From Candidatus Heimdallarchaeota archaeon (lineage in GTDB: Archaea > Asgardarchaeota > Heimdallarchaeia > Hodarchaeales > Hodarchaeaceae): 64,000 nt of DNA. Positions 1 through 64,000 of the stretch are shown one piece after another. Both the position numbers and the translations under genes were made by a program. The notes beneath the pieces were generated by a model. The model worked only from the letters and a program-made list of their open reading frames with translations. It did not search any database and was not told the origin of the DNA. Each line of letters opens with the position of its first letter. Position 1 is the stretch's first letter. Where the stretch lies: assembly GCA_020353515.1 (NCBI GenBank), contig CP070695.1, positions 409,173 through 473,172 of the forward strand. Reading direction: 5' to 3'.

Positions 1-1167
1 TCGTTTTTTGTCACCGACGAGTATTATATCTCCTTCACTATTTTGAAGGACTGATCGGAAATTCGCAACTGAATCAACTCTGAATTTGTGACTCCATTCA
101 ATATCCCCAGAGTTATTAGTCTTAGCTATCCAGAGATCTGAACCTTTAATGATACCGTTTTCGGGAACCTGAATACTACTACCTGTTAGAACAAAACTAC
201 TGTCAGATAATCGAACCAGGTTTAAAAGGTTACTTCTATTCGGACTAAATAGATAATTACTCGTGATATTAAATGAAAACGATTTATTCCATTGAATATC
301 TCCCTTTAGATCTGTTTTAACAAGCCACGGTTGATCTAATTTGCTACCAAAAACGACAAGACTCCCATTGTCTCCAATCATTGAGAAAAGCTTTCCACCA
401 ATTTTCTTTTCCCATTCTATCTTACCACTCTCATCAATTTTCAGCAAATTCCCATCATAAGTTGTAAAAACGAATCCACCATCATTAATTTGGATCATAC
501 TAGTATATTCAATAAAATTCTGGCTATATGTCCGATTCCACTGTGCATTACCTTCGCTATCAGTTTTAAGTAACCACATATTCTCGTCGATTGATGTTCC
601 ATTGTTAGGCAGTGAAACACCTAATAACGCAAAACCTTTATCAGTAGTTTGAATAAAGGAGCTTATCTCACCTTCAGAACTCAGATTGTAAGTCTGCTTC
701 CACTTCAATTGACCATCGAAATCAGTTTTTATAATCATAAAATCTGATCCAATAGCAGGAGGACCGTTTGTTCGACCAGAAATAACAAAACCATCATCTG
801 TCTCAATCACAAAATATCCGAGATCTATTGCATTATTATCCTCTCCATATAGTTCAAGCCAAATGAACGATCCTTCGGGAGTAGTTCTCATTAAAAACAC
901 GTCACTTTGAGGACAAAAATCCTCACATGATGGATAGCGGTTACCAACAACCAAATAATTCCCATCCTTCAATTGAACCAGAGAACGGGGACTATACATG
1001 TCTCTCATTATATAGGTTGTATTCCATTGAATAGAATACAAATCTTTAGTGTCATTAATAGTAGATGCTTGAGAGTCTAGTTTAGAATCCCCTAAATGAA
1101 GATTAAAGAGTAGTAAGGCAGTTAGTATTACTAGATATACTGGTGACAGCTTTTTTGAGATTTTCAA
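1..1167 (-). CDS. Secreted beta-propeller-repeat surface protein, 3' end truncated by window edge (not in ORF track)
   Basis: Hand-translated from TTG at 1167, with GGTGA RBS upstream: MKISKKLSPVYLVILTALLLFNL (signal peptide), then repeated units such as FLMRTTPEGSFIWLELY, IIKTDFDGQLKWKQTY, LLKTDSEGNAQWNRTY. Frame appears open to position 1. Confidence 0.75.
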   Translation of the reverse strand, partial: MKISKKLSPVYLVILTALLLFNLHLGDSKLDSQASTINDTKDLYSIQWNTTYIMRDMYSPRSLVQLKDGNYLVVGNRYPSCEDFCPQSDVFLMRTTPEGSFIWLELYGEDNNAIDLGYFVIETDDGFVISGRTNGPPAIGSDFMIIKTDFDGQLKWKQTYNLSSEGEISSFIQTTDKGFALLGVSLPNNGTSIDENMWLLKTDSEGNAQWNRTYSQNFIEYTSMIQINDGGFVFTTYDGNLLKIDESGKIEWEKKIGGKLFSMIGDNGSLVVFGSKLDQPWLVKTDLKGDIQWNKSFSFNITSNYLFSPNRSNLLNLVRLSDSSFVLTGSSIQVPENGIIKGSDLWIAKTNNSGDIEWSHKFRVDSVANFRSVLQNSEGDIILVGDKKR

Positions 1168-1315
1168 TTGGTTTTCACCAAAAAAGAAGAAAAGATTTTC
1201 AATAAGAGTTTTGTTATAAGAGATTAATTAACCTCTCCCCTATGATTTTAGCAATAGTAATTAATCAACCTCAACAATATATAAATCAGGAAGCAACTTA
1301 TTAGGAATAATAATC

Positions 1316-3085
1316 ATGTTAAACCTTGAAAGGAAGCACATTTTACCTGAGACAAATTTACCTGATATAAACGAATTGTTAGGGAAAGGAGAACAACTAA
1401 GTCAGAGCATAAGTCCTGGCATATGTCCATTTTTGATCACATATGATGTTAAATCCGAGAGTGAGTATAAACGTCTGCGATTATCCGAAGGGACGATCAT
1501 GCTTCATGGTCAGATTGGATATCGTAGTTTTACGAAAAGTAAATTAGCCTATTTCAAGATTTATGATCAAATTGAGGCTGCAGGTTATCGAATAGATCGA
1601 TATGGAATTTGCTTAGATTGGAGTATGGGATATCCCGCTGGTCTAAGGGCAAACATGCCGCGTGGAACTGGGTTAATTCTTAAAAAGAAACAAGATTTCA
1701 TTGACTTAACACACTCTGCACCAGTTGCTCCTCATTTTGGAGATTTCGTCATTGGAACACCTGCTGCTGTTGAGAACACGATTGCTGCGCTAGAGGCAGG
1801 TTCAACAAGCATCGGGAATATTGGCCAATATTTTACCTTCCGTTTACCAAAATGGGACGATGACGTCAAAACGACTGCTGAAACAGTCAAAGCTATGGCT
1901 CTTTGTGCTAATCAATCAACTGACATCATGATTCATTCAAATCTAGACGATGGGTTTGCAGCATTATTCTGTGACATGTCTTGCAGCATTGGGGCTGTAT
2001 TAATAGAGCAATATATTATTGAGGAACTTATTGGGGGTCATGTTTCGCATTGTTATGGTCATACGTTTTCAGATCCATTGACACGTTTAGCATTCCAAAA
2101 AGCACTATATCAGGTGACAACAACTCCAGGAAGTATGGTTTACGGTAATACAACAATATTTGTTGCCAATGAAGTAGAAAATTACGCCAATCTTGCAAGC
2201 TATTTACTTGTTGATATAATTGCTCAACGCAGCTCTCCAACAGGGCATGGATTAAATCCTGTTCCAGTTACAGAAGCCATGAGGATTCCTGAGATCAATG
2301 AGATTATTGATGTCCATCTCTTTGCAAATCGATTAATCCAAAGAGCTGATGGATTTCAAACTTTGATCAACATGGTAGAGGTAGAAAGAACCACAAATGT
2401 ATTAATTGATGCTGGTAAGCGCTTTAAAACTCGAGTTTTGGAGGGACTGGATACAGCTGGAATTGATATTAAGAATCCTTTTGAATTACTCCTTGCGATT
2501 CGTCGAATAGGAGCTAAGAAACTTGAGGAACTGTTTGGGCCTGGGGAATTTCAAGAGGGCCAAATACGCAATAGGAAACCCATTGTTCAAGCAACACCAA
2601 TCGTAGAACTTAAGAAAAAAAGTGAAAAAATAATTTCAGTTTTAAAACAATCCCATGAGGAAAAGTTCCATCAAACCAAGTTTAAAATCTGCGTTGCTTG
2701 TACTGATGTTCACGAATATGGAAAAATTCTTGTTGAAGATGTTTTAAAACGTCTGAATTACGAAGTAATAGATGCTGGAGTTAGTGTTGATCCAGATGTA
2801 GTTGCCAAGCAAGCGAAAGAAGCGAAAGTTGATTTTATTGCTATTAGTACCTATAATGGCATCGCTTTAAGCTACTTACAATCCTTAAATCAAGAAATAT
2901 CACAACTTGGCTTAAATATTCCGATTTTTATTGGAGGAAAACTTAACCAGATTCCTGTGGACAGCCCAACAAGCCTTCCTGTTGATGTGACTGATGAATT
3001 AAGAACGATGGGGGCAATCGTCTGTCTTCAGGTTGAAGATATGTTAGAAAAGATTCTTAAGACAACCAAGGAGAGAAACCAATGA
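1316..3085 (+). CDS. Cobalamin (B12)-binding domain protein with uncharacterised N-terminal domain
   Basis: C-terminal Rossmann-type B12-binding domain with DxHxxG motif (TDVHEYGK), ISTYNG and IFIGG. The ~430-aa N-terminal domain is not assignable. Confidence 0.75.
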   Translation: MLNLERKHILPETNLPDINELLGKGEQLSQSISPGICPFLITYDVKSESEYKRLRLSEGTIMLHGQIGYRSFTKSKLAYFKIYDQIEAAGYRIDRYGICLDWSMGYPAGLRANMPRGTGLILKKKQDFIDLTHSAPVAPHFGDFVIGTPAAVENTIAALEAGSTSIGNIGQYFTFRLPKWDDDVKTTAETVKAMALCANQSTDIMIHSNLDDGFAALFCDMSCSIGAVLIEQYIIEELIGGHVSHCYGHTFSDPLTRLAFQKALYQVTTTPGSMVYGNTTIFVANEVENYANLASYLLVDIIAQRSSPTGHGLNPVPVTEAMRIPEINEIIDVHLFANRLIQRADGFQTLINMVEVERTTNVLIDAGKRFKTRVLEGLDTAGIDIKNPFELLLAIRRIGAKKLEELFGPGEFQEGQIRNRKPIVQATPIVELKKKSEKIISVLKQSHEEKFHQTKFKICVACTDVHEYGKILVEDVLKRLNYEVIDAGVSVDPDVVAKQAKEAKVDFIAISTYNGIALSYLQSLNQEISQLGLNIPIFIGGKLNQIPVDSPTSLPVDVTDELRTMGAIVCLQVEDMLEKILKTTKERNQ

Positions 3086-3855
3086 TTGAGAGTGTTGGAA
3101 TCATTGGCGTAGGGCATCTAGCTAGTTATATTGTTGGAGGGTTGAGGAGAGCGTCACATGAGATTAAAATCATTCTGTCCCCACGCAATATCAACAAGAG
3201 TAAGGACTTAGCTACACGATTTGGAACAATAATTGCACAAAATAACCAAGATGTAGTAAATAGTGCAAATATAATTATCATTACCACTCGTCCAGAAGAT
3301 ACTATTACAGTTTCTGAAAACCTAAGATTTCAAACTGGACAGATAGTCATCTCGATGGCAATAGGTATAACGCTCGAGAATCTAAAATCTTCAATAGCAC
3401 CTGCCACAGTAGTACGAGCAAACACCATATCTTGTGCTGCAATAAATCAAAGTCCAACCCTCTTATTCCCAGATAATCCTCAAGCTCGTACTATACTCGC
3501 TTTGCTAGGCCAAGTCCATGTTTTACCAGATGAAGCATGTTTCACTTCTGCTAGTGCCATCGGGGCTTTTTATGGATGGATTTATGCATTATTAGATGAA
3601 ACAATTTCATGGACAACTCATACCGGAGTACCACAGCAAACTGCTCGAAACGTTGTTCTTGAAACTGTACGGGGAGCAGTGAATATGGCGTTAAATGAAC
3701 CAAACTCAGATCTAAAAGCTATATTAGCCACTCTGGCCACTCCAGGGGGTATTACCAAACAAGGACTTAATGTTCTACATCAAAAACAGAGTTTAGAGGT
3801 TTGGACAAACGCGCTTAATGTTGTCCATAAGCGACTGAGTAATGTAAAGAAATAG
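3082..3855 (+). CDS. Pyrroline-5-carboxylate reductase-like NAD(P)-dependent reductase (divergent ProC family)
   Basis: GIIGVGHLA dinucleotide-binding loop; C-terminal ATPGGIT dimerisation motif; ATGA overlap with the upstream gene. Confidence 0.8.
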   Translation: MIESVGIIGVGHLASYIVGGLRRASHEIKIILSPRNINKSKDLATRFGTIIAQNNQDVVNSANIIIITTRPEDTITVSENLRFQTGQIVISMAIGITLENLKSSIAPATVVRANTISCAAINQSPTLLFPDNPQARTILALLGQVHVLPDEACFTSASAIGAFYGWIYALLDETISWTTHTGVPQQTARNVVLETVRGAVNMALNEPNSDLKAILATLATPGGITKQGLNVLHQKQSLEVWTNALNVVHKRLSNVKK

Positions 3856-3868
3856 CATAACTAAGAAT

Positions 3869-3891
3869 AAAAAAAGAGGAGGGAAAGAGAA
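3869..3891 (-). terminator. Pyrimidine/oligo-T terminator of the ABC operon
   Basis: Minus strand reads TTCTCTTTCCCTCCTCTTTTTTT immediately after the 3892 stop, between convergent genes. Confidence 0.55.
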
Positions 3892-5256
3892 CTAGGTTAA
3901 GATCCCTTCACGCTCAAACACCTTCGAAGCAATGAACAAGCAGACGAGAATCACTATGATTAAGAAGCTAAAGTGGAAAACTAAATCCATAGCGATTCCA
4001 CCATAAGGTAAATCACGAGTTAATGCATTAGAAGCATAGGTTTGGGGATATAAGCCTTTTGATAAAATTGCGATTGAATGAGCCCAAGGAATTATGTATA
4101 GAATAATTCCAGCCCCACCAAATGCTCGTTCAGGGATACCTCCAAACATTCCTATAAAACCAACACCCATGGCAGGCACCATCATAAACATATTATACAT
4201 TGACTCTGCAGAGCGGACATCTTTTGTTAAAGATGCCACTGAAATACCTATCCCAATAGCAACAAATGCTGAGAGAAACATCATAGCTACAGTTAGGACT
4301 AACATAGTTATTGATGGTTCAATAGCAAAGATCGTCGCATATTCTTCAGAACCAACAGACGCAGCTGCGATATCTATCATACCTGCAAATAGAAAAAGAC
4401 CAACTACATTCATTAGGGCAAAAACACCAATAAGAACCATACCAGCGAGAAGTTTTGAGAAAAGAATGTTGAATCTTGAGATGGGTAATGCTAGAAGTGA
4501 TTCCATAGTTTTCTTTTCCCTTTCACCAGCGAAGGAAGTACTCACGAAAGGAGCTGGCGCTAGAACAGCAACCATAATTGAGATCATACCGATAAAACCA
4601 ACGCCAAAACCCGAGGCAGCACCCTCTTCTCTTGGAAAAACAACTGGTCGTGAAGAGAATAAGACCAATTTGTCTTGATCAGTGGGAACATGATAAGTAA
4701 AGGGAGGTTGGTAGATTATTGACGCAATTCCTGCCTCAAGCATTGTAGATCCTAGTATTCCACTCGGGAGAGAGTATAATTCTATTACTGGGGGAATATT
4801 TGAGGCAGAAGAGGTTGCATTATAACTTAGATACGCTTCTGTAAAATTTGCATGTAAGATAATACACGGAGTATAATAACTAGCAGTTCTGGAATTATTT
4901 ATTTTCTCTACTAGGACAGAATAGGACAAATCTGCGTATTTTGTGGAATTAATTGTTGCCCCATACAATATAGAATTATTTGTTTGAGTAGCATTTTCAA
5001 GCATCTCTAGAAATATCTCACTAAGCTTAAAGCTGTGAGTTTCATTTATTTCAATACCTTCATCATAACTAACAAAATAAATGGTTACACCTTCTTGAGA
5101 AGAGCCCATGACGAAACCCATAAGCATCTGAACCCCTCCTTGCAATCCCCACATGAAAAGGGGCATTAAAACAAATGTAAAAATCACATATCGGGTTCTT
5201 CTCGCGCTTTGTAACTCTTGTTTAACCAAGGCCATAATTTGTTTAACTGTACTCAT
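3892..5256 (-). CDS. ABC-2 type exporter permease (NatB-like)
   Basis: N-terminal TM, large extracytoplasmic loop, then several TMs; SFAGEREKKTMESLLALPISR..ILFSK signature. Confidence 0.85.
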   Translation of the reverse strand: MSTVKQIMALVKQELQSARRTRYVIFTFVLMPLFMWGLQGGVQMLMGFVMGSSQEGVTIYFVSYDEGIEINETHSFKLSEIFLEMLENATQTNNSILYGATINSTKYADLSYSVLVEKINNSRTASYYTPCIILHANFTEAYLSYNATSSASNIPPVIELYSLPSGILGSTMLEAGIASIIYQPPFTYHVPTDQDKLVLFSSRPVVFPREEGAASGFGVGFIGMISIMVAVLAPAPFVSTSFAGEREKKTMESLLALPISRFNILFSKLLAGMVLIGVFALMNVVGLFLFAGMIDIAAASVGSEEYATIFAIEPSITMLVLTVAMMFLSAFVAIGIGISVASLTKDVRSAESMYNMFMMVPAMGVGFIGMFGGIPERAFGGAGIILYIIPWAHSIAILSKGLYPQTYASNALTRDLPYGGIAMDLVFHFSFLIIVILVCLFIASKVFEREGILT

Positions 5257-5260
5257 TTCA

Positions 5261-6076
5261 TCACCTTCGCCTTAACAATCGAGATATTACTCCACGCTTT
5301 GGTTTAGTGGGTAAATCCCCTTCTAAAACACCTTCTCCCGTCGTCAAGCCAATAAAAACGTCCTCAAGATGAGCTTGGGTGAATTGTTCCTCAAGTTCAT
5401 CAGGAGTACCAATCGCAGCAAGTTTTCCTTTTACTAGAATCCCAACTCGATCACAAAGCTCTTCAACTTCGGTTAAATCATGTGTAGTCAGTATTACTGT
5501 TTTGTGTAGTTCTTTAGCTAATCTTTTAATTAAATTTCGTACTGTTCGAGCACCTAGAATATCAATACCAGTTGTAGGTTCATCAAGAAAGATTAAATCT
5601 GGATCCATAACCAAAGCACGAGCTACGAGGACTTTTCGTTTCATCCCACCAGAAAATTCTTTTGTAACATCGTTCTCACGCCCTCGAAGACCAATCATGT
5701 CAATTAGGTCCTCAGTTCTCTGATGAACTTCTCCATTTGGCATATTACCATAGATTTGTCCATAGTACATAATATTCTCTTTTGCAGTTAAATTTTCGTA
5801 CACTTCTGCCTCTTGAGGTAAGAGGCTTGCCTTTTGTCTGATCTTCATCATGTCTTTCTTAATATCAAAAGGACCCAAACCATCGTATTGAATACGAGCG
5901 GTTCCAGAAGTAGGTTTAATTAATCCAATCAATAACCGAATGAGGGTGGTTTTTCCCGCTCCATTAGGACCGAGGAGACCAAATACCTCACCTTTCCTGA
6001 TAGTAAGAGAGACATTATCTAAAGCTACGTTGTTTTTGAATCTTTTTGTAAGGTTTTCTATTTCTATGATGTTCAA
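5261..6076 (-). CDS. ABC transporter ATP-binding protein
   Basis: Walker A GPNGAGKTT, signature FSGGMKRK, Walker B IFLDEPT, H-loop TTH. Confidence 0.95.
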   Translation of the reverse strand: MNIIEIENLTKRFKNNVALDNVSLTIRKGEVFGLLGPNGAGKTTLIRLLIGLIKPTSGTARIQYDGLGPFDIKKDMMKIRQKASLLPQEAEVYENLTAKENIMYYGQIYGNMPNGEVHQRTEDLIDMIGLRGRENDVTKEFSGGMKRKVLVARALVMDPDLIFLDEPTTGIDILGARTVRNLIKRLAKELHKTVILTTHDLTEVEELCDRVGILVKGKLAAIGTPDELEEQFTQAHLEDVFIGLTTGEGVLEGDLPTKPKRGVISRLLRRR

Positions 6077-6249
6077 ATATTATTTCACTCCGCTTGTTTT
6101 ATAATAATTTGTGAATTTCTTATTTTTTCTACAATTTTGCTTGATTCGTCATCATACAGACATATTTGTTTCTTCTAACTTCTTATTTTCCTATTTTACC
6201 ACGATTTTTTAAACAGATTTAATGCGGAACTAAGGAATAATGAAGAGGA

Positions 6250-6927
6250 TTACTTCGAAAGAATCCTCTTAATCTCTTGTAATTCAGCTAGCATTTCCAT
6301 GTGGAAACCTGATCCCTTGGATGGAGGGGGGGGAGGAGGTTCAAGTTCAGTCGCAGTTGCATATTGTCCCCGAAACTGACGAAGCATATCTAAAATGAGA
6401 TCCCTGACTTCAATGAAGTTTCTAATTCCCTCAATTTTCCCTTCGGGACCCATTTGTTGACCTGACTTGCCAGCAGTTTCAATTTCACAAGTTCCAATCC
6501 TAAAAAAACTATCGTAAATCCCATATCTAGAGCTCACATTGGTGATAGTCCGGAATGGAATGTGTTTTACCTCTTTATTGATCACACCTTTCTTAAGGAT
6601 GACCTCATTGTCCAGAATAACAAATTCCATTGTTCGTACATAATAATCTATCAAAGCGAAAAGAATTGGTATCAAGCACAACCAAATGAGAAAGTACACA
6701 AACACAAGACCTATCCAGTTAGCAGAGATCCAATGTCCAAATTCATCCCCAGAGGGATCACTATCAAAACCACTCACAAATGCAATGAAAGAACCAAGGC
6801 CAAATATGGCTGCTGTAATTACAAAAAATGCGGTTATTACATATAGAAAGAATTTATTTCGGAGAGCGGTTAGCGGATAGAAGGGTTTTCCTTTCTCAAT
6901 TTCTTCTAAATACATTTTTTCAATCAC
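6250..6927 (-). CDS. bPH_2 (bacterial PH domain) membrane protein, YdbS-like
   Basis: Two TMs, then KKGVI..KHIPFRTITNVSSRYGIYD..IGTCEIETAG; C-terminal MLAELQEIKRIL helix. Confidence 0.85.
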   Translation of the reverse strand: MIEKMYLEEIEKGKPFYPLTALRNKFFLYVITAFFVITAAIFGLGSFIAFVSGFDSDPSGDEFGHWISANWIGLVFVYFLIWLCLIPILFALIDYYVRTMEFVILDNEVILKKGVINKEVKHIPFRTITNVSSRYGIYDSFFRIGTCEIETAGKSGQQMGPEGKIEGIRNFIEVRDLILDMLRQFRGQYATATELEPPPPPPSKGSGFHMEMLAELQEIKRILSK

Positions 6928-7601
6928 CGATTTTTTGCTAGGATTTCTTTTATCTTTCTCAATTCATCAAGTACTTCCTTTTGAAGAACAATATCACCAA
7001 TTGCTTCCTCATAATGAGTGGGTTGTTCAACCTCGGTCGTGGTCGCATATTGTCCTCGGAATTTCCTCAATTCACTTAAAACAACGTCTCGAACTTCTCT
7101 AAAATTTCTAATCCCTTCAATTTTTTCTTCAGGTCCAGTTTGTTGTCCTGATTTACCAGCTGTCTCTATTTCACAGGTTCCAATACCAAATATTCGATCA
7201 TAAATGCCATAGCGGGATGATACATTCGTAATGGTTCGGAAGGGGACATGCTTTATGGTTTTATTGATAATTCCCTTCCTCACAATAACTTCTGTTTCTT
7301 CAATGATATATTCTATGTTTCGCACATAAAAGATAACTAGGATAGCCGCGAGAAGCATCAAGATCACGCTAATGATTAAATACCAAGAAATTAATTCCTG
7401 ACTATAATCTGTTAGCCATTTCCCAAAACCATCACCAGAGGGGTCTTCATCCAGACTTACAAAAAAAATAATTATTCCTCCAAAAGTAATAATAATTCCT
7501 GTTACAACGATGAAGGTCGTTATTATATACAGGAAAAGCTTATTCCTGAATGCAGATACAGGGTAGAATGGTTTTTCTTTTTGAATCGTTTTTATTTGCA
7601 T
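6924..7601 (-). CDS. bPH_2 membrane protein (tandem paralog)
   Basis: Same architecture; KHVPFRTITNVSSRYGIYDRIFGIGTCEIETAG is nearly identical to the neighbour. Confidence 0.85.
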   Translation of the reverse strand: MQIKTIQKEKPFYPVSAFRNKLFLYIITTFIVVTGIIITFGGIIIFFVSLDEDPSGDGFGKWLTDYSQELISWYLIISVILMLLAAILVIFYVRNIEYIIEETEVIVRKGIINKTIKHVPFRTITNVSSRYGIYDRIFGIGTCEIETAGKSGQQTGPEEKIEGIRNFREVRDVVLSELRKFRGQYATTTEVEQPTHYEEAIGDIVLQKEVLDELRKIKEILAKNR

Positions 7602-7612
7602 CTTTTAATCAC

Positions 7613-8293
7613 CTAAATCTTCTTATTTTTCAACAATCGTTTAATATCTCTCAATTCATTGACCATCTCCCTCTGTACAGTAGAAAGATCGGTTTCATCG
7701 TGAGTAGGAACTTCACTTCCCGAAACGGCCCTATAATAGATTCGAAGTTGTCTTAGGATATAATCACGGATTTCATGATACAGAGGTAAGCCCTCCAACT
7801 TTTCCTCAGGACCAGTCGCCCCACCTTTGCCCGCAGTTTGAATATTGACGCAACCAATACCGAGAAGACGATCCAAAGGTCCTGCAGTTGTTGAAATATT
7901 CGTAACGGTTCGATAAGGACAATATTTGATAGTTCTGTTAACCAGTCCTTTTTTCACAATCACCTCATTACCATGCACAATAAACTCCATTCTATTCACG
8001 TACAACGGTAGCAGAATTAGTGAAGGAAGTATAGTTGCAAAACTTATAGCCCAATAAATTACTGTAAACACAATCTCGAAATTTGCTGGTTTAGGTTCGT
8101 CTGCAACAAATTGAATAAACCACCCGAGTAGTATAAATCCTATACTCACAAATACCCAAATAAGAAATACCGTAAGATAGTATTTCCATAAAAGAGCTCG
8201 TGTTGGGTAGATTCGTCGCACTTCAGGGGTTGGATATGTTCCTTCTCCTTTGATAATTTTAACTTGAGACATTTCTTTCATTATACTAATCAC
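7613..8293 (-). CDS. bPH_2 membrane protein (third paralog)
   Basis: Two TMs; KKGLVNRTIKYCPYRTVTNISTTAGPLDRLLGIGCVNIQTAG; C-terminal MVNELRDIKRLL. Confidence 0.85.
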   Translation of the reverse strand: MISIMKEMSQVKIIKGEGTYPTPEVRRIYPTRALLWKYYLTVFLIWVFVSIGFILLGWFIQFVADEPKPANFEIVFTVIYWAISFATILPSLILLPLYVNRMEFIVHGNEVIVKKGLVNRTIKYCPYRTVTNISTTAGPLDRLLGIGCVNIQTAGKGGATGPEEKLEGLPLYHEIRDYILRQLRIYYRAVSGSEVPTHDETDLSTVQREMVNELRDIKRLLKNKKI

Positions 8294-8771
8294 CTTCTCC
8301 TTTCACCCATCCTTTCTCCTGAATTTCTGAGAAGACGTAACGAAATTGTTCTAGGATAGGTAAAGATGCCTGATCGTTTGATAACATGATATTCCGTTCT
8401 CTTTTGATCAGATTGAGAGTCTCCTGACAGTCTGGCTGACATTTATCAGAGCAATGATGTTCATACCAGGCTAAAATACCTTCTTCAGTCGTAAAGATGA
8501 TATAAACCTTTGTATCATTCGTCCAGTCGTAAGAGACCAGTAACCCGGCATTTTTAGGTATTTTTGCCAAATCAGAATCTAATCGTAGACTCTTGGCGAT
8601 GTTTTTCAACTGTGTCTCAATTTTCTTCCGAACCACAACCCTAGTTTTGTAAATACTATTTGGATTCTCCCTTTTCAGCTTTCTCGCGATGTCTTCCGCA
8701 GACATTCCTTCATTAGTAAGTCTAAGTACTTCAAACTCGTAATCCGAGAGAAAATTTGGTTTATGAGACAT
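8286..8771 (-). CDS. HTH transcriptional regulator with C-terminal His/Cys cluster
   Basis: LuxR/sigma-r4-like N-terminus (LSDYEFEVLRLTNEGMSAEDIARKL); C-terminal WYEHHCSDKCQPDC; first gene of the bPH_2 operon. Confidence 0.7.
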   Translation of the reverse strand: MSHKPNFLSDYEFEVLRLTNEGMSAEDIARKLKRENPNSIYKTRVVVRKKIETQLKNIAKSLRLDSDLAKIPKNAGLLVSYDWTNDTKVYIIFTTEEGILAWYEHHCSDKCQPDCQETLNLIKRERNIMLSNDQASLPILEQFRYVFSEIQEKGWVKGEGD

Positions 8772-8776
8772 TAGTT

Positions 8777-8813
8777 CTTACCGTTTAAAGGTAAGGTTTA
8801 CCTTACATATAAG
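8777..8813 (-). promoter_or_regulatory. TATA box plus palindromic operator of the regulator/bPH_2 operon
   Basis: Inverted repeat GTAAGG-TTTA-CCTTAC (8791-8806) and overlapping CTTACC-N7-GGTAAG (8777-8795), directly downstream of minus-strand CTTATATG (8806-8813). Confidence 0.6.
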
Positions 8814-8880
8814 ACTTTCTATTGGGGAAGGTAAGGTGAAATATTTTATCCATCAAAGAAATAAGAGTAGATGATCTATC

Positions 8881-9906
8881 ATGGGAAAACAAAATGAAAT
8901 TATTGATCCTTCTAATTTATTCAATGAAGATGGATCACTAGTTCAACGTGGTTGGTCGAAAAAACCCATTTTAAACTACAATAAGGAGAATATTGGAAAG
9001 AGATGGACTCGTATCAAAGAGTGGGATCATTTCTCAGTTCTAAACAAACAGTTTGGTTTCCAGCTTACGATTGGAGACATTGGGTATCTAACTCAAATGA
9101 GTTTTGTTTGGCTTGATTTTGAAAATAAAACGCGATACGACAAAGGAACTTTTAAATTTCTCACTAAATCGAAAATTTTACCACTAAGTTCACTAATAGA
9201 TAGCCACATTGAGTTCCCGACTAAAAAGTTTCACGCGACAATCTCAAAGCAAAAAGAAAAACGAGTATTAGCAATTGATGACCCTTCATTTCTGAAAAAA
9301 GGATTGAAAGGAACCATAAATCTTACTGATGATCCGAGTATGGATAATACTGTTGTAGTAATTGGATATGAAGACGATCCAAGACTCTTTTATTATAATC
9401 ACAAGATAAATTATATGCCCGCTGAAGGAACTATCAAGATTGGGGATAAAACCTATGTATTTGACCCAGACTCGTCATTTGCGTTGATGGACTGGGGACG
9501 AGGAATCTGGCCCTATAGAACTCATTGGCTATGGGGATCAGCGTGTGGAATCGTTGATAACATTCCAGTGGCTTTCAATATAGGTTATGGGTTTGGAGAT
9601 TTATCTACCCATACCGAGAATATCGTTTTTTTTGATGGTAAAGCCCATAAAATAGATGAAGTAACCTTTCATCACGAAAATCGTGACCCCACCAAATCTT
9701 GGACTTTTACTAGCAATGATGACCGATTCAACATGATTCTGAATCCACTTCTTCCACATCGAGAAAAATTAAACTTAGGATTGATTTCATTGAATTCATC
9801 TCTTCTTCATGGTTTATATTCAGGTAATATAGTCTTGGATACAGGAGAAAAAATTCAGATTGAGGAGATGCTAGGTCATGCAGAGGATATCTATTGGCGA
9901 TGGTAA
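8881..9906 (+). CDS. DUF2804 family protein
   Basis: GWSKKP..RIKEWD, FYYNHKINYMPAEG, DWGRGIWPY..WLWGS, TENIVFFDG..HK, GHAE..W motifs. Confidence 0.8.
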   Translation: MGKQNEIIDPSNLFNEDGSLVQRGWSKKPILNYNKENIGKRWTRIKEWDHFSVLNKQFGFQLTIGDIGYLTQMSFVWLDFENKTRYDKGTFKFLTKSKILPLSSLIDSHIEFPTKKFHATISKQKEKRVLAIDDPSFLKKGLKGTINLTDDPSMDNTVVVIGYEDDPRLFYYNHKINYMPAEGTIKIGDKTYVFDPDSSFALMDWGRGIWPYRTHWLWGSACGIVDNIPVAFNIGYGFGDLSTHTENIVFFDGKAHKIDEVTFHHENRDPTKSWTFTSNDDRFNMILNPLLPHREKLNLGLISLNSSLLHGLYSGNIVLDTGEKIQIEEMLGHAEDIYWRW

Positions 9907-9910
9907 TCAA

Positions 9911-10900
9911 TCATTTTCTATGTTTCCAATAGACTGTAAGTATTACAACAAGAAATCCTATCATAAAGTAGATTCCTAGTGCTCCTAAGACAATCCAACT
10001 TTCAAGGCCTTGGCCAGAAGCAAGATTTAAGTCATAAAATTCTCTACCAGAGATATAATGCAAATCTGTAGTTCCTACAATTATATATGACGAAATTAAC
10101 AAAACAGTTAGTATATCCAATAAAATTACTAAACCTACTTCACCCTTGGAGACGAATGCTAAGGGGGGAATGATAATGTTACTGATAAACAGGAGCATAT
10201 AGGCAACTGCCCCAGCATACAACTTGTTTGTTACGGCGGAAAAAGCAAGAAAAATACTAGCAAAAGTAAAAATGATTAGCTCAGTGATTATTATTACGTC
10301 TATCAAGATTGGAAGGGACTGTACTAAATCAATTCCTCCAATACCAATGAAGAGTAGAAAAAATTCGAGAAAAAATGGGAGTGTTAATGTAATATTTCCA
10401 AAGATTACAAAAGCGCCGAATTTTCCAATAATATATTCATGTCGCTCTAATTTACTGAAGTATATCTCTAAAGTATTGTTTGAAATATCATCAGCGATAA
10501 GACCAGAACCTATCATAACCATAAAGGCCAAAATGAAGAGGCTTAATCCTCCGAATGTCATCATAATAGACTCACTGCCCTCACCACTACCATAAAACTC
10601 AGTTTGAAAGGATACAACACCCCGGACTAATTGTAATAGAACTCCCTCAAAAATTTCAATATTTGAAAGATCAGAATCCACCTGTTTCATCTCAATAAAA
10701 GAAAAAAGGAGAAGGTTAGTTAGGATAAAAAAGAAGATTAAAATTACCATTAATATTTTAGCAGCACGAGATCTTTTCCACTGATGAGTCCACCAATACC
10801 AAGATATAGCACAGAGACGATAGACACGACCACGACGTATTCCATCAAATGGCCTGAAAGTGAACCTTCTAGCAAATGTTCCAGAGTCAGTTCCACTCAT
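9911..10900 (-). CDS. ABC-2-type permease-like membrane protein (no adjacent ATPase)
   Basis: GSGLIADDISNNTLEIYFSKLERHEYIIGK signature; about 6 TMs; paralog of 62349..63326. Confidence 0.75.
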   Translation of the reverse strand: MSGTDSGTFARRFTFRPFDGIRRGRVYRLCAISWYWWTHQWKRSRAAKILMVILIFFFILTNLLLFSFIEMKQVDSDLSNIEIFEGVLLQLVRGVVSFQTEFYGSGEGSESIMMTFGGLSLFILAFMVMIGSGLIADDISNNTLEIYFSKLERHEYIIGKFGAFVIFGNITLTLPFFLEFFLLFIGIGGIDLVQSLPILIDVIIITELIIFTFASIFLAFSAVTNKLYAGAVAYMLLFISNIIIPPLAFVSKGEVGLVILLDILTVLLISSYIIVGTTDLHYISGREFYDLNLASGQGLESWIVLGALGIYFMIGFLVVILTVYWKHRK

Positions 10901-11124
10901 TCGATACTAAATTCTCCTTAAAATAGATTTTTTCTCTGAAAAACTTTGGTTTGTATTATTCAACAACCATCTGTTGAGGCCTCTGAATTTTTAAGTTCAG
11001 AGATGTTGGCATATGATTTTCGAAATTTACAGAGATTTCAATTATTGAAAACAGAATTGACCTATTAGAGCTCGAATCTCTGGTTTAATCTATTTATATG
11101 AGAAAAAGAAGAAAATTTAGGATT

Positions 11125-12570
11125 TTAAAGTCCAAGTTCTTCTAATTTCTCTTTATTTGTTGCCACAACCTCGGGTGTAATGTCATACCACTTCCAGAAT
11201 ATTACAATCGTAATTAACACAAAAACTGCTGGTAAAATCGCAGCTAGTAAACGAATCCCAATTAAAGCGAGTTCTGGAGTGGCACTAAGGGACTCTAATT
11301 CAGTATAGCTTTTGGCACCTTCAACAAAACCAGTTAGAGTATGGATAACTGCAAAAGCTATTGCTTGAACAGATGTACTTAAACGAATGAAGAAAGCTGT
11401 CCAACCGTAATATAATGCAGCTTCACGTTTTTCTGTTCTAACGGCTAAGTCATCAAGTACATCTCCCATTAAAGGTGGATCCATATACCACTGGCCACCA
11501 AGGCCTATCCCCCATAATAATAGCGCACCCATGAAGAATAGAAAACCGTTGACAAAAAATATAGGTAAAAAAGTAACTACCATAACAAATCCTGCAATGA
11601 TACTCATTTTTTTATTGTCATTTATTTTTTGGCCAAAATAATTCCAAAACGGAATAGATAGAACTGCTCCTACAAGCATCATTGCCATAAGAATTCCTAA
11701 CGTTTCTATGTCTCCTTGGATCACAAATGTAATCAAGTATGCCCCAGAAGCCGAAATAAAGACAGCAGCGGTTTGATAACCAAAGAAGTATATGGTTTTT
11801 ACCATAAAACGTCTATCTGTAACTACTCTCTTTGTCGTTTTCAAAAAAGGTTCACTTTCAATTCGCTCGGCTTTCGTTTTAAAGCTCTGAAATCTAGATC
11901 TCATTTCTGAGTTCTCAAACATTCCTGGAACCATTCCAAAGAATAGTATTATTCCAATTCCAACTAACATCCATGCAGATACTCTATATGATTCAGGTAC
12001 CCCTTCATTTATAAACAGAGGTGCGACAATTGACCCAGCAACAATTCCCAATAATCCAAGGAATGTTCCAAAGCTAGTGGCAGTCCTCCGTTCATCTGAA
12101 CCTCTAAATTTATCAGGGAACAAAGCTATAGCATTAACATTCCAAAGAGTAAAGAGAGTATCATACAAACATACAGAAATCAGGGCCCAGCCAAAAATTA
12201 ACCATTGATCTGTAACTGGATCCCAGTTTAAGGGAACTAAAAATATAGCTAAATAAGTGAATAACCAAGGAATCGCCCCAAGAACTACCCAAGGAAATCT
12301 CTTACCCCACTTTCTTTCCCAAGGCATGTTGATATGTTCCATTATAAACCCAGTGAGTGGATCATTAACAGCGTTCCAAAGTGAAAAAATGATGAAAGCT
12401 ATTCCAACCAATAACACATCTAATCCGATTTCTACCTCGTAGAAGAAGAATACTAAAAGTCCAAATGGACCTGTTATCCACTGAGAAAAAAATTGATTAA
12501 ATCCATAAGAAGCCATTATTAACCTAGAATTCTCATAATCTTCCTTTCTTTCTGGTTCAATCATCTCCAA
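11125..12570 (-). CDS. MFS transporter, glycoside-pentoside-hexuronide (MelB/GPH) family
   Basis: WNAVNDPLTG..WGKRFPW, MGDVLDD..RTEKREAALYYG, YDIT motifs; about 12 TMs. Confidence 0.9.
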   Translation of the reverse strand: MEMIEPERKEDYENSRLIMASYGFNQFFSQWITGPFGLLVFFFYEVEIGLDVLLVGIAFIIFSLWNAVNDPLTGFIMEHINMPWERKWGKRFPWVVLGAIPWLFTYLAIFLVPLNWDPVTDQWLIFGWALISVCLYDTLFTLWNVNAIALFPDKFRGSDERRTATSFGTFLGLLGIVAGSIVAPLFINEGVPESYRVSAWMLVGIGIILFFGMVPGMFENSEMRSRFQSFKTKAERIESEPFLKTTKRVVTDRRFMVKTIYFFGYQTAAVFISASGAYLITFVIQGDIETLGILMAMMLVGAVLSIPFWNYFGQKINDNKKMSIIAGFVMVVTFLPIFFVNGFLFFMGALLLWGIGLGGQWYMDPPLMGDVLDDLAVRTEKREAALYYGWTAFFIRLSTSVQAIAFAVIHTLTGFVEGAKSYTELESLSATPELALIGIRLLAAILPAVFVLITIVIFWKWYDITPEVVATNKEKLEELGL

Positions 12571-12843
12571 TGCACCCTATATATGAGTTCTCATAATTTT
12601 TATTGGTTTTTCAAAAATAAGTAGAAATAATTATATATTTTTTGACTTCTAAATGAATATCCTAGCTTACTCCCGCAACAAAAATCATCTATGGGTTCAT
12701 TCGGAACTTCTATCCTTTCTTTTCTTATAGGATTTCAATGATTTCTGACAATTTTCACAAAAAAATGTCATTTTCGAACATCTTCTAATTATTTGTACTT
12801 TTACTATCTTGTAGTTAATCAAGAGACCAAGAAGGTAGATGTT

Positions 12844-13140
12844 ATGTCTAGTAACCAAATAATGAAAACCATTGAAGGAAGAGATCATCCTTCTTCAAAA
12901 TTGACTATATCAAGAAAAAAAGCACGACCAGCCATTGTCCATGAAATAGATCGCAAAATTTTGAAAGTAGTACAAACAGAAGGGCCATTAACACGAAGCA
13001 GATTAAGTTCGATCACTGGAATTCCACGATCAACCTTGTATGACAGTTTATGGCGATTAATTGTAAAAGGGTATGTAAAGGACTATTCAGAAGATCGTAA
13101 ACACAGAGGACGCCCTCGAACGTACTTCGCTGCCATTTAG
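12844..13140 (+). CDS. Small TrmB-like winged-helix transcriptional regulator
   Basis: GPLTRSRLSSITGIPRSTLYDSLWRL..KGYV..RGRPRTYF; start moved to ATG 12844, downstream of AAGGTAG. Confidence 0.75.
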   Translation: MSSNQIMKTIEGRDHPSSKLTISRKKARPAIVHEIDRKILKVVQTEGPLTRSRLSSITGIPRSTLYDSLWRLIVKGYVKDYSEDRKHRGRPRTYFAAI

Positions 13141-13162
13141 GGAATTAAGAGGAATTTTGGTA

Positions 13163-14350
13163 CTATTTCCTAAAAATTGCATATGGATAAGGTTTTCTTC
13201 CTACTGATTTTACTCTTTCATCAAAATTCAAACCAATATGTAGTGCAGCTCGTTTTAACATTTCAATCTGTCCTTGGTCGTAAGGGATACCTTCCTTTAT
13301 TGAATATTCATAAGCTTCATTTGCACGATCTCCAGGCCATCTAGAAGCAGAACCAAAATACTTCAATTCATAATCCTGCATTAGTTCCCTCACTCGAATT
13401 CGTGCTTCCTCTTTTGTGTAATGAAAATCAATTACTTGAGCTTGAAAAGCAAGAGAAATTCTTTTATTTGGATCAGAGGCATCTGCATCAACTTTTTCAA
13501 TAGCACCGCCACCAAGTGAGTGTTCTACTTCTATCATTCTCAATAATATATCCCCTTTATAGCCAGAATGTGTGGATCCTAGTGGGAAAATACTACCCTT
13601 GAAAAATGGCTTACCATCCTTTAATCCTACAAGTTCTTTAGGATTCAAAATTGATTTGTAATTCTCATCTGCAAGATATTCTGGGATTTTAATCATTTCT
13701 CCTGTTTTCAAAGCTTTTAAAAAATAACTGACCGCGAGTTTCGTCAAAGCCATGTCCGCAGTAAGGATACCTTCTTTATGAGGAATTGAGATCGCAAGAG
13801 GATTTGTACCCATTCTAGCTTCTCTTCCTGCCCCTTTTGTATAATCCAATCCTTCTGAATCATCACCCATTGGTTTTACAATTGCTGCGGTTGTACAAGT
13901 GACTGTTCCTATTAAATCACCATCTTCCGCAATCTTTGAACTCCATATACCGGCTGCTCCAAAATGATTAGCATTTTTCACAACAACTTTCGCAATCCCA
14001 TGGTTTCTAGCTAATTTTTTCACCAGATCTACCGCTATTGAGGACGAAATATGACCTGATGCGCCTTTCGCATCAAATACCGCAATTGTAGGATACTTTT
14101 GGGGTAAGATTGATGGCTTTACTTGAGGATCTACAGTGGCATAAAGGGCTGATCTTTTCACTGCTTCTTCTAAACCGAGGCCTCCAGCCAATCCGTGTGA
14201 AAAAATTCCTCTCTTATCTGCTTCTAGTAATGCGTATGTTGTTACTTTTGCAGTTTCCTTAGGGTAACCACTTTGTATTAATGCCTCAATTGCAAAATTT
14301 TGGATATCCTCAACCATGAAATGTTCACGTATTTGGTTCATTATAACCAT
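13163..14350 (-). CDS. Ldh_2 family (malate/L-lactate/sulfolactate/DpkA-type) oxidoreductase
   Basis: ADKRGIFSHG, NANHFGAAG, GTNPLAISIP, PLG..SGYKG, RWPGDR motifs. Confidence 0.88.
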   Translation of the reverse strand: MVIMNQIREHFMVEDIQNFAIEALIQSGYPKETAKVTTYALLEADKRGIFSHGLAGGLGLEEAVKRSALYATVDPQVKPSILPQKYPTIAVFDAKGASGHISSSIAVDLVKKLARNHGIAKVVVKNANHFGAAGIWSSKIAEDGDLIGTVTCTTAAIVKPMGDDSEGLDYTKGAGREARMGTNPLAISIPHKEGILTADMALTKLAVSYFLKALKTGEMIKIPEYLADENYKSILNPKELVGLKDGKPFFKGSIFPLGSTHSGYKGDILLRMIEVEHSLGGGAIEKVDADASDPNKRISLAFQAQVIDFHYTKEEARIRVRELMQDYELKYFGSASRWPGDRANEAYEYSIKEGIPYDQGQIEMLKRAALHIGLNFDERVKSVGRKPYPYAIFRK

Positions 14351-14402
14351 ACCTCAAAAAATCCCTGAGAGAAAATTATGGATAGGCATAACCTTTCTCT
14401 CT

Positions 14403-16040
14403 TTAATTGGAGCTTTCTTTCCAGCCAGGACCTCTAACAACTCTTCCGGGAGTAGCATTAGTGTGTTCGCCATCTTTCAACACTTGTACCCCGTTAACAA
14501 ATACATGAATCACACCTGATGCATATTGATGGGGTTTTTCGTAAGTTGCATTATCTTTGATCGTCAATGGATCAAAAACTACAATGTCAGCAAAATAACC
14601 TTCTTTTAAAGCTCCTCTATTTTTAATCTTCAGTGTATTTGCTGGAAGTGATGTCAATTTTCTTATTGCATCTTCTAAAGGAATAAGTTTTTCATCACGG
14701 CAATATCTGCCAAGGAGCCGTGCTACATTTCCATATGATCTTGGATGGGGATTTGACTTCAAAAAGACTCCTTCGGGAGCTAACGATCCTCCATCAGAGC
14801 CAAATACCATGAAAGGGAGTTTTATTTTCTTCCTCACATTTTCTTCAGACATCATAAAGTAAACTGTACCAATACGACTATCATCTTCAATTATTAAATC
14901 CATTGCAACTTCGAGGGGAGGTTTTCCTCGTTCTTTGGCGACTTGTGCTAAGGTTTTCCCTGTTAATGGTTTCAACTTTTCAGATTTAAAAGACACAAGG
15001 AGTATTTTTTCAGGGCCACTTTCTAGGTAGAGATTTTCCCACTCTTCTGTAGTTGTCAAAGCTTCTTCAATTATCTGTTTTCGAATTTCTGGTGTTTTCA
15101 GTCGTTTTATGAGTTCCTTATGTCCTCCTTCGTGAGCCCAAGGGGGTATTACTGAATTTAATCCTGTGGCTCCAGCAGTATAAGTATAACAATCTGTTGT
15201 AATTTGGAGGCCTGATTTTCTTGCGTCATCAATTTTTTTAATTGCTAATTCTAGTTTGTATTTGTTATTCCCTGTTGCCTTAAAATGATAAATCTCGGCT
15301 CTAATATTTGCTTCCTTTGCGATGGTAAGGAATTCGTCAATAGCTTCGAGAAGCTGAGCTCCTTCACTACGAAGATGACTAATGTATAATCCATCATATT
15401 TAGCTGCGACTTTACAAAGCTCTATCAATTCATTAGTGTCAGCATAAAACGCTGGGGGATAAATTAATGCAGAAGCTACCCCAAGAGCTCCCTCACACAT
15501 AGCCACGTCAACTAAGTCCCTCATCTTAGCCATCTCTTCAGGTGTGGGCTTACGATCTTCATATCCTATGGTATGAATTCTGACAGTTGTTGCACCCACA
15601 AAAGAAGCAATGTTTGGTGAAATTCCTTTCGTTTCTAAGAAATCTAAGTATTCTGCTAAGGTTGTCCAAGTGATTTCATATTTTATATCTGCTTGACGTT
15701 CAATCATTTCTTGCTTCATTGGATTATTTAATGGCCCCCATGACCATCCTTCTCCAAATACTTCAAGCGTAACTCCCTGTTTGATATCACTACACGATCT
15801 TCCATCCTCAATCATGGATTCAACGGCCCAACTAAGCATATTAATGAATCCTGGGGCAATAGCTAGGTTTGTCGCATCAATATCTAACTTCGAGGTAGCT
15901 TGCCCTAAGGAACCTATTGAAACGATTTTATCGTTATTTATAGCTAAATCTCCGATGAATGGAAGATCCCCACTTCCATCATATATCATTCCATTTCGAA
16001 TAATAACATCATAGGTTTCGATTTTTCTCACCACAGTCAA
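14403..16040 (-). CDS. N-acyl-D-amino-acid deacylase (D-aminoacylase) family amidohydrolase
   Basis: IRNGMIYDGSG, APGFI, YISHLRSEG, FGSDG, PHPRSYGN, TSLPA..RGALKEGYFADIVVFD. Confidence 0.88.
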   Translation of the reverse strand: MTVVRKIETYDVIIRNGMIYDGSGDLPFIGDLAINNDKIVSIGSLGQATSKLDIDATNLAIAPGFINMLSWAVESMIEDGRSCSDIKQGVTLEVFGEGWSWGPLNNPMKQEMIERQADIKYEITWTTLAEYLDFLETKGISPNIASFVGATTVRIHTIGYEDRKPTPEEMAKMRDLVDVAMCEGALGVASALIYPPAFYADTNELIELCKVAAKYDGLYISHLRSEGAQLLEAIDEFLTIAKEANIRAEIYHFKATGNNKYKLELAIKKIDDARKSGLQITTDCYTYTAGATGLNSVIPPWAHEGGHKELIKRLKTPEIRKQIIEEALTTTEEWENLYLESGPEKILLVSFKSEKLKPLTGKTLAQVAKERGKPPLEVAMDLIIEDDSRIGTVYFMMSEENVRKKIKLPFMVFGSDGGSLAPEGVFLKSNPHPRSYGNVARLLGRYCRDEKLIPLEDAIRKLTSLPANTLKIKNRGALKEGYFADIVVFDPLTIKDNATYEKPHQYASGVIHVFVNGVQVLKDGEHTNATPGRVVRGPGWKESSN

Positions 16041-16173
16041 GTTGTACTAATACGAGGTTTTTTTTTATATGAAAAGTCAGAGTTTTGAATTTTAACATTG
16101 ATGGGAATCAATATTAGTTTCCGTATTCTATATTTATATAAAATTATGCACATTTATAATTGAAAAGAAGACG

Positions 16174-17454
16174 ATGAAGCTCCTAAAGGGCGATTTCTTT
16201 CTAGTTTTAGTTATATTGGTCCAATTCTTTCCCTATAATCATTATGCATCCTCTACCATTGTTAAATCTAGTAGTACTTACGATGAACCTGTTTACTGGC
16301 CTACTGATGGCTGGAGAACTTCTTTACCAGAGGATCAGGGAATGAGCTCCATAAAATTTCAAGAAATGTATGAGTATTTAGATTCAACTGTAGAATTAAG
16401 TATTATTCGTGCTTCACTACGATCAATTCTTGTCATTCGGAATGGGTTTCTCATTCACGAAAATTATTTCTCTTCTTTTGCAAATGAAAACACAAGTATT
16501 AACATCTATTCTTGTACTAAGAGTGTTACATCTTCCGTTATTGGGATTGCCATCGAGAAGGGGTTTATTGGTGGTATTAACGACAATATTCTTGATTATT
16601 TTCCAGATCGAACCATTGCAAACCGTGACAACTGGAAAGATGCGATAAAAATCGAAGATGTGCTTACAATGAGAGCAGGTTTCAGCTGGGATGAGGCAGA
16701 CTACAGTCGTCCTGATAATGATTATACCTTGATGTATGCTTCTCCAAATCCCGTCCAGTATGTACTTGATAAACTTATGGCTGCTGCTCCAGGTAGCACC
16801 TGGGTGTATAATACTGGTTGTTCACATTTATTATCAGCCCTCATCGATAATAGAACAGGCATTGGAAACAAGGAATTTACTCAAACCTATCTTTTTGATC
16901 CATTAGGCATTGATCGTCCCTCTTGGTCTATCGATCAACAAAATATCCCCTACGGGGGATCTAATCTGAGGTTAACACCTCGTCAGATGGCTAAATTTGG
17001 CTTTTTATATCTTCATAATGGATCATGGGATGGGCAACAACTTGTTCCTAAAGAATGGGTACAAGTTTCGACTCAACCTACAAATACAACTTGGTGGTAT
17101 GGTTATCAGTGGTGGATAGAACCGCATCGTAATTCTTTCAGTGCACGAGGATATAAAGGACAACAAATCATTATAATTCCCGATTATAACATGGTTGTTG
17201 TTTTCACAGCTAATACTAATCTAATAGGTAACTTGTACTCAGTATTAATTGATGATTTCATTATTCCAGCAATTGGACACGTTCCTCCATCTACTTCAAA
17301 GACTCAGACAACTACAAATCCATCATCACTAGACCTTAGATCAGAAACTACTACAACATCAAAAGTAACAGAAACCAGTTCATTCATATCGTTCCCAATC
17401 ATGATACTCATCATGAGTACCCTTGTTCTTTTTATTCGAAGAAAAGCTGTTTAG
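16174..17454 (+). CDS. Surface-anchored serine hydrolase (class C beta-lactamase / D-peptidase fold)
   Basis: Signal peptide; SxxK (YSCTKS), YxN-like (YNT), ARGYKGQ; Thr/Ser-rich stalk, C-terminal TM and RRK tail. Confidence 0.88.
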   Translation: MKLLKGDFFLVLVILVQFFPYNHYASSTIVKSSSTYDEPVYWPTDGWRTSLPEDQGMSSIKFQEMYEYLDSTVELSIIRASLRSILVIRNGFLIHENYFSSFANENTSINIYSCTKSVTSSVIGIAIEKGFIGGINDNILDYFPDRTIANRDNWKDAIKIEDVLTMRAGFSWDEADYSRPDNDYTLMYASPNPVQYVLDKLMAAAPGSTWVYNTGCSHLLSALIDNRTGIGNKEFTQTYLFDPLGIDRPSWSIDQQNIPYGGSNLRLTPRQMAKFGFLYLHNGSWDGQQLVPKEWVQVSTQPTNTTWWYGYQWWIEPHRNSFSARGYKGQQIIIIPDYNMVVVFTANTNLIGNLYSVLIDDFIIPAIGHVPPSTSKTQTTTNPSSLDLRSETTTTSKVTETSSFISFPIMILIMSTLVLFIRRKAV

Positions 17455-17496
17455 GATAACAAAAGAATATAAATAAGACGAATACTTTTTGGTATT

Positions 17497-18267
17497 TCAT
17501 TTCCGCTCTTTAATTTTCCCCACTGGAGCAATATAAACAGTAAATTCGTCTTCTCCGTCTACACCAATGATTGAATCAATTTTACCCTGATCATAAGCTG
17601 CTATTGCACAAGTTCCAGCTCCAATTGCTTCACAAGCAAGGTACAGATTTTGACAAATATGGCCAGCTTCTATTGCAATACCTTTATGAGCAGCGATGCT
17701 GTATCTCCACTCAATTCGGTATGGAATTACAGCCCAAATAAAAACAATAGCTGCTCTACCTGCAAACTTTTGACCATGACAAGAATCGATCATCTTTTCT
17801 GCTAAATCAGAATTAATGAGAGATAACACACACAGTTTGTGTTCTATAGCAAGATACCGATAAATACCAGGTTGGAGTCCAATAACTCGATTCACAACTA
17901 AATAGGTCTCATAAGGATGACGTGATCCTCCTGAGGGCACCGTGCGTTTAGTTGTCTTGATTTTCCCATGCCGACGATCAATGTCAATTTCACGAACTCC
18001 TTGAGTTACCCAAAGTAGGAAAGAAAGCTCTTCTAATGTGAATGGGTCGTTCGTGTACCCTCTACGACTTTTCCTAGCATTTATAGCGTTAATAAGAGGA
18101 ATATTTCCAACTGAAAGCTCTTTTAAGGGAATCAAATCAATAACTGCACTTTTTTTAGGGCAAGGTTTCTGGAATGGAGGAGGAGCTACCCCCTTTTGTT
18201 GATCAGGAATAATTTCTGGAGTTTCATCCCAATTATGAGCCTTGAGATATTTTCGATATTTTTCCAA
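17497..18267 (-). CDS. SagB/ThcOx-type nitroreductase-fold dehydrogenase
   Basis: RKSRRGY, RTVPSGGSRHPYETY, EAGHICQNLYLACEAIGAGTCAIAAY. Confidence 0.9.
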   Translation of the reverse strand: MEKYRKYLKAHNWDETPEIIPDQQKGVAPPPFQKPCPKKSAVIDLIPLKELSVGNIPLINAINARKSRRGYTNDPFTLEELSFLLWVTQGVREIDIDRRHGKIKTTKRTVPSGGSRHPYETYLVVNRVIGLQPGIYRYLAIEHKLCVLSLINSDLAEKMIDSCHGQKFAGRAAIVFIWAVIPYRIEWRYSIAAHKGIAIEAGHICQNLYLACEAIGAGTCAIAAYDQGKIDSIIGVDGEDEFTVYIAPVGKIKERK

Positions 18268-18378
18268 AATAATTTACACCTCCTGGAGTAAAATGAAAAA
18301 ATCTCTATAAAGTATTTTTGCTAGTTGTGTTAATTCAAGAGAAAATATTAAATTCCCAATTCTGACCTGAATATAAAA

Positions 18379-18744
18379 TTAGCGTCGTGCTTTAGCAATT
18401 TCTTTTTGGATTTCTTGAATTAATTTATCATGTGGACATAAAAGACATAAATTAATGTTATCCATGTCTTGAACGTCATCGATATTGAAACGAGAGCCTT
18501 GATCTATTAATTGGGGCAATCCAGCGGGGATGTACACAATCCCCTTACGAATCAGACGAAATATCTCTTTCAGGATAGCTTTCTTCTCTTTGAGAGTGCG
18601 TATACCTAGTAAATTTAAAATAAATCGCAAATTCTGAGTATCTGTATCCTTAAAAGATAATAATATGAGTGCACGGTCAGCTAATTGACTCATTTCTACT
18701 TCAGAAATCGTTAATTCCTGTTGTAAATTATTCCTGTTAGCCAT
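18379..18744 (-). CDS. Hypothetical protein (possible winged helix)
   Basis: 121-aa ORF with ATG and GTGAG upstream; IFRLIRKGIV is wing-like; no family recognised. Confidence 0.55.
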   Translation of the reverse strand: MANRNNLQQELTISEVEMSQLADRALILLSFKDTDTQNLRFILNLLGIRTLKEKKAILKEIFRLIRKGIVYIPAGLPQLIDQGSRFNIDDVQDMDNINLCLLCPHDKLIQEIQKEIAKARR

Positions 18745-18935
18745 AATAATTTCTCACGAACATGATTTCTAATCTATACCACGGTCTAAATCGTCTAAAA
18801 CTATTTGGAGCTGTTGTCTAATTTTACATAAAAGACTAGCTAGAGAATTTGTACTATTATAAGCAAATATTCATCGAGAATGATTGTCGTTTAAAGGTTG
18901 TTATACAATCATTGGAAAAACCTGAAATCCCAGAT

Positions 18936-19277
18936 TTATAAATCTAAAAAATCATCTGTTTTATGGAAGCTATTCCCCAGAGTTTCTTTAGGAGATTCAT
19001 TAACTATCTTCCCTTTTTCGTCCAAAAAAATTGTCTTTTTATACTTATACTCATATGGAGGATTATCAGGATAATATGTGAATTCAGTTTCAACATAAAG
19101 AGTATAAATATAGGCAACTTTCCATATTTCACCAGGTTGTTTCACAGGTTTGCTAATGTGGTCTATTTCATAACTTGTATAACCTAGGTGGCCACTTTCA
19201 CCAACTTTTTCACCGAGGTTCTCATCTTGGTCTATTTTACCTTTAATTACCTCTCGGATTTCTGTTTCACTGAGCAT
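18936..19277 (-). CDS. Hypothetical protein
   Basis: 113-aa ORF with GAGG RBS; SGHLGY and ETEFTYYPDNPPYE segments look conserved. Confidence 0.65.
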   Translation of the reverse strand: MLSETEIREVIKGKIDQDENLGEKVGESGHLGYTSYEIDHISKPVKQPGEIWKVAYIYTLYVETEFTYYPDNPPYEYKYKKTIFLDEKGKIVNESPKETLGNSFHKTDDFLDL

Positions 19278-19342
19278 ATGTTCCTCAACAATCAGTATAA
19301 TATCTCTTAGGTATTCGAACCGAATGAAATAGGTGTAATATT

Positions 19343-20134
19343 CTATTTCTTGCCAATAAAAAGCATATGAGAAGAAGGAGCTGAACCTGTTCTTCTTACT
19401 CTTTCCTTTAATCTCTCCCCTTCTTCCTTTAACTTATTATACTCTGGGCGTTCTCCTAATTTCGATAACCGTTTAAGGTCACGATCAATTTCATTAAGCG
19501 CAAACTTAATGATTCCTTCATTCTTTGGATCCTCACAGTCGAATTTATCATCACAGAATAAGCATTTGACAAAATGAGTAGCCTCTATTATATTTAGCTC
19601 CCTTAATCCCAATTCTTTAACGGTTTCTTTTAATTTGTGCTTAGTAAATGTGAAATTATGCGGAATATTTAGTAAATTGTCAATTTTTGACCCCCAGTGA
19701 TGTTGATCAATATCAGTCAATTGCGCCTCTGATTGTATACCATCATGAAATGGTTCTTGGAGAATAAAGTATCCATCAGGCTTTAGAACTCTCACCATTT
19801 CGGTTAATACTTTTTTCACGCTAGTTAAGTGATGTAAGGAATGAGAAATTGTTACAGTATCAAAGGAATTCTTAAAAAATTTTAAATTTTCAGCATTCAT
19901 TTCAATAAATTCAACTGGTTTATCTTCAAACTCCCTTTTTATTGAATCAAGATCTTTAAAGAAAATATCGATGCCTATAAAGGAATCATAATCTTTTAAA
20001 ACTTTCATTAATGTATTAATGAAGCCTCCTTTTTCAGTTGCAACATCTAAGACTTTTCCTCCTGATATTACCTCTAATCCCTTCAAAATCTCTTTTGCAC
20101 CTGAATTCAGTAATCCACTTGGCAGATCTTCCAT
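19343..20134 (-). CDS. Class I SAM-dependent methyltransferase
   Basis: VLDVATEKGG (motif I variant), GIDI, FDTVT..SLHH, EMVRVLKPDG; also CxxCxxxxxC. Confidence 0.85.
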   Translation of the reverse strand: MEDLPSGLLNSGAKEILKGLEVISGGKVLDVATEKGGFINTLMKVLKDYDSFIGIDIFFKDLDSIKREFEDKPVEFIEMNAENLKFFKNSFDTVTISHSLHHLTSVKKVLTEMVRVLKPDGYFILQEPFHDGIQSEAQLTDIDQHHWGSKIDNLLNIPHNFTFTKHKLKETVKELGLRELNIIEATHFVKCLFCDDKFDCEDPKNEGIIKFALNEIDRDLKRLSKLGERPEYNKLKEEGERLKERVRRTGSAPSSHMLFIGKK

Positions 20135-20227
20135 TTCTCAATCCTTCTAAAGCCAGAAAAAACATGATCTATATCAATCTACTAGTCTTATAACTCATCC
20201 TTTGTTGGCAAATAGGCAGAATAATCC

Positions 20228-20323
20228 CTAGTTAAGATTAAGAAAGATTAATCCGAACAAGAATATAATAAAAAGCACAAAAATAACCCCAAAAACTAAA
20301 AAACGACGAATTATCTTATCCAT
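20228..20323 (-). CDS. 31-aa single-TM micropeptide (not in ORF track)
   Basis: MDKIIRRFLVFGVIFVLFIIFLFGLIFLNLN with GAGG RBS; N-terminus resembles 21541..21747 (MDKTIR...). Confidence 0.5.
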   Translation of the reverse strand: MDKIIRRFLVFGVIFVLFIIFLFGLIFLNLN

Positions 20324-20365
20324 TTTTTATTTTATCCTCTGATTCGTTTTAATAAATTATTTAAG

Positions 20366-20473
20366 CTATCTTGTCACCCTTTTAAAAAATTTGATCAGGA
20401 ATACTATGAATAAATTTAACAGCAAGATTCCAAATATTAATATAATGAGAAATAAAGGATCCACTGATGCCAT
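20366..20473 (-). CDS. 35-aa single-TM micropeptide, FxKx(V/I)T family
   Basis: MASVDPLFLIILIFGILLLNLFIVFLIKFFKRVTR; GGTGA RBS before ATG 20473; homologous to 42239 and 42362 peptides. Confidence 0.7.
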   Translation of the reverse strand: MASVDPLFLIILIFGILLLNLFIVFLIKFFKRVTR

Positions 20474-20734
20474 TTTTATTTTCACCAGATATTTTCGAAT
20501 CTTTTTTATAACCATTGAGCTTTTAGACTGATTAATTTGAATTAAGTCTTGAACGAACATATTCATTTTAAGTAAAAAAATCATTAGGATGTATTGTTTT
20601 GTTCACAAAAATTTAATTTTTGACATTCCTCCGACCCTAATCGTCATAGTTCAGATATTGCACTATAAGAGTTTATGTTCATTCAAAAAATTGTACCTCA
20701 AGAATTAAATAAGAAGTTGTATGTTGTTTTTTAA

Positions 20735-21473
20735 CAATTTGCGGCAATATTTTTTCCTTTTGTTATGCTAATTGTTATCAAAAAGAGGAATATCTCTGAT
20801 CGAATCGGTCTTCTAAAAAGTTTCATCCGCTACTCCATTATATTTTTCACCACTCTTCTAATGATTATTCTACCTTTCATTCTGATTGATTTTTCAAAAA
20901 CTCTAGACAATATCTTGGTATCAACTACAGAATTTGGGATTTGGTGGACCAAGAATTGGTTACTCCTTCCCAGTCCATTTTAATTCATTCTTTGTAATTC
21001 TGGGATTACCTGACCTTATAACTGATATAATTGGATTTTTAATCTCTTATTGGATTTTACTCGGAGTTTCAGTTGTGTTAATTATTCTTCTATTCTGGAA
21101 TGATTCTGAGAGATTTAAATTTGACCAAAATCTTCTAAAAAGAGTATATTTCTTCTGGTTATTGATATTGGTTATCTGCGTTCATTTATTCTATCCTAGA
21201 GGTAGCTTTAAATTCTATCTAATACTTCTAATCCCCTTTCTTTCTCTTACATTGAATGTGACACCTTATAATCCTATAGAGCAATCATTGAATGATAAAC
21301 AGATCCAGAAATGGTATTTTATTCCATTAGTATTTGCTGGATACTTTCTGTTCTTGACAATACTTTTTTTAATTAATCACTATGTTTATTTCATGTTTCT
21401 ACTTGGTTTTCTTGTCTACATGTATAAAAAGAAAAGAAAAATTAAATTGAAGTTCCTTAACCAGTCTGTTTAA
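20735..21473 (+). pseudogene. Frameshifted, 5'-truncated polytopic membrane protein (GT-C/GT87-like remnant)
   Basis: Two overlapping hydrophobic ORFs (20765..20983 and 20934..21473) join via a frameshift near 20935-20945; PRGSFKFY loop; in-frame stop just before QFAAIFFP. Confidence 0.45.
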
Positions 21474-21540
21474 ATATCGGAAAATTAAAGCTTTCTTCGA
21501 GATAAGATAATCCATTCTTTTATAATTAGTTGGTATTCAA

Positions 21541-21747
21541 ATGGATAAAACAATTCGTCTATTGATTGTTATATTTTTGTTGTTTATAGGCGTTGTTCTA
21601 TTTATGTTATTTTTTATTGGATTTCTCCTAAGAGGTTCTAGCTCACCATCCTCCTCTAATGATTCCGAATTTCCAATTATTATCTTTGTCCCCATCTTTT
21701 TTGGGATTTTAGTCCCAATAATGGCAGCAATAAGAAGAAGACGTTAA
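21541..21747 (+). CDS. Small two-TM membrane protein
   Basis: TM, Ser-rich loop, TM, RRRR tail; TTTATAA box upstream. Confidence 0.65.
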   Translation: MDKTIRLLIVIFLLFIGVVLFMLFFIGFLLRGSSSPSSSNDSEFPIIIFVPIFFGILVPIMAAIRRRR

Positions 21748-21834
21748 AACTTCATTTTTGCCTAGTAAGATAATCATTAATTCTCAAAAATTATTCTTTA
21801 CCTTACATAGCTAATCATTGAACAGTTGAGTTAA

Positions 21835-22398
21835 ATGTCAAAAATAAAGATTAAACCTAATATTTCTCCTTTTCCAATGCCTGTTGCGATTATTGGAGCA
21901 CTCGTCAATGATCGTCCTAACTTCATGACTGTTGCATGGTTCAATCGTCTTAATGGTAAACCCCCAATCTGGGGTATAGCATTTGGGAAGAAACAATACA
22001 CACTTGAGGGAATAAAAGAAAACAAAAACTTTAGTATAAATATTCCAAATGTAAACCTAGTAAAGAAAGTTGACTATTGTGGTATTGTTTCTGGAAGGAA
22101 GGTTGATAAATCAAAGCTCTTCAACATCTTTTATGGAGAGCTTGAATCAGCACCAATGGTTCAGGAATGTCCTCTAAGTCTGGAATGTCAGGTTTACGAA
22201 ATCATTGAACTACCAGGAATAACTTTAATACTTGGTGAAGTAATTGCTGCTTACACAGAAAAACAATATATGAGTGGGGAGAAGTTAGACTCAAAGAAAA
22301 TTAATCCTTTCACATTTTCTCAACCTGATAACAAATATTGGACACTTGGGGATATGGTTGCAGATGCTTTTAGTATTGGTAAAGATTTTAAAAAGTAA
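21835..22398 (+). CDS. Flavin reductase-like (flavoredoxin) FMN-binding protein
   Basis: PMPVAIIG..PNFMTVAW, FSINIP, DYCGIVSGRKVDKS, APMVQECPLSLEC. Confidence 0.9.
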   Translation: MSKIKIKPNISPFPMPVAIIGALVNDRPNFMTVAWFNRLNGKPPIWGIAFGKKQYTLEGIKENKNFSINIPNVNLVKKVDYCGIVSGRKVDKSKLFNIFYGELESAPMVQECPLSLECQVYEIIELPGITLILGEVIAAYTEKQYMSGEKLDSKKINPFTFSQPDNKYWTLGDMVADAFSIGKDFKK

Positions 22399-22433
22399 GG
22401 TCGAAAGGATTGATCTAAACTTCGAAGTTTTTT

Positions 22434-23816
22434 TTAATTTATGGATTCTGATTGTTCAGGTTTTTCTACCATCATTTTACTATCTAAGGAGATAATTTTC
22501 GTACCTAATTTCATGAGATAAGTTCCAATAGTAATAAACAAGAAACCTGCACTAAAAACTGAACCTACTACGACAACACCAGCAACTAGACCAAAAATGT
22601 CAATCATTTGTCCAACAATTGGAAGTAAAAGCATACTAAGCAAAGAAGTGATAGTAGGTAACAAAGAATATACTGCATTTCTATTCTCTGAAGGAACAAG
22701 ATCAACCATCAATCTCATTCTTAGAACCTCTGAAGTTTTATACAGAAATCCAATAATAATCATGATTAGAGCGGTAAATACAAATCCAGTTAAATTGAAG
22801 TTATTTTGTGCTGGAATTACTATTAGTAAGGTAATGAATGCAGGGAAAAATGAGACTAAGAACACTAGAAGAAACTTAGGATAATGTTCTGTTGATAACC
22901 TCTTACTCAATTTTGCAACATATAATCCAACTGGAACCCCAGTTAAATAAATTATTGTACGGAGGAAATTAGCCCCAAGATCATCTCCAGTGTACCCGAA
23001 ATATATTGGAAAAAGAACTATCATTGCCCAAATTGTCCATGTAGCAGTGATAAAAGCCATACCTAGAAGTAAGAAAAAAACTACCTTGCTAGAGAACATA
23101 AATCGAATTCCCCCTTCAAGATAAGTGAAGTACTGTGATTTTTTCCTTTCAACCTTAACAGGTATTGTTTGAATCTTTTCTGAATCTGCTTCAATTGAGA
23201 TCTCTTTAATTTGAGTTAAAACAATGATAACCATAATTAAAGACAGTAAAAATTGTAAAGCAAAGACTGTTTGACGAGAATAGATTGTGGAAAGAAATCC
23301 ACCAGTCATAAATGACGCTGCGAACGCAACATTATTAGCTGTGTTGACACGTGACCGAGCAAAACCATAGATTTTTCGATCAGTATCAACGGAATCGATC
23401 TTCTTGTAGTTAGTATCTAACCATGAATCCAGCGTACCAGAGAAAAGGGCACTACCAAACCCATTAAGTATTGCTATTATGAGGAATGTAGTGAAGTCTT
23501 GAGCAATAGCTAAGAAAAAGAAACCAATTCCAAAGAATAAATATGCACCTGTAAGAACCCAACGTTGGCCTAAATAATCTCCCATTGATCCTGAAGGATA
23601 ATCAAAAATGAATTGTGTAAATAACATGACAGCTAACATAATTCCTGTTAATGTAAAACCCATTTTATCAATCGCATATAATGAGAAAAAAGTCCATGAC
23701 AAACTCATTATAAACGAATTGATCAATAAAAAACAAAAGAATTTTATTAAGAGAAACTTGACGTTTGGTTCCAATTCGTCGATTCCTAAATATTTTGTGA
23801 TAACCATCTCAATCAT
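22434..23816 (-). CDS. MFS transporter
   Basis: DYPSGSMGDYLGQRW motif A; about 12 TMs; paralog of 24360..25754. Confidence 0.88.
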   Translation of the reverse strand: MIEMVITKYLGIDELEPNVKFLLIKFFCFLLINSFIMSLSWTFFSLYAIDKMGFTLTGIMLAVMLFTQFIFDYPSGSMGDYLGQRWVLTGAYLFFGIGFFFLAIAQDFTTFLIIAILNGFGSALFSGTLDSWLDTNYKKIDSVDTDRKIYGFARSRVNTANNVAFAASFMTGGFLSTIYSRQTVFALQFLLSLIMVIIVLTQIKEISIEADSEKIQTIPVKVERKKSQYFTYLEGGIRFMFSSKVVFFLLLGMAFITATWTIWAMIVLFPIYFGYTGDDLGANFLRTIIYLTGVPVGLYVAKLSKRLSTEHYPKFLLVFLVSFFPAFITLLIVIPAQNNFNLTGFVFTALIMIIIGFLYKTSEVLRMRLMVDLVPSENRNAVYSLLPTITSLLSMLLLPIVGQMIDIFGLVAGVVVVGSVFSAGFLFITIGTYLMKLGTKIISLDSKMMVEKPEQSESIN

Positions 23817-23829
23817 CAGTACTCATATG

Positions 23830-24345
23830 TTATTTAGCGCCAGATTTAGGGACTTTTCTAGCTTTAACCCATTCAGGAAGCACCTCAATTAGTACTCGGG
23901 TTTTTACCTCTTCCAAAACAAAATTTAGGAGCTTTTCCTGTTCCTCTTCCTTTTCCACGTATTTTCGGAATATTAGTCTGAGAATTTTCTCAAATTCAGT
24001 AAATTCCTTCTTTGTCCGAACTGTTGCAAGCCCACCAAGACTAACGTAGGGAATTTCACCTTCTAAATATTCAGGAAATTGACGGGGATCAATAATTGAG
24101 ACCCCGATTTTATTACTCCCGTTTTTGATAGATTTGATTTTGAACGAATAATCTTCTGATTGAAAAAAGAATTTTCCGTTGAAAAAACCACCCCAAACAG
24201 GGCACATATGAGGAATTCCATTATACGAGGAAATAAAGGTGATTACTGTAATATTATCTCGTCTATTGATATAGTTCGTTATTTCTTCATCACTAACATC
24301 TGGTTTGTTAAATGAGAATTTAGCTGTCATAAAATACACCATCAA
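23830..24345 (-). CDS. Pyridoxamine 5'-phosphate oxidase-like split-barrel protein
   Basis: GIPHMCPVWG..FFF..SFKIKSIK and RVLIEVLPE pattern. Confidence 0.65.
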   Translation of the reverse strand: MMVYFMTAKFSFNKPDVSDEEITNYINRRDNITVITFISSYNGIPHMCPVWGGFFNGKFFFQSEDYSFKIKSIKNGSNKIGVSIIDPRQFPEYLEGEIPYVSLGGLATVRTKKEFTEFEKILRLIFRKYVEKEEEQEKLLNFVLEEVKTRVLIEVLPEWVKARKVPKSGAK

Positions 24346-24359
24346 ATATCGTATAAAGT

Positions 24360-25754
24360 TTAGTGCGCAACTTCAGCCTTTTTAGACGCCTTTAAGGCCA
24401 TCTGACCCTCTAAAGAATCGACTCCCGAACCTGATTTCATAAAGTGAGTCCCAGTTGTGATGAACATGAAACCAGTACTAAATACAGTAAGAATGACAGC
24501 CATACCTGCAATTAAACCAAAACTGTCTATAATTTGGCCTGCTATTGGAAGTAAAGGAATACCAAACAATGCCGTGATTGTAGGTATCAAAGAATAAATA
24601 GAATTTCTATACTCAGAAGGTACAAAATCTACCAATAACCTCATTCTTAATATTTCTGCGGTCCGAAAAATCGTACTGACGCTTATGTTTATTATAACTA
24701 TTGTAGCCACAAAACCAATGAGATTAACTCGATTTTCTAAAGGAACAAGGATAAAGAGGCTAATCACTGCAGGAAAGAACAGAAAAAGAAAAATCAACAG
24801 CATTAAAGGATAATTCTTTGTAGAAATCTTCTTACTGAATTTAGAAACAAGTAATCCTAGAGGAACACCATTAAGCATAATAATTGTTCTGAGGAGATTT
24901 GCCCCCATATCATCTCCAGAATATCCGTAATAAAGTGGAAAAAGTATTAAAGACCCCCAAATCCACCAAGTAGTAGTAAGAATACCAATACCTAGTATAA
25001 GAAAGAACGCGGCTTTACTTGACATCATAAATCTCATCCCTCCTTTAATGTATGCAAAGTACGAATTAATCCCTTCTTCTTTTCCATTTGAAGGAATCTC
25101 AACATCCGATTTACTAATCTCGATTGTTATATTTTTTATTTTAAGCAAAACAAACGAAACCAAGATTAAAGAGAACCAGGCTTGAAGAAAGAAAACTGCT
25201 TGACGAGAAAAGGTTACTGAGAGAAATCCACCAAACATGTAGGATGCAGCTAAAGCTAGATTATTGAATGTACCTACTTGTGACCGAGCATAACCATAAA
25301 TTTTACGATCCTTATCAATAGAATCAACCTTCTTATAGTTGGAATCTAACCAAGTATCTATAGCCCCTGAAAATTGAGCATTTCCAAAACCATTAGCCAA
25401 AGCGATCACCAGAAAATGAGTAAAGGTCTCTGCCATACTTAATACCAAAAAACCAAATCCAAAACAGAGATAACCGATGGTAAGTATCCAACGCTGACCA
25501 ACATAATCCCCTAGTGATCCCGAAGGATAATCAAAAATAAATTGAGTTAACAGTATAACAGACATCATTACACCTGTTAAGGCGAAACCAATTTTATCTA
25601 TAGCATTTAAAGCAAAAAAAGTCCCTGAAATGCTCATTAAAAGAGAGTTAATAAAAGTGAAAGAAAAAAAGGTTCTCAGTAATGATTTGGCTTCTGGGGA
25701 CAGATCTTGGATTCCCAAGAATTTATTAATTATCATTTTGAAATTCACAACCAA
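24360..25754 (-). CDS. MFS transporter (duplicate)
   Basis: DYPSGSLGDYVGQRW; extensive identity with 22434..23816. Confidence 0.88.
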   Translation of the reverse strand: MVVNFKMIINKFLGIQDLSPEAKSLLRTFFSFTFINSLLMSISGTFFALNAIDKIGFALTGVMMSVILLTQFIFDYPSGSLGDYVGQRWILTIGYLCFGFGFLVLSMAETFTHFLVIALANGFGNAQFSGAIDTWLDSNYKKVDSIDKDRKIYGYARSQVGTFNNLALAASYMFGGFLSVTFSRQAVFFLQAWFSLILVSFVLLKIKNITIEISKSDVEIPSNGKEEGINSYFAYIKGGMRFMMSSKAAFFLILGIGILTTTWWIWGSLILFPLYYGYSGDDMGANLLRTIIMLNGVPLGLLVSKFSKKISTKNYPLMLLIFLFLFFPAVISLFILVPLENRVNLIGFVATIVIINISVSTIFRTAEILRMRLLVDFVPSEYRNSIYSLIPTITALFGIPLLPIAGQIIDSFGLIAGMAVILTVFSTGFMFITTGTHFMKSGSGVDSLEGQMALKASKKAEVAH

Positions 25755-25773
25755 ACAATCTAAATCGTATAAT

Positions 25774-26697
25774 TTATTCTAATACCTTAATTCCGTTATC
25801 AACGCCGAGTTTGAGAGTTTCTTCGTCCCATTTACCGAAGTTTTCAGCAGCTAGCTCAAGATACCCAATTTTATGTGGATCTTTTCCTAATAGAGTGCTT
25901 AGAAAGGCGTCTAACTCAAGAGGGTTTTCCGATGCTGAAATAAAACCAGGATTTTCACGAGTCTCCCACTCGAAGGTGTCAGGGTCTCTCAGAGAGGCTG
26001 TAAACACCGCTTCGATGACTCCAGAAATATGAAATAAAGAATCATAGACTTTGTAGATATCCACGATACTTTGGTTCAGCTTACTGTGCTTCTTTCCGTG
26101 AAATGGACCACGATCAGGACCAGGGATCATCCCAAAGAAATTTTTGACCGAAAAAGAGACTATCATAGGTGCCTCTAAGAGTCTTAATTTTGCCAAGCTG
26201 AGTAGATCCCCGCCACGCATCTCATAGAGTTGTTCAGGAATAATACTATAGAATTCCTCTCGTTCAAGCGGAGTATGTTTCTTTTTGACAAGCTCTTCAA
26301 TCAGCTCACGTTCGGCTGTTCTGTTTGCCCAATTTTCTTCGGTAATGTTCAAGAACTCTACATCATGCTTCTCCAGGATCTTACCAATCCCAGAATATTC
26401 CAAGAACCACTGATCACTCTTGCGAAGATCCTCCCGGCCAAAGGAACCCCAACCTCCCGTTTTAAGTGCTTCTTCACTTCGTGCCCAGCCATAGCTCTCC
26501 ACGACTATGGCTTCACCATCAATAGCAGAGAGAACCCAATCCAGAATAATTGCCTCCGTGAAGCAGACGGAGAAGCCCCAATTTGGTTTGATAATAACTG
26601 GTGACTTCAGCTCTAGGTGTCTGATGACTTCTTGAAATGATTCTTTGTCCACAACATCTTCTTCTACGACAATATTCCCTATCTTTACCATAGGCAA
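25774..26697 (-). CDS. DUF362 family protein
   Basis: VIIKPNW, LSLAKL..VSFSVKNFFGMIP..H, ASENPLELD motifs. Confidence 0.75.
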   Translation of the reverse strand: MPMVKIGNIVVEEDVVDKESFQEVIRHLELKSPVIIKPNWGFSVCFTEAIILDWVLSAIDGEAIVVESYGWARSEEALKTGGWGSFGREDLRKSDQWFLEYSGIGKILEKHDVEFLNITEENWANRTAERELIEELVKKKHTPLEREEFYSIIPEQLYEMRGGDLLSLAKLRLLEAPMIVSFSVKNFFGMIPGPDRGPFHGKKHSKLNQSIVDIYKVYDSLFHISGVIEAVFTASLRDPDTFEWETRENPGFISASENPLELDAFLSTLLGKDPHKIGYLELAAENFGKWDEETLKLGVDNGIKVLE

Positions 26698-26702
26698 ACC
26701 TT

Positions 26703-27740
26703 CTACTCATAATTACGATGATTTTCCAAAAGATCGTATGTCTCTCCATGATAGAGGCCTTTGTTACTAATGAGGAATCCTTTAGGGAAGCCAAATCTGA
26801 AATCAACTAATTCTGCTAATTGTTGACAATGTTCATCAGTCACTTCAAATTCCAGACACCTTAAATTATCCTCTAGCTGTTCTAATGAAGTCACACCAAA
26901 AATAGGGATAATTAGGGGATCCTGTTTTCTGACCCAATTGAGTGCAACATTAGCTGAAGAGCAGCCAATTTCATCCGCGATTTTATCCACTTCTTTAGCG
27001 ATTTTGAGCCTATCTTCTGAGGGTGCACCCCACTTTCCCTCTTTTAGTCTCCCTGGAGTGGGATTTTCTCTTGTATATTTCCCTGTATATAATCCTGCTC
27101 CCAGGGGAGCCCATACGGTCATAGCCAAATCCAATTTTTTACACATTGGAATTATTTCCCTCTCTGGGTCTCGAAATGACAGATTGTAAGGAAATTGAAA
27201 TGCTACAAATGGATTCCATCCCCGTATCTCGGCTATAGTATTGGCTCTAGAAACAACCCAAGCCGGTGTGTCTGAGACACCAATATAATTGACTCGTGTT
27301 GAACTAATTAGATCATCTAAGGATCGAATAACCTCATGAATTGGTGTTGTATAATCCCACATGTGTAAATAGAGGAAATCAATATAATCAGTCCGTAATC
27401 GGTCTAAACTCTCCTTGACTGTTCTAAGTAAGTTTTTACGTTGATTACCCCCAGCATTGGGGTCATTTTTCCAACGATGGTCATGAAGAGTATATTTCGT
27501 GGCAACCACATACCGATCACGATCTCCTTCAATGAATTCTCCAATAAATTTCTCACTTGTTCCATCAGTATAATTACATGCAGTGTCAATAAAATTTCCA
27601 CCTGCATCTGTATATTTTTGAAAGACCTGTTTTGCCACCTCTTTTGAACTTCCCCAACCCCAGTCCTCTCCAAAAGTCATAGTTCCTAAGGAAAGTTCTG
27701 ATACTCTTAAACCACTTTTTCCTAGTAATTTATATTTCAT
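26703..27740 (-). CDS. Aldo/keto reductase
   Basis: LGKSGLRVSELSLGTMTFG, FIDTACNY, ATKY, LRTDYIDFLYLH catalytic D/Y/K/H. Confidence 0.95.
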   Translation of the reverse strand: MKYKLLGKSGLRVSELSLGTMTFGEDWGWGSSKEVAKQVFQKYTDAGGNFIDTACNYTDGTSEKFIGEFIEGDRDRYVVATKYTLHDHRWKNDPNAGGNQRKNLLRTVKESLDRLRTDYIDFLYLHMWDYTTPIHEVIRSLDDLISSTRVNYIGVSDTPAWVVSRANTIAEIRGWNPFVAFQFPYNLSFRDPEREIIPMCKKLDLAMTVWAPLGAGLYTGKYTRENPTPGRLKEGKWGAPSEDRLKIAKEVDKIADEIGCSSANVALNWVRKQDPLIIPIFGVTSLEQLEDNLRCLEFEVTDEHCQQLAELVDFRFGFPKGFLISNKGLYHGETYDLLENHRNYE

Positions 27741-27785
27741 TTTATCTCAAATCCTTACAGTTTTTTATACCTTAATTGTTTCACA

Positions 27786-27856
27786 TTACGTCTTGATAGA
27801 CAATTGAATCGTAACGTCTACTTTTCGAGGAGAACTCGAACCGTAATTTCGTAATA
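27786..27856. promoter_or_regulatory. Divergent promoter region with inverted repeats
   Basis: TTCGAG-N5-CTCGAA (27824-27840) and several TTACG/CGTAA half-sites between the AKR operon and the divergent regulator. Confidence 0.4.
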
Positions 27857-27951
27857 TATATATTTCGTTTCGGACAAAATAATCAAAAATGCATATAATT
27901 ACTGATTCCTCAAAGCATTTCAGTAATTTGTGATAGAAGAGATGACCACTC

Positions 27952-28632
27952 ATGGCCAAAGATCGACAACAACTCTTTGATTACTGGGAAAATATTCCCC
28001 AGTTTCTATTTATCAATGTTCCAAAGGATAAATACTTCTCCCATCCTGTTAGAAGGGAAATCGTTAAACTTCTAAGACAGGGAATAGAAGAGGAATCTCC
28101 TGATGGTAAGTTCAAAGTTCGACATGCTTTGAATGTTTCAGAAATTGATACTAAACTAAGCCAGGTAACTGAAAAGGAGATTAGTAAAACAACTCTCTAT
28201 TTTCACCTTGATATTTTAGTAGAATTAAGGTTAATTGAGATTGTCGTTACCTTACTTGAAGGCCCTCATGGCCGAAATAAAACAAATTATTACGGTCGTG
28301 TCGCTAGGAATCTGTTCGTTTCCAGCATGCAGTATGTTTATGACAATTATAAAAAGCAATTTGAGGAATTTCAAAAGTTTACCGATTTGATCGGTCTAGA
28401 TCTCCCTACCAATTATTCTGATATCCCCAAACACTTTTCTGACACAAATGAACATTTCTTTCGAGTTTTTGGGGAATGGCTAATCAAATATGAGGAGCTG
28501 GTAGATAAGAATCAGATTGATATGAATCTCTTGTACGAATTTCTACAGACTGTGAATTGTATTCATTCTAATTATGTTACTCTCTTAAATGATCTGTCTC
28601 AAGTTCTTCAAAAGCATATTCCAGACCTCTAA
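27952..28632 (+). CDS. ArsR-like winged-helix transcriptional regulator
   Basis: SHPVRREIVKLL, SKTTLYFHLDILVELRLI, YYGRVAR; divergent from the AKR/MFS operon. Confidence 0.8.
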   Translation: MAKDRQQLFDYWENIPQFLFINVPKDKYFSHPVRREIVKLLRQGIEEESPDGKFKVRHALNVSEIDTKLSQVTEKEISKTTLYFHLDILVELRLIEIVVTLLEGPHGRNKTNYYGRVARNLFVSSMQYVYDNYKKQFEEFQKFTDLIGLDLPTNYSDIPKHFSDTNEHFFRVFGEWLIKYEELVDKNQIDMNLLYEFLQTVNCIHSNYVTLLNDLSQVLQKHIPDL

Positions 28633-28676
28633 TGTACAGAATCATGACTCCACTACCCGAACATTGAACAGTAGAT

Positions 28677-28696
28677 AAAAAAGGGGAAGAGAAGAC
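28677..28696 (-). terminator. Pyrimidine/oligo-T terminator
   Basis: Minus strand GTCTTCTCTTCCCCTTTTTT immediately after the TAA at 28698. Confidence 0.55.
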
Positions 28697-28697
28697 T

Positions 28698-29601
28698 TTA
28701 TCGTCTTCTTTTACGGGAAAATACACACATCAAAGAAAAACAAACGAAGAATATTAACCACTCAAAACCAGGAGTTCCATTACCAGTAGCCGTGCTAGTA
28801 GTTGATGGAGTAGTCGTTGTTGTTATCGTTTTTTGTAGTAGTTGTAGTAGTCGTTGTTGTTGTTTTATCAACAGGTTCAGGTATATCTACCGTGTCACTC
28901 ACGGTTATATTATCAAGTTGAGGTGCACCTACCCATGACCAGATTCCAAATTTCTCACTAGAAGCTGTAAAGTTACACTGATAACTAATAATTGGAGAAT
29001 CATAATCCTGATTATGATAGACATAGAATTGGCCTGTTGTGCCACGAGTGATGTCAAAATGATGACTCCCAGAATAAAGAGAAGAATGCATATTCAGAGT
29101 ACTAGTGTTCCAGAGAGGATCATTATCACCAAAAAAACTATAAAGTTGATCACTTGGATTTTCGCCTCCCCAAAAACGTAGTGCATACCCTGTCTTATTA
29201 TATTGCAGACTAGTCGTTCCAATTCCTGGAATATAATTGCCATCAAAAACAGAAAAAATAAATGTCACAATAAAACTGTATCCACCTGGAGGGAAAAATA
29301 AATCAAAACTCCAGGTACCATAAGCTACAGCGCTGTGATGTAAGGCAAAGGTAGTATTACCAGCAGTTTGAAAAGGAAATGCTAAGGTGCCATTTACCCA
29401 TGTAATATTTGGGTCAAAGGTTTCACCATAAGTTTCAATACCTTCAACACCAATTAATTCCCAATCATCAAGAGAGACGGGGCTATTAAACGTCTCTTCC
29501 CAGACTATTGTTGCACTTCCCTGACTCACAGGAAAGACCAATAGATGAATAGTTAGTATTCCAATTATAAGTGATACTATTTGGTTTTCATTTACTTTCA
29601 T
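28698..29601 (-). pseudogene. Secreted surface protein with Thr-rich stalk and PGF-CTERM anchor, interrupted by a +1 frameshift (A6 run)
   Basis: ATG 29601 with GGAG RBS and signal peptide. The frame stops at 28795, but removing one base from the run at 28829-28834 gives TKTITTTTTPSTTSTATGNGTPGFEWLIFFVCFSLMCVFSRKRRR* ending at 28698. Confidence 0.8.
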
Positions 29602-29654
29602 ACTTATTTCTCCTTTTTTTGACTCATAATCTAGGAGCACTAGGATTAGATTCA

Positions 29655-29702
29655 TTGTTACAACTTAAGTATGAATTGTTGATTCAGAGTGTTATCACTG
29701 TT
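29655..29702 (-). promoter_or_regulatory. 48-bp upstream element, copy 1
   Basis: TTGTTACAACTTAAGTATGAATTGTTGATTCAGAGTGTTATCACTGTT; 45/48 identical to 34446..34493. Confidence 0.85.
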
Positions 29703-29880
29703 ACTTCAGAGGTGGTTCCCTTAGAAGTCGATTAGAAACCTAGTGGCAAAAAGTGATTAATGCGCTACTATAATTATTTAGGGATTAGGGTAAGTAGAAT
29801 ACATATTCGGGAAGAAAAGGAATGAACTATTTTTGATCTCGTGGAATCGGTTTGAAGGATCTACCAAACAACAAAATTGT

Positions 29881-31278
29881 CTATAATTTATCCTTATTAA
29901 TTTTGATAATTTTAGACATACCTAAACGTTCTCTCTTGATTAATCTCTTCATTTCAAGACGTGAAATTATTCTTGATGTTGTCATTGTCGAAATCCCTAC
30001 TTTTTCTGCGAGTGTTTTCTGGTTCATGATTCCTTCTAAGTATAAAACTTGTAAAATCCGGAGTTCCATTTCTGGAAGAATTTCTTTCCACTCGGTTTCA
30101 ATTTCCTCCCATGCGAAAATATTGCCAGAATCAGCAGTTGAGGATTTAGCTGGCTGCTCTAGTGTTTTATTACGTTTTGGCTGAATAAATTCCTTGATAT
30201 TAGTAGAGATGTTCTTAAATCCTCCATTACGGTGAATGAGAAATCCAGTAACAAAGAATATTGATAAAAGTAATAGTACTTGAAGAATAATCATAAATAA
30301 ATTAGTAGAGCTCCCACTGGTCACATAAATTGGAATAACAATCGCGTCCAAGGTTCTAGAACTGTAAAAGGGGTCTAGAACTAAAATTTTAATAGAATCA
30401 TTCTTGCCAGATGAAGCTAATTTATTAATTTTAAATCTTACAGCAATTGACTGATTGGGAGTCAAATGAAAGGGATTAGACACATTTGTACTAATCCAAT
30501 TTGGCGTAATAACAAATCCGGTTATGTTGAGTAAAGCGATATTTCGAATTGTAGCAATTTTTGATTGACCAATCGTCGCGGTCCAGTTTTTTAAATCAAC
30601 TTCCAAATATTCATATTCAATCGGAAGTTGCCCTGGATGTAGTTGTATTACTGTTTCAAACCCTTTAGCCATCATATCTACCCAGCAAAGTTCAAAATAA
30701 TTTCCATATTCATTTATTTCAATTGAATAGGGTTGCTTAGGAGAAATGGAATGAATCGTAAAATCATCACTAAAAGTGATATTGGTACGTTGTGCCCCTA
30801 CTATTGTTCCCCAATCTATACTGAATGAGTATAACAGAATTCCACTAGTATTAGAAAGATAATTTCCTAGAAAGTTCCCATTTATCGTAAAAGGAAAATC
30901 TTCTGGAAAAGTATGATCAGATGTGGAAAATGAAATAAAAGTAGTATTATTCACAATAGAGCTATTAAATTCAACATTGGAGCCAGTTATTTTTAATTCT
31001 AGATCTTTAATTGTACCATTAATTTTAAAACAACATTTTGCAGGTTTTATCACCATAAGAGCGTTACTTATCGCTTCTAATCTAAACGAACAAGAATATT
31101 CTCCTTTGAGATTAATTCTATATAACAGATAGGCATTAGCTATATCTATTTCAGTGTTAAATGTTGATGATGAATCGTTAGGGTTACTTAGTGAAGAAAT
31201 CGAGCTATCTGCTGAAGAACTACAAAACCAAACTAGTAACAATAATATGATAATATTTAATTGTCCTAGATGCTTCAT
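29881..31278 (-). CDS. Membrane-anchored one-component regulator: signal peptide, extracellular beta domains, TM, cytoplasmic MarR-like wHTH
   Basis: N-terminal signal; TM near aa 328-348; C-terminal LPEMELRILQVL..GIMNQKTLAEKVGISTMTTSRIISRLEMKRLIKRERLGMSKII. Confidence 0.8.
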   Translation of the reverse strand: MKHLGQLNIIILLLLVWFCSSSADSSISSLSNPNDSSSTFNTEIDIANAYLLYRINLKGEYSCSFRLEAISNALMVIKPAKCCFKINGTIKDLELKITGSNVEFNSSIVNNTTFISFSTSDHTFPEDFPFTINGNFLGNYLSNTSGILLYSFSIDWGTIVGAQRTNITFSDDFTIHSISPKQPYSIEINEYGNYFELCWVDMMAKGFETVIQLHPGQLPIEYEYLEVDLKNWTATIGQSKIATIRNIALLNITGFVITPNWISTNVSNPFHLTPNQSIAVRFKINKLASSGKNDSIKILVLDPFYSSRTLDAIVIPIYVTSGSSTNLFMIILQVLLLLSIFFVTGFLIHRNGGFKNISTNIKEFIQPKRNKTLEQPAKSSTADSGNIFAWEEIETEWKEILPEMELRILQVLYLEGIMNQKTLAEKVGISTMTTSRIISRLEMKRLIKRERLGMSKIIKINKDKL

Positions 31279-31320
31279 AAAGGTTCCAATATCCTTCTAA
31301 ATTATTTGAAATTAAATTTT

Positions 31321-34300
31321 TCATCTTTCCTTTTTTCTTCTGAAACCAACGATCAGTAGAGTGAATAAGAGAATAATAGGTCCTGTGGTAAAAGAACTCG
31401 GATGATCAGTGATTGTTGTTTCTTGACCAATAATAGTAAATGGTTCATCAGAAATATCGAAGGTTGATAATCCGTCGGAATTGGTGGCAATAATTTTGAT
31501 TAGATACTCGGTACTCGATCGAAGACTAGAATTGAACCAATCATATTTCATTTCTTCTATGTTATCTATCATTAGATACCACGAAATTCCCAAATCAGGT
31601 GAATAGTAAATCGAATATTTTACAGGATGTAACAGATCTACGTATCTCTCTACTGCAGGCGCCCAAGAAATCGTAATTGTCTCATATGAATAAAATATTT
31701 CCCTTCCATTAGGAATAATCACTCGAGGGAGTGTGAGAGTCATATTAGTTGGAGATGAGAGTGGAAAATAATCCTTACTATTAGCAAATCCGCTTATTGA
31801 GTACGGTTCATCTACAAAGGTATCATTATCTTCATCGGGAGAAACCCAATCATTCCAATAATTGTAAAGGAAAAAATTTCCATAGTAAGTATTGTCAATG
31901 GCTTGGGATTGATCTCCTCCATTAGAAATGAAGTTATTGAAAGATATCATATTATCTGCAGAGGTTTCATCCAACCACATTCCGCATTCTTCATTTTCAA
32001 GAATGGAACAGCCTACAATTGTATTATCTGTTCCATCAGATATAAAGAATCCTATCCCATTTTGTTGTGAAATACAGTTTTCAATTGTATTGAGGGAACC
32101 AGGAACTGAAAATCCTATATATCCACCACCAGTTGCATTATTGTTTAGTACCTGATTTCTCATTCCACCTATTGTAAATAATGGAGGAGTACCACGAGGA
32201 TATAATTCCCATGCTTGGAAGAGAACTGAATTTGATTGAATAATTGAATAATTGCAGGAAAGAAGGTAGATGTACCCGTCTCTTAAATTGTTATTTAATA
32301 CTTTATCATTTAGATTGTAAAATAACCCAATCCCTCCATTGGAAAAATCATTATTTATAATCAAGTTACTGGTGCTGGATCCTATGAGTATTTCACTATT
32401 ATTAAAAACACTATTTTTAATTTCAATTGATTGACATCCATGAAGATATATCCGCGATGATTCAAAATGTTGATTCGAAATATCTATATCACTACAATTA
32501 ATCAAGATAACTTGGCCTGTATCTGTTGGAATTGTTATATCATCAACATTCTTCAGAAGAAGAATTTTTTTTCCATTTATGGTATTATTTTCTATTTCTT
32601 CTTGGTTAAATTCTTCAGGAAATGAAATTCCTTGTAGAGAATAATGATGAAATTCCCAATAGAAATGCGGAGGAAAGCTTTCAATTACATGGCTTTTGAA
32701 AGTCAATCCTCGATCTGTTAAAACATTTCTATTTATAGTATTCATTGGTTTTAAGATCGTTATAGACTGTACCAGATTATCGGTAATTCTGGAATAATTA
32801 GACAAAATGTAGATTATACCATCAACTTTATTGTTTATAATGTGGTTATTACAACCACTCAATGTAATATCACCATCAACTTCATTGTTTATAATCTGGT
32901 TATCATAACCATTCAATTGAAATGAATCAAGAAAAGTATTATTTCCAATGATATTATAACTAGTTTGATCATGAGAGAATAAAAAATTGATGGAATTATT
33001 ATTTACCTTATTACTTGTACTTTCTTTGAAAAAATTAATATGAATTGCAGAATTGTTATAGATGCTATTATTCTGTGATGATTCAAAAAGAACATAGATT
33101 CCTGTGTTATTCTTTACCTGAATATTGTCAGACTTTCTAAAAGTAACATCTGGACAATAATTCGGATGGTCGGTATACCAAGGAATGTCGTCACTGTCTT
33201 TGAAATTTACGATTTTCTTATCACTTGAACAATTCTGAATGGTAAGATTAGAACAGTAGTATCCAAATATGTCTCCATTGATGGTTCCATTTTCATTAAA
33301 GAAATCAATCTCCCTTACATTATTTTCTGAAAAATGTGTGTTTTGAATTGTGACTAAACTGGAATTAATTAAGAAAAAATCGCCATAATCTTCATCAGGA
33401 GATAAAGAAATAGAGCTATTGAAAAGGTTCTGTTTGAAAACAATTGGTTTTCCACCTCTACTATTATTAACTACTTCATATTGGATAAAATCCTCAACCG
33501 TGTCTCCAGTTATTTTCATATGGGCAATTCTAGCTGCTGAATATTCTTCATAATTCCCAGAAGGTGGTTCAGGCTTCTCTAGATGATTTAATATGAGAGA
33601 ATTATTCCTACTATTGAATAATTCAATGTCATAAACTGTATTATTGTATAAATAATTAGTATTACTTTCAGACAGAAATAAACTTGCATGATTATCAATT
33701 ATTGCATTATAATGACTATTTCGTAAATCAACACCTGAATTTCGTCTAATCCACCCACCAAAGTTAATCCAACTAAAAGCTTCAACAGCAGTGGTTATAT
33801 TGTTATTAGAAATAACATTTCTCTGACAGTTTTCTAATCTTATTTCACCGTCTTCTGAACCCCAGTAGCCTTCTAGAACAATATTATTAATCTCACAATT
33901 TTGAACATTTTTCAATATAATAAAAGATTCTATATAAGTCCCATATGGAAAAGGATTGACATCCCTATACCGACTGATTTTTGAGTCTTTAAAGTGCAAA
34001 TGAAGATCTGTATTCGAAATTGATAGCCCAGGGAAACTGCGGTTATAAACAGTGATATCCTCATTCTCAATTACATACGGATTCGTTTTACTCCCATCAC
34101 CTGGCCAAGAATTTAGACTTGCTTGGGATATGAGATCAGCATTACCATCGATAAAAATGGATTCATTAGGGGTAAAGACTGGATCTTCATCAAGTATCGA
34201 GTAGCTGGAGTGGACTTTCCAAGCTTTTTCTTCATTTTCGGTAAATCTGTTAATTGGAAATGAAGATAATATACCTAAACTAAGTATCATAAGAAAAAAT

Positions 34301-34323
34301 ATTAGTAATCCAGTTTTTTTCAT
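31321..34323 (-). CDS. Large surface protein with NosD/parallel beta-helix repeats, Ig/FN3-like domain and C-terminal anchor
   Basis: Signal peptide; WPGDGSKTNPYVIEN; many Asn-rich N-x-I-x-N-N repeats; NYWNDW..PYSI..DYFPL; PNGREIF..ITISW; PSSF, TM, RRKKER. Confidence 0.85.
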   Translation of the reverse strand: MKKTGLLIFFLMILSLGILSSFPINRFTENEEKAWKVHSSYSILDEDPVFTPNESIFIDGNADLISQASLNSWPGDGSKTNPYVIENEDITVYNRSFPGLSISNTDLHLHFKDSKISRYRDVNPFPYGTYIESFIILKNVQNCEINNIVLEGYWGSEDGEIRLENCQRNVISNNNITTAVEAFSWINFGGWIRRNSGVDLRNSHYNAIIDNHASLFLSESNTNYLYNNTVYDIELFNSRNNSLILNHLEKPEPPSGNYEEYSAARIAHMKITGDTVEDFIQYEVVNNSRGGKPIVFKQNLFNSSISLSPDEDYGDFFLINSSLVTIQNTHFSENNVREIDFFNENGTINGDIFGYYCSNLTIQNCSSDKKIVNFKDSDDIPWYTDHPNYCPDVTFRKSDNIQVKNNTGIYVLFESSQNNSIYNNSAIHINFFKESTSNKVNNNSINFLFSHDQTSYNIIGNNTFLDSFQLNGYDNQIINNEVDGDITLSGCNNHIINNKVDGIIYILSNYSRITDNLVQSITILKPMNTINRNVLTDRGLTFKSHVIESFPPHFYWEFHHYSLQGISFPEEFNQEEIENNTINGKKILLLKNVDDITIPTDTGQVILINCSDIDISNQHFESSRIYLHGCQSIEIKNSVFNNSEILIGSSTSNLIINNDFSNGGIGLFYNLNDKVLNNNLRDGYIYLLSCNYSIIQSNSVLFQAWELYPRGTPPLFTIGGMRNQVLNNNATGGGYIGFSVPGSLNTIENCISQQNGIGFFISDGTDNTIVGCSILENEECGMWLDETSADNMISFNNFISNGGDQSQAIDNTYYGNFFLYNYWNDWVSPDEDNDTFVDEPYSISGFANSKDYFPLSSPTNMTLTLPRVIIPNGREIFYSYETITISWAPAVERYVDLLHPVKYSIYYSPDLGISWYLMIDNIEEMKYDWFNSSLRSSTEYLIKIIATNSDGLSTFDISDEPFTIIGQETTITDHPSSFTTGPIILLFTLLIVGFRRKKER

Positions 34324-34445
34324 ATAATCATCTTCCTCAGATATCTGTGATTTATTAATGTTGCTTTAGATTGTCTCTGTTTATTTCGAGAATCTGGAAT
34401 GCAAGTAAAGCTCTCCAGAAATCTATAAATTCAAAAAAATAGTAT

Positions 34446-34493
34446 TTGTTACAACTTAAGTGTTAATTGTTGATTCAAAGTGTTATCACTGTT
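34446..34493 (-). promoter_or_regulatory. 48-bp upstream element, copy 2
   Basis: TTGTTACAACTTAAGTGTTAATTGTTGATTCAAAGTGTTATCACTGTT, same orientation as copy 1, upstream of the beta-helix gene. Confidence 0.85.
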
Positions 34494-34534
34494 TTATGCC
34501 GATGATTTGATGTTCTTTTGGTATTGATGTTATA

Positions 34535-34553
34535 ATTGTCCAATTTGGACAAT
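34535..34553. promoter_or_regulatory. Perfect inverted repeat, candidate operator
   Basis: ATTGTCCA-ATT-TGGACAAT in the divergent intergenic region. Confidence 0.4.
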
Positions 34554-34808
34554 CCTATTATTCATTTCTTAAGGAGTATGACACTAATCTTACCTGTTCT
34601 CTAAAAATTCGTATCTAATTTCATCTTTGTCTAATAAATGTTTCATTCTCTTTAAAAAAAAGAGAAAACGGCCTTCATGTTTTAGCTAAGCTATAGTATA
34701 AAACCTTAATAATACCAACTACACCAGCAAAATAGTAAAGCACAATAGTACCTTCTTTTAGGGAGTAAAGGAAGTTGAAGCGAGTATTTATGTCATTGGA
34801 GTTACTTC

Positions 34809-36464
34809 GTGATGTCTGAAGAACTACAAACCCTTTTTGAGACTGGAAAGTACCAAGAGGTCTTAGACCAGTTCACACAGAAAGAAGACCAAAACGAATG
34901 GGGTGCCTTATCCGAAGAGGAACAAATAGCATGTATTTATTACAAAAGTCGCTCTTTGGAAGGGGTGGGGAGGTACGAAGAAGCCCTTCAAACCGCTACA
35001 ATGGCACGCGCAACCTATCCATCTCCCAAGAATCCAAGTTATCTCCTGGCCTTACTAGCAGCTCAATTTCATATTTTTTATATTATAGGCCAATCGCGGC
35101 TAGAACAGGCTCAATCGGTCTTGGCGGAAGGAGAAGCCATTATGGAAACCCTAACGGATACAGAACGTCAGATTGGGGCGATTTGGATAGCTGTATTTGA
35201 ACACGTAAAAGGTCTTCATTATTACGCTAAGAATGAGTTAGACATGTCCTTAAAGCATTATCACAAAGCATTAAAATCATTTGAGGCCCTAAACAATCGC
35301 CATGGTATCGCTTCATGCCTTTTTTGGAAAGCCTATTCACACACCTTTAAAGGCGAACCAGACACTGCGTTGGAGTACTATCAACGGAGTTTATCCCTTT
35401 ACGAGGCGTTAGGTAACAAACGAGGAATTGGGGAATGCCTCCACGATATTGGTCTTGTGAATGCTGGTCGAGGTGAGTCAGACACGGCGTTAGAATACTT
35501 TCAACGGAGTCTAAGCCTCAGCGAGGCGAGTGGCAATCCTGAGTACATTTTCTTCGGATTAACCCATATTGGTTTAATATACTCTCATAAAGGCGATCCT
35601 GATAAAGCATTAGATTTTTTTCGACAGAGTCTGGCCGTAGCGGAGCCGCTAGGAGTCGATTGGATGATTGCTTACAACTTTAACTTCATTGGGATGGCTT
35701 ATCACCAAAAAAGTGCGTTGGATATCGCGTTACCGTTTTTTCAAAGTAGTTTAGCAAAGTATGAGACAACAAAATCGGATTATAATGTAGTACGTGTATT
35801 ATTTCGTCTCGTTCTTCTGAATTTAGACCAAAAGGAGCTTGAACATGCCCAAAAGTATCTGATTAAGCTACAAAAAGTTGCTGCTCATATTCCTGAGGAA
35901 GCACAAGGTGCCCATCTTCGAAAAAGTATAGCTGAAGCGCTGGTCTTAAAGCAGAATCCACGTATGACCGAAAAAGTTCGTGCTCAAGCATTGTTAAGGC
36001 AAATTGTGAGTGAAGTAGAGATGCATGCATTTACTATGATTGCAATAGTCGCTCTCTGTGATCTCTTACTTCTTGAACTGAAGGCCACTGGTGAACAAGA
36101 GGTGTGGGAAGAAGCGAAAACACTTATTCACCAATTCCATACCAAAGCACAAGATTCTCAAGACTTCAATATGGTTGTCAACGCTTTACTCCTAAGAGCG
36201 AAGTTTGCAACTGTAGAAGGAGAGCTAGATCAAACTCAAGAATACCTCACTCAAGCTAGGATGATTATTAAAGAAAAAAATCTTAATCAATTGATGAAGA
36301 AGGTGGAAATAGAGCAGAACGAACTCGAAAATGATTTCCACAAATGGCAGGACTTGATCCAGCAACATACTTCTCTCCAGGAACGCTTAATCCACGCTCA
36401 GCTTACAGAATATCTCCAAGAAGCTCAGAGAATTGTGCAGCGAAGCCCCCTGAAGGATGATTAA
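34809..36464 (+). CDS. Tetratricopeptide-repeat protein
   Basis: About five 40-aa units (KGEPDTALEYYQRSL, RGESDTALEYFQRSL, KGDPDKALDFFRQSL); helical C-terminus shared with 47726..49312. Confidence 0.88.
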   Translation: MMSEELQTLFETGKYQEVLDQFTQKEDQNEWGALSEEEQIACIYYKSRSLEGVGRYEEALQTATMARATYPSPKNPSYLLALLAAQFHIFYIIGQSRLEQAQSVLAEGEAIMETLTDTERQIGAIWIAVFEHVKGLHYYAKNELDMSLKHYHKALKSFEALNNRHGIASCLFWKAYSHTFKGEPDTALEYYQRSLSLYEALGNKRGIGECLHDIGLVNAGRGESDTALEYFQRSLSLSEASGNPEYIFFGLTHIGLIYSHKGDPDKALDFFRQSLAVAEPLGVDWMIAYNFNFIGMAYHQKSALDIALPFFQSSLAKYETTKSDYNVVRVLFRLVLLNLDQKELEHAQKYLIKLQKVAAHIPEEAQGAHLRKSIAEALVLKQNPRMTEKVRAQALLRQIVSEVEMHAFTMIAIVALCDLLLLELKATGEQEVWEEAKTLIHQFHTKAQDSQDFNMVVNALLLRAKFATVEGELDQTQEYLTQARMIIKEKNLNQLMKKVEIEQNELENDFHKWQDLIQQHTSLQERLIHAQLTEYLQEAQRIVQRSPLKDD

Positions 36465-36510
36465 TCATTTTTAAGTAAAAACTACTATCCCAGATATGAA
36501 TTCCTAAATC

Positions 36511-36533
36511 AAAAAAAAAGAAGAAAGGGGAGA
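36511..36533 (-). terminator. Pyrimidine/oligo-T terminator
   Basis: Minus strand TCTCCCCTTTCTTCTTTTTTTTT after the 36543 stop, between convergent genes. Confidence 0.55.
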
Positions 36534-36542
36534 TTAGCTAGA

Positions 36543-37463
36543 TTAATTGCTACCAACAGAGAACTCCTTAACAGCAGAACGAACTTCAAGGTTTCCATAG
36601 ATACTCTCAACTTCAATATCTACAACATAAAATCCATTAGCTAAAATTCCAAAGTCTGCAGTAAATACTCCACTTTGTTCATTAAGTTCAAAGGAATCAA
36701 TCAGTGTTTTCTCATCAGAAGCAAAGGAAGAAAGGTTAATACTCATTCTCCTAACAATGTGTTTGTCTGAAGACTCGACTCGTATGGCATAATTCCAACC
36801 TTGTTCTTCCTTTTCAAACGAAATATCTACTGTAAGATTATAGGAATACCCCATAGCATTCGCAATAGCATAGGAGAATTCTTCGTAGTTTGGAGAAGTC
36901 GCAGTAATAATATTCCCATCAGTAACTACAGATGCTCCATCGATATAGATCCCACCTGCTGTTGTAAGATTAGCAACAATAGAGCTATGGCTGGTGAATT
37001 TTTTCCCGTTGATTAAATCCGCCTGGAGAAGTGTTCCATTACCTATTCCTGCAATTACCAAGCCGAGATCGTTTGCATCAGTTAGAAGACGTCCTATATT
37101 CTGATTTGAATAAAGAGTTGAAGCAAACTCTCCCCCAGGGATAATTATTGCATCAATGAGAGCTATCTCATGAATATCAGAAATAAGGATATCCGTTGTG
37201 ATCGTACCTTCAGTGGTCGAATGGTTTTCAGATAATCCTGCAACAATCACACTTCCCTGCCAGTCATCGAAATATTCCTTCACGCCTTGAAAATCACTTT
37301 CAGAGTACCCATCAGCAACAAAGAAGACAATATCCGCTCCTCTGATAGACATCCCTTGATTGTAAGCGGAGCGCATTTCGCTGAAGTAAAAGAAAAAGAT
37401 TAATTGAGCAAAGAAGGTTAAAGTAAAAAAGCCAACTAAGATGATTCTTAACTTTTTATTCAT
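36543..37463 (-). CDS. Membrane-anchored DJ-1/PfpI-fold protein lacking the catalytic Cys
   Basis: N-terminal TM; DAIIIPGG, IAGIGNG (canonical AICxG), GKKFT, VVTDGNIITA; C-terminal beta domain. Confidence 0.8.
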   Translation of the reverse strand: MNKKLRIILVGFFTLTFFAQLIFFFYFSEMRSAYNQGMSIRGADIVFFVADGYSESDFQGVKEYFDDWQGSVIVAGLSENHSTTEGTITTDILISDIHEIALIDAIIIPGGEFASTLYSNQNIGRLLTDANDLGLVIAGIGNGTLLQADLINGKKFTSHSSIVANLTTAGGIYIDGASVVTDGNIITATSPNYEEFSYAIANAMGYSYNLTVDISFEKEEQGWNYAIRVESSDKHIVRRMSINLSSFASDEKTLIDSFELNEQSGVFTADFGILANGFYVVDIEVESIYGNLEVRSAVKEFSVGSN

Positions 37464-37504
37464 AAAATTTCACCATTTTTTGTAAAAAAAGAGAAGAGGG
37501 GGAT

Positions 37505-39121
37505 CTACTCCATGTTACTGAGTTTTCTTGCTCCAACCGATAAGATAACCATTCCTATGATTAACTGTAAAGCACTATAGATTACTGCCACAGGATAGAG
37601 AGCATCAGCGATAGCAAATAGATCCCAAAGAATCTGATCCAGGGAGATTAACAAGACAAATAATGGAATGATAACTCCAAACACACAGATCTGGATATTG
37701 ATCATAAATTCACCACTCTTATCATGAAATGCGGGATTTACTAGAAACAGACCGATAGTGAAGATTATAGCTGCTGAAGCAATGATAAGAGTCAAGGTAA
37801 CATTAAGAAGGAGTGTTTCCAAGGTTATGTCAGGAACAAGTAAGTTCACTGTGGTTTCAACAACTAGAACAATTGGGAGAATAGTTACAAGATATTGAAA
37901 TAGCTTCATTCTTAGGTATCTGCTTGTACTTGTCGGAGTCTGTTTATAGAGTAGCAAGTTTTCTTTTCCCTGAAGACTGATGTCGGAGGTTACAAACGCT
38001 GCCAAGAGAGGCCCTATGAATAAAGACATAATAAAAGCACTCTCAGGTTCATCAGGTTGAGCCAGAAAGACATTCATTACTAAAATTAAGCCGACACCAT
38101 AAATTATCCAGGCAACATTCTTTGCTTTACGGAAGTAAGTCTTGAATCCTGTAGCCAAAAGAAGACCTGATGATCCACCACCACCAAGCTTTCTGATGGA
38201 ATTATAGAACAAACTATTAGGATTAGAGGTAGCTGCAGAAAAGGAGGTTGGTTCAAGGTTGTATACACGATTCGCTAAAAACCCACCAATTAAGAGAGAG
38301 CCGCCCAAGAAAGCTAGTAAGGCACTGAACTGCAGGATCGTTGAGAACTCAGTAAGTAAGATATCTCCAGGGTTTTGTGCGAACGCAACAATGATTTCTG
38401 AACCCCATCCCCAGGGAAAGAACGCAAAAAGATCCTTTACAAGTTTAGCATTTTGAGGGTCTTTAAGGACCTCATAATACCCACCTATCAATAGATATAT
38501 GACAGCGATTAACGGTAGGATCACTATTATTGCTAATCCTTTTCCAATGTCTCTTCCTCGAGCTGATTTCATGAGAACTGATCGTAGGAGAACAGCTATC
38601 ATTGTTCCTACCCAAGTGGCGGATAAAAAGATAATTATGAAAACAGTTACGATAATAAAAATTTGAAAGATGTCTAAACCAAGTGGGAAGAGCGCTGCAG
38701 TAAAGGTTCCCCCAATGATAGCTGCAAATACTGCATAAAAGGGGATTTTCCCTAGGAATTCACCAATCAAAATGTCGCTCGGTTGAACTGGGGATGAAAG
38801 ATAGATCTCTAAGTGTTCGGTTTTAATGTCGGCGATAGTCGAGGATATTGGAAAAGAAGCAAACATGACAAATAATACGAAAAAGAGGACATTAATGATA
38901 GCTACTGCTACTGCGCTTAGTAATAATTCATGTAATTCATCAACAAATGCGTCGATAATGGAGGGGGCAATGAATAGTGTATAGATTGTTAATCCCCCAA
39001 TTAAAAGATAAGGGAGGTAGGATCGAATCTCACGAATTCGACTGGTTGTCACACGATATTCTGTCTTTGCTATTGATAACCAGGTAGGGTTTCGAAGAGA
39101 AATCAACTGTGGTTCCTCCAA
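37505..39121 (-). CDS. ABC exporter permease (12-TM duplicated ABC-2 type)
   Basis: EHLEIYLSSPVQPSDILIGEFLGK and ENLLLYKQTP signatures; overlaps the ATPase gene. Confidence 0.8.
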   Translation of the reverse strand: MEEPQLISLRNPTWLSIAKTEYRVTTSRIREIRSYLPYLLIGGLTIYTLFIAPSIIDAFVDELHELLLSAVAVAIINVLFFVLFVMFASFPISSTIADIKTEHLEIYLSSPVQPSDILIGEFLGKIPFYAVFAAIIGGTFTAALFPLGLDIFQIFIIVTVFIIIFLSATWVGTMIAVLLRSVLMKSARGRDIGKGLAIIVILPLIAVIYLLIGGYYEVLKDPQNAKLVKDLFAFFPWGWGSEIIVAFAQNPGDILLTEFSTILQFSALLAFLGGSLLIGGFLANRVYNLEPTSFSAATSNPNSLFYNSIRKLGGGGSSGLLLATGFKTYFRKAKNVAWIIYGVGLILVMNVFLAQPDEPESAFIMSLFIGPLLAAFVTSDISLQGKENLLLYKQTPTSTSRYLRMKLFQYLVTILPIVLVVETTVNLLVPDITLETLLLNVTLTLIIASAAIIFTIGLFLVNPAFHDKSGEFMINIQICVFGVIIPLFVLLISLDQILWDLFAIADALYPVAVIYSALQLIIGMVILSVGARKLSNME

Positions 39122-39912
39122 GCTAGGAGCTCTTTTTCATCAACCCCACCAGTTAAGGTGATAAAGGCTTCTTCTAATGTTTTAGTCCCTGCTTGAGTAA
39201 TGATCTCATCAATTGTGCCCACTGCAACAAGCCTACCTTGGTTAATTATACCGATTCGATCACAAAGCTCCTCTACTAGGGGAAGAATATGGCTACATAC
39301 AACAATAGTCCTTCCTAGTTGATCTGCTAAGCCTTTTATCAAATCTTTAACCATATGAGCTGCTCGGGGATCCAGAGCTGCTGTAGGTTCATCGAAGTAG
39401 ATGATTGTAGGATCATGGATTAACGCCGCGGCAATTAATACCTTTTGCTTCATTCCTGAACTGAACCCTTCAAGGAGATGATCCTTTCTATCAGTCAGAC
39501 CGAATAGCTTTAGAAGTTCCTCAATACGTTCTTTCAAGATTGTCCCTTTGATGTTGTAGAGGGCTCCTATGAATTCGAGAAACTCGTATGCACTTAGCTT
39601 TTCATATAGTCCAGGTGACTCTGCTAATAGACCCGTGATGGTTTTAACCTGTGTGGAGTCTTTAGAAATGTCATGGCCATTCACATCAGCAGTACCACTG
39701 GTTGGTTTCAGAATACAGTTCAAGAGGCGAACAGTAGTGGTTTTTCCCGCACCATTAGGACCCAGAAGGCCAAAAGTCTCACCCTCATAAATTTCAAGAT
39801 TAAGCTCATCAACAGCTTTGATATCTTTCCCATAATACTTTGAAAGGTTATCCGTACGGATAAGAACCTTTTTTCTTTGTTTTGTTTCTGTTATAATTTC
39901 TTGTATTTGCAT
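39103..39912 (-). CDS. ABC transporter ATP-binding protein
   Basis: GPNGAGKTT, FSSGMKQK, YFDEPT, CSH. Confidence 0.95.
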   Translation of the reverse strand: MQIQEIITETKQRKKVLIRTDNLSKYYGKDIKAVDELNLEIYEGETFGLLGPNGAGKTTTVRLLNCILKPTSGTADVNGHDISKDSTQVKTITGLLAESPGLYEKLSAYEFLEFIGALYNIKGTILKERIEELLKLFGLTDRKDHLLEGFSSGMKQKVLIAAALIHDPTIIYFDEPTAALDPRAAHMVKDLIKGLADQLGRTIVVCSHILPLVEELCDRIGIINQGRLVAVGTIDEIITQAGTKTLEEAFITLTGGVDEKELLAWRNHS

Positions 39913-39934
39913 CTTTTACACCCTTAATTTGATT

Positions 39935-40393
39935 TTAATTTATCCTCCATCCACAGGAAGCACAGAATCGATCATCAGATTCTAAGCTATTTCCGCAATT
40001 TGTACAGAAAAATGAGGACGACTTAGGTTTTGGTTCCCAATATTGGTCATCATTTCTGGAATAGAATGGCTTTGGTCTAGGCTTTGCATGATAGGAAGTT
40101 CTGTCTCTCTCATATCTATTAGAAGAGTCATCAAGTGTTTCACTTTCATCCAAAGTTTCAGTGAAACCAGCTGCGACTAATACAATTACTCCAATCATGA
40201 TGATAAACATGAATATTAACGGGAAAATTGTCATTGAAATGTCACCATGCATTCCGAGGATTATTAATAGAGGTACAAACAGTCCTATTACGAGGCTGAA
40301 GATAGTAATCAAGAACACAAATTTACTGGGTTTTTTGCGCCTTCTTCCATCTTGAGCACAAGCTGCAGCGGCGACTCCACCTATCCAAGCCAT
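39935..40393 (-). CDS. Two-TM membrane protein with C-terminal zinc ribbon
   Basis: Two TMs; FCTNCGNSLESDDRFCASCG. Confidence 0.8.
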   Translation of the reverse strand: MAWIGGVAAAACAQDGRRRKKPSKFVFLITIFSLVIGLFVPLLIILGMHGDISMTIFPLIFMFIIMIGVIVLVAAGFTETLDESETLDDSSNRYERDRTSYHAKPRPKPFYSRNDDQYWEPKPKSSSFFCTNCGNSLESDDRFCASCGWRIN

Positions 40394-40593
40394 TATGCTA
40401 GTCCTCCTTGATTCGAAATCTTCTTAAATTGTACTACAGAGGTGGCTAAGAACACCAATCCTAGTATAAAAAACACTGGATTAGTGGCTCCTAAACAGAG
40501 CCAAATAATTCCTAAAGCACGAAGAGCTTGAATCTGATCAAGGTTTTCTTCCTTTTTCATTTGATTTTTTTCGTTTATTTCTTGATTAAGCAA
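40393..40593 (-). CDS. Small two-TM membrane protein
   Basis: TTG start with GGAG RBS; TAATG stop/start overlap with the zinc-ribbon gene. Confidence 0.65.
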   Translation of the reverse strand: MLNQEINEKNQMKKEENLDQIQALRALGIIWLCLGATNPVFFILGLVFLATSVVQFKKISNQGGLA

Positions 40594-40639
40594 TTTTTCT
40601 GCTCCTTTTTGAACTTCGGTGATTGGATTGGTTTTCGCA

Positions 40640-40685
40640 ATTACCGAATTTGTTCATTACTAAAAATGGTAATTACCTTTATAAA
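40640..40685 (-). promoter_or_regulatory. TATA box plus GTAAT-repeat operator of the ABC operon
   Basis: Minus strand TTTATAAA, then GGTAATTACC palindrome and TTTTAGTAATGAA-N7-GGTAAT; three GTAAT at 16-bp period. Confidence 0.65.
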
Positions 40686-40825
40686 TGCATTGTTTTAGGA
40701 AAAACACATCAGTAAACTACCAAAAAAAAATTATACTATCTGAAATAAAAGTCAATTAAAAGGTCAATATCTTTATATGAGAATGTAAATGCTTTATTTG
40801 TGAAGAACACTTAGCCCTGTCGAAA

Positions 40826-40878
40826 CGAAAAGTTTAAAAGAATAGTCACTAATTTTAGTAATGAATAATTAAGGTAAT
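40826..40878 (+). promoter_or_regulatory. BRE/TATA plus matching operator of the regulator-bPH_2 operon
   Basis: CGAAAAG-TTTAAAAG, then 12 nt later TTTTAGTAATGAA-N7-GGTAAT (22/26 identical to the inverted copy at 40640-40665). Confidence 0.65.
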
Positions 40879-41461
40879 GGAAAGTCGAAAAGTGACTCCT
40901 TTGTTATCAGATTCAGAGAATGTGGTCATAAGAGAACTTTTCAAGACCCCCAAAGTTGAGATTGAAGTCATCAAAGATGTTTTAATTAAAGAGAGGAGAG
41001 AGTGGGAGCGTATAGTGGAGGATGGACGCTTACAAAAGGAAGTTGATGTACGCTCAATATCTAAATTTAAATCTCTAGCCTTAAAAAAGATCAAAAAAGC
41101 ACTTACGGAGTTCTCAGATAACTTCAGGTTAGATAGGTCAGTTCAGGGCCGCACGAAACAAGAACGCGAAGAAGATGAAAAAAAGATAAATATCCTCCTA
41201 AAAAATGGCGTTCTAATTGGGTATGACTTTCGAGATGATAGACCAGTCTATCTATTTTATAACATAAATAAACGTGCTATAATCCCATGGCAGGATCATT
41301 CTTGTCATGAAAATTGCCAGGAACAATGTTTTTCCATTCTTACAACATTTAGAAACGAGCATGGTCTTGATGACCCAAATCAAAATATTCCCATTCGAAA
41401 GCAATTTGAAGCTAGTATAGAGGAAATCATCAAGAAAAATAAGGATCGAAAAGAAGAATGA
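40877..41461 (+). CDS. Putative regulator with His/Cys cluster, paralog of 8286..8771
   Basis: LSDSENVVIREL start; FRLD, GVLIGYD, VYLFY, WQDHSCHENCQEQC align with LRLD, GLLVSYD, VYIIF, WYEHHCSDKCQPDC. Confidence 0.7.
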   Translation: MESRKVTPLLSDSENVVIRELFKTPKVEIEVIKDVLIKERREWERIVEDGRLQKEVDVRSISKFKSLALKKIKKALTEFSDNFRLDRSVQGRTKQEREEDEKKINILLKNGVLIGYDFRDDRPVYLFYNINKRAIIPWQDHSCHENCQEQCFSILTTFRNEHGLDDPNQNIPIRKQFEASIEEIIKKNKDRKEE

Positions 41462-42207
41462 ATGAAGTCAAAATTATCAAGGGGTCTGACATCCCTCCTC
41501 CCCCTGGAAAACCGAGAATTATTCGTCCCAGTAGGAATCTCCTCTGGAAAAATTATTTGTTGTATATTTTAGTATTCATCATTTTCACCGCCGTATTGTT
41601 GATCATCTTTGCGCTTTTTGGATTCTGGTTGGGATCTGAACTTCCAGAACCACAAACGAGGGTATTATATGAGGCTTTTTTCTGGATGGGGGTCATTTAC
41701 ATGGCAATTTGGTTTGGAATCACTATTGCTTATCTTGTAGGGATGCGTCTATACGTAAAATCTATGTTATTCATCGTTCACGGTCATGAAATCGTGGTTC
41801 ACAAAGGAATAATTAATAAATCCGAGAAACATGTTCCCTATAGAACAGTAACGAATATCAACATGAAAACTGGTCCTTTCGACCGATTATTTGGTATAGG
41901 TACAATTGAAATCCAAACTGCTGGGGGTAAAGGTTATTCTCTTGATGAGACTGCAGAAGAGAAATTAGAAGGGATTAAAGTTTACCGTGAAGTAAGAGAC
42001 TATATATTGACTCAATTAAGACAATTCCAAGCAGCTTATGGAACAGTTGTTACGAAAGAAGAGGAAGCACCTATACAACCTATTCCTGACCAAATGCTCC
42101 TAGAATTGAAAGAAATTAAAAATGTTTTAACTACTCGATTAGAAAGAATGGAAGCAAAATTGGAAGAAATGAATAAACAATTAGAAAAGAATCAAAAACC
42201 CTATTAA
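41458..42207 (+). CDS. bPH_2 membrane protein
   Basis: Two TMs; HKGIINKSEKHVPYRTVTNINMKTGPFDRLFGIGTIEIQTAG; closest to 7613..8293; ATGA overlap with the regulator. Confidence 0.85.
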   Translation: MNEVKIIKGSDIPPPPGKPRIIRPSRNLLWKNYLLYILVFIIFTAVLLIIFALFGFWLGSELPEPQTRVLYEAFFWMGVIYMAIWFGITIAYLVGMRLYVKSMLFIVHGHEIVVHKGIINKSEKHVPYRTVTNINMKTGPFDRLFGIGTIEIQTAGGKGYSLDETAEEKLEGIKVYREVRDYILTQLRQFQAAYGTVVTKEEEAPIQPIPDQMLLELKEIKNVLTTRLERMEAKLEEMNKQLEKNQKPY

Positions 42208-42238
42208 GCAGCCATTTTATTACTATTTGGTGGAATTA

Positions 42239-42340
42239 ATGGACATCTGGCTACAAATAATGCTGATAGTGTTTGGATTATTCATCATTGGATTATTTGT
42301 AGTATTTTTTATGAGATTTATTAAATGGATAACAAAATAG
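42239..42340 (+). CDS. 33-aa single-TM micropeptide, FxKx(V/I)T family (not in ORF track)
   Basis: MDIWLQIMLIVFGLFIIGLFVVFFMRFIKWITK; GGTGG RBS upstream. Confidence 0.7.
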   Translation: MDIWLQIMLIVFGLFIIGLFVVFFMRFIKWITK

Positions 42341-42361
42341 TTTGAACCTGTTGGTAGAAAC

Positions 42362-42463
42362 ATGTTAGAACCATTTCCAATCATTCTAATCGTAGCTCTT
42401 TTAGGATTATTGTTATTGTTTATTGCCCTTTTCATTAGATTTCTTAAGAAAGTTACGAGCTAG
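42362..42463 (+). CDS. 33-aa single-TM micropeptide, FxKx(V/I)T family (not in ORF track)
   Basis: MLEPFPIILIVALLGLLLLFIALFIRFLKKVTS; GGTAG upstream; tandem with the previous peptide. Confidence 0.7.
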   Translation: MLEPFPIILIVALLGLLLLFIALFIRFLKKVTS

Positions 42464-42757
42464 TGATCTTACTAGGTAACATAATGGAGTTAATTTCAGG
42501 GAGCGAAACACCAGAATAAAGACTCAACTTAACTTCAATCAATAACATCAAAGAAACAGTTGATTTTGCGTCTATTGCAAGTTTGATGTCTAAATTCACG
42601 GTTATAAAAGGTGTAATCTCACTTTTAACCAATAATGGGAGAAATATGATGAAAATGTTGTACTCCACAATCAAACTTATTATAACGATTGTTGTTCAGG
42701 CAAAATTTCTTCAGCTATCGAATCATTAATATAAATTCACAAGCAATCTTTCCTCTG

Positions 42758-43642
42758 ATGATATTGCAACATAAATTATTCATTCTCTTCCTTATAATCT
42801 TCTTTTACCCAAGCGTTATTCCTTGTATTAGTCAAAATAATGACCAAGGTCCCACATCTTTGAGATGGCATGAAAATCTCAAAATAGATACTATTTTAGG
42901 TTGGAAAATCACAGAATTAACTCTCCTAGATGTTCCTCATTTTAAAATTGGAGAGATGAAGATTTATCCTTATGATGTAGTTCAAATTGGGCTTGTTAGA
43001 GATCCACCAGTTGAAGCAAAAGATTTTTTTGGACTTGAATACCTAATCTATAATTACAATCCGCCAATTTGGATTAATTTCTTCGTAGAATCTATCCGAA
43101 TTGATCTAGAACTCGCACAAGTTGACCTTGAAATAGGTAAAAAAACAGAATTTACCTTTTTGCAGTTGTTCGCTCTACCAATTGAATATGTTTTTGAAAA
43201 TGGGAGTTCATCCTCTCTTGACTATTTCTTGGATGTCTTCGGGACAGTTATATTTGACTTGCAAGATTATTCTGTAACTCAAGATAATAGGTCATTTATT
43301 GTTGAATGGAATACTGGTATAGATACCAATAAAACGAGTTATTCTTATACAATTTCTCGAACAACTGGAGTCACAACACGATTTTCTTGGAATACATCTG
43401 AGTTTAGAATGGTTTGGGATTATTTTTTTGAAGCGACTAATCTCAATCTCGACGGTGAGCTTAAAAATCTTGATGATCGTTATTCTGTTCAACTGATATA
43501 CCCAGTAACAACTCCATGGGAATTAGTAATATTTGCTTTTCTGATAATAGTTCCACTAGCGCTTCTAGTGATAATAAAAACAATAAAACGATTTGAGAAG
43601 AAGTTTCCTTACGAAGATCTCGTTGATTCTGAAATAGAGTAA
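42758..43642 (+). CDS. Hypothetical exported protein with C-terminal TM anchor
   Basis: Signal-like segment from ATG 42758 (ORF track starts at 42689); C-terminal TM followed by basic residues. Confidence 0.65.
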   Translation: MILQHKLFILFLIIFFYPSVIPCISQNNDQGPTSLRWHENLKIDTILGWKITELTLLDVPHFKIGEMKIYPYDVVQIGLVRDPPVEAKDFFGLEYLIYNYNPPIWINFFVESIRIDLELAQVDLEIGKKTEFTFLQLFALPIEYVFENGSSSSLDYFLDVFGTVIFDLQDYSVTQDNRSFIVEWNTGIDTNKTSYSYTISRTTGVTTRFSWNTSEFRMVWDYFFEATNLNLDGELKNLDDRYSVQLIYPVTTPWELVIFAFLIIVPLALLVIIKTIKRFEKKFPYEDLVDSEIE

Positions 43643-43765
43643 ATAATTTCCAATACCGAGGAGTCCAGCTTACCTTCACAAATCTCACCATTCCTAATAT
43701 TGGCCATTTTATAATCCGACAATTTCTCTAACAAGTTGTGCTTATGTCTTCAGAATAGGATATTA

Positions 43766-44821
43766 CTAGGTAAAAATTGCTTTAGAACGGAAATCATTCT
43801 TACAGGGACTTCCAGCACATACTTCCAGCTCATCATTTCCTAATATAGCAATCCAGGAATACAATGTGCTTACTAAATCTTCTTCTTTACGATCTCCATT
43901 CTCGGTATAGATAACTCCCTTAATGTGATCGCAAACCCCATATTTGTGGTCTCTTAAAATCGATTTAATTGAATCTATAGATATTGGCTTTTTCTGGCTT
44001 TTGTACCAATTTGATATTCCTTCAAGGCGTGTAAGAGTGGTATGGGCATTGGCGTCTGTTATTTGATTCTCTAAATCCTTCATTTCCTCTGATTGAAAAT
44101 GATTAGTTGCGATGAGAAATTCATCTTGAGCAAAAGTAGTAAAAACCTTGTAAGGAGTTGCTTCAACCCGTGCACTCATTCCACTTCTGTCTGCGAGAAG
44201 ATAGATATTCCCTTCACAGAGTGGAACTTTTTCAAGAAATTTTACTGCTTTTTCTACATTTTTAAAACTATCAAGTATCCATCTTATTGCCATACTTAAC
44301 ATAATTCCAGGTTTAAGATCCCCATTATAATACGCAGCAGTAGCACATCCACACGCTAATCCTGTTTCGTTAACACCCCCAAAACCACCAACATAATGAT
44401 CAGTAAATAACACATTTCTCATTTTATTTTGAGGAGAAATATAATGCATAGTAAAATATTCCTTGACTTCTGTTGACCAATCATAATTTCTAGCCATCAC
44501 AGGTTTTCCACTCTCAGAGTGTTTCCCAGGAACAGTAAACACTGTACAATGCTGATCTGAGGCAGTAGAAAAGCTCTTTATGTATGACTGATCATAGAGA
44601 ATAATTGCATTAAGTCGAGCCTTATCAAGATTAGCTGCGTCGGAAATACCTTGAAGTTCTTCTAACAACCCTGGCGTAAATTCCTCCATTGCATCCTCAC
44701 AACCAGCTGCCCATTCCAATTTTTTGGCGTCAGCTTCTGGAAGATGGAGTTTTCCTTGAATCATCTTACCTAAATGGGTCCCCAATTCATAGTAAGAACC
44801 CGCTAATTTTACATTTTTCAT
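43766..44821 (-). CDS. C45 family autoproteolytic acyltransferase/peptidase (Ntn hydrolase)
   Basis: GSYYELG, EELQGIS, H-CT nucleophile, ARNYDW, GVNETGL, TNHF, GSPC. Confidence 0.88.
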   Translation of the reverse strand: MKNVKLAGSYYELGTHLGKMIQGKLHLPEADAKKLEWAAGCEDAMEEFTPGLLEELQGISDAANLDKARLNAIILYDQSYIKSFSTASDQHCTVFTVPGKHSESGKPVMARNYDWSTEVKEYFTMHYISPQNKMRNVLFTDHYVGGFGGVNETGLACGCATAAYYNGDLKPGIMLSMAIRWILDSFKNVEKAVKFLEKVPLCEGNIYLLADRSGMSARVEATPYKVFTTFAQDEFLIATNHFQSEEMKDLENQITDANAHTTLTRLEGISNWYKSQKKPISIDSIKSILRDHKYGVCDHIKGVIYTENGDRKEEDLVSTLYSWIAILGNDELEVCAGSPCKNDFRSKAIFT

Positions 44822-45258
44822 GAATAATTTACTCCTACGTCTTGATTTCTATTTAACTTCCGTAAATTTCTTTAATAGAGATTATATATATGAATTAAGT
44901 TTTTTTATGGTCTTGTTGCGAATTAGTATTCCTATCACATTAATAACGGTGGGAAAAATTAATGAGAGGAATGATTACAATGGGGATTGACTTAGATTAA
45001 TAAATATTTCTCTAGTGGCAATAAATTGAATATAGAAGCAAATAAAAAGATTCTCTCTGTAAGCTATTGAACGGGGTTCTTATTCAAAATAAAATAAGCA
45101 TGTAGCTCTATTAAAAAGATTTGGAATGTTAATGATTATAGTATGAATATATTACGATTTAAATATGTACGAATTATAACTAGAATGTAGTTACGTCTTT
45201 TTAAAACCTCAAAAAAATTTAAGGAGAAGTGACTAAACAAAAAAAACAAGGATTAGAT

Positions 45259-46011
45259 TTAAGATTCATTTAGTTCAAAGTTGAGATGCAGGCAAATCTT
45301 ATTCATGTATACTGGCCCAAAGATGATATAAATACAAAAAAATGAAAAAACACACAATACAGTCCAAAAATTTGACAAGATAAAGAAAGAACCTATTATT
45401 AAGTAGCCAATCCCACGAAGGAATTTAAAAAAGGAAGAATAGGAAATATGGGAGGGATACTTAAGGTGTGTTATCATTAACAGACTAATTGCTATTATAA
45501 TAAGCACGATAATAATTCTGTTGTTGAAAAGAAAGCTTAATTCCGAAGGGGTCGTCATTATAAGGACGATCAAAGAGCCAACGACCAATGCTGCTATAGA
45601 TGTTGGTAATCCTTCAAAGTAGGTTTTTGGGGAATTTCTTACAAAACGGATGAGCCGATAACTACCACAGATCATATAGAATAACGAAACCAGAAGAATA
45701 AATCCATCCATCCATTGTGGATCTGATGGACTATTTTGCTCTGAAAAAATTAAGAAAAATGAAGGTACACATACGTAAGTAATGGCATCAGCAATACTGT
45801 CCATATATGCTCCATAAAGAGAGTATTGTTGAGATCTTTTCGCAAAGTACCCATCCAAGAAGTCAAATCCAGCTCCTATTATTATCATCTTAAGAGGCCA
45901 AAAAATGTCCCCAATAATAGCATAATAGATACCCAGAATTCCAGCAATGCCATTTAAACAGGTAAATGCGAATGAAATGTATTTATAGACCCTTTTTTGG
46001 CTTCTGGACAT
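45259..46011 (-). CDS. pssA: CDP-alcohol phosphatidyltransferase, PssA/archaetidylserine synthase-like
   Basis: FDFLDGYFAKR..GAYMDSIADAITY (DxxDGxxAR..GxxxDxxxD), RLIRF, YFEGLPT, LMIT..YP. Confidence 0.75.
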   Translation of the reverse strand: MSRSQKRVYKYISFAFTCLNGIAGILGIYYAIIGDIFWPLKMIIIGAGFDFLDGYFAKRSQQYSLYGAYMDSIADAITYVCVPSFFLIFSEQNSPSDPQWMDGFILLVSLFYMICGSYRLIRFVRNSPKTYFEGLPTSIAALVVGSLIVLIMTTPSELSFLFNNRIIIVLIIIAISLLMITHLKYPSHISYSSFFKFLRGIGYLIIGSFFILSNFWTVLCVFSFFCIYIIFGPVYMNKICLHLNFELNES

Positions 46012-46025
46012 TTGAAAAAACCAGT

Positions 46026-47003
46026 TTATCCTTTATCATCGTTTAATAGAATAAATGAAGAGTGAAAATCTAAATTGTTCTGAATCAAGTCAGGATCATT
46101 TGTCGTGGAGTACAAGATAAACTTTCGCAGAAAAAAAAGGAACTTTGGAAAGCCTAGGAATTGTGATAAAAGACTTGGACTCAAAGTAAAAACAAGTGTG
46201 TTGATTTGTGGATAAGTATGAAACAAAGTAGTAAAAATAGATCGAGTAATTGAAGGTTGTACTTCTCGCTCATCAAAAGGAATCGATAAATATCGTATTT
46301 GCAGAGTTTTTAGTAAAATTGGGAATTTGTGAATAAATCTCCCCTGTGTTGGATGTATTGGTCGTGAAACTTGAAGTATGCAAATCAACTGTTTTCTAAA
46401 GTAAAATGAGAACCATTCTGGAGAAGTATCCCATGAAAAATGGGGTACCCAATATTTCTTATGTTTTTTCACATGATATCTCAATAGTTTTGGAATTGTA
46501 TGAGATTTTACAATTTCCAGAGGTTTAGGCTTTTTAATTCTTGGAAAAGTGAAGTATCGGAAAAGAACAGCCCCAGATACGTTTACACCTGGAAATAGCT
46601 TCAGTTTGTTTGCTAATAGTCTCATTCTTGTATTCTTAGACTCAATTAAGAAAAAACGATGGACTTCTTCAGAAAGAAGTTTCTTCCTATAATATTCCTC
46701 AATTTGTCTGAAAATTCCTTTATTTTGCCATGATGGATGAACCTTTATGTTATGAACCCAGAAAAATCGTTGTTTTAATAATACACCGTTTTGGAAGATT
46801 TTTATAGGATGGGCCCACATTTGACCTATTATTTCTTTATTACTACGAGCCACAACAGCCTTTACGCCATCTGTTAATATCCATCGTTTATACTCGTTAC
46901 TAGAGATAATGGGAGCCACTTTTTTGCGGTAGATGGAATAATCATTGTACTGAAGAGCAGGAATATCGGTAACTGAAATGTCTGATGTTATTTTTACCGT
47001 CAT
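46026..47003 (-). CDS. GNAT family N-acyltransferase (extended)
   Basis: IKVHPSWQNKGIF acetyl-CoA-binding motif A; long basic C-terminal region. Confidence 0.7.
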   Translation of the reverse strand: MTVKITSDISVTDIPALQYNDYSIYRKKVAPIISSNEYKRWILTDGVKAVVARSNKEIIGQMWAHPIKIFQNGVLLKQRFFWVHNIKVHPSWQNKGIFRQIEEYYRKKLLSEEVHRFFLIESKNTRMRLLANKLKLFPGVNVSGAVLFRYFTFPRIKKPKPLEIVKSHTIPKLLRYHVKKHKKYWVPHFSWDTSPEWFSFYFRKQLICILQVSRPIHPTQGRFIHKFPILLKTLQIRYLSIPFDEREVQPSITRSIFTTLFHTYPQINTLVFTLSPSLLSQFLGFPKFLFFLRKFILYSTTNDPDLIQNNLDFHSSFILLNDDKG

Positions 47004-47113
47004 TGAGCGTCCCCTCTGAATTATCCTTTATTTTCCATCATAATAACTTTTTCTACCTTAACGACCTTCTCTTTCACTTAAAATTAATTATTTAAGTAAT
47101 TAATTCCGAACTT

Positions 47114-47689
47114 ATGTATCCTCAGTTTAAGTCAAGGAACCGAAAAATGAATACTTCTCAGAAAATAAAAATTGCTCTGGGCTGCTTTTTCCTAATTTTA
47201 ATATATTTTTCAGCAATGAATTTAATTTATTTCGCTCCTATTCCTTATTCAACAACGGAAGGAAGCTTTTCATTAGCAGCCACGGAAGATTTAATCATCT
47301 ATGAAAAATGGGCGAGAAAAGTTACTGTAGAAATCGAATTGGTTTCAGGAGGCCCATTACTACTGATCCATACTGTAATAAGTGATGATATTACAGACGA
47401 AATCGCTAAAGAAGGAAAATTTCAGGATCAATTTCAGACGTGGAGGATTACACTTAGTACCTGGGGAACTACCGCTATAAATGCCACTGGTACTTACAAA
47501 ATTATTGATCATACTTCCCCTCTCCTACCAAAACCAAAAAATAATTATGTTTCAACAATTGAGATATACCTTCAATTTATGTTTCTTGCATCAATTATGT
47601 TGATGGGATTCTTGTTAGTTATTTCTACAATAATTGGGCTTTTCCACATACTTAAAGAGAAACATAATATTAATTCGATGAAGAAATAG
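47114..47689 (+). CDS. Hypothetical membrane protein (N- and C-terminal TM)
   Basis: Two hydrophobic segments flanking a beta-rich loop. Confidence 0.6.
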   Translation: MYPQFKSRNRKMNTSQKIKIALGCFFLILIYFSAMNLIYFAPIPYSTTEGSFSLAATEDLIIYEKWARKVTVEIELVSGGPLLLIHTVISDDITDEIAKEGKFQDQFQTWRITLSTWGTTAINATGTYKIIDHTSPLLPKPKNNYVSTIEIYLQFMFLASIMLMGFLLVISTIIGLFHILKEKHNINSMKK

Positions 47690-47725
47690 TTGAAATTTTG
47701 ATTATTTACTCACATATCTAATTAA

Positions 47726-49312
47726 TTAGGGTCTTGTGTTTTGGGTTAAATCTCTTATTTTGATAGCTTCTCGCAAATATTCTTTAATTTCAATAAAAGC
47801 GATGCGTTCCTGTAAGGAAGCATTTCTATCAACTAAAGCTTGCCATTTATTTAATTCTTTTTTTAAAGTTAATTGTTCAGATTTGACCTGATTAATCAAA
47901 TTTATAAGTTTTTTTTCTTCAGCAATCTCATGAGCTTGTTCTAATAGTTCCAAGGCGCTGTTAATATCACCCTCAATTGTGGCAAGTTTTGCCTGTAAAA
48001 CTAAAGTCTTTATGAGGTCAGGAGTGAATTGCCAAGTATGTGTCAACTTAATGAGCTTCTTTGATAAAGTAAGTACTTCTTGAAGAAGTGCCTCATCTTC
48101 AAATGTTTTTACTTCCTGTAATAACAAGTCGCAGAGATGAAGCATAGCTAAGAACCGTGTCCGCTGACTTGCACTATTATCTTCAAAGACTTCTTTCAAT
48201 AAGTCTTGTGCTTGAGCCTTTTCTTTAAAGCGTTTACTAGTTTTAAGAATCAGAGCTTTGGCTAATAGATATTTTGATCTGATGTCTGGACTTTTATCAA
48301 TTTGAATTTGAGTTTGAAGTTGAGCTAGATATTTACGCGCTTGATCAATCTTGTTTAAATCAAGATGGAGGAGGCATAAATTCCACAAAATTGCTGAAAG
48401 ATCTGAGAATACAATTATTTGCATTTCTCTAGCAACTGCTAAGCTTTGCGAGTAATAGTCTAATGCTTTTTCAAACTCCCCCTTACTATGATAAATAGAT
48501 CCTATTCCTGTTAATCCTCGTGTAATCCCTAAGACAGCATTAATTTTCTGAGCAATTTCTAACCCTTCCTGCATATACTTTAGAGCTAGATTTAAATCTC
48601 CCTGGATATGATAAATATTCCCTAGCTTAATTAGAGGGTATACTTGGGGATTTCTATTCCCTAAGTTTCTCCCAATCGCCAATGCTTTATTATGACAATC
48701 TATAGCTTGAGACCATTCGCCTAATCTCTCATAAACAACACTCATGTCATTGTAGAGAAGAAGCGCAAGAAGCTTTGTAGGAAACCATGGCTTCAAAGCC
48801 ACATCCAAACTTTGAGAATATAACTGTAAGACTAAGGGAAATGCTTCATACCCTCTACTGAAATGGAGATAAGCCTTTACTGTCCATAACCAAGCTTGAA
48901 AATATTGCGTTTTGATTTTTCTATCTTTAGATAATTCCTCTAGTGATGGATAGATGAGTTCCAGTTCATCCCATGCCTTCTGAGCAAGTTCCAGTTCCTC
49001 CAATGCTTCCTCGTGTTTTGCCTGGCTCTCCAAAATATATGCTTTTGTAGTTCGAGCAAAACTGTGATATAAAGGATTTTTTTGAGTCTTAATTATGATT
49101 TGTTCGATAAGAGGTTTAAATTGCTCGTAATCCCCAGAAGCCTGCCCAATTAGAAGAGCTCTAATCAATTCTCCCTCAAGCATGTCTTCGCCTTGCAGCG
49201 TTTCAATAGTAAGAAACGCTTCCTGGGACTTGCCATGATCAATGAGGCGGTAAAATGTCTTTAATCCCATATACTTATCCTCTAACTTGAGAAAATGAAT
49301 TTTTTGTTCCAA
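47726..49312 (-). CDS. Tetratricopeptide-repeat protein
   Basis: 40-aa TPR units (QGDLNLALKYMQEGL, KGEFEKALDYYSQSL); C-terminal region homologous to 34809..36464; true start may be the ATG at 49270. Confidence 0.88.
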   Translation of the reverse strand: MEQKIHFLKLEDKYMGLKTFYRLIDHGKSQEAFLTIETLQGEDMLEGELIRALLIGQASGDYEQFKPLIEQIIIKTQKNPLYHSFARTTKAYILESQAKHEEALEELELAQKAWDELELIYPSLEELSKDRKIKTQYFQAWLWTVKAYLHFSRGYEAFPLVLQLYSQSLDVALKPWFPTKLLALLLYNDMSVVYERLGEWSQAIDCHNKALAIGRNLGNRNPQVYPLIKLGNIYHIQGDLNLALKYMQEGLEIAQKINAVLGITRGLTGIGSIYHSKGEFEKALDYYSQSLAVAREMQIIVFSDLSAILWNLCLLHLDLNKIDQARKYLAQLQTQIQIDKSPDIRSKYLLAKALILKTSKRFKEKAQAQDLLKEVFEDNSASQRTRFLAMLHLCDLLLQEVKTFEDEALLQEVLTLSKKLIKLTHTWQFTPDLIKTLVLQAKLATIEGDINSALELLEQAHEIAEEKKLINLINQVKSEQLTLKKELNKWQALVDRNASLQERIAFIEIKEYLREAIKIRDLTQNTRP

Positions 49313-49411
49313 ATTCTCCTATGTTTTTTTCTCCTTCTTGAGTTCTATCCACATCCAAAAAAAGGGAATTAAAAATATATCTTCTATAAAAATGATACCT
49401 CTAAAGGAAGA

Positions 49412-49458
49412 TTTATAATATCGATGTAAAGGAACCTTTACGTAAAGGTTCCTTAACA
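49412..49458 (+). promoter_or_regulatory. TATA box plus tandem palindromic operator
   Basis: TTTATAATA, then TGTAAAGGAACCTTTACGTAAAGGTTCCTTAACA (49425-49458): two abutting GTAA-N8-TTAC-like 16-mers forming a near-perfect 34-bp palindrome. Confidence 0.85.
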
Positions 49459-49500
49459 TTTCATCATAAAACTCTATAAAATCACTGGTAGGAACGATCA

Positions 49501-49899
49501 ATGGCGTTTACTAAACGATGGAAGGCAGAATTAGGCATTTCTTTATTAATTTTCATTGAGTTTTTGGGAATCACACTGTGGGCTCTTTTAACAGATAGAA
49601 ATGATATCTTTTTTTCATGTGCTATACTCATGGGAATTGGATTAATCTTCACGTTAGTTAAGATATATGAGGCAAAATTCCAGAGTAGACGAGTGGATGA
49701 CGAAAGAATTGAAATGCTAACTGAGCAGGCTTATTTGATTTCCGCTATTGCTGGAATGATTATGCTTCCACAAATTGCTATTTACGAGATTTTTACTGGA
49801 ATTACCGTTAGTGCCCTGGACACATTTGTTATCGTAGCAAATACCTGCGTGATTGTTTTTCTTGTTGTTGAACTATTTCAGCAGTACTGGTTATCATAA
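49501..49899 (+). CDS. DUF2178-like four-TM membrane protein
   Basis: DDERIEMLTEQA motif between TM2 and TM3; adjacent XRE-HTH gene. Confidence 0.7.
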   Translation: MAFTKRWKAELGISLLIFIEFLGITLWALLTDRNDIFFSCAILMGIGLIFTLVKIYEAKFQSRRVDDERIEMLTEQAYLISAIAGMIMLPQIAIYEIFTGITVSALDTFVIVANTCVIVFLVVELFQQYWLS

Positions 49900-49907
49900 T
49901 AATCTCG

Positions 49908-50114
49908 GTGATGAGAATTAAAAACCGATTGAAAGAGTTGCGAAAAGAATACAACTTAACTCAAGAAGAGTTGGCGAACAAACTGAAAATCACCAGACAA
50001 ACCGTTATTGCTATTGAAAAAGGAAGATATAATCCTTCTCTTGGTCTTGCATTTAAGATCGCTCAACTATTCAAGTGTAAAATAGAAGATATATTCATTT
50101 TTGAAGAAAAATGA
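49908..50114 (+). CDS. XRE/Cro family HTH transcriptional regulator
   Basis: NRLKELRK..LTQEELANKLKITRQTVIAIEKGRYNPSLGLAFKIAQLF..IEDIF. Confidence 0.95.
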   Translation: MMRIKNRLKELRKEYNLTQEELANKLKITRQTVIAIEKGRYNPSLGLAFKIAQLFKCKIEDIFIFEEK

Positions 50115-50127
50115 TGAGGATAGGATA

Positions 50128-50850
50128 ATGTCAAGAGTTAACGATGCGCAGACTGCGTCAGAAGAGGAAAAAAACCAAATCAAGAATCAATCATCAAAAA
50201 GACATGAAAATGACAAAATAATGATTTTCACTATTGTTCTCGCTTCAGTTATGACCTTTCTACTTTATACCATTCCTGATTGGGTATTTCTTGAATATCC
50301 AATCAGAGATCTTGTTCAATTCATTCTCTCATTACTAGGTATTGTTAGTGAGCCTATACCCCAGAATGGACAATTCATAATACCAATAGAACTTCGTGGA
50401 GGTTCATTCCCCTTTCTAGAGGCAACAGAACAAACTCCAGGGGTACTGATTCCAGTCACCCAAGGACGTTATTATATCACAAAAACTTGTACTGCGATGC
50501 AGGCTGGCTCATTCCTGATAGGAATAATCGCTGTAACTGAAACCTCAAGAAGTTCAAAATTAAAAGCTATTTTATTAACCTTTATTACATTATTCTTTAT
50601 GAATGTTCTCAGGATAACGTTTCATTTCTGGTCTGTAACATTATTAGTTCAACATTTCCATCTAGACCACGAAACTGCTTTCTTTTGGGGACATGACATC
50701 TCTTCAAAAATACTGGGATTTATAGGAACAATTCTACTTGCGTTGTTAGTTGAACAAATGGATGTCCCAATTATTGACCAATTTGCAGATTGGTTAGATT
50801 ATTTCTGGTGGCGTGGAAATACTTTAATCGCGAAACTTATTAGAAACTGA
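50128..50850 (+). CDS. Exosortase/archaeosortase family protein
   Basis: Multi-TM protein with Cys-Arg-His triad: YITKTCTAMQ, FMNVLRIT, WGHD; start moved to ATG 50128 behind GAGGATAGGA. Confidence 0.8.
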   Translation: MSRVNDAQTASEEEKNQIKNQSSKRHENDKIMIFTIVLASVMTFLLYTIPDWVFLEYPIRDLVQFILSLLGIVSEPIPQNGQFIIPIELRGGSFPFLEATEQTPGVLIPVTQGRYYITKTCTAMQAGSFLIGIIAVTETSRSSKLKAILLTFITLFFMNVLRITFHFWSVTLLVQHFHLDHETAFFWGHDISSKILGFIGTILLALLVEQMDVPIIDQFADWLDYFWWRGNTLIAKLIRN

Positions 50851-51047
50851 GAATTTGTATTATGTTGGGTAACAATAAATTTCAGAATTCAAGTTAAATT
50901 TAATTTTAAATTGAAGAATATGTAAGTGTTTCCGATAAAAATCCTCGTTACTAAAAATACGGATCCTTGTCAGTGTTTAAGACGTAGGATTTACAAAGGT
51001 TTATAATAACACATTGAGCTTTCATCATTAACCTTTGGTGTTTTTTC

Positions 51048-52514
51048 GTGCAATTTAATCTGATTCTTGAGTTTATTAATGTCATCAATATGACATTGTG
51101 TTCAATTTTCATGGCAGTTATTATTATCTATTTGATAGAAAATCCAAATCTACGTACAAGAAAGAATATTGCTTTTATTCTGACTTTCTTTTCACTCTCC
51201 ATTTTCTTCTTTAGTAATTATCTCTATTATTCTTTTGAGAGCCACCAAATATTTGATTATCCTTTAGTTGAAGGATTCTTAGATTTTCTTCTTAGCGCAT
51301 CTGTCTTTCTCTGTTTGATTTGGTACAGTCTTTTTTTATTTCTTGAATCAGATGAACGAATATATTATTTTATACTGAGCTTTTTCGTAATTGGGTTAAG
51401 CATATTGGGAGTGATAGTAGTGGGATTGATATTAATAACAACAGGAGATGAAGAAATATTTCTTTATAACGTACTTGCCATTGGAGGGACTATTGTGGGC
51501 TCAATTCTTGGCTCCATTACTTTATTAAAAGCAGGTCGCGAAAAACTCTTTCCTGTACAAGATCGATTATTAATGAGACGAAGAAATATAAGATACGTGG
51601 GAGTGGGAGTCATTTTTGTTAGTATAGGATCGTACTTACAGCTTTCAATCCCTGCTATGCCTGAATTACTTATTATAATTGTCATTGTGATGTGTATCGC
51701 AGTCATATTGTTTTTCATTGGAATAACAAAAACACGTGAACATCTGAGAGAAATATCAGTACGTATCATTGAGAACCAATTGGATGAATTGAGGGAAATA
51801 GATAGATTAAAATCTCAAATTATTGATGTTTCGTCTCATGAAATGCGGACACCAATCGCAGTGATTAAAGGTCACTTCGATCTATTAATAGCTGATGAAA
51901 ACAATCATCATATGGCACTAGAAGCACGAGAGAAAAGCTTTAAAGCAATTAACAGAAATATCGATCGAATAGAACGGTCTTTAGCAAACATCTACGACTT
52001 TTCATCTATTAGAAGAGAGCTTTTTGATTTCCAGTTTGAAAATTCTAATCTAATTCCCGTATTAAATAGCACAATTAATGATATGAGCAGTCTAGCTGAA
52101 CAAAAAGGATTAACTATTTCATTCACTAATGAAATCACTTTAGAACCTTCTTTTGTAAGGATTGACCCAGTTCGTATCTCACAAGTCCTTCGTAACTTAC
52201 TTGAGAATGCTATCAAGTACTCATCAGAAGGAGAAATAAAGGTTCATCTTGAAGAGACGAACTCTGAATATGTTGTTTCTGTCATTGATCCAGGTGTTGG
52301 GATTGATAAGGATAGCATGGAAACTATTTTTGATCCGTTTAAAGGGAAGAATCAATCCGCAATTGATGTCAAAGGATTAGGTTTGGGTTTATTTATTTGT
52401 AAAAATATTATCGAAGGACATCATGGGAGGATTTGGGCAACTTCCGAAGGAAAAGGAAGTCAGTTTTATTTTTCACTTCCTAAAGAGGGGAATGAACAGA
52501 GAGTAATGAAATAG
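51048..52514 (+). CDS. Multi-TM sensor histidine kinase (HisKA + HATPase_c)
   Basis: About 7 TMs; SHEMRTPI H-box, NLLENAIKY N-box, DPGVGI G1, FDPF, GLGLGL G2. Confidence 0.93.
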   Translation: MQFNLILEFINVINMTLCSIFMAVIIIYLIENPNLRTRKNIAFILTFFSLSIFFFSNYLYYSFESHQIFDYPLVEGFLDFLLSASVFLCLIWYSLFLFLESDERIYYFILSFFVIGLSILGVIVVGLILITTGDEEIFLYNVLAIGGTIVGSILGSITLLKAGREKLFPVQDRLLMRRRNIRYVGVGVIFVSIGSYLQLSIPAMPELLIIIVIVMCIAVILFFIGITKTREHLREISVRIIENQLDELREIDRLKSQIIDVSSHEMRTPIAVIKGHFDLLIADENNHHMALEAREKSFKAINRNIDRIERSLANIYDFSSIRRELFDFQFENSNLIPVLNSTINDMSSLAEQKGLTISFTNEITLEPSFVRIDPVRISQVLRNLLENAIKYSSEGEIKVHLEETNSEYVVSVIDPGVGIDKDSMETIFDPFKGKNQSAIDVKGLGLGLFICKNIIEGHHGRIWATSEGKGSQFYFSLPKEGNEQRVMK

Positions 52515-52537
52515 CCAATCATTTCAATAGATCATTC

Positions 52538-54289
52538 TTAGACAAACATTCTTTTTGTGATTACTTCTAGCAAAGTAATGAAAATCAGCCCAATCAAGAC
52601 AATAGAAACTATCTCCCAACTTTGGTAGAAAAATCCTGACTTAATCTCTGTAAGCTTAAAATATCCAAAAATTATACTATTTAAGCCTATAAAGATTCCT
52701 AGCCATTTACGAATTTGATTTTCAACATTCTCAACTGTAAAAGTATAACGGTTATTTATCTTACCAAAGAAGAAGGCATATAAAATGAGGAATACATACA
52801 CGGCGATGATATTTGCAAAGAAGATTTTAATGTATGTATAGAACATACCTAGTGTCATAAATCCCTGAAGAAGAAGGAAAATGATTAGAATTGGGAATAA
52901 ACAGGCAGTTGTTATGATTAACTGCTTAGATCGAAAAAGATCTCTTTCTTCAAAAGGTAAAGCCGAAAGTAATCCTCCAAGATTCCTTTCAGATAATCTT
53001 ATGCTATTATAAAAGATGAATATCAGAAATCCTGTTAAAAAAGCTAACATTGTTGTGATAAACCAAGCATGCCCACCTCCGCCACCAATGTATCTTTCTG
53101 GCATCGTAGATGCATAAAATAAGATAATAGTTGGCATTAACAATCCTACAACAAATAATGTAAGAGCGCCATAATCACGAAAGACCATTTTCAAGGTTTT
53201 TTTCATGAAAGTAATAACTGGATTTGAAGTTTTTACTTGTACGACGATATCCTTTTCTGAGATTCCTCTATATCCACTAACAGCTGGTTCAAATGCCAAC
53301 CTTTGTATGAGTGAACTTCCTTTCTTTAAAGCAATTGTGATGATTCCCAAAAGAACAATAACACCTGAGCTAGAAACCAATGTTAGTAGTAAGGATATTG
53401 AACTTGAGGGGAACAACAAGGCTAAAGTCGTCAAGTAACTACTAGAAAAGGGAAATGGAACTATAGCAAGAATAAAATTGATTTCTGGTGTTATTTTTCC
53501 TGTGATAAGATTAGAATTGAATAGTTCATTAATTATATGATACAAGGATGACGTAAGAAAAAATATTGGAATAACTGTTATAATATATATCACTATTGTA
53601 AGAACTGTTAAAATCGGTCCCATTGGAGACCTTTCTGTTGTATTAAAAACTTTTTGAGCTAATATCCAAGCCGTTATCACTAGGACTGGAACAATGAATC
53701 CTAGATTAACGAGATTATTTAGGAGAAGGATGATGAAAGTTAATAGAGAAGAAGTTAGAATTAGCCCTACTACTGGAAGAAAAAATAGAATAAATGTTAA
53801 CTGGATCGCATTCATACGAAAGAATACAAAAAAGGTCAATTGGGTCATATCACGCGAGCTTAGGGGAAGATGACGTAGGAATCTGAAATAATCTCCTCTC
53901 ATAAAGGTTACATAATTCATTAAACCTGCCATAAATAGAATAAATAGAATATACACATTATAAATTGACAATATTGCGCTATTTGCAAATACAACTGCAG
54001 TGAAGTTGCTAGAAGTAATATCTACTGAGAACAATTGTATTAAACCTATTATTGGTAAAATAGTAACAACTCCCAAAATATAACAAATAAACAATCCTCC
54101 AAGAAGTGCGAATCTCCTCTGAGATTTCATATTCTTTTTATATTTTTCAATTGTTTCAACTTTAGTGGATATTCCTGTTGCTAATTGTGTTTGAAAGTGG
54201 ATTTCTTCATGAATTTTTTTTGAAAAATGCCAGAGTTCACTACACGATAAGTTTGACAAGTGCATAACCTTCCTAAGTTTTTCCCTCAA
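52538..54289 (-). CDS. ABC exporter permease (multi-TM)
   Basis: About 12 TMs; FLRHLPLS and LLSALPFEERDLFRSK signatures; overlaps the ATPase gene. Confidence 0.8.
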   Translation of the reverse strand: MREKLRKVMHLSNLSCSELWHFSKKIHEEIHFQTQLATGISTKVETIEKYKKNMKSQRRFALLGGLFICYILGVVTILPIIGLIQLFSVDITSSNFTAVVFANSAILSIYNVYILFILFMAGLMNYVTFMRGDYFRFLRHLPLSSRDMTQLTFFVFFRMNAIQLTFILFFLPVVGLILTSSLLTFIILLLNNLVNLGFIVPVLVITAWILAQKVFNTTERSPMGPILTVLTIVIYIITVIPIFFLTSSLYHIINELFNSNLITGKITPEINFILAIVPFPFSSSYLTTLALLFPSSSISLLLTLVSSSGVIVLLGIITIALKKGSSLIQRLAFEPAVSGYRGISEKDIVVQVKTSNPVITFMKKTLKMVFRDYGALTLFVVGLLMPTIILFYASTMPERYIGGGGGHAWFITTMLAFLTGFLIFIFYNSIRLSERNLGGLLSALPFEERDLFRSKQLIITTACLFPILIIFLLLQGFMTLGMFYTYIKIFFANIIAVYVFLILYAFFFGKINNRYTFTVENVENQIRKWLGIFIGLNSIIFGYFKLTEIKSGFFYQSWEIVSIVLIGLIFITLLEVITKRMFV

Positions 54290-55058
54290 GTCGTTTTAAA
54301 TTCGCAATGATCCCATTGGTTACCTCATCCTGATCAGTTAATTTCAGGAAGACTTCTTCAAGCGTAGCTCCTGCAGATTGGGCAAGATCTTGGAGTTCTT
54401 CAAACGTTCCTTCAGCAACCAGCTTCCCTTGGTTAATTATTCCAATCCTGGTGCATAAGACCTGTGCTTGTTCCATAATATGAGTTGAAAAGAGGATAGA
54501 CCCACCATTCTCAATGTGAATGCGAAATAACTCCTTTAATATAGCTGAAGAGCGAGCATCCAATCCAGAGAGCGGTTCATCGAGAATTAATAATTTAGGC
54601 TTATGAAGTAAGGCGCAAATGATTTGAATCTTCTGTTTATTTCCCTGACTAAGGCTAGCTATTAACGAATCATAGTACTTCTTTGCATTTAGTGATTTAA
54701 GCAGTTCCTCAGCATCTAGCGAAGTTATTTGGGGATTTAATCCACGTAACGAAGCAACAAAATTCAATAATTCAGCAACAGTCATGGATTCATATAATGA
54801 AAGCTCCTCTGGAACGTAACCAATGTTTTTCTTAACTTTTGTGGGTGTTCTGATTGGATCGTCACCAAAAACGGAAATACTTCCAGAATTAATTTCAAGT
54901 AACCCGAGGATTGATTTAATAGTGGTTGATTTACCAGCTCCATTAGGGCCAAGTAATCCATAAATCTCACCAGGCTTGACGTTGAAAGAGAGCCCATCAA
55001 CCGCTTTTACAGAACCAAAGTACTTCTTCAGATTATTTACAACTAAAACTACTTTCAT
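54273..55058 (-). CDS. ABC transporter ATP-binding protein
   Basis: GPNGAGKST, LSQGNKQK, ILDEPL, STH. Confidence 0.95.
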   Translation of the reverse strand: MKVVLVVNNLKKYFGSVKAVDGLSFNVKPGEIYGLLGPNGAGKSTTIKSILGLLEINSGSISVFGDDPIRTPTKVKKNIGYVPEELSLYESMTVAELLNFVASLRGLNPQITSLDAEELLKSLNAKKYYDSLIASLSQGNKQKIQIICALLHKPKLLILDEPLSGLDARSSAILKELFRIHIENGGSILFSTHIMEQAQVLCTRIGIINQGKLVAEGTFEELQDLAQSAGATLEEVFLKLTDQDEVTNGIIANLKRLEGKT

Positions 55059-55065
55059 GATAAGA

Positions 55066-55395
55066 TCACTCCTGAAAGACGTTCATTATGAATTTTTTAT
55101 ATTTCTCAAAAGCACTACGACCTTGTTCAGTAATTTCCAATACAGTAGCAGGTTTCTTACCCCGAAAAATCTTATCGATTTTAATATAACCAGCATCCTC
55201 TAGTTTAGATGCATGGGAAGAAAGATTTCCCCAAGAAAGGTTTGTTTTTCTTTTGAAAAAGATAAGATCTGCATTCTCCACAGAATAGAGATGAGACATT
55301 ATTATGAGCCGAGAGGGTTCATGGATTAACTTATCAATGACAGAAGGTTCAGGAACATCAAAATCATCGTTAATATTTGTCTGTTTATTAGTCAG
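55066..55395 (-). CDS. Winged-helix transcriptional regulator (HTH_34-like), probable CTG start
   Basis: Family motif IDKLIHEPSRLIIMSHL lies upstream of the ATG at 55299; LSWGNLSSHASKLEDAGYI..KP..ITEQGRSAF. Confidence 0.8.
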   Translation of the reverse strand: MTNKQTNINDDFDVPEPSVIDKLIHEPSRLIIMSHLYSVENADLIFFKRKTNLSWGNLSSHASKLEDAGYIKIDKIFRGKKPATVLEITEQGRSAFEKYKKFIMNVFQE

Positions 55396-56039
55396 GATTC
55401 TTCCTCCTCCATCTGAATCACTGGATATGTTTGGATAAACCTGATGTATCTTATTATGCCAAGAATAATTGCTAGAACACCTAAAGTAAAGAAATAGAAG
55501 TATAATCCAAGCTTTTCATCTGGAAAATCAATGACAGAAAAGAAAAAACCAAGTAGTGTTGAGAATGTCCCAAGAATGTAATAACGTTGTTGTCCAGTTT
55601 TATCTACAAGGTAAAGACTAGGACCGAACATTATCAATCCGAAAAGAAATGGAAGCCATTTGTAAATCAAAGTTAATTCGAATTTACCCTCAATTAGAAT
55701 CATTGTAGTAAGTGCTATAGCAAAAACACCTAGAATGAAAGCTAAAAATTCAAGCAGAGACTTCTTTACTGAATATCCTTCTCTTTCAGCTTCTCGTTTA
55801 AATTCCACTCTCCCTAGACGAGGATACGTTGTACGTTCACGTATCAACTCAATGAAAGGGGTACCGAAAAAGAGGAGAAAAGGGACAAATACCACAAAGA
55901 CTGGAATGGTGAAAAGTAAAGGCATAAATATTAATACAATTCCTAAAAGTATCTCTGTAATTCCATCAGTCATAAATTCATGGAATGTTTGCTGTTCAAT
56001 TTTTTTTATATCGATTTTTTCGTTCATAAAACACACCAT
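55392..56039 (-). CDS. Six-TM membrane protein
   Basis: DGITEILLG, ERTTYPRLGRV, RFIQTYP; first gene of the regulator/ABC operon. Confidence 0.75.
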   Translation of the reverse strand: MVCFMNEKIDIKKIEQQTFHEFMTDGITEILLGIVLIFMPLLFTIPVFVVFVPFLLFFGTPFIELIRERTTYPRLGRVEFKREAEREGYSVKKSLLEFLAFILGVFAIALTTMILIEGKFELTLIYKWLPFLFGLIMFGPSLYLVDKTGQQRYYILGTFSTLLGFFFSVIDFPDEKLGLYFYFFTLGVLAIILGIIRYIRFIQTYPVIQMEEEES

Positions 56040-56050
56040 ATTGTCTGATT

Positions 56051-56113
56051 AAGTACACACTTCACTCATATAAATAACTTTGTATTGCAGAGTGCTTCAT
56101 TCTGAGGTGTACT
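56051..56113 (-). promoter_or_regulatory. TATA box plus inverted-repeat operator
   Basis: ACTTTG-N5-CAGAGT (56077-56093) next to minus-strand TTTATATG; outer AAGTACAC...GTGTACTT inverted pair. Confidence 0.55.
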
Positions 56114-56223
56114 TTATCTAATTTTTTTTAGTGATTAAAACTGTTTTTGCTAAAATAAAACTCAATAAGGGGATAAAATCGCATTCATTCTAAAAGGGAT
56201 GTGGATATAAAGAGGATAATATT

Positions 56224-58326
56224 TCATTGAATGTTTTCATCAGATTGTGTTAGGTAGTAATCAATTTCCGTCCCACTTGTCAAAGGGAGAGAGCAAGTGA
56301 AGTTTCTACAGATAAAAGTAGTCCCATTAAACCAATCCTGGTAATTTGGTGAGTTAAGTCTCTGCTCCAGTAGCGGAAGATGGCGTAGATCATTGAGTGT
56401 ACTAGGTTTTACATGAATGAAAACTGATTGAGGTAAATATACAGACCGAAGGTATTTCCCTGTCGAATCCACCTCATCTACCTTCCTATCATCAAAATAT
56501 ATGACTTCAACAGGTTTATAATGAAACATGTCAAAGGCAATTAAAGAATCACCACTAATATATCCACTCTCTTGAAACCAACCAATTAAAAACTGGGCCT
56601 GCTTCTCTGCTCGTTCTAAATAAGTGATATTACCTGAATAATGGTACAATCGAAGAAGATTCTCAAGACTCACTGCGTTTGCACTTGGAAGAGAAAAAGT
56701 GACCATAGGTTTTTCACGAATAGCTATATCTTTTTGCCAGCTTCCAATAAAGAAGTATCCAAAGTGGTCTGGATCCCAGAATTCCTTATCAAAAATGGTT
56801 TGCAGATGGATTGCTTCATCAAGATAGTATTTTTTCCCTGATACCGAAAAAATTTCTAACAACGCAGTAATCATTAAGGCATAATCCTCTGCAAACGCGA
56901 GTGATTTCACTTTTCCACGAAAATTCCGATAGAGTTTTCCCTCCTTATCCCGTAATCGTCCTAAAATGAAGTTAATAGCTTTTTCAGCTGAAGATAAATA
57001 TTCAGGTTCATTTAAGATAAATGAAGCCTTAGCTAATGCATGTATGGTCAATGCATTCCACGCTACAATGATATTATCATTTAAAAAAGGCTTAACACGT
57101 TTTTCACGATATGAAAAAAGCTTCTGCTTAAAGTGTTTGATTTCATCCTTTGAAATCTCCTTCCCAAGCTTTGTTGTTTCATGGAGGATTGAATATCCGT
57201 CCTCAAAGTTACCATCTTGTGTTACATCGTATAAATCAGCAAACTTTTTTCCATTTTTCTCTCCTAAAACCTTTTGTATTTCCTCTGGCTTCCAGATAAA
57301 GAATTTCCCCTCAACTCCCTCAGAGTCAGCATCCTGGGAGGAGTAAAATCCCCCATATTCTGGATGAGTCATTTCCCTGGAGAGATATTCAATGATTTCT
57401 CTAACAATTTCTGCATATCTGGGACGTTTAGTGACTTGATAAGCCTCTAAATATAGAAGAATAAGTTGAGCATTATCATAAAGCATTTTCTCGAAATGAG
57501 GAACCAACCATTTCCTGTCGACAGAGTATCTGTGAAACCCATATCCTAAGTGGTCGTAGATCCCTCCAGCAGCCATATTATCAAGAGTTAAAGTGATCTG
57601 CTTTAGTATTTCACGATTTTGACGTCGAGTATAGGATAATAATAGGAACCGTAAGTCACTTACTTGAGGAAATTTAGGTTGGAATCCAAATCCACCAAAT
57701 ATATCATCAATTTGGTCTAATAAATGGATCATTGACGCGTCGAGAACATCATTTAGAGTTGATAAATCTGGTGTACCAGTTGAAGTGGCTTGATTTTCCA
57801 GAGCTAGAAGGACCTTTTGTGTGAGTTCTTTTATTTGTTGATTGTTATTCTGATATTCAGTCGATACACTTGTTAAGACTTGTTTGAAACTCGGTAGTCC
57901 ATATGTGGCTTTTTTAGGAAAATAAGTTCCACCTGCAAATGCCTCACCAGTCGGAGTCGCAAAAACAGTGAGTGGCCATCCTCCAGCTCTTCTAGTTAGA
58001 AGGGACACTGCTTTCTGATACAATGAGTCTAAATCAGGTCTTTCCTCACGATCAACCTTAATATTGATAAAAAGGTCATTCATAAGTGCTGCGGTCTCAG
58101 GATCTTCGAATGATTCTTCCTCCATTACGTGACACCAATGACATGCCGCATAGCCTATTGAGATAAGCAGAGGTTTATTCAGTTCTTTTGCTTTTGTTAA
58201 ACCTTCTTCCCAAGGATACCATTCCACTGGATTATACATATGTTGACGAAGATAAGGACTAGTTTCATTAGTTAATTGATTTGTTTCTCGGTTCTGACCC
58301 ATAGAATATCCAATCCACTGATTCAA
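56224..58326 (-). CDS. yyaL: Thioredoxin-domain DUF255 protein (YyaL/SSP411/SPATA20 family)
   Basis: [63 protein letters not shown]; likely start is the ATG at 58302. Confidence 0.92.
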
Positions 58327-58436
58327 CCATTTCTAGTCAAAAGTAATAAGCGAACCGCTCTTTATATCGAAAATTTGTAACAGAAGCTATTATTAGAAAA
58401 AGTGGACTGGCATAAGGTAATGATTTTCTTCTGTTA

Positions 58437-59222
58437 TTAAGGTAGAGGCAATGATATCAATGACCAATCATGTGAAGATACTAGAAGGGGAGTCATAAGT
58501 ATAAATACAATGATAGTTGTAAGAGGAACCGTTATGTTATCTAATTCCCCTGGTGACAAGGCTTCAACGATTGTAGCTATCCCTACAATTACAAGAGTAA
58601 GAAGAGCCATAGATATGAAATCATAACCAAAAATAGCAAGAAAGGCGAGGCAAGCAGCGAATGAGGAAAGGAACATTGCAGCTGAGCCGGGAATGGATTT
58701 CTCAACCAGAATTGTGAATTTAAACCGATCCACCTTACGTCCAATGATATCAGCGAGACCATCTCCAACTGCCAGTATTGAAATAATAAAAATGGAGAGA
58801 GGACTATACCATGACATAGAAGGGTAGGATGTCCATCCAATAATACAAACGATGATTACAACAACTAGATAATAAGCAATACCTCGAAGAAGCTCTCTAG
58901 GGTCTCCTGAACGACTCATTGTCGTGGTTAACTGACTTAATTTTACAATCTCCAAATTTATTAAAAGAATGGCAATAAAGTAAACTACAGGAATGGTAAC
59001 AGCTATCCATGGACTGAACCACTCTCCAGAATAAAATAAAAATGTAAATAAGAAGATTGGTGCCAAAGCAAGATGTATCAATTTGCGAGTGAAGTATTGG
59101 GAGGCGATTTTTTTCTTTTTTATCCAATCAGTGAAATAGAAGAACAAAATACTAATGATAAACGAAAGTATCATGACAATGATGTCTTGAATGAGAGATA
59201 GTTCACTAGGAAGGATTTTCAT
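58437..59222 (-). CDS. CTP-dependent polyprenol/phytol/dolichol kinase family (SEC59/DGK1/VTE5)
   Basis: RKLIH, GDGLADIIGR, KSIPGS, VEA..DNITVPL. Confidence 0.88.
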   Translation of the reverse strand: MKILPSELSLIQDIIVMILSFIISILFFYFTDWIKKKKIASQYFTRKLIHLALAPIFLFTFLFYSGEWFSPWIAVTIPVVYFIAILLINLEIVKLSQLTTTMSRSGDPRELLRGIAYYLVVVIIVCIIGWTSYPSMSWYSPLSIFIISILAVGDGLADIIGRKVDRFKFTILVEKSIPGSAAMFLSSFAACLAFLAIFGYDFISMALLTLVIVGIATIVEALSPGELDNITVPLTTIIVFILMTPLLVSSHDWSLISLPLP

Positions 59223-59301
59223 TGGTTTATCAAGCTCTTTTCAAGTATAGTCTACAACAGAAGCTTTAGAATGATTCTAATTATTTGTTGTTAATAATGT
59301 T

Positions 59302-60402
59302 TCAGTTAAGTATACATTCTAAGGTACTATTCACTATAGAATAATAACAAGAATTACAGCTTTCACAAAGTGCAGGGGAGTGATCACCACTCTTCCAGCG
59401 TTTAGCAAGATCTGGTTCACAAATTAGCGGTCTACTCATTGATATAAAATCAGTAATCCCTTTTTGGATAAATCTTTCTGCTGATAATGGATTTCTAATT
59501 CCACCCATAAGTATAAGTGGACAGTCATCTGTTAGTGTACGTATTGCTTTCACGGTCTGTAAAAAATAATTTTCCTCTTCAGAGGAGTTAATGGCAACAC
59601 TAGGAAGCAGCAGGTCAGTTCCTATCAGATCCCCTCCTCCTCCACTTGGTTCGATTGCATCAAATCCTGTTTCATAGACAATTTTTGTAATTTCTAGTCC
59701 CTCATCTAATTTCAACCCCCCTTGGAGATCACCATCCTGAGTTTGTAATTTTATAATTATGGGAAACTCCTTCCCTACTTCATCTCTGAGACTGTGATAA
59801 ATATCTATCAAGATTTTTGTTCGATTGAAGGTACTTCCTCCAAATTCATCAGTCCGTTGATTTGTATAGGGTGTCAGAAAACTACCCAATAGATATCCAT
59901 GAGCTGCGTGTAATTGTACCATATCATAACCACTTTCATAAGCTCTCCAACCTGCCTCGACGAATGCAGGAATGATAATTTCTCTTATTTCTGCTGTTGA
60001 TAATGCTCTGGGGACTCTACCAGTTTGAGGGTAGAGGATTGCAGAGGGGGCAACTGCTTCATATCTCCTATTCGAACTCTGTCGACCTGTGTGACCAATT
60101 TGAGCCGCTATTTTTGTATCATAACTATGGATACTTTTTACAAGTTTTCTATGACTGGAAATAAACCCATCACTATGCAAACTGGTACCTTTCTTTGAGA
60201 AGGTGCTGGAAGGATCCACTGCTATCCCTCCTGTGATAATTAAGCCAACTTCTCCTTTCGCCAACTCTGTATAGAGGTCAATAAGCTGATCATTGGGGTG
60301 TCCCTCGTCAGCCATATTTTCAGCTGTTGCTGATCTTACGATTCTGTTCTTAATTGGAACATTACCAATTTTATGAGGACTGAATAAATTGTGTAATTCC
60401 AT
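59302..60402 (-). CDS. NADH:flavin oxidoreductase (Old Yellow Enzyme family)
   Basis: KNRIVRSAT, QIGHTGR, QLHAAHGYLL..FLTP..NQRTDEFGGS, SRPLICEPDL, CxxCxxC tail. Confidence 0.93.
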   Translation of the reverse strand: MELHNLFSPHKIGNVPIKNRIVRSATAENMADEGHPNDQLIDLYTELAKGEVGLIITGGIAVDPSSTFSKKGTSLHSDGFISSHRKLVKSIHSYDTKIAAQIGHTGRQSSNRRYEAVAPSAILYPQTGRVPRALSTAEIREIIIPAFVEAGWRAYESGYDMVQLHAAHGYLLGSFLTPYTNQRTDEFGGSTFNRTKILIDIYHSLRDEVGKEFPIIIKLQTQDGDLQGGLKLDEGLEITKIVYETGFDAIEPSGGGGDLIGTDLLLPSVAINSSEEENYFLQTVKAIRTLTDDCPLILMGGIRNPLSAERFIQKGITDFISMSRPLICEPDLAKRWKSGDHSPALCESCNSCYYSIVNSTLECILN

Positions 60403-60494
60403 TCTCTGTTATCTTCCTGAATAAAAGATATTTTTGCATTAAATTCTTAAATGAAAATTGAGTTTTCAACATTTTGAATATTAAGGCGATTTAA

Positions 60495-61670
60495 ATGAGA
60501 AAAGTGAATAATATCGTTGTAGTTGGTGTGGGGCAAATGGGTAAGGGTATTGCTCAAGTTTGTTTGATGGCTGGATATAATGTCACCTTGATGGACATTC
60601 AAGAGGATATTATCAAAAACGCAGTTAATTACATCAAGAATGGTTTAAACAAGCTTGAATCAAAAGGCCAATTACTTGGAGGATTAACAACTACTGGCAT
60701 TTTGAAGAATTTGAATACAACAACTAATTTGATTGATGCTGTAAACGATGCAGATTATATTATTGAAGCAATAATTGAAAAATTAGATATTAAACAAAAA
60801 GTCTGCAAAGGAGCTCTTGACAATTCTCCTGATCATTGCATATTTGCTTCAAACACTTCTAGCATTCGGATTACAGATATTGCAAAAACTAGTAAAAAAC
60901 CAGCTAATGTCATTGGAATGCACTTTTTCAATCCTGCACCCTTAATGCGTTTGATTGAAATTATAGCAGGAGAAAAAAGCTCAAAAGAAGCGATAGATAT
61001 TGGAGTGGAAGTCGGAGAAAGCTTACCATGCCTGAGAGGAGAGCGATATGTCCCTCAAGTGTTGAAGGATCGTCCTGGTTTTATTGTCAATCGTGTATTA
61101 GCTCCTGGAAGGATTTACTCTGATTACATTTATGATCTTGCATATAAAAAAGGAATTCCTTGGGAACAAGTTGATGCAGATGTATCAAATCCAAAAGCGC
61201 CGATGAGTCAATTAGTTGTAGCAGATTTTGTTGGCCGAGATGTGTCACTTCACACAGCAGAATATTATGCAGAAACTCTCTCATCTGATTTCGCACCTGG
61301 GGAATTCGTGAGAAAACAAGTTGCAGAAGGAAATTTAGGTCAAAAAACTGGACGTGGTTTCTATGATTGGTCTAAGGGTCGGCCTAAACCTGACTTATCA
61401 AAGAAAGCAGGGATTGTAAACCCCATGGTTTATACCGCAATACAAGCCAATGAAGGATGTCGAATTTTAGAAGAAGGTGTTTGTCAAAGCTGGAAAGTGA
61501 TTGATGAGGCTATACTTGCAGGAATGAATTTTCCTGGCCCAATGAAATCAGCCACAGAAAATTACAAACAAATGGTTGAACTTCTTGAGGAATATTCCGA
61601 AAAATTGAAGAAATCGTACATCAAACCTGTTGAACTACTAAGATCAGGGGAATTTGTTGATATGGTATGA
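60495..61670 (+). CDS. 3-hydroxyacyl-CoA dehydrogenase
   Basis: GVGQMGKGIA, EAIIEKLDIK, ASNTSS, GMHFFNPAPLMRLIE, PGFIVNR, GQKTGRGFY; duplicated C-terminal domain. Confidence 0.93.
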   Translation: MRKVNNIVVVGVGQMGKGIAQVCLMAGYNVTLMDIQEDIIKNAVNYIKNGLNKLESKGQLLGGLTTTGILKNLNTTTNLIDAVNDADYIIEAIIEKLDIKQKVCKGALDNSPDHCIFASNTSSIRITDIAKTSKKPANVIGMHFFNPAPLMRLIEIIAGEKSSKEAIDIGVEVGESLPCLRGERYVPQVLKDRPGFIVNRVLAPGRIYSDYIYDLAYKKGIPWEQVDADVSNPKAPMSQLVVADFVGRDVSLHTAEYYAETLSSDFAPGEFVRKQVAEGNLGQKTGRGFYDWSKGRPKPDLSKKAGIVNPMVYTAIQANEGCRILEEGVCQSWKVIDEAILAGMNFPGPMKSATENYKQMVELLEEYSEKLKKSYIKPVELLRSGEFVDMV

Positions 61671-61686
61671 ATTCTGTGTCTCATAG

Positions 61687-62274
61687 CTAAATGATTCTAA
61701 TCATATCACACTTTGTAATAGTAACATTTCTTCTCGTCCCTGGAGCATTTACTAGATGCCAGACAGTATATTGTTCTGCATAGGGCTCAGTCGCAGATAT
61801 TCCGTCGATAGGTACAATTATTTTTAACTGTCTCTGTGCTGCACCTGTAGCTGTATGTAGTACTGCTCCATGTGCCGAGGTTCCAACGATAATAACCTTA
61901 GAAATCCCATTTGTTGTCAAGATATTTTCTAGGTCTGTCTTGTAAAACTTATCCACTCCTGATTTTACAATTGGTTCATTTCCTAGAGGTTTAACCTCAT
62001 CTCGAATATCTTCAAGAGGAGAGGACCTTATCAAAGCATATACAACAAAAAGGTTCTTTTCTCTTACTTTTGAAAGCAATTTTTGTACCTTTAGTAAACT
62101 CGCTACACATCTAGGTCTTCTTTCTTGATTACAGTTCATGTACTGAAAATCCAAAACGATTAAAGCGGTTGATGTCGACTTAACTGACACTTCCTCAAGT
62201 TCAGGAGGTGTTGGAGGCAGAATTTCCTCCCATTCTTCGAGTATTGTTTGATTATGTACCATATGCATCCCCAA
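61687..62274 (-). CDS. Isochorismatase/cysteine hydrolase-fold protein (catalytic Cys absent)
   Basis: TALIVLDFQ, VKSGVDKFYKTDLE, VGTSAHGAVLHTA. Confidence 0.8.
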   Translation of the reverse strand: MGMHMVHNQTILEEWEEILPPTPPELEEVSVKSTSTALIVLDFQYMNCNQERRPRCVASLLKVQKLLSKVREKNLFVVYALIRSSPLEDIRDEVKPLGNEPIVKSGVDKFYKTDLENILTTNGISKVIIVGTSAHGAVLHTATGAAQRQLKIIVPIDGISATEPYAEQYTVWHLVNAPGTRRNVTITKCDMIRII

Positions 62275-62348
62275 TCAGATCTTTTTAAATAGGTTAAGCA
62301 GATTGAAAAATAAGTATCAAAATCTTTACTTTCTTATTTTCATGTCTT

Positions 62349-63326
62349 ATGGTGTGCATTATGAGTGATGATGCGTACGTCAGGGATTTCAAGTTTCGTC
62401 CATTCGAAGGCACTTATCGAGGGAGAATCTGGCGTATATGGACAGTTGCATGGTTCAACATGACCCATCAATGGCATCGTTCACGAGTTTTCAAGATACT
62501 CATCATTTTCACTATATTTATCTTAATCCTTCCCAATATGTTTCTTTTTTCTGGAATAGAAGAGTTATTGAAGATAAAAACTGCAAATGAAATAGTAGAG
62601 GATCATTTATGGGACACGGTTCGTGATTTCGCCCGTTTCCAAGTGATGATCACCTCAATTGATGAAACAGATCCAATTTTTGACACTGGGTACTCAATTA
62701 TTATGTTAATTGGTGTCGTCATGATGGGGGCAGGCCTAATCTCAGATGATCTAAAGTATAAAGTGTCAGAGATTTATGACTCTAAAATAGATAGATATGA
62801 ATATTTATTAGGAAAATACGGCTCCCTCCTTATATTTGGTAACCTATTCTATACTTTTCCATGTGTTTTGGAATGGATCTTATTAATTGTAGGAATTGGG
62901 GGTAGTGTTGACCTTCTGGCAGCTCTCCCAGTCTTGTGTGGGGTGATATTGTTTACTGAAATCTTAACTTTGGTTCTTTCAAGTATCATTCTTGTTTTTT
63001 CAAGTTTAACACAAAGACGATTATATGCTGGGCTTTTTGCATTCATGTTTTTCCTATCGAGTACAATTGTTGTACAATCCCTCACTGGACAAACAGAAGC
63101 TTTTCACCCAATTATGTATCTAGATTTCTTCACTGTCCTCTCTGTTTTCTCTTACATATTAGCGGGTGAAATAAGTGTCCTATATTATGCTAATGCACCC
63201 GAAGGTATCATTTTTGATCTCACGGGACTAGCTGGAACCCTAGTGATCCCAACAATTTTATTATTTATCGTAGGAGGACTCTTGATATCTAGTTATCGAG
63301 TAATTTGGCGAAATTCTCATATATAA
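62349..63326 (+). CDS. ABC-2-type permease-like membrane protein (no adjacent ATPase)
   Basis: GAGLISDDLKYKVSEIYDSKIDRYEYLLGK; paralog of 9911..10900. Confidence 0.75.
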   Translation: MVCIMSDDAYVRDFKFRPFEGTYRGRIWRIWTVAWFNMTHQWHRSRVFKILIIFTIFILILPNMFLFSGIEELLKIKTANEIVEDHLWDTVRDFARFQVMITSIDETDPIFDTGYSIIMLIGVVMMGAGLISDDLKYKVSEIYDSKIDRYEYLLGKYGSLLIFGNLFYTFPCVLEWILLIVGIGGSVDLLAALPVLCGVILFTEILTLVLSSIILVFSSLTQRRLYAGLFAFMFFLSSTIVVQSLTGQTEAFHPIMYLDFFTVLSVFSYILAGEISVLYYANAPEGIIFDLTGLAGTLVIPTILLFIVGGLLISSYRVIWRNSHI

Positions 63327-63540
63327 AAAATCTACTAGAGCTCCCACAACTATTCTATTACACCTGGTTTCGAATATTTACCTTTGATGAAGAGATTAAA
63401 GTGCCTTATAACATTCTCATACTCCAGCTAGATCTAAAAATTGCCTCATTTTTGGCTTTGTTTTTACAATATTGGGATTTAGTTTTGTTATTATCAAATT
63501 TATAGATTAATTTTGTCTGATTTTCCCTCGTAATGAATTT

Positions 63541-63978
63541 TTAGCCCTTTCTCTCTTCAGAATACCTTTGAATATTTCTCTTCAAAGAAGCATCATCTAT
63601 TAATTTCAACGCTTCCTCAGGAAAAACCCAACGATAATCATCATGTTCTGATGAGAGAGTTATTTCATCAGATGTGGTTTTACACCAGTAAGTAATTACA
63701 ATCATTTCATTATATGCAATCTTGGCTCCTCGGAAGTAATGTGAGACATCTATTGGCTTAATAATAGTTAAATCTGTTATGCCTGTTTCCTCTTTTACCT
63801 CCCTGTTTAATGTTTCCTCTGGGGTTTCAAACTGGCACATACGTCCTCCAACATCGTCCCACTGGTCACCAGCAAAATCCATTGATGGATTTCTATGGAG
63901 AAGAAGGATCTTTCCAGATCTAGAATTTTCAATAATAGCCCCAATTCCAATCATAAACTTTCCTTCTTGATTAGACAT
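63541..63978 (-). CDS. NUDIX hydrolase
   Basis: Nudix box GGRMCQFETPEETLNREVKEETGI; LSSEHDDYRW. Confidence 0.92.
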   Translation of the reverse strand: MSNQEGKFMIGIGAIIENSRSGKILLLHRNPSMDFAGDQWDDVGGRMCQFETPEETLNREVKEETGITDLTIIKPIDVSHYFRGAKIAYNEMIVITYWCKTTSDEITLSSEHDDYRWVFPEEALKLIDDASLKRNIQRYSEERKG

Positions 63979-64000
63979 TATTAATCACTTTTTTCGACAA

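Follow-up and report, generated by a model that had tools for sequence, protein, structure and literature searches.

The window analysed here, a 64,000-nucleotide stretch of a Candidatus Heimdallarchaeota genome, carries two loci in which a regulator gene is followed directly by genes for bPH_2 (PF03703) membrane proteins. At locus 1 (8771-3892, minus strand) all six open reading frames of the initial annotation were found where it placed them. Specifically, the array starts with a 161-aa regulator of subfamily A (8286-8771), recognised as an ORF with weak GerE and Tfx matches, which carries WYEHHCSDKCQPDC, i.e. W-x2-H-x-C-x3-C-x3-C. This is followed by bPH_2a, the regulator-adjacent type (7613-8293), and the accessory paralogues bPH_2b (6924-7601) and bPH_2c (6250-6927), each an ORF matching PF03703, and by an ABC ATPase (5261-6076; PF00005) and a 454-aa ABC-2 permease with a long loop after TM1 (3892-5256; PF12679). 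The bPH_2a start overlaps the regulator stop by 8 nt, and bPH_2c and bPH_2b overlap by 4 nt; no small ORFs were found on the coding strand of locus 1. Between bPH_2c and the ABC genes lies a conserved spacer of 173 nt, which contains a TATA-like element of its own. Hence the co-oriented array described earlier does lie on one strand, but probably comprises two transcription units and not one.

At locus 2 a second subfamily A regulator (194 aa; 40877-41461, plus strand) carries WQDHSCHENCQEQC and is 27% identical to the locus-1 regulator (E 6e-14). Its gene overlaps by 4 nt with that of its bPH_2 partner (41458-42207, plus strand; PF03703), and twin 33-aa ORFs (42227-42463) accompany the locus. 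An ABC ATPase (39103-39912; PF00005) and a 538-aa ABC permease (37505-39121; PF01061) are encoded on the minus strand. The recurrence of the regulator-bPH_2 pair at 40877-42207 beside an ABC exporter, as first annotated, is thus real, with the exporter genes on the other strand; this ABC type is the one found divergent to the regulator in most other Asgard loci. The divergent promoter region (40640-40878, assigned to neither strand) has an approximately 24-nt element, TTTTAGTAATGAA-AA-T--GGTAAT, with one copy at each end in inverted orientation.

Against PF03703 (cut-off 22) the locus-1 proteins scored 48.0, 54.5 and 44.6 bits and their locus-2 counterpart 52.8 bits, and in all four two hydrophobic segments precede the PH domain (Kyte-Doolittle). 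By analogy with the bPH_2 family the PH domains would be cytoplasmic (PMC2817789). The bPH_2a protein ends in a conserved C-terminal helix; the end-helix motif proposed for the paralogues, L-x-E-L-x-(E/D)-I-K, is not exact in all copies, but its E, L, I, K and L residues are invariant. In the tree, bPH_2a groups with the locus-2 bPH_2 and the position-1 orthologues, apart from the accessory copies. Since the regulator-adjacent bPH_2 proteins of both loci form one clade, the regulator and its partner were duplicated together. The three locus-1 paralogues are old and specific to operon position, which fits the suggestion in the initial annotation that bPH_2 proteins form hetero-oligomers; PHb domains form rings (PMC2817789), and the proteins studied here may likewise oligomerise.

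Both ABC ATPases are well above the PF00005 cut-off of 25 bits (115 bits for locus 1 and 100 for locus 2). DrrA was the best NCBIfam match (TIGR01188, cut-off 312.45), with scores of only 248.7 (locus 1) and 259.3 bits (locus 2), and we therefore refer to them as ABC ATPases and not as certified DrrA. The two permeases belong to different families: the locus-1 protein matches PF12679 (ABC2_membrane_2; 75.5 bits, cut-off 27.2) and the locus-2 protein PF01061 alone (27.1 bits, cut-off 26.9). A PADLOC scan for anti-phage defence, run on the regulators, the bPH_2 proteins and the ABC proteins of locus 1, gave only generic ATPase matches for the locus-1 ATPase and nothing for the other proteins scanned.

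The 4.94-Mb genome has three regulator paralogues and exactly four bPH_2 genes, and all four of the latter are situated in the two regulator-headed operons. Among other Asgard genomes, a bPH_2 gene lies directly 3' of the regulator in 54 of the 55 subfamily A loci sampled. In the 30 best loci, which represent several Asgard families, it was downstream on the same strand in 29, the exception being a contig end; the same arrangement was present in 20/20 wider loci and 5/5 further subfamily A loci. Two types of Bathyarchaeota-labelled contigs have the same regulator-bPH_2 order. By comparison, no bPH_2 gene was detected within 4 kb in any of 15 loci of the sister subfamily B, the regulators of which have the motif H-x3-C-x2-C-x5-C. 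Given that all four bPH_2 genes are regulator-linked, together with 54/55 and 0/15 for the two subfamilies, the pairing is not due to chance; it is real and strongly conserved.

Our tabulation of neighbourhoods also bears out the proposed association with ABC genes: a divergent upstream ATPase and permease are present in 14 of the 20 wider loci. They are missing from the other six and from L069, and the exporter is therefore accessory and not part of the core. The number of bPH_2 copies per module varies from one to five, all single-domain genes. Yet bPH_2 is common, being present in 278 of 400 Asgard genomes as against 119 of 400 for the regulator. The module is present in most genomes of whole genera. 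That the genes are neighbours solely through shared ancestry of close genomes, with no functional link, is exceedingly improbable. The downstream B12-binding and P5CR-like genes are syntenic too within the genus, but the pairing persists across several Asgard families and the Bathyarchaeota-labelled contigs where the other flanking genes are all different; moreover, the pair is duplicated in the genome and absent from the sister subfamily.

The regulator has an HTH like those of sigma-4, LuxR and Tfx, a long helix and a sheet of three strands, and it carries a His-Cys3 site. In the AF2 model (161 aa, pLDDT 92) residues 5-57 matched EnfR best (8hno_A; Z 9.1, rmsd 1.1 Å over 52 aa, 25% identity), followed by DesR, sigma-4 and LuxR, and include the HTH flag and long stem helix of the Tfx/EnfR "eighth-note" fold. 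GerE, VpsT and RcsB fold matches had probabilities of 0.95-0.97 over 43-55 residues, and a profile search identified EnfR (E 1e-4) and GerE (E 1.3e-4). These structure and profile matches support the HTH DNA-binding fold predicted initially. By score the protein is not a member of the Tfx family (TIGR00721; 16.3 bits versus a cut-off of 60.25, E 0.007, residues 5-39 only) nor a LuxR/GerE HTH (PF00196; 18.9 versus 23.5 bits), the fold similarity to the latter notwithstanding, and no Pfam family was found for it.

The archaeal Tfx/EnfR proteins (MTH0916 Tfx; TON_1525 EnfR, PDB 8HNO) are similar to the regulator in size and show its elements in the same order, namely two short helices, then a long "stem" helix, and finally an alpha/beta head containing a three-stranded sheet. 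EnfR represses as a dimer bound to a pseudo-palindrome (PMC10570040). The invariant His-Cys3 site of the regulator is unreported for EnfR in that study, and the regulator's C-terminal domain alone, unlike its HTH part, matches no PDB chain: modelled separately, its best PDB match had Z 3.8, with 8hno not among the matches, and the best Foldseek E value was 0.5. No solved fold was thus matched to the Cys3His domain, and no canonical Tfx was found in the genome itself. No change at His105, Cys107, Cys111 or Cys115 was seen in the 39 or in the 45 sequences compared, although the spacing between these residues varies. They may constitute a structural Zn site; signs of the metal or redox sensing envisaged in the initial annotation were not found, nor were signs of a link to envelope stress. 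We suggest that the 161-aa protein would act as a dimeric DNA-binding regulator, with HTH and long helix built as in the Tfx/EnfR repressor and with an alpha/beta domain that would hold a metal through one His and three Cys.

A regulatory site had been proposed at 8777-8813, and a conserved palindrome is indeed present there at a repressor-type position. On the basis of sequence, repeats and comparison of orthologues, the locus-1 promoter and putative operator extend over 8777-8840 (minus strand, as are all its elements), with the upstream sequence CCTTACCTT (8828-8836), a TATA-like TTATAT (8807-8812), the inverted repeat AAGGTAA-ACC-TTACCTT (8788-8804) and an additional GGTAAG (8777-8782). 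Four orthologous loci, with regulators down to 54% identical, all retain the TATA box and the GGTAA/TTACCTT half-sites unchanged, with a spacer that varies. Upstream of regulator genes, GTAA-N3-4-TTAC was counted 20 times in 8.2 kb, versus four times in the other 298 kb; the loci are related, and the comparison is therefore no formal test. The exact palindrome GGTAANNNTTACC occurs once in the window, no more than in shuffled sequence, and its weight therefore derives from conservation among orthologues alone. A GGTAA-N3-TTACC palindrome just downstream of a TATA box fits an autorepressor. The regulator would bind such palindromes, situated in its own operon between TATA box and start site of transcription, and would thereby repress itself and the co-transcribed bPH_2 genes. 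Upstream of the locus-1 ABC ATPase, alignment of five orthologous spacers revealed a different conserved intergenic element, TTCCGCATTAA-TCT-TTTAAAAA (6206-6229, minus strand), in which the GGTAA palindrome is absent. It is probably a separate promoter; co-regulation of the ABC genes at locus 1 is unsupported because of this separate, palindrome-free element.

In bacteria, YdbS/YdbT and, from leaderless-bacteriocin loci, DdE/DdF, LnqC/LnqD and aureocin A53 Orf7/Orf8 have, as here, bPH_2 domains (PF03703) after N-terminal TM segments, and sequence similarity is confined to the PH domain. YdbS/YdbT have 1+3 PH domains, with three fused in the one YdbT chain, whereas the Asgard module uses one to five separate single-domain genes. 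As previously annotated, ydbST of Bacillus subtilis is a member of the sigma-W regulon (PMC3498285). In contrast to the dedicated adjacent regulator here, control in the bacterial systems is through sigma-W or as part of a bacteriocin operon. These bacterial proteins have a stress- or peptide-related role, and in leaderless-bacteriocin loci their genes adjoin an ABC exporter; the YdbS/YdbT-like DdE/DdF, which adjoin the ABC genes ddHIJ, are required for export of enterocin DD14 (PMC8657885). DdE/DdF with an ABC transporter is a closer bacterial precedent than sigma-W.

This precedent also raises the idea of an archaeocin-like cluster for peptide export and self-immunity, a counterpart of the leaderless bacteriocins that YdbS/YdbT-like proteins and an ABC transporter export in Firmicutes (PMC8657885), in which bPH_2 and ABC proteins would export a small peptide encoded at the locus or close to it. 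Small ORFs do accompany the module, e.g. the twin ORFs of locus 2 and, between the bPH_2 genes of Thor-type loci, conserved ones of 32 and about 60 aa; in L067 and L068 the permease gene is followed by one for a Peptidase_C39_2 protein. However, these ORFs are strongly hydrophobic and predicted to encode single-pass or hairpin membrane peptides, unlike the amphipathic, cationic leaderless bacteriocins. Only such TM micropeptide ORFs were found, and no structural gene like the known ones; the lack of small ORFs at locus 1 and the presence in most genomes of whole genera, unusual for bacteriocin loci, also argue against this idea, which we consider very unlikely.

We give roughly even chances to the reading that the locus encodes a stand-alone membrane unit, for export or protection, that includes a dedicated transcription factor. 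According to this proposal the two-TM bPH_2 proteins, with cytoplasmic PH domains, would form homo- or hetero-oligomers at the membrane and act jointly with the adjoining ABC exporter. The module would serve to expel membrane-active peptides or hydrophobic compounds, or to shield the cell from them, in the way of the YdbS/YdbT-like proteins of Firmicutes.

Besides this effector role, the adjacent bPH_2 might tether the sigma-4-like regulator to the membrane or modulate it there, by a logic like that of anti-sigma factors or BlaR/BlaI; stress on the membrane or from peptides, or an altered His-Cys3 site, would then free the regulator. In keeping with such a signalling pair, the invariant core is the regulator and the first bPH_2, whereas the ABC genes and additional bPH_2 copies are variably present; the two genes overlap here and lie a few nt apart elsewhere; and the regulator-adjacent bPH_2 is the distinct orthologous group that was duplicated along with the regulator. 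The multimer prediction suggested at the outset did pass, as "weak support", for bPH_2a with the regulator (median score 0.45; best of three controls 0.00), with runs agreeing in at least 90% of contacts and a partner pLDDT of at least 75. Of 80 solved complexes 58 reached this mark, as did 2 of 110 mismatched pairs, but scores of up to 0.60 comprise only seven of the 80 solved complexes and both passing mismatches; by the tool's own calibration such a pass is more often wrong than right, and it gives no interface. Repressors are commonly co-transcribed with the genes they control without any binding between them, and we know of no bPH_2 protein shown to bind a transcription factor. Taken together, we regard a signalling pair as rather unlikely.

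The gene order, a regulator with a sigma-4-like HTH followed by a membrane protein, resembles that of sigma-anti-sigma pairs with ZAS domains, and the H-x3-C-x2-C of subfamily B has the ZAS spacing, a resemblance at the motif level only. The Cys/His site is here on the DNA-binding protein itself, in an alpha/beta and not a helical ZAS domain, and archaea, to our knowledge, lack sigma factors. An unlikely form of the signalling idea is that a bPH_2 ring holds the regulator at the membrane and releases it upon membrane perturbation or upon loss or change of the His-Cys3 metal. If true, the lineage closest to eukaryotes would have its own archaeal version of sigma/anti-sigma envelope signalling, with PH domains and a new family of transcription factors as its components; any signalling from PH-domain proteins to the regulator would be a new type of archaeal membrane-to-DNA signalling.

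The regulators themselves represent an unnamed family of archaeal transcription factors, for which a profile search retrieved 478 sequence clusters, all labelled hypothetical and all lacking Pfam domains. Its features include a predicted operator, a membrane partner that is fixed, and a conserved putative metal site within a domain for which no solved fold was matched. Membrane sensing and defence in Asgard archaea are poorly understood, and the function of prokaryotic PH domains is largely open; with a single regulator, a single palindrome and between one and five PH-domain proteins, the module provides a small, testable system for both.

Locus 1 (window 8771-3892, minus strand) comprises six ORFs, i.e. 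a 161-aa regulator (8286-8771), three bPH_2 proteins of ~225 aa each (7613-8293, 6924-7601 and 6250-6927), an ABC ATPase (5261-6076; Pfam ABC_tran) and a 454-aa permease (3892-5256; Pfam ABC2_membrane_2). The three bPH_2 proteins match PF03703 with 44.6-54.5 bits (Pfam cut-off 22). In each of them two hydrophobic segments come ahead of the PH domain, and every one is closed by a C-terminal helix in which E, L, I, K and L are invariant. SHOCT is found together with PF03703 (PMC3581485), and SHOCT as the identity of this helix was rejected, Pfam giving no SHOCT match at E <= 0.1. The locus-1 regulator carries WYEHHCSDKCQPDC; its paralogue at locus 2 (194 aa, 27% identity, E 6e-14) has the same His-Cys3 spacing, and its gene overlaps the fourth bPH_2 gene by 4 nt. 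Beyond a 283-nt spacer locus 2 continues on the opposite strand with genes for two small membrane proteins, followed by those for an ABC ATPase and a permease of 538 aa. The gene array described in the initial annotation, including the second regulator-bPH_2 pair at 40877-42207, was thus correct with respect to both ORFs and Pfam domains. A PADLOC scan of the regulators, the bPH_2 proteins and the locus-1 ABC proteins gave no specific match. The two small membrane proteins (one of 66 aa, the other of 152 aa with a C-terminal zinc ribbon; 39935-40593, minus strand) lie between the locus-2 regulator and the ABC ATPase; they are missing from this place in the Thor-type loci, a group of loci outside the genus, in which ATPase and regulator are immediate neighbours. 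At locus 1, a gene for a B12-binding 589-aa protein overlaps a P5C-reductase-like gene (1316-3855, plus strand), and throughout the genus every orthologous locus (L009, L011 and L014) keeps this pair in synteny directly beside the permease.

The genome is a single contig of 4.94 Mb, the nearest relatives of which are labelled Promethearchaeota, and it has exactly four bPH_2 genes, all within the two regulator-headed operons, and three regulator paralogues. Of 400 Asgard genomes, 119 had a match to a profile of the regulator, with a concentration in the genus of the window itself (19/21) and in two other families. bPH_2 is directly downstream on the same strand in 29 of the 30 best regulator loci, the thirtieth being cut by a contig end, and in a wider set from many genera one to five bPH_2 genes follow the regulator (20/20) while an ABC ATPase and a ~570-aa permease are located divergently upstream in 14 of the 20. 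Contigs labelled Bathyarchaeota carry the same module. The sister subfamily B (H-x3-C-x2-C-x5-C) served as an internal control: all 15 of its loci lack a bPH_2 gene within 4 kb, as against 5/5 additional subfamily-A loci from that batch that have one. Together, these neighbour counts bear out the earlier suggestion that the regulator is associated with bPH_2 and ABC genes, and the module is a genuine archaeal unit, conserved and hitherto uncharacterised. Since bPH_2 is more widespread than the regulator (278/400 genomes), the dependence runs from the regulator to bPH_2 and not in the reverse direction. The third paralogue in the genome belongs to subfamily B (WYEH-x3-C-x2-C-x6-C; G000:C1:4038649-4039101, minus strand, or 8647-9126 in locus L008) and sits away from both bPH_2 loci, between two secreted-protein genes; it scored 24.2 bits against PCYCGC (PF13798), under the cut-off of 25. 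The flanking genes are paralogous and encode secreted proteins (323 and 275 aa) with a C-terminal anchor, both without a Pfam match.

In the PH-domain tree the regulator-adjacent copies of the two loci form one clade, and the second and third copies fall into position-specific clades common to other genomes of the genus, indicating that the regulator and its partner were duplicated together and that the extra bPH_2 copies are old. In the main rival reading the regulator would be bound by the first bPH_2 protein. The invariance and tight coupling of this pair fit such binding, and it is weakly supported by a complex prediction, which scored 0.45 (best control 0.00) with at least 90% of the contacts agreeing between runs and a partner pLDDT of at least 75. 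In the calibration only 7/80 solved complexes passed at 0.60 or under, a range that also contains both passes among the mismatched pairs (2/110).

An exhaustive search of 1.84 billion proteins yielded no more than 37 representatives of the regulator, and a profile search gave 478 clusters, all "hypothetical" (one mislabelled as nicotinamide riboside kinase), carrying Thor-, Hod-, Prometh- and Bathyarchaeota labels and none having a Pfam domain. In several genomes of the same genus (e.g. G076:C35, G075:C216 and G067:C89) the regulator matches contain one or two stop codons in frame (TGA, TAA or TAG), which may merely come from matches running upstream of the true start. His105, Cys107, Cys111 and Cys115 are invariant and their spacing varies with lineage, being H-x-C-x3-C-x3-C in the own genus and H-x7-C-x2-C-x5-C, with an insertion in some, in the Thor-type loci; this putative metal-binding site could be structural. 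In the AF2 model (pLDDT 92) two short helices precede a helix of 25 residues, after which come a three-stranded sheet and three helices; the elements are in the same order as in the "eighth-note" fold of EnfR, a dimeric repressor of the Tfx family (PMC10570040). EnfR is also the best structural match, over residues 5-57 only (Z 9.1, rmsd 1.1 Å), followed by DesR, sigma-4 and LuxR domains. For the whole protein, Foldseek found nothing in the PDB at E <= 0.001 (best ZitR, E 0.17), LuxR-type domains matching the HTH part only. Modelled alone (pLDDT 88), the C-terminal domain had no PDB match (best Z 3.8, best Foldseek E 0.5), and its ESM Atlas matches were confined to clusters of hypothetical archaeal proteins from its own family. 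The GerE and Tfx matches are sub-threshold and confined to the first 40 residues, and membership in either family was rejected on the sequence cut-offs, as was the YcgN cysteine-cluster family (E 0.0016, below cut-off). The most fitting description of the regulator is a new family that has its DNA-binding part in common with Tfx/EnfR.

On the coding strand upstream of the locus-1 regulator, TTATAT (8812-8807) is followed by AAGGTAA-ACC-TTACCTT (8804-8788), GGTAAG (8782-8777) and the ATG (8771). The stretch from TATA to the transcription start is where archaeal repressors usually have their site. Across four orthologous loci, whose regulators share as little as 54% identity, the spacer varies but the TATA box and the GGTAA/TTACCTT half-sites do not; the Thor-type loci have GTAAA-N2-TTTAC palindromes around their TATA boxes, and at locus 2 a ~24-nt element ending in GGTAAT is present at both sides of the divergent promoter region, in inverted orientation. 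The 8.2 kb upstream of regulator genes contain 20 occurrences of GTAA-N3-4-TTAC vs four in the remaining 298 kb, counts that are a description and not a test, the loci being related. With one mismatch allowed, the palindrome GGTAANNNTTACC has no second site within the window, and hence no wider regulon is visible there. The spacer before the locus-1 ABC ATPase has no conserved palindrome and holds a different element, TTCCGCATTAA-TCT-TTTAAAAA (6206-6229, minus strand; invariant in five orthologous loci), which is probably a promoter with a putative site for another factor; co-regulation of the ABC genes is therefore not supported.

Directly after the locus-2 bPH_2 gene, two consecutive ORFs (42227-42340 and 42362-42463, plus strand) encode hydrophobic single-TM peptides of ~33 aa each with basic tails, and in the Thor-type loci L047, L050, L065 and L067 conserved TM-peptide ORFs (32 aa and ~60 aa) follow the first bPH_2 gene and precede the second. 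A role of the module in peptide export is a weak possibility, as its accompanying small ORFs encode plain hydrophobic membrane peptides. In Bathyarchaeota-labelled contigs a Peptidase_C39_2 gene comes after the module's ABC permease (L067 3142-4511 and L068 832-2201); C39 peptidases occur in bacteriocin-processing exporters.

The functional role may be read by analogy from Firmicutes counterparts: ydbST belongs to the sigma-W regulon (PMC3498285), the YdbS/YdbT-like DdE and DdF, with genes adjoining the ABC genes ddHIJ, are needed for leaderless bacteriocin export (PMC8657885), and PHb domains form rings (PMC2817789). Two labels of the initial annotation, "envelope stress" for the system and "metal or redox sensing" for the regulator, are conjecture. 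The best-supported reading of the module is an autoregulated operon with a predicted Tfx-like repressor, which would control its own operon, including the membrane bPH_2 proteins, and these in turn would work together with the ABC exporter.

Follow-up and report, generated by a model that had tools for sequence, protein, structure and literature searches.

The window, a 64,000-nucleotide stretch of a Candidatus Heimdallarchaeota genome, contains three small open reading frames (ORFs), here called A, B and C. Micropeptide A (20366–20473, minus strand) has 35 residues, with an acidic N-terminus, a single apolar helix and a basic tail ending V-T-R-stop. B (42239–42340, plus strand) and C (42362–42463, plus strand, starting 21 nt past B) have 33 residues each. 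Translation reproduced exactly the stop-terminated peptides quoted in the earlier note. When all 134,487 six-frame ORFs of the whole 4.94-Mb genome were ranked by ungapped BLOSUM62 score, anchored at the C-terminus over 25 residues, each of the three placed the other two first and second with scores of 45–69 (z 5.6–8.0); the best unrelated ORFs scored 32–35. A, B and C are thus reciprocal best matches and form one paralogous family, as had been proposed. A profile of the three peptides gave them 59–65 bits and any other ORF at most 14.7 bits, and the ending [KR]F.K.[VIL]T.-stop is found in these three ORFs only. The consensus first suggested was slightly too strict in that its 'K' position also accepts R, L and I, but its penultimate Thr is invariant; Met1 and this Thr are the sole residues that never change in the 25 family members, and Phe at position −7 is nearly invariant. 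Pfam, NCBIfam and PDB contain no entry with a sequence relation to the peptides. Their exact sequences are also absent from about 15 billion predicted proteins, consistent with their description as unannotated, and 1.84 billion representative proteins include three singleton entries, none from this genome.

The bPH_2 operon and the divergent ABC genes

The tandem pair B and C does lie right after a bPH_2 gene, 31 nt past its end. This gene (41458–42207, plus strand) encodes a 249-residue membrane protein matching PF03703 at residues 105–183 (E = 4.8e-14; 52.8 bits against a cut-off of 22), laid out as a hydrophobic N-terminal part, a PH domain and a coiled-coil tail. The first gene of the operon (40877–41461, plus strand) encodes a predicted regulator of 194 residues with a His/Cys cluster; it matches nothing in Pfam or NCBIfam, and in 17 of 17 same-genus genomes examined it immediately precedes the bPH_2 gene. 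The order regulator, bPH_2 protein, peptides faces a divergent arm on the minus strand that starts with a 152-residue Zn-ribbon membrane protein (39935–40393), whose Pfam Zn_ribbon matches fall below the curated cut-offs and whose position is kept in 16 of the 17 genomes, the contig ending first in the other. An ABC-2 exporter follows, composed of a 269-residue ATPase (39103–39912; PF00005, E = 1.9e-28) and a 538-residue permease (37505–39121; PF01061, E = 3.6e-6, 27.1 bits against a cut-off of 26.9), both conserved in position. The last conserved gene of this arm (36543–37463, minus strand) encodes a 306-residue DJ-1/PfpI-family protein (PF01965, E = 2.6e-20) and is retained in genomes G011, G008, G017, G009 and G019. 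The bPH_2 and ABC genes occur together in all nine peptide-bearing species wherever the contig reaches far enough.

Micropeptide A is located elsewhere. Between it and a SAM-dependent methyltransferase gene (19343–20134, minus strand; Methyltransf_11, E = 6e-19) lies a second conserved micro-ORF, D (20228–20323, minus strand, 31 residues), 42 nt downstream of A. D is unrelated to A, and its basic residues are N-terminal, predicting the opposite orientation. Orthologues of D score 65–74 bits with the D profile in G011, G014 and G017, and its own genome has a single copy. Following A and D on the same strand, the methyltransferase gene has been retained as a neighbour in G011, G014, G017 and G008. 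In more distant metagenomic bPH_2 arrays, micro-ORFs non-homologous to A, B and C and of opposite charge polarity hold positions similar to those of the peptides.

Distribution of the family and purifying selection

The family profile detected 24 copies, 33–36 residues long, in nine of the 22 genomes searched from a single Asgard genus; the existence of homologues in related genomes is thereby established, and 391 other genomes of the phylum gave no match at E ≤ 1e-4. B has orthologues in all eight other peptide-bearing species and is in every case the first ORF past the bPH_2 stop. Together with C or another copy, it is found 20–45 nt past that stop in 9 of 9 species. C has orthologues in G014, G017, G011, G003, G008 and G012, and G009 has an incomplete copy where a contig ends; its protein is 100% identical to the G014 copy, from which the DNA differs by three silent changes. 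Orthologues of A in G017, G014, G011, G009 and G008 occupy the same site, between the methyltransferase and flavin-reductase genes. Copy number thus amounts to two or three tandem paralogues (three in G012) and one dispersed copy. In G015, the second tandem copy is of the A type, with an identity of 18.2/30 to A compared with 9.2 to B and 7.7 to C. Membership of the bPH_2 operon applies to B/C or B/A-type copies, but not to A in this genome. Because the chromosomal context is identical in the nine peptide-bearing species and no mobile-element genes lie near their family loci, the family appears to be inherited vertically as part of the chromosomal core.

A, B and C are real genes under purifying selection with a conserved operon position. 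The dN/dS of the family is about 0.10–0.35 rather than near 1 and is frame-specific, bearing out the proposal of protein-level selection. Comparison of G000 with G014 counted 28.5 synonymous changes over 66 sites and 14.5 non-synonymous changes over 228 sites. Differences per codon position (510:205:755) are compatible with the proposed frame only, in which pN/pS is also lowest. Synonymous sites are near saturation while start, stop and Shine-Dalgarno (SD) element remain conserved across the 24 copies. An SD-like 4-mer precedes 16 of the 24; the corresponding share is 32% for long ORFs and 9% for random ATGs. The suggested ribosome-binding element before each ORF is clear for A and B (GGTG(A/G)), but C has only GGTAG in this genome; C orthologues elsewhere carry GGTGG or AGGT, and 6 of 7 A-type copies carry GGTGA 9–13 nt upstream.

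Eight further species of the genus possess the entire module without the peptides; their bPH_2 proteins are 50–65% identical to the one described here, compared with 67–96% in the eight other peptide-bearing species. The module therefore does not need the peptides, which are a later add-on. The module came first, and peptide birth, tandem duplication and relocation of A followed. The family was born at the 3′ end of the older regulator and bPH_2 operon, opposite the Zn-ribbon protein and the ABC-2 exporter, and was duplicated in tandem at the operon end; one copy, A, subsequently relocated by 11–22 kb. An A-type copy is still within the bPH_2 operon in one species (G015).

Predicted topology of the peptides

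Each peptide opens with a short acidic N-terminus containing one acidic residue, continues as a single apolar helix some 22 residues long and closes with a basic tail of constant length and the ending T-x-stop; nearly all of the three to four basic residues fall within the last nine positions. GRAVY is 1.8–2.0, and AlphaFold2 with the family alignment modeled B as a single helix over residues 3–32 (pLDDT 94.6). With 33–36 codons and an apolar helix from about residue 5, a leader or double-glycine site is impossible. Judged by hydrophobicity, charge distribution and the modeled helix, the peptides probably reside in the cell's own membrane, and the positive-inside rule predicts an N-out/C-in orientation. 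Their physical chemistry matches that expected of a resident membrane protein much more closely than that of the known secreted bacteriocins.

KdpF, CydX, AcrZ, MgtS, sarcolipin and phospholamban are proteins of at most 50 residues with one transmembrane helix and charged juxtamembrane residues; small partners of the KdpF, CydX, AcrZ and MgtS type are often encoded in the partner's operon, missed by annotation and usually single-copy. The archaeal peptides resemble them in size, single predicted helix, positive-inside juxtamembrane charges, location in, and inheritance together with, the operon of a candidate partner, and absence from annotation. They differ in having no homology to such partners and in neighbouring a bPH_2 protein rather than a pump or oxidase. 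The earlier analogy with AcrZ would require the ABC permease as the partner; the conserved neighbour is the bPH_2 protein, and the permease is not singled out.

Discussion

Our preferred reading, with a probability of roughly 45%, is that A, B and C are resident N-out/C-in membrane peptides working with the bPH_2 protein. They would stay in the membrane of the producing cell, working alongside bPH_2 either as small accessory or modulatory subunits or as its resident clients, and the conserved cytosolic tail would be the part that is recognised. As a rule, a small single-pass protein whose gene sits in a membrane partner's operon binds that partner, as KdpF, CydX, AcrZ and MgtS do; together with the bPH_2 tie conserved in 9 of 9 species, this supports the resident-partner reading. 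The peptides may bind bPH_2 and may affect the exporter. A role as subunits is opposed by the tandem paralogues plus a dispersed one, given that accessory subunits are mostly single-copy, by the position of A outside the bPH_2 operon in this genome, and by the eight species of the genus whose complete module lacks the peptides. The non-homologous micro-ORFs of opposite polarity in distant bPH_2 arrays look more like diverse cargo than a co-evolving subunit. Also against the preferred reading, a regulator, a bPH_2 protein, an ABC-type exporter and at least two tandem leaderless peptides make up the gene set of leaderless bacteriocins (PMC7332713, PMC8657885, PMC11580447).

This gene set is the basis of the main rival, which we consider possible but doubtful: the peptides would be leaderless, unmodified and membrane-active, archaeal equivalents of the multi-peptide leaderless bacteriocins or of phenol-soluble modulins, made in active form, removed by bPH_2 and the facing ABC-2 exporter, which would also protect the producer, and aimed at competitor membranes. 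The EntDD14 locus of Enterococcus faecalis 14 (ddABCDEFGHIJ), like the L50, aureocin A53 and lacticin Q-type loci, contains tandem paralogous leaderless peptide genes with bPH_2 (YdbS/YdbT-like) proteins, an ABC-type exporter and often a regulator (PMC7332713, PMC8657885, PMC11580447), and the archaeal architecture matches its single cluster of ddA/ddB, the bPH_2 proteins DdE and DdF and the ABC transporter DdHIJ (PMC7332713). Export of this two-peptide bacteriocin requires DdE and DdF; once ddE or ddF is deleted, it is no longer exported and the producer is poisoned (PMC8657885). YdbST similarly shield B. subtilis from amylocyclicin (PMC8144471). The earlier analogy of a membrane toxin with bPH_2/ABC immunity thus has real precedent. 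Leaderless-bacteriocin clusters repeatedly combine PH-domain proteins and ABC or ABC-2 transporters with a regulator and several copies of the core peptide (PMC11580447). Further in favour of export are the multiple copies with no space for a leader, the lack of a processing or modification gene adjoining B and C, the membrane-active design of an apolar helix with a cationic tail, and the unrelated micro-ORF families beside other bPH_2 arrays, just as unrelated bacterial bacteriocin families share PH-domain export genes.

Known leaderless bacteriocins are amphipathic, water-soluble peptides of 43–53 residues without a transmembrane segment, whereas the archaeal ones combine 33–36 residues with an apolar helix of transmembrane length and a GRAVY of about 1.9. 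They do not conform to the cationic, amphipathic, soluble, non-transmembrane type, and show no family or fold relation or sequence similarity to it in Pfam, NCBIfam or PDB. The EntDD14 peptides have hydrophobicities of 0.20 and −0.11, no predicted transmembrane segment and 43–44 residues (PMC7332713); with an uninterrupted 30-residue helix, those described here would not exit the membrane as soluble molecules. The archaeal peptide genes are last, not first, in the regulator's operon, the complete module is older than the peptides, and the ABC system is of the ABC-2 type instead of the FtsX-type permease DdJ with its membrane-fusion partner DdH. Strictly vertical synteny over nine species, strong purifying selection and a chromosomal core location rather than a plasmid or island are unusual for antagonism loci. 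The B. subtilis sigma-W regulon proteins YdbS and YdbT are likewise membrane proteins with a cytosolic bPH_2 domain and constitute a stress-regulated unit protecting against a membrane-active peptide (PMC8144471, PMC8657885). However, ydbST is encoded without a peptide gene, and the archaeal protein has one PH domain with a coiled-coil tail and is paired with a different regulator.

A related reading, which we hold to be unlikely, is that the peptides are native bPH_2 clients that evolved repeatedly in Asgard archaea, probably de novo from AT-rich operon ends, and that the module extracts or exports them. Improbable in our judgment is that they are Hok/TisB/Fst-like toxins depolarising the producer membrane under stress or virus attack and neutralised by the ABC exporter together with the bPH_2 protein of the same operon. 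Size, hydrophobicity, multi-copy occurrence and an operon shared with a membrane protein that could be an immunity factor resemble type I systems; however, to our knowledge such systems occur in bacteria only, the sequence revealed neither an antisense RNA nor a promoter of their own, the antisense frame is open yet unconserved in start and length, and the fixed-length tail with its invariant Thr suggests specific recognition over generic membrane damage. It is scarcely credible, and already disfavoured, that A, B and C are chance frames in AT-rich spacer or that they merely accompany some other conserved element, for example a 3′ UTR or antisense gene: a genome of 36% G+C readily yields Phe/Ile/Leu-rich frames, and 21 of the 24 copies have an open antisense frame r1, but selection is frame-specific, start, stop and SD element persist despite synonymous near-saturation, the family profile has no match in the 391 other genomes, just 17 small transmembrane ORFs with ATG and SD exist genome-wide, and the antisense frames range from 21 to 100 residues, often without Met.

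Gene callers overlook genes of this kind, and the present case provides a clean record of how a family of membrane micropeptides was born, duplicated and relocated in the archaeal group that is nearest to eukaryotes. If the peptides are bacteriocin-like, leaderless-peptide antagonism and the PH-domain export route would extend to Archaea. If they are bPH_2 clients, they would represent the first archaeal analogue of leaderless-bacteriocin or phenol-soluble modulin secretion, possibly in contact- or vesicle-mediated antagonism, and the first natural ligand for a domain without known function since 2010. bPH_2 proteins of the YdbS/YdbT type are widespread, and a conserved, presumably co-transcribed micropeptide with a fixed, predicted cytosolic tail is a concrete candidate ligand testable in vitro.

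Three related micropeptide genes in an Asgard genome

The source genome is a single contig of 4.94 Mb with 35.8% G+C, on which the window spans 409,173-473,172. Its genes for two Snf7 proteins and for an actin of eukaryotic type (443 bits to PF00022) fit an Asgard archaeon. The three micropeptide ORFs quoted in the earlier note, here A (20366-20473, minus strand, 35 residues), B (42239-42340, plus strand, 33 residues) and C (42362-42463, plus strand, 33 residues), translated exactly as given there. Open frames rich in Phe, Ile and Leu are cheap in AT-rich genomes, and the resemblance of the three was therefore tested genome-wide. Among 134,487 six-frame ORFs of at least 20 residues from the whole genome, only A, B and C carry the ending [KR]-F-x-K-x-[VIL]-T-x-stop. 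In an ungapped, C-terminus-anchored BLOSUM62 scan, each placed the other two first and second with scores of 45-69 (z 5.6-8.0); unrelated ORFs across the genome reached 32-35 at best. All other genome ORFs scored at most 14.7 bits against a profile built from A, B and C. The proposed relationship thus stands against the whole-genome background by motif, anchored scan and profile alike.

A genome-wide filter for ORFs of 25-50 codons that start with ATG, have an SD-like motif and reach TM-grade hydrophobicity in a window left 17, including A, B and a neighbour of A. Also captured was a 48-residue ORF outside the window (C1:1323827-1323973, minus strand), presumably archaeal Sec61-beta, which suggests that the filter finds real small membrane proteins.

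Each peptide has one or two acidic residues close to its N-terminus, then an apolar stretch of about 22 residues containing conserved F/L-G and L-F, and ends in a basic tail of fixed length; an invariant Thr occupies the second-last position of this tail, and a Phe seven residues from the C-terminus is almost invariant. GRAVY values are 1.8-2.0 and pI 10-11. AlphaFold2 on the family alignment predicted a single helix spanning residues 3-32 (pLDDT 94.6). From the positive-inside rule we infer a single-pass, N-out/C-in topology; the fixed-length, predicted cytosolic tail looks like a recognition motif.

Distribution and protein-level selection

Whole-genome profile searches recovered homologues in related genomes: eight other species of the genus gave matches that were full-length and free of stops. 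The family is present in 9 of the 22 genomes of the genus (23- to 25-sequence profile). At E≤1e-4 it had no hit in 61 further members of the class or in 378 more genomes of the phylum, an absence that doubles as a specificity control for the profile. The 24 copies sort into three orthologous types corresponding to A, B and C, in which start and stop positions are conserved; the start codon is ATG except for one TTG and one GTG. The description of the family as unannotated is effectively correct. Profile matches among 1.84 billion representative proteins were three singletons only (35, 36 and 73 residues; unnamed or 'hypothetical'), and A, B and C of the window itself are absent from about 15 billion predicted proteins. 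Pfam, NCBIfam and PDB sequence searches returned nothing below E 0.1, and a search of the ESM Atlas gave chance-level matches only (≤0.80).

Selection at the protein level, suspected from the diverged DNA, was borne out by Nei-Gojobori dN/dS on concatenated A+B+C, which was 0.10-0.35 in almost every species pair; the ratios for distant pairs are rough, as their synonymous sites are saturated. For the closest pair, the window's genome and G014, pS is 0.43 and pN 0.06; between these two genomes the C copies encode the same peptide and differ by three silent changes, and A has 7 amino-acid differences from 32 nucleotide differences. Differences by codon position are 510:205:755, and the proposed frame has the lowest pN/pS. 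An SD-like GGTG/GGAG lies 5-17 nt upstream in 16 of the 24 copies, compared with 32% for long ORFs and 9% for ATGs picked at random.

Two other ways of reading this DNA were rejected. The antisense frame r1, which has its wobble position in common with the sense frame, is open in 21 of the 24 copies; its start is not conserved, its length ranges from 21 to 100 residues and its codon-position pattern is inverted or atypical, and its openness is a by-product of sense codon composition. That the ORFs extend the bPH_2 protein by frameshift or read-through is contradicted by the different frame and by a pre-Met sequence that is unconserved and variable in length; no longer, fused form occurs among the 1.84 billion representatives.

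The peptides at the 3' end of a bPH_2 module

B and C lie directly behind the gene of the bPH_2 membrane protein (41458-42207, plus strand; PF03703, E 4.8e-14), as the earlier note had observed, and B is found 20-45 nt past the bPH_2 stop in all nine species. In these nine species C follows B, except that G015 has an A-type second copy (identity 18.2/30 to A, 9.2 to B and 7.7 to C); in G012 the tandem comprises three copies. The gene preceding bPH_2 encodes a predicted regulator of 194 residues that contains His/Cys and has no family match. A Zn-ribbon membrane protein, an ABC ATPase, an ABC-2 permease and a DJ-1/PfpI protein are encoded opposite the bPH_2 operon. Eight further species of the genus have this complete module (bPH_2 identity 50-65%), yet in none of them is the bPH_2 gene followed by an ORF resembling A, B or C. 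The peptides therefore joined an existing module at its 3' end and were duplicated there; we infer that a peptide copy dispersed later. Complex prediction for bPH_2 residues 1-200 with B gave a score of 0.01 from alignments of 13 and 25 rows, respectively, which counts neither for nor against binding.

After C, the segment 42689-44821 encodes a 317-residue protein with hydrophobic ends, then a peptidase-C45/AAT-family protein. These genes do not stand behind the peptides in the other species, so the conserved operon ends with the micropeptides.

A sits between SAM methyltransferase and flavin reductase genes in six species. A separate, conserved 31-residue micro-ORF, D (20228-20323, minus strand), is located 42 nt downstream of A and upstream of the methyltransferase gene. 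It has an N-terminal M-D-K-x-I-R-R followed by a TM stretch, so that its basic residues are N-terminal and its charges run the opposite way to those of A; D is present in one copy in the window's genome and has orthologues in G011, G014 and G017. The distance from A to B/C is 22 kb here versus 11-14 kb in relatives because of a four-gene block at 28795-36464 (286, 465, 1000 and 551 residues). The block lies between orthologues of 27952-28632 and 36543-37463, which adjoin each other in G011, G008 and G017; it is either an insertion in the window's genome or a loss in the others. Also in the window is a 171-residue ORF flanked by two paralogous MFS transporter genes (22434-25754, minus strand). 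The paired MFS genes recur in G014, and G011 and G008 show one copy at that place.

Unrelated micro-ORFs at other bPH_2 arrays

A second regulator-bPH_2 locus in the window (6250-8771, minus strand) has three bPH_2 paralogues in tandem, whose identity to the protein preceding B is 35-46%; an ABC ATPase gene comes next on that strand. No micro-ORF was found there on the operon strand (6250-8293 and the 174-nt gap 6077-6249). Metagenome contigs searched with the bPH_2 protein as bait yielded one further B/C pair, identical in sequence to that of G003, together with distant arrays of a regulator and 3-4 bPH_2 genes. These arrays hold two other micro-ORF families with N-terminal basic residues and no sequence relation to A, B or C. 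The first type, which is conserved and reads V-S-A-A-R-L-x-V-K-V-V then a TM stretch, lies on the operon strand directly behind the first bPH_2 gene (L092:2092-2217, L097:1388-1510, L098:2059-2217 and L102:3216-3338; also L103:1376-1510, L104:1402-1512 and L105:589-699). The second, M-D-x-R-R then a TM stretch, lies behind the last bPH_2 gene of the same arrays (L092:4653-4805, L097:3959-4081, L098:4675-4794 and L091:4777-4869). It resembles D in architecture; homology to D is not supported, as a D profile fails to match (E above 1). The association of small TM ORFs with bPH_2 genes thus recurs independently.

Discussion

The A/B/C family is without name or description in the searchable literature. 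Its kind is already known, either as a micro-membrane-protein in the operon of its membrane partner or as a peptide whose handling genes are of PH-domain and ABC type. In general, a small single-pass protein binds the membrane partner it is encoded with; KdpF, CydX, AcrZ and MgtS are examples. Our first-ranked reading, to which we give a probability of roughly 45%, is that A, B and C would be resident membrane peptides working with the bPH_2 protein. The main counts against it are that the peptides are multi-copy, that A and D form a separate locus, and that the micro-ORFs at other bPH_2 arrays are diverse.

The bPH_2 proteins are the one component tied by experiment to handling small membrane-active peptides. 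YdbST shield B. subtilis from amylocyclicin (PMC8144471). DdE and DdF are required for export of the leaderless two-peptide bacteriocin EntDD14, with an ABC transporter in the same locus (PMC7332713, PMC8657885). Leaderless-bacteriocin clusters typically hold PH-domain proteins, ABC/ABC-2 transporters, regulators and multiple core-peptide copies (PMC11580447), an architecture that the present gene set fits. A, B and C could accordingly be exported, bacteriocin-like peptides, a reading that we place second and consider unlikely. No described leaderless bacteriocin comes near their hydrophobicity (GRAVY about 1.9, versus 0.20 and -0.11 for the EntDD14 peptides, which have no TM segment). They are inherited vertically in an unchanging chromosomal context, strong purifying selection acts on them, and they have a fixed-length, predicted cytosolic tail that resembles a recognition motif. 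Hydrophobicity, vertical inheritance, purifying selection and tail rank residence in the membrane above export. It is still more doubtful that the peptides are self-directed toxins neutralised by bPH_2 and the ABC genes, and that they are chance ORFs is scarcely credible. The leftover probability belongs to functions outside these four readings.

The main interest of A, B and C is that they are a candidate natural ligand for bPH_2 proteins, open to testing. The family also shows cleanly how micropeptides are born in Asgard archaea.
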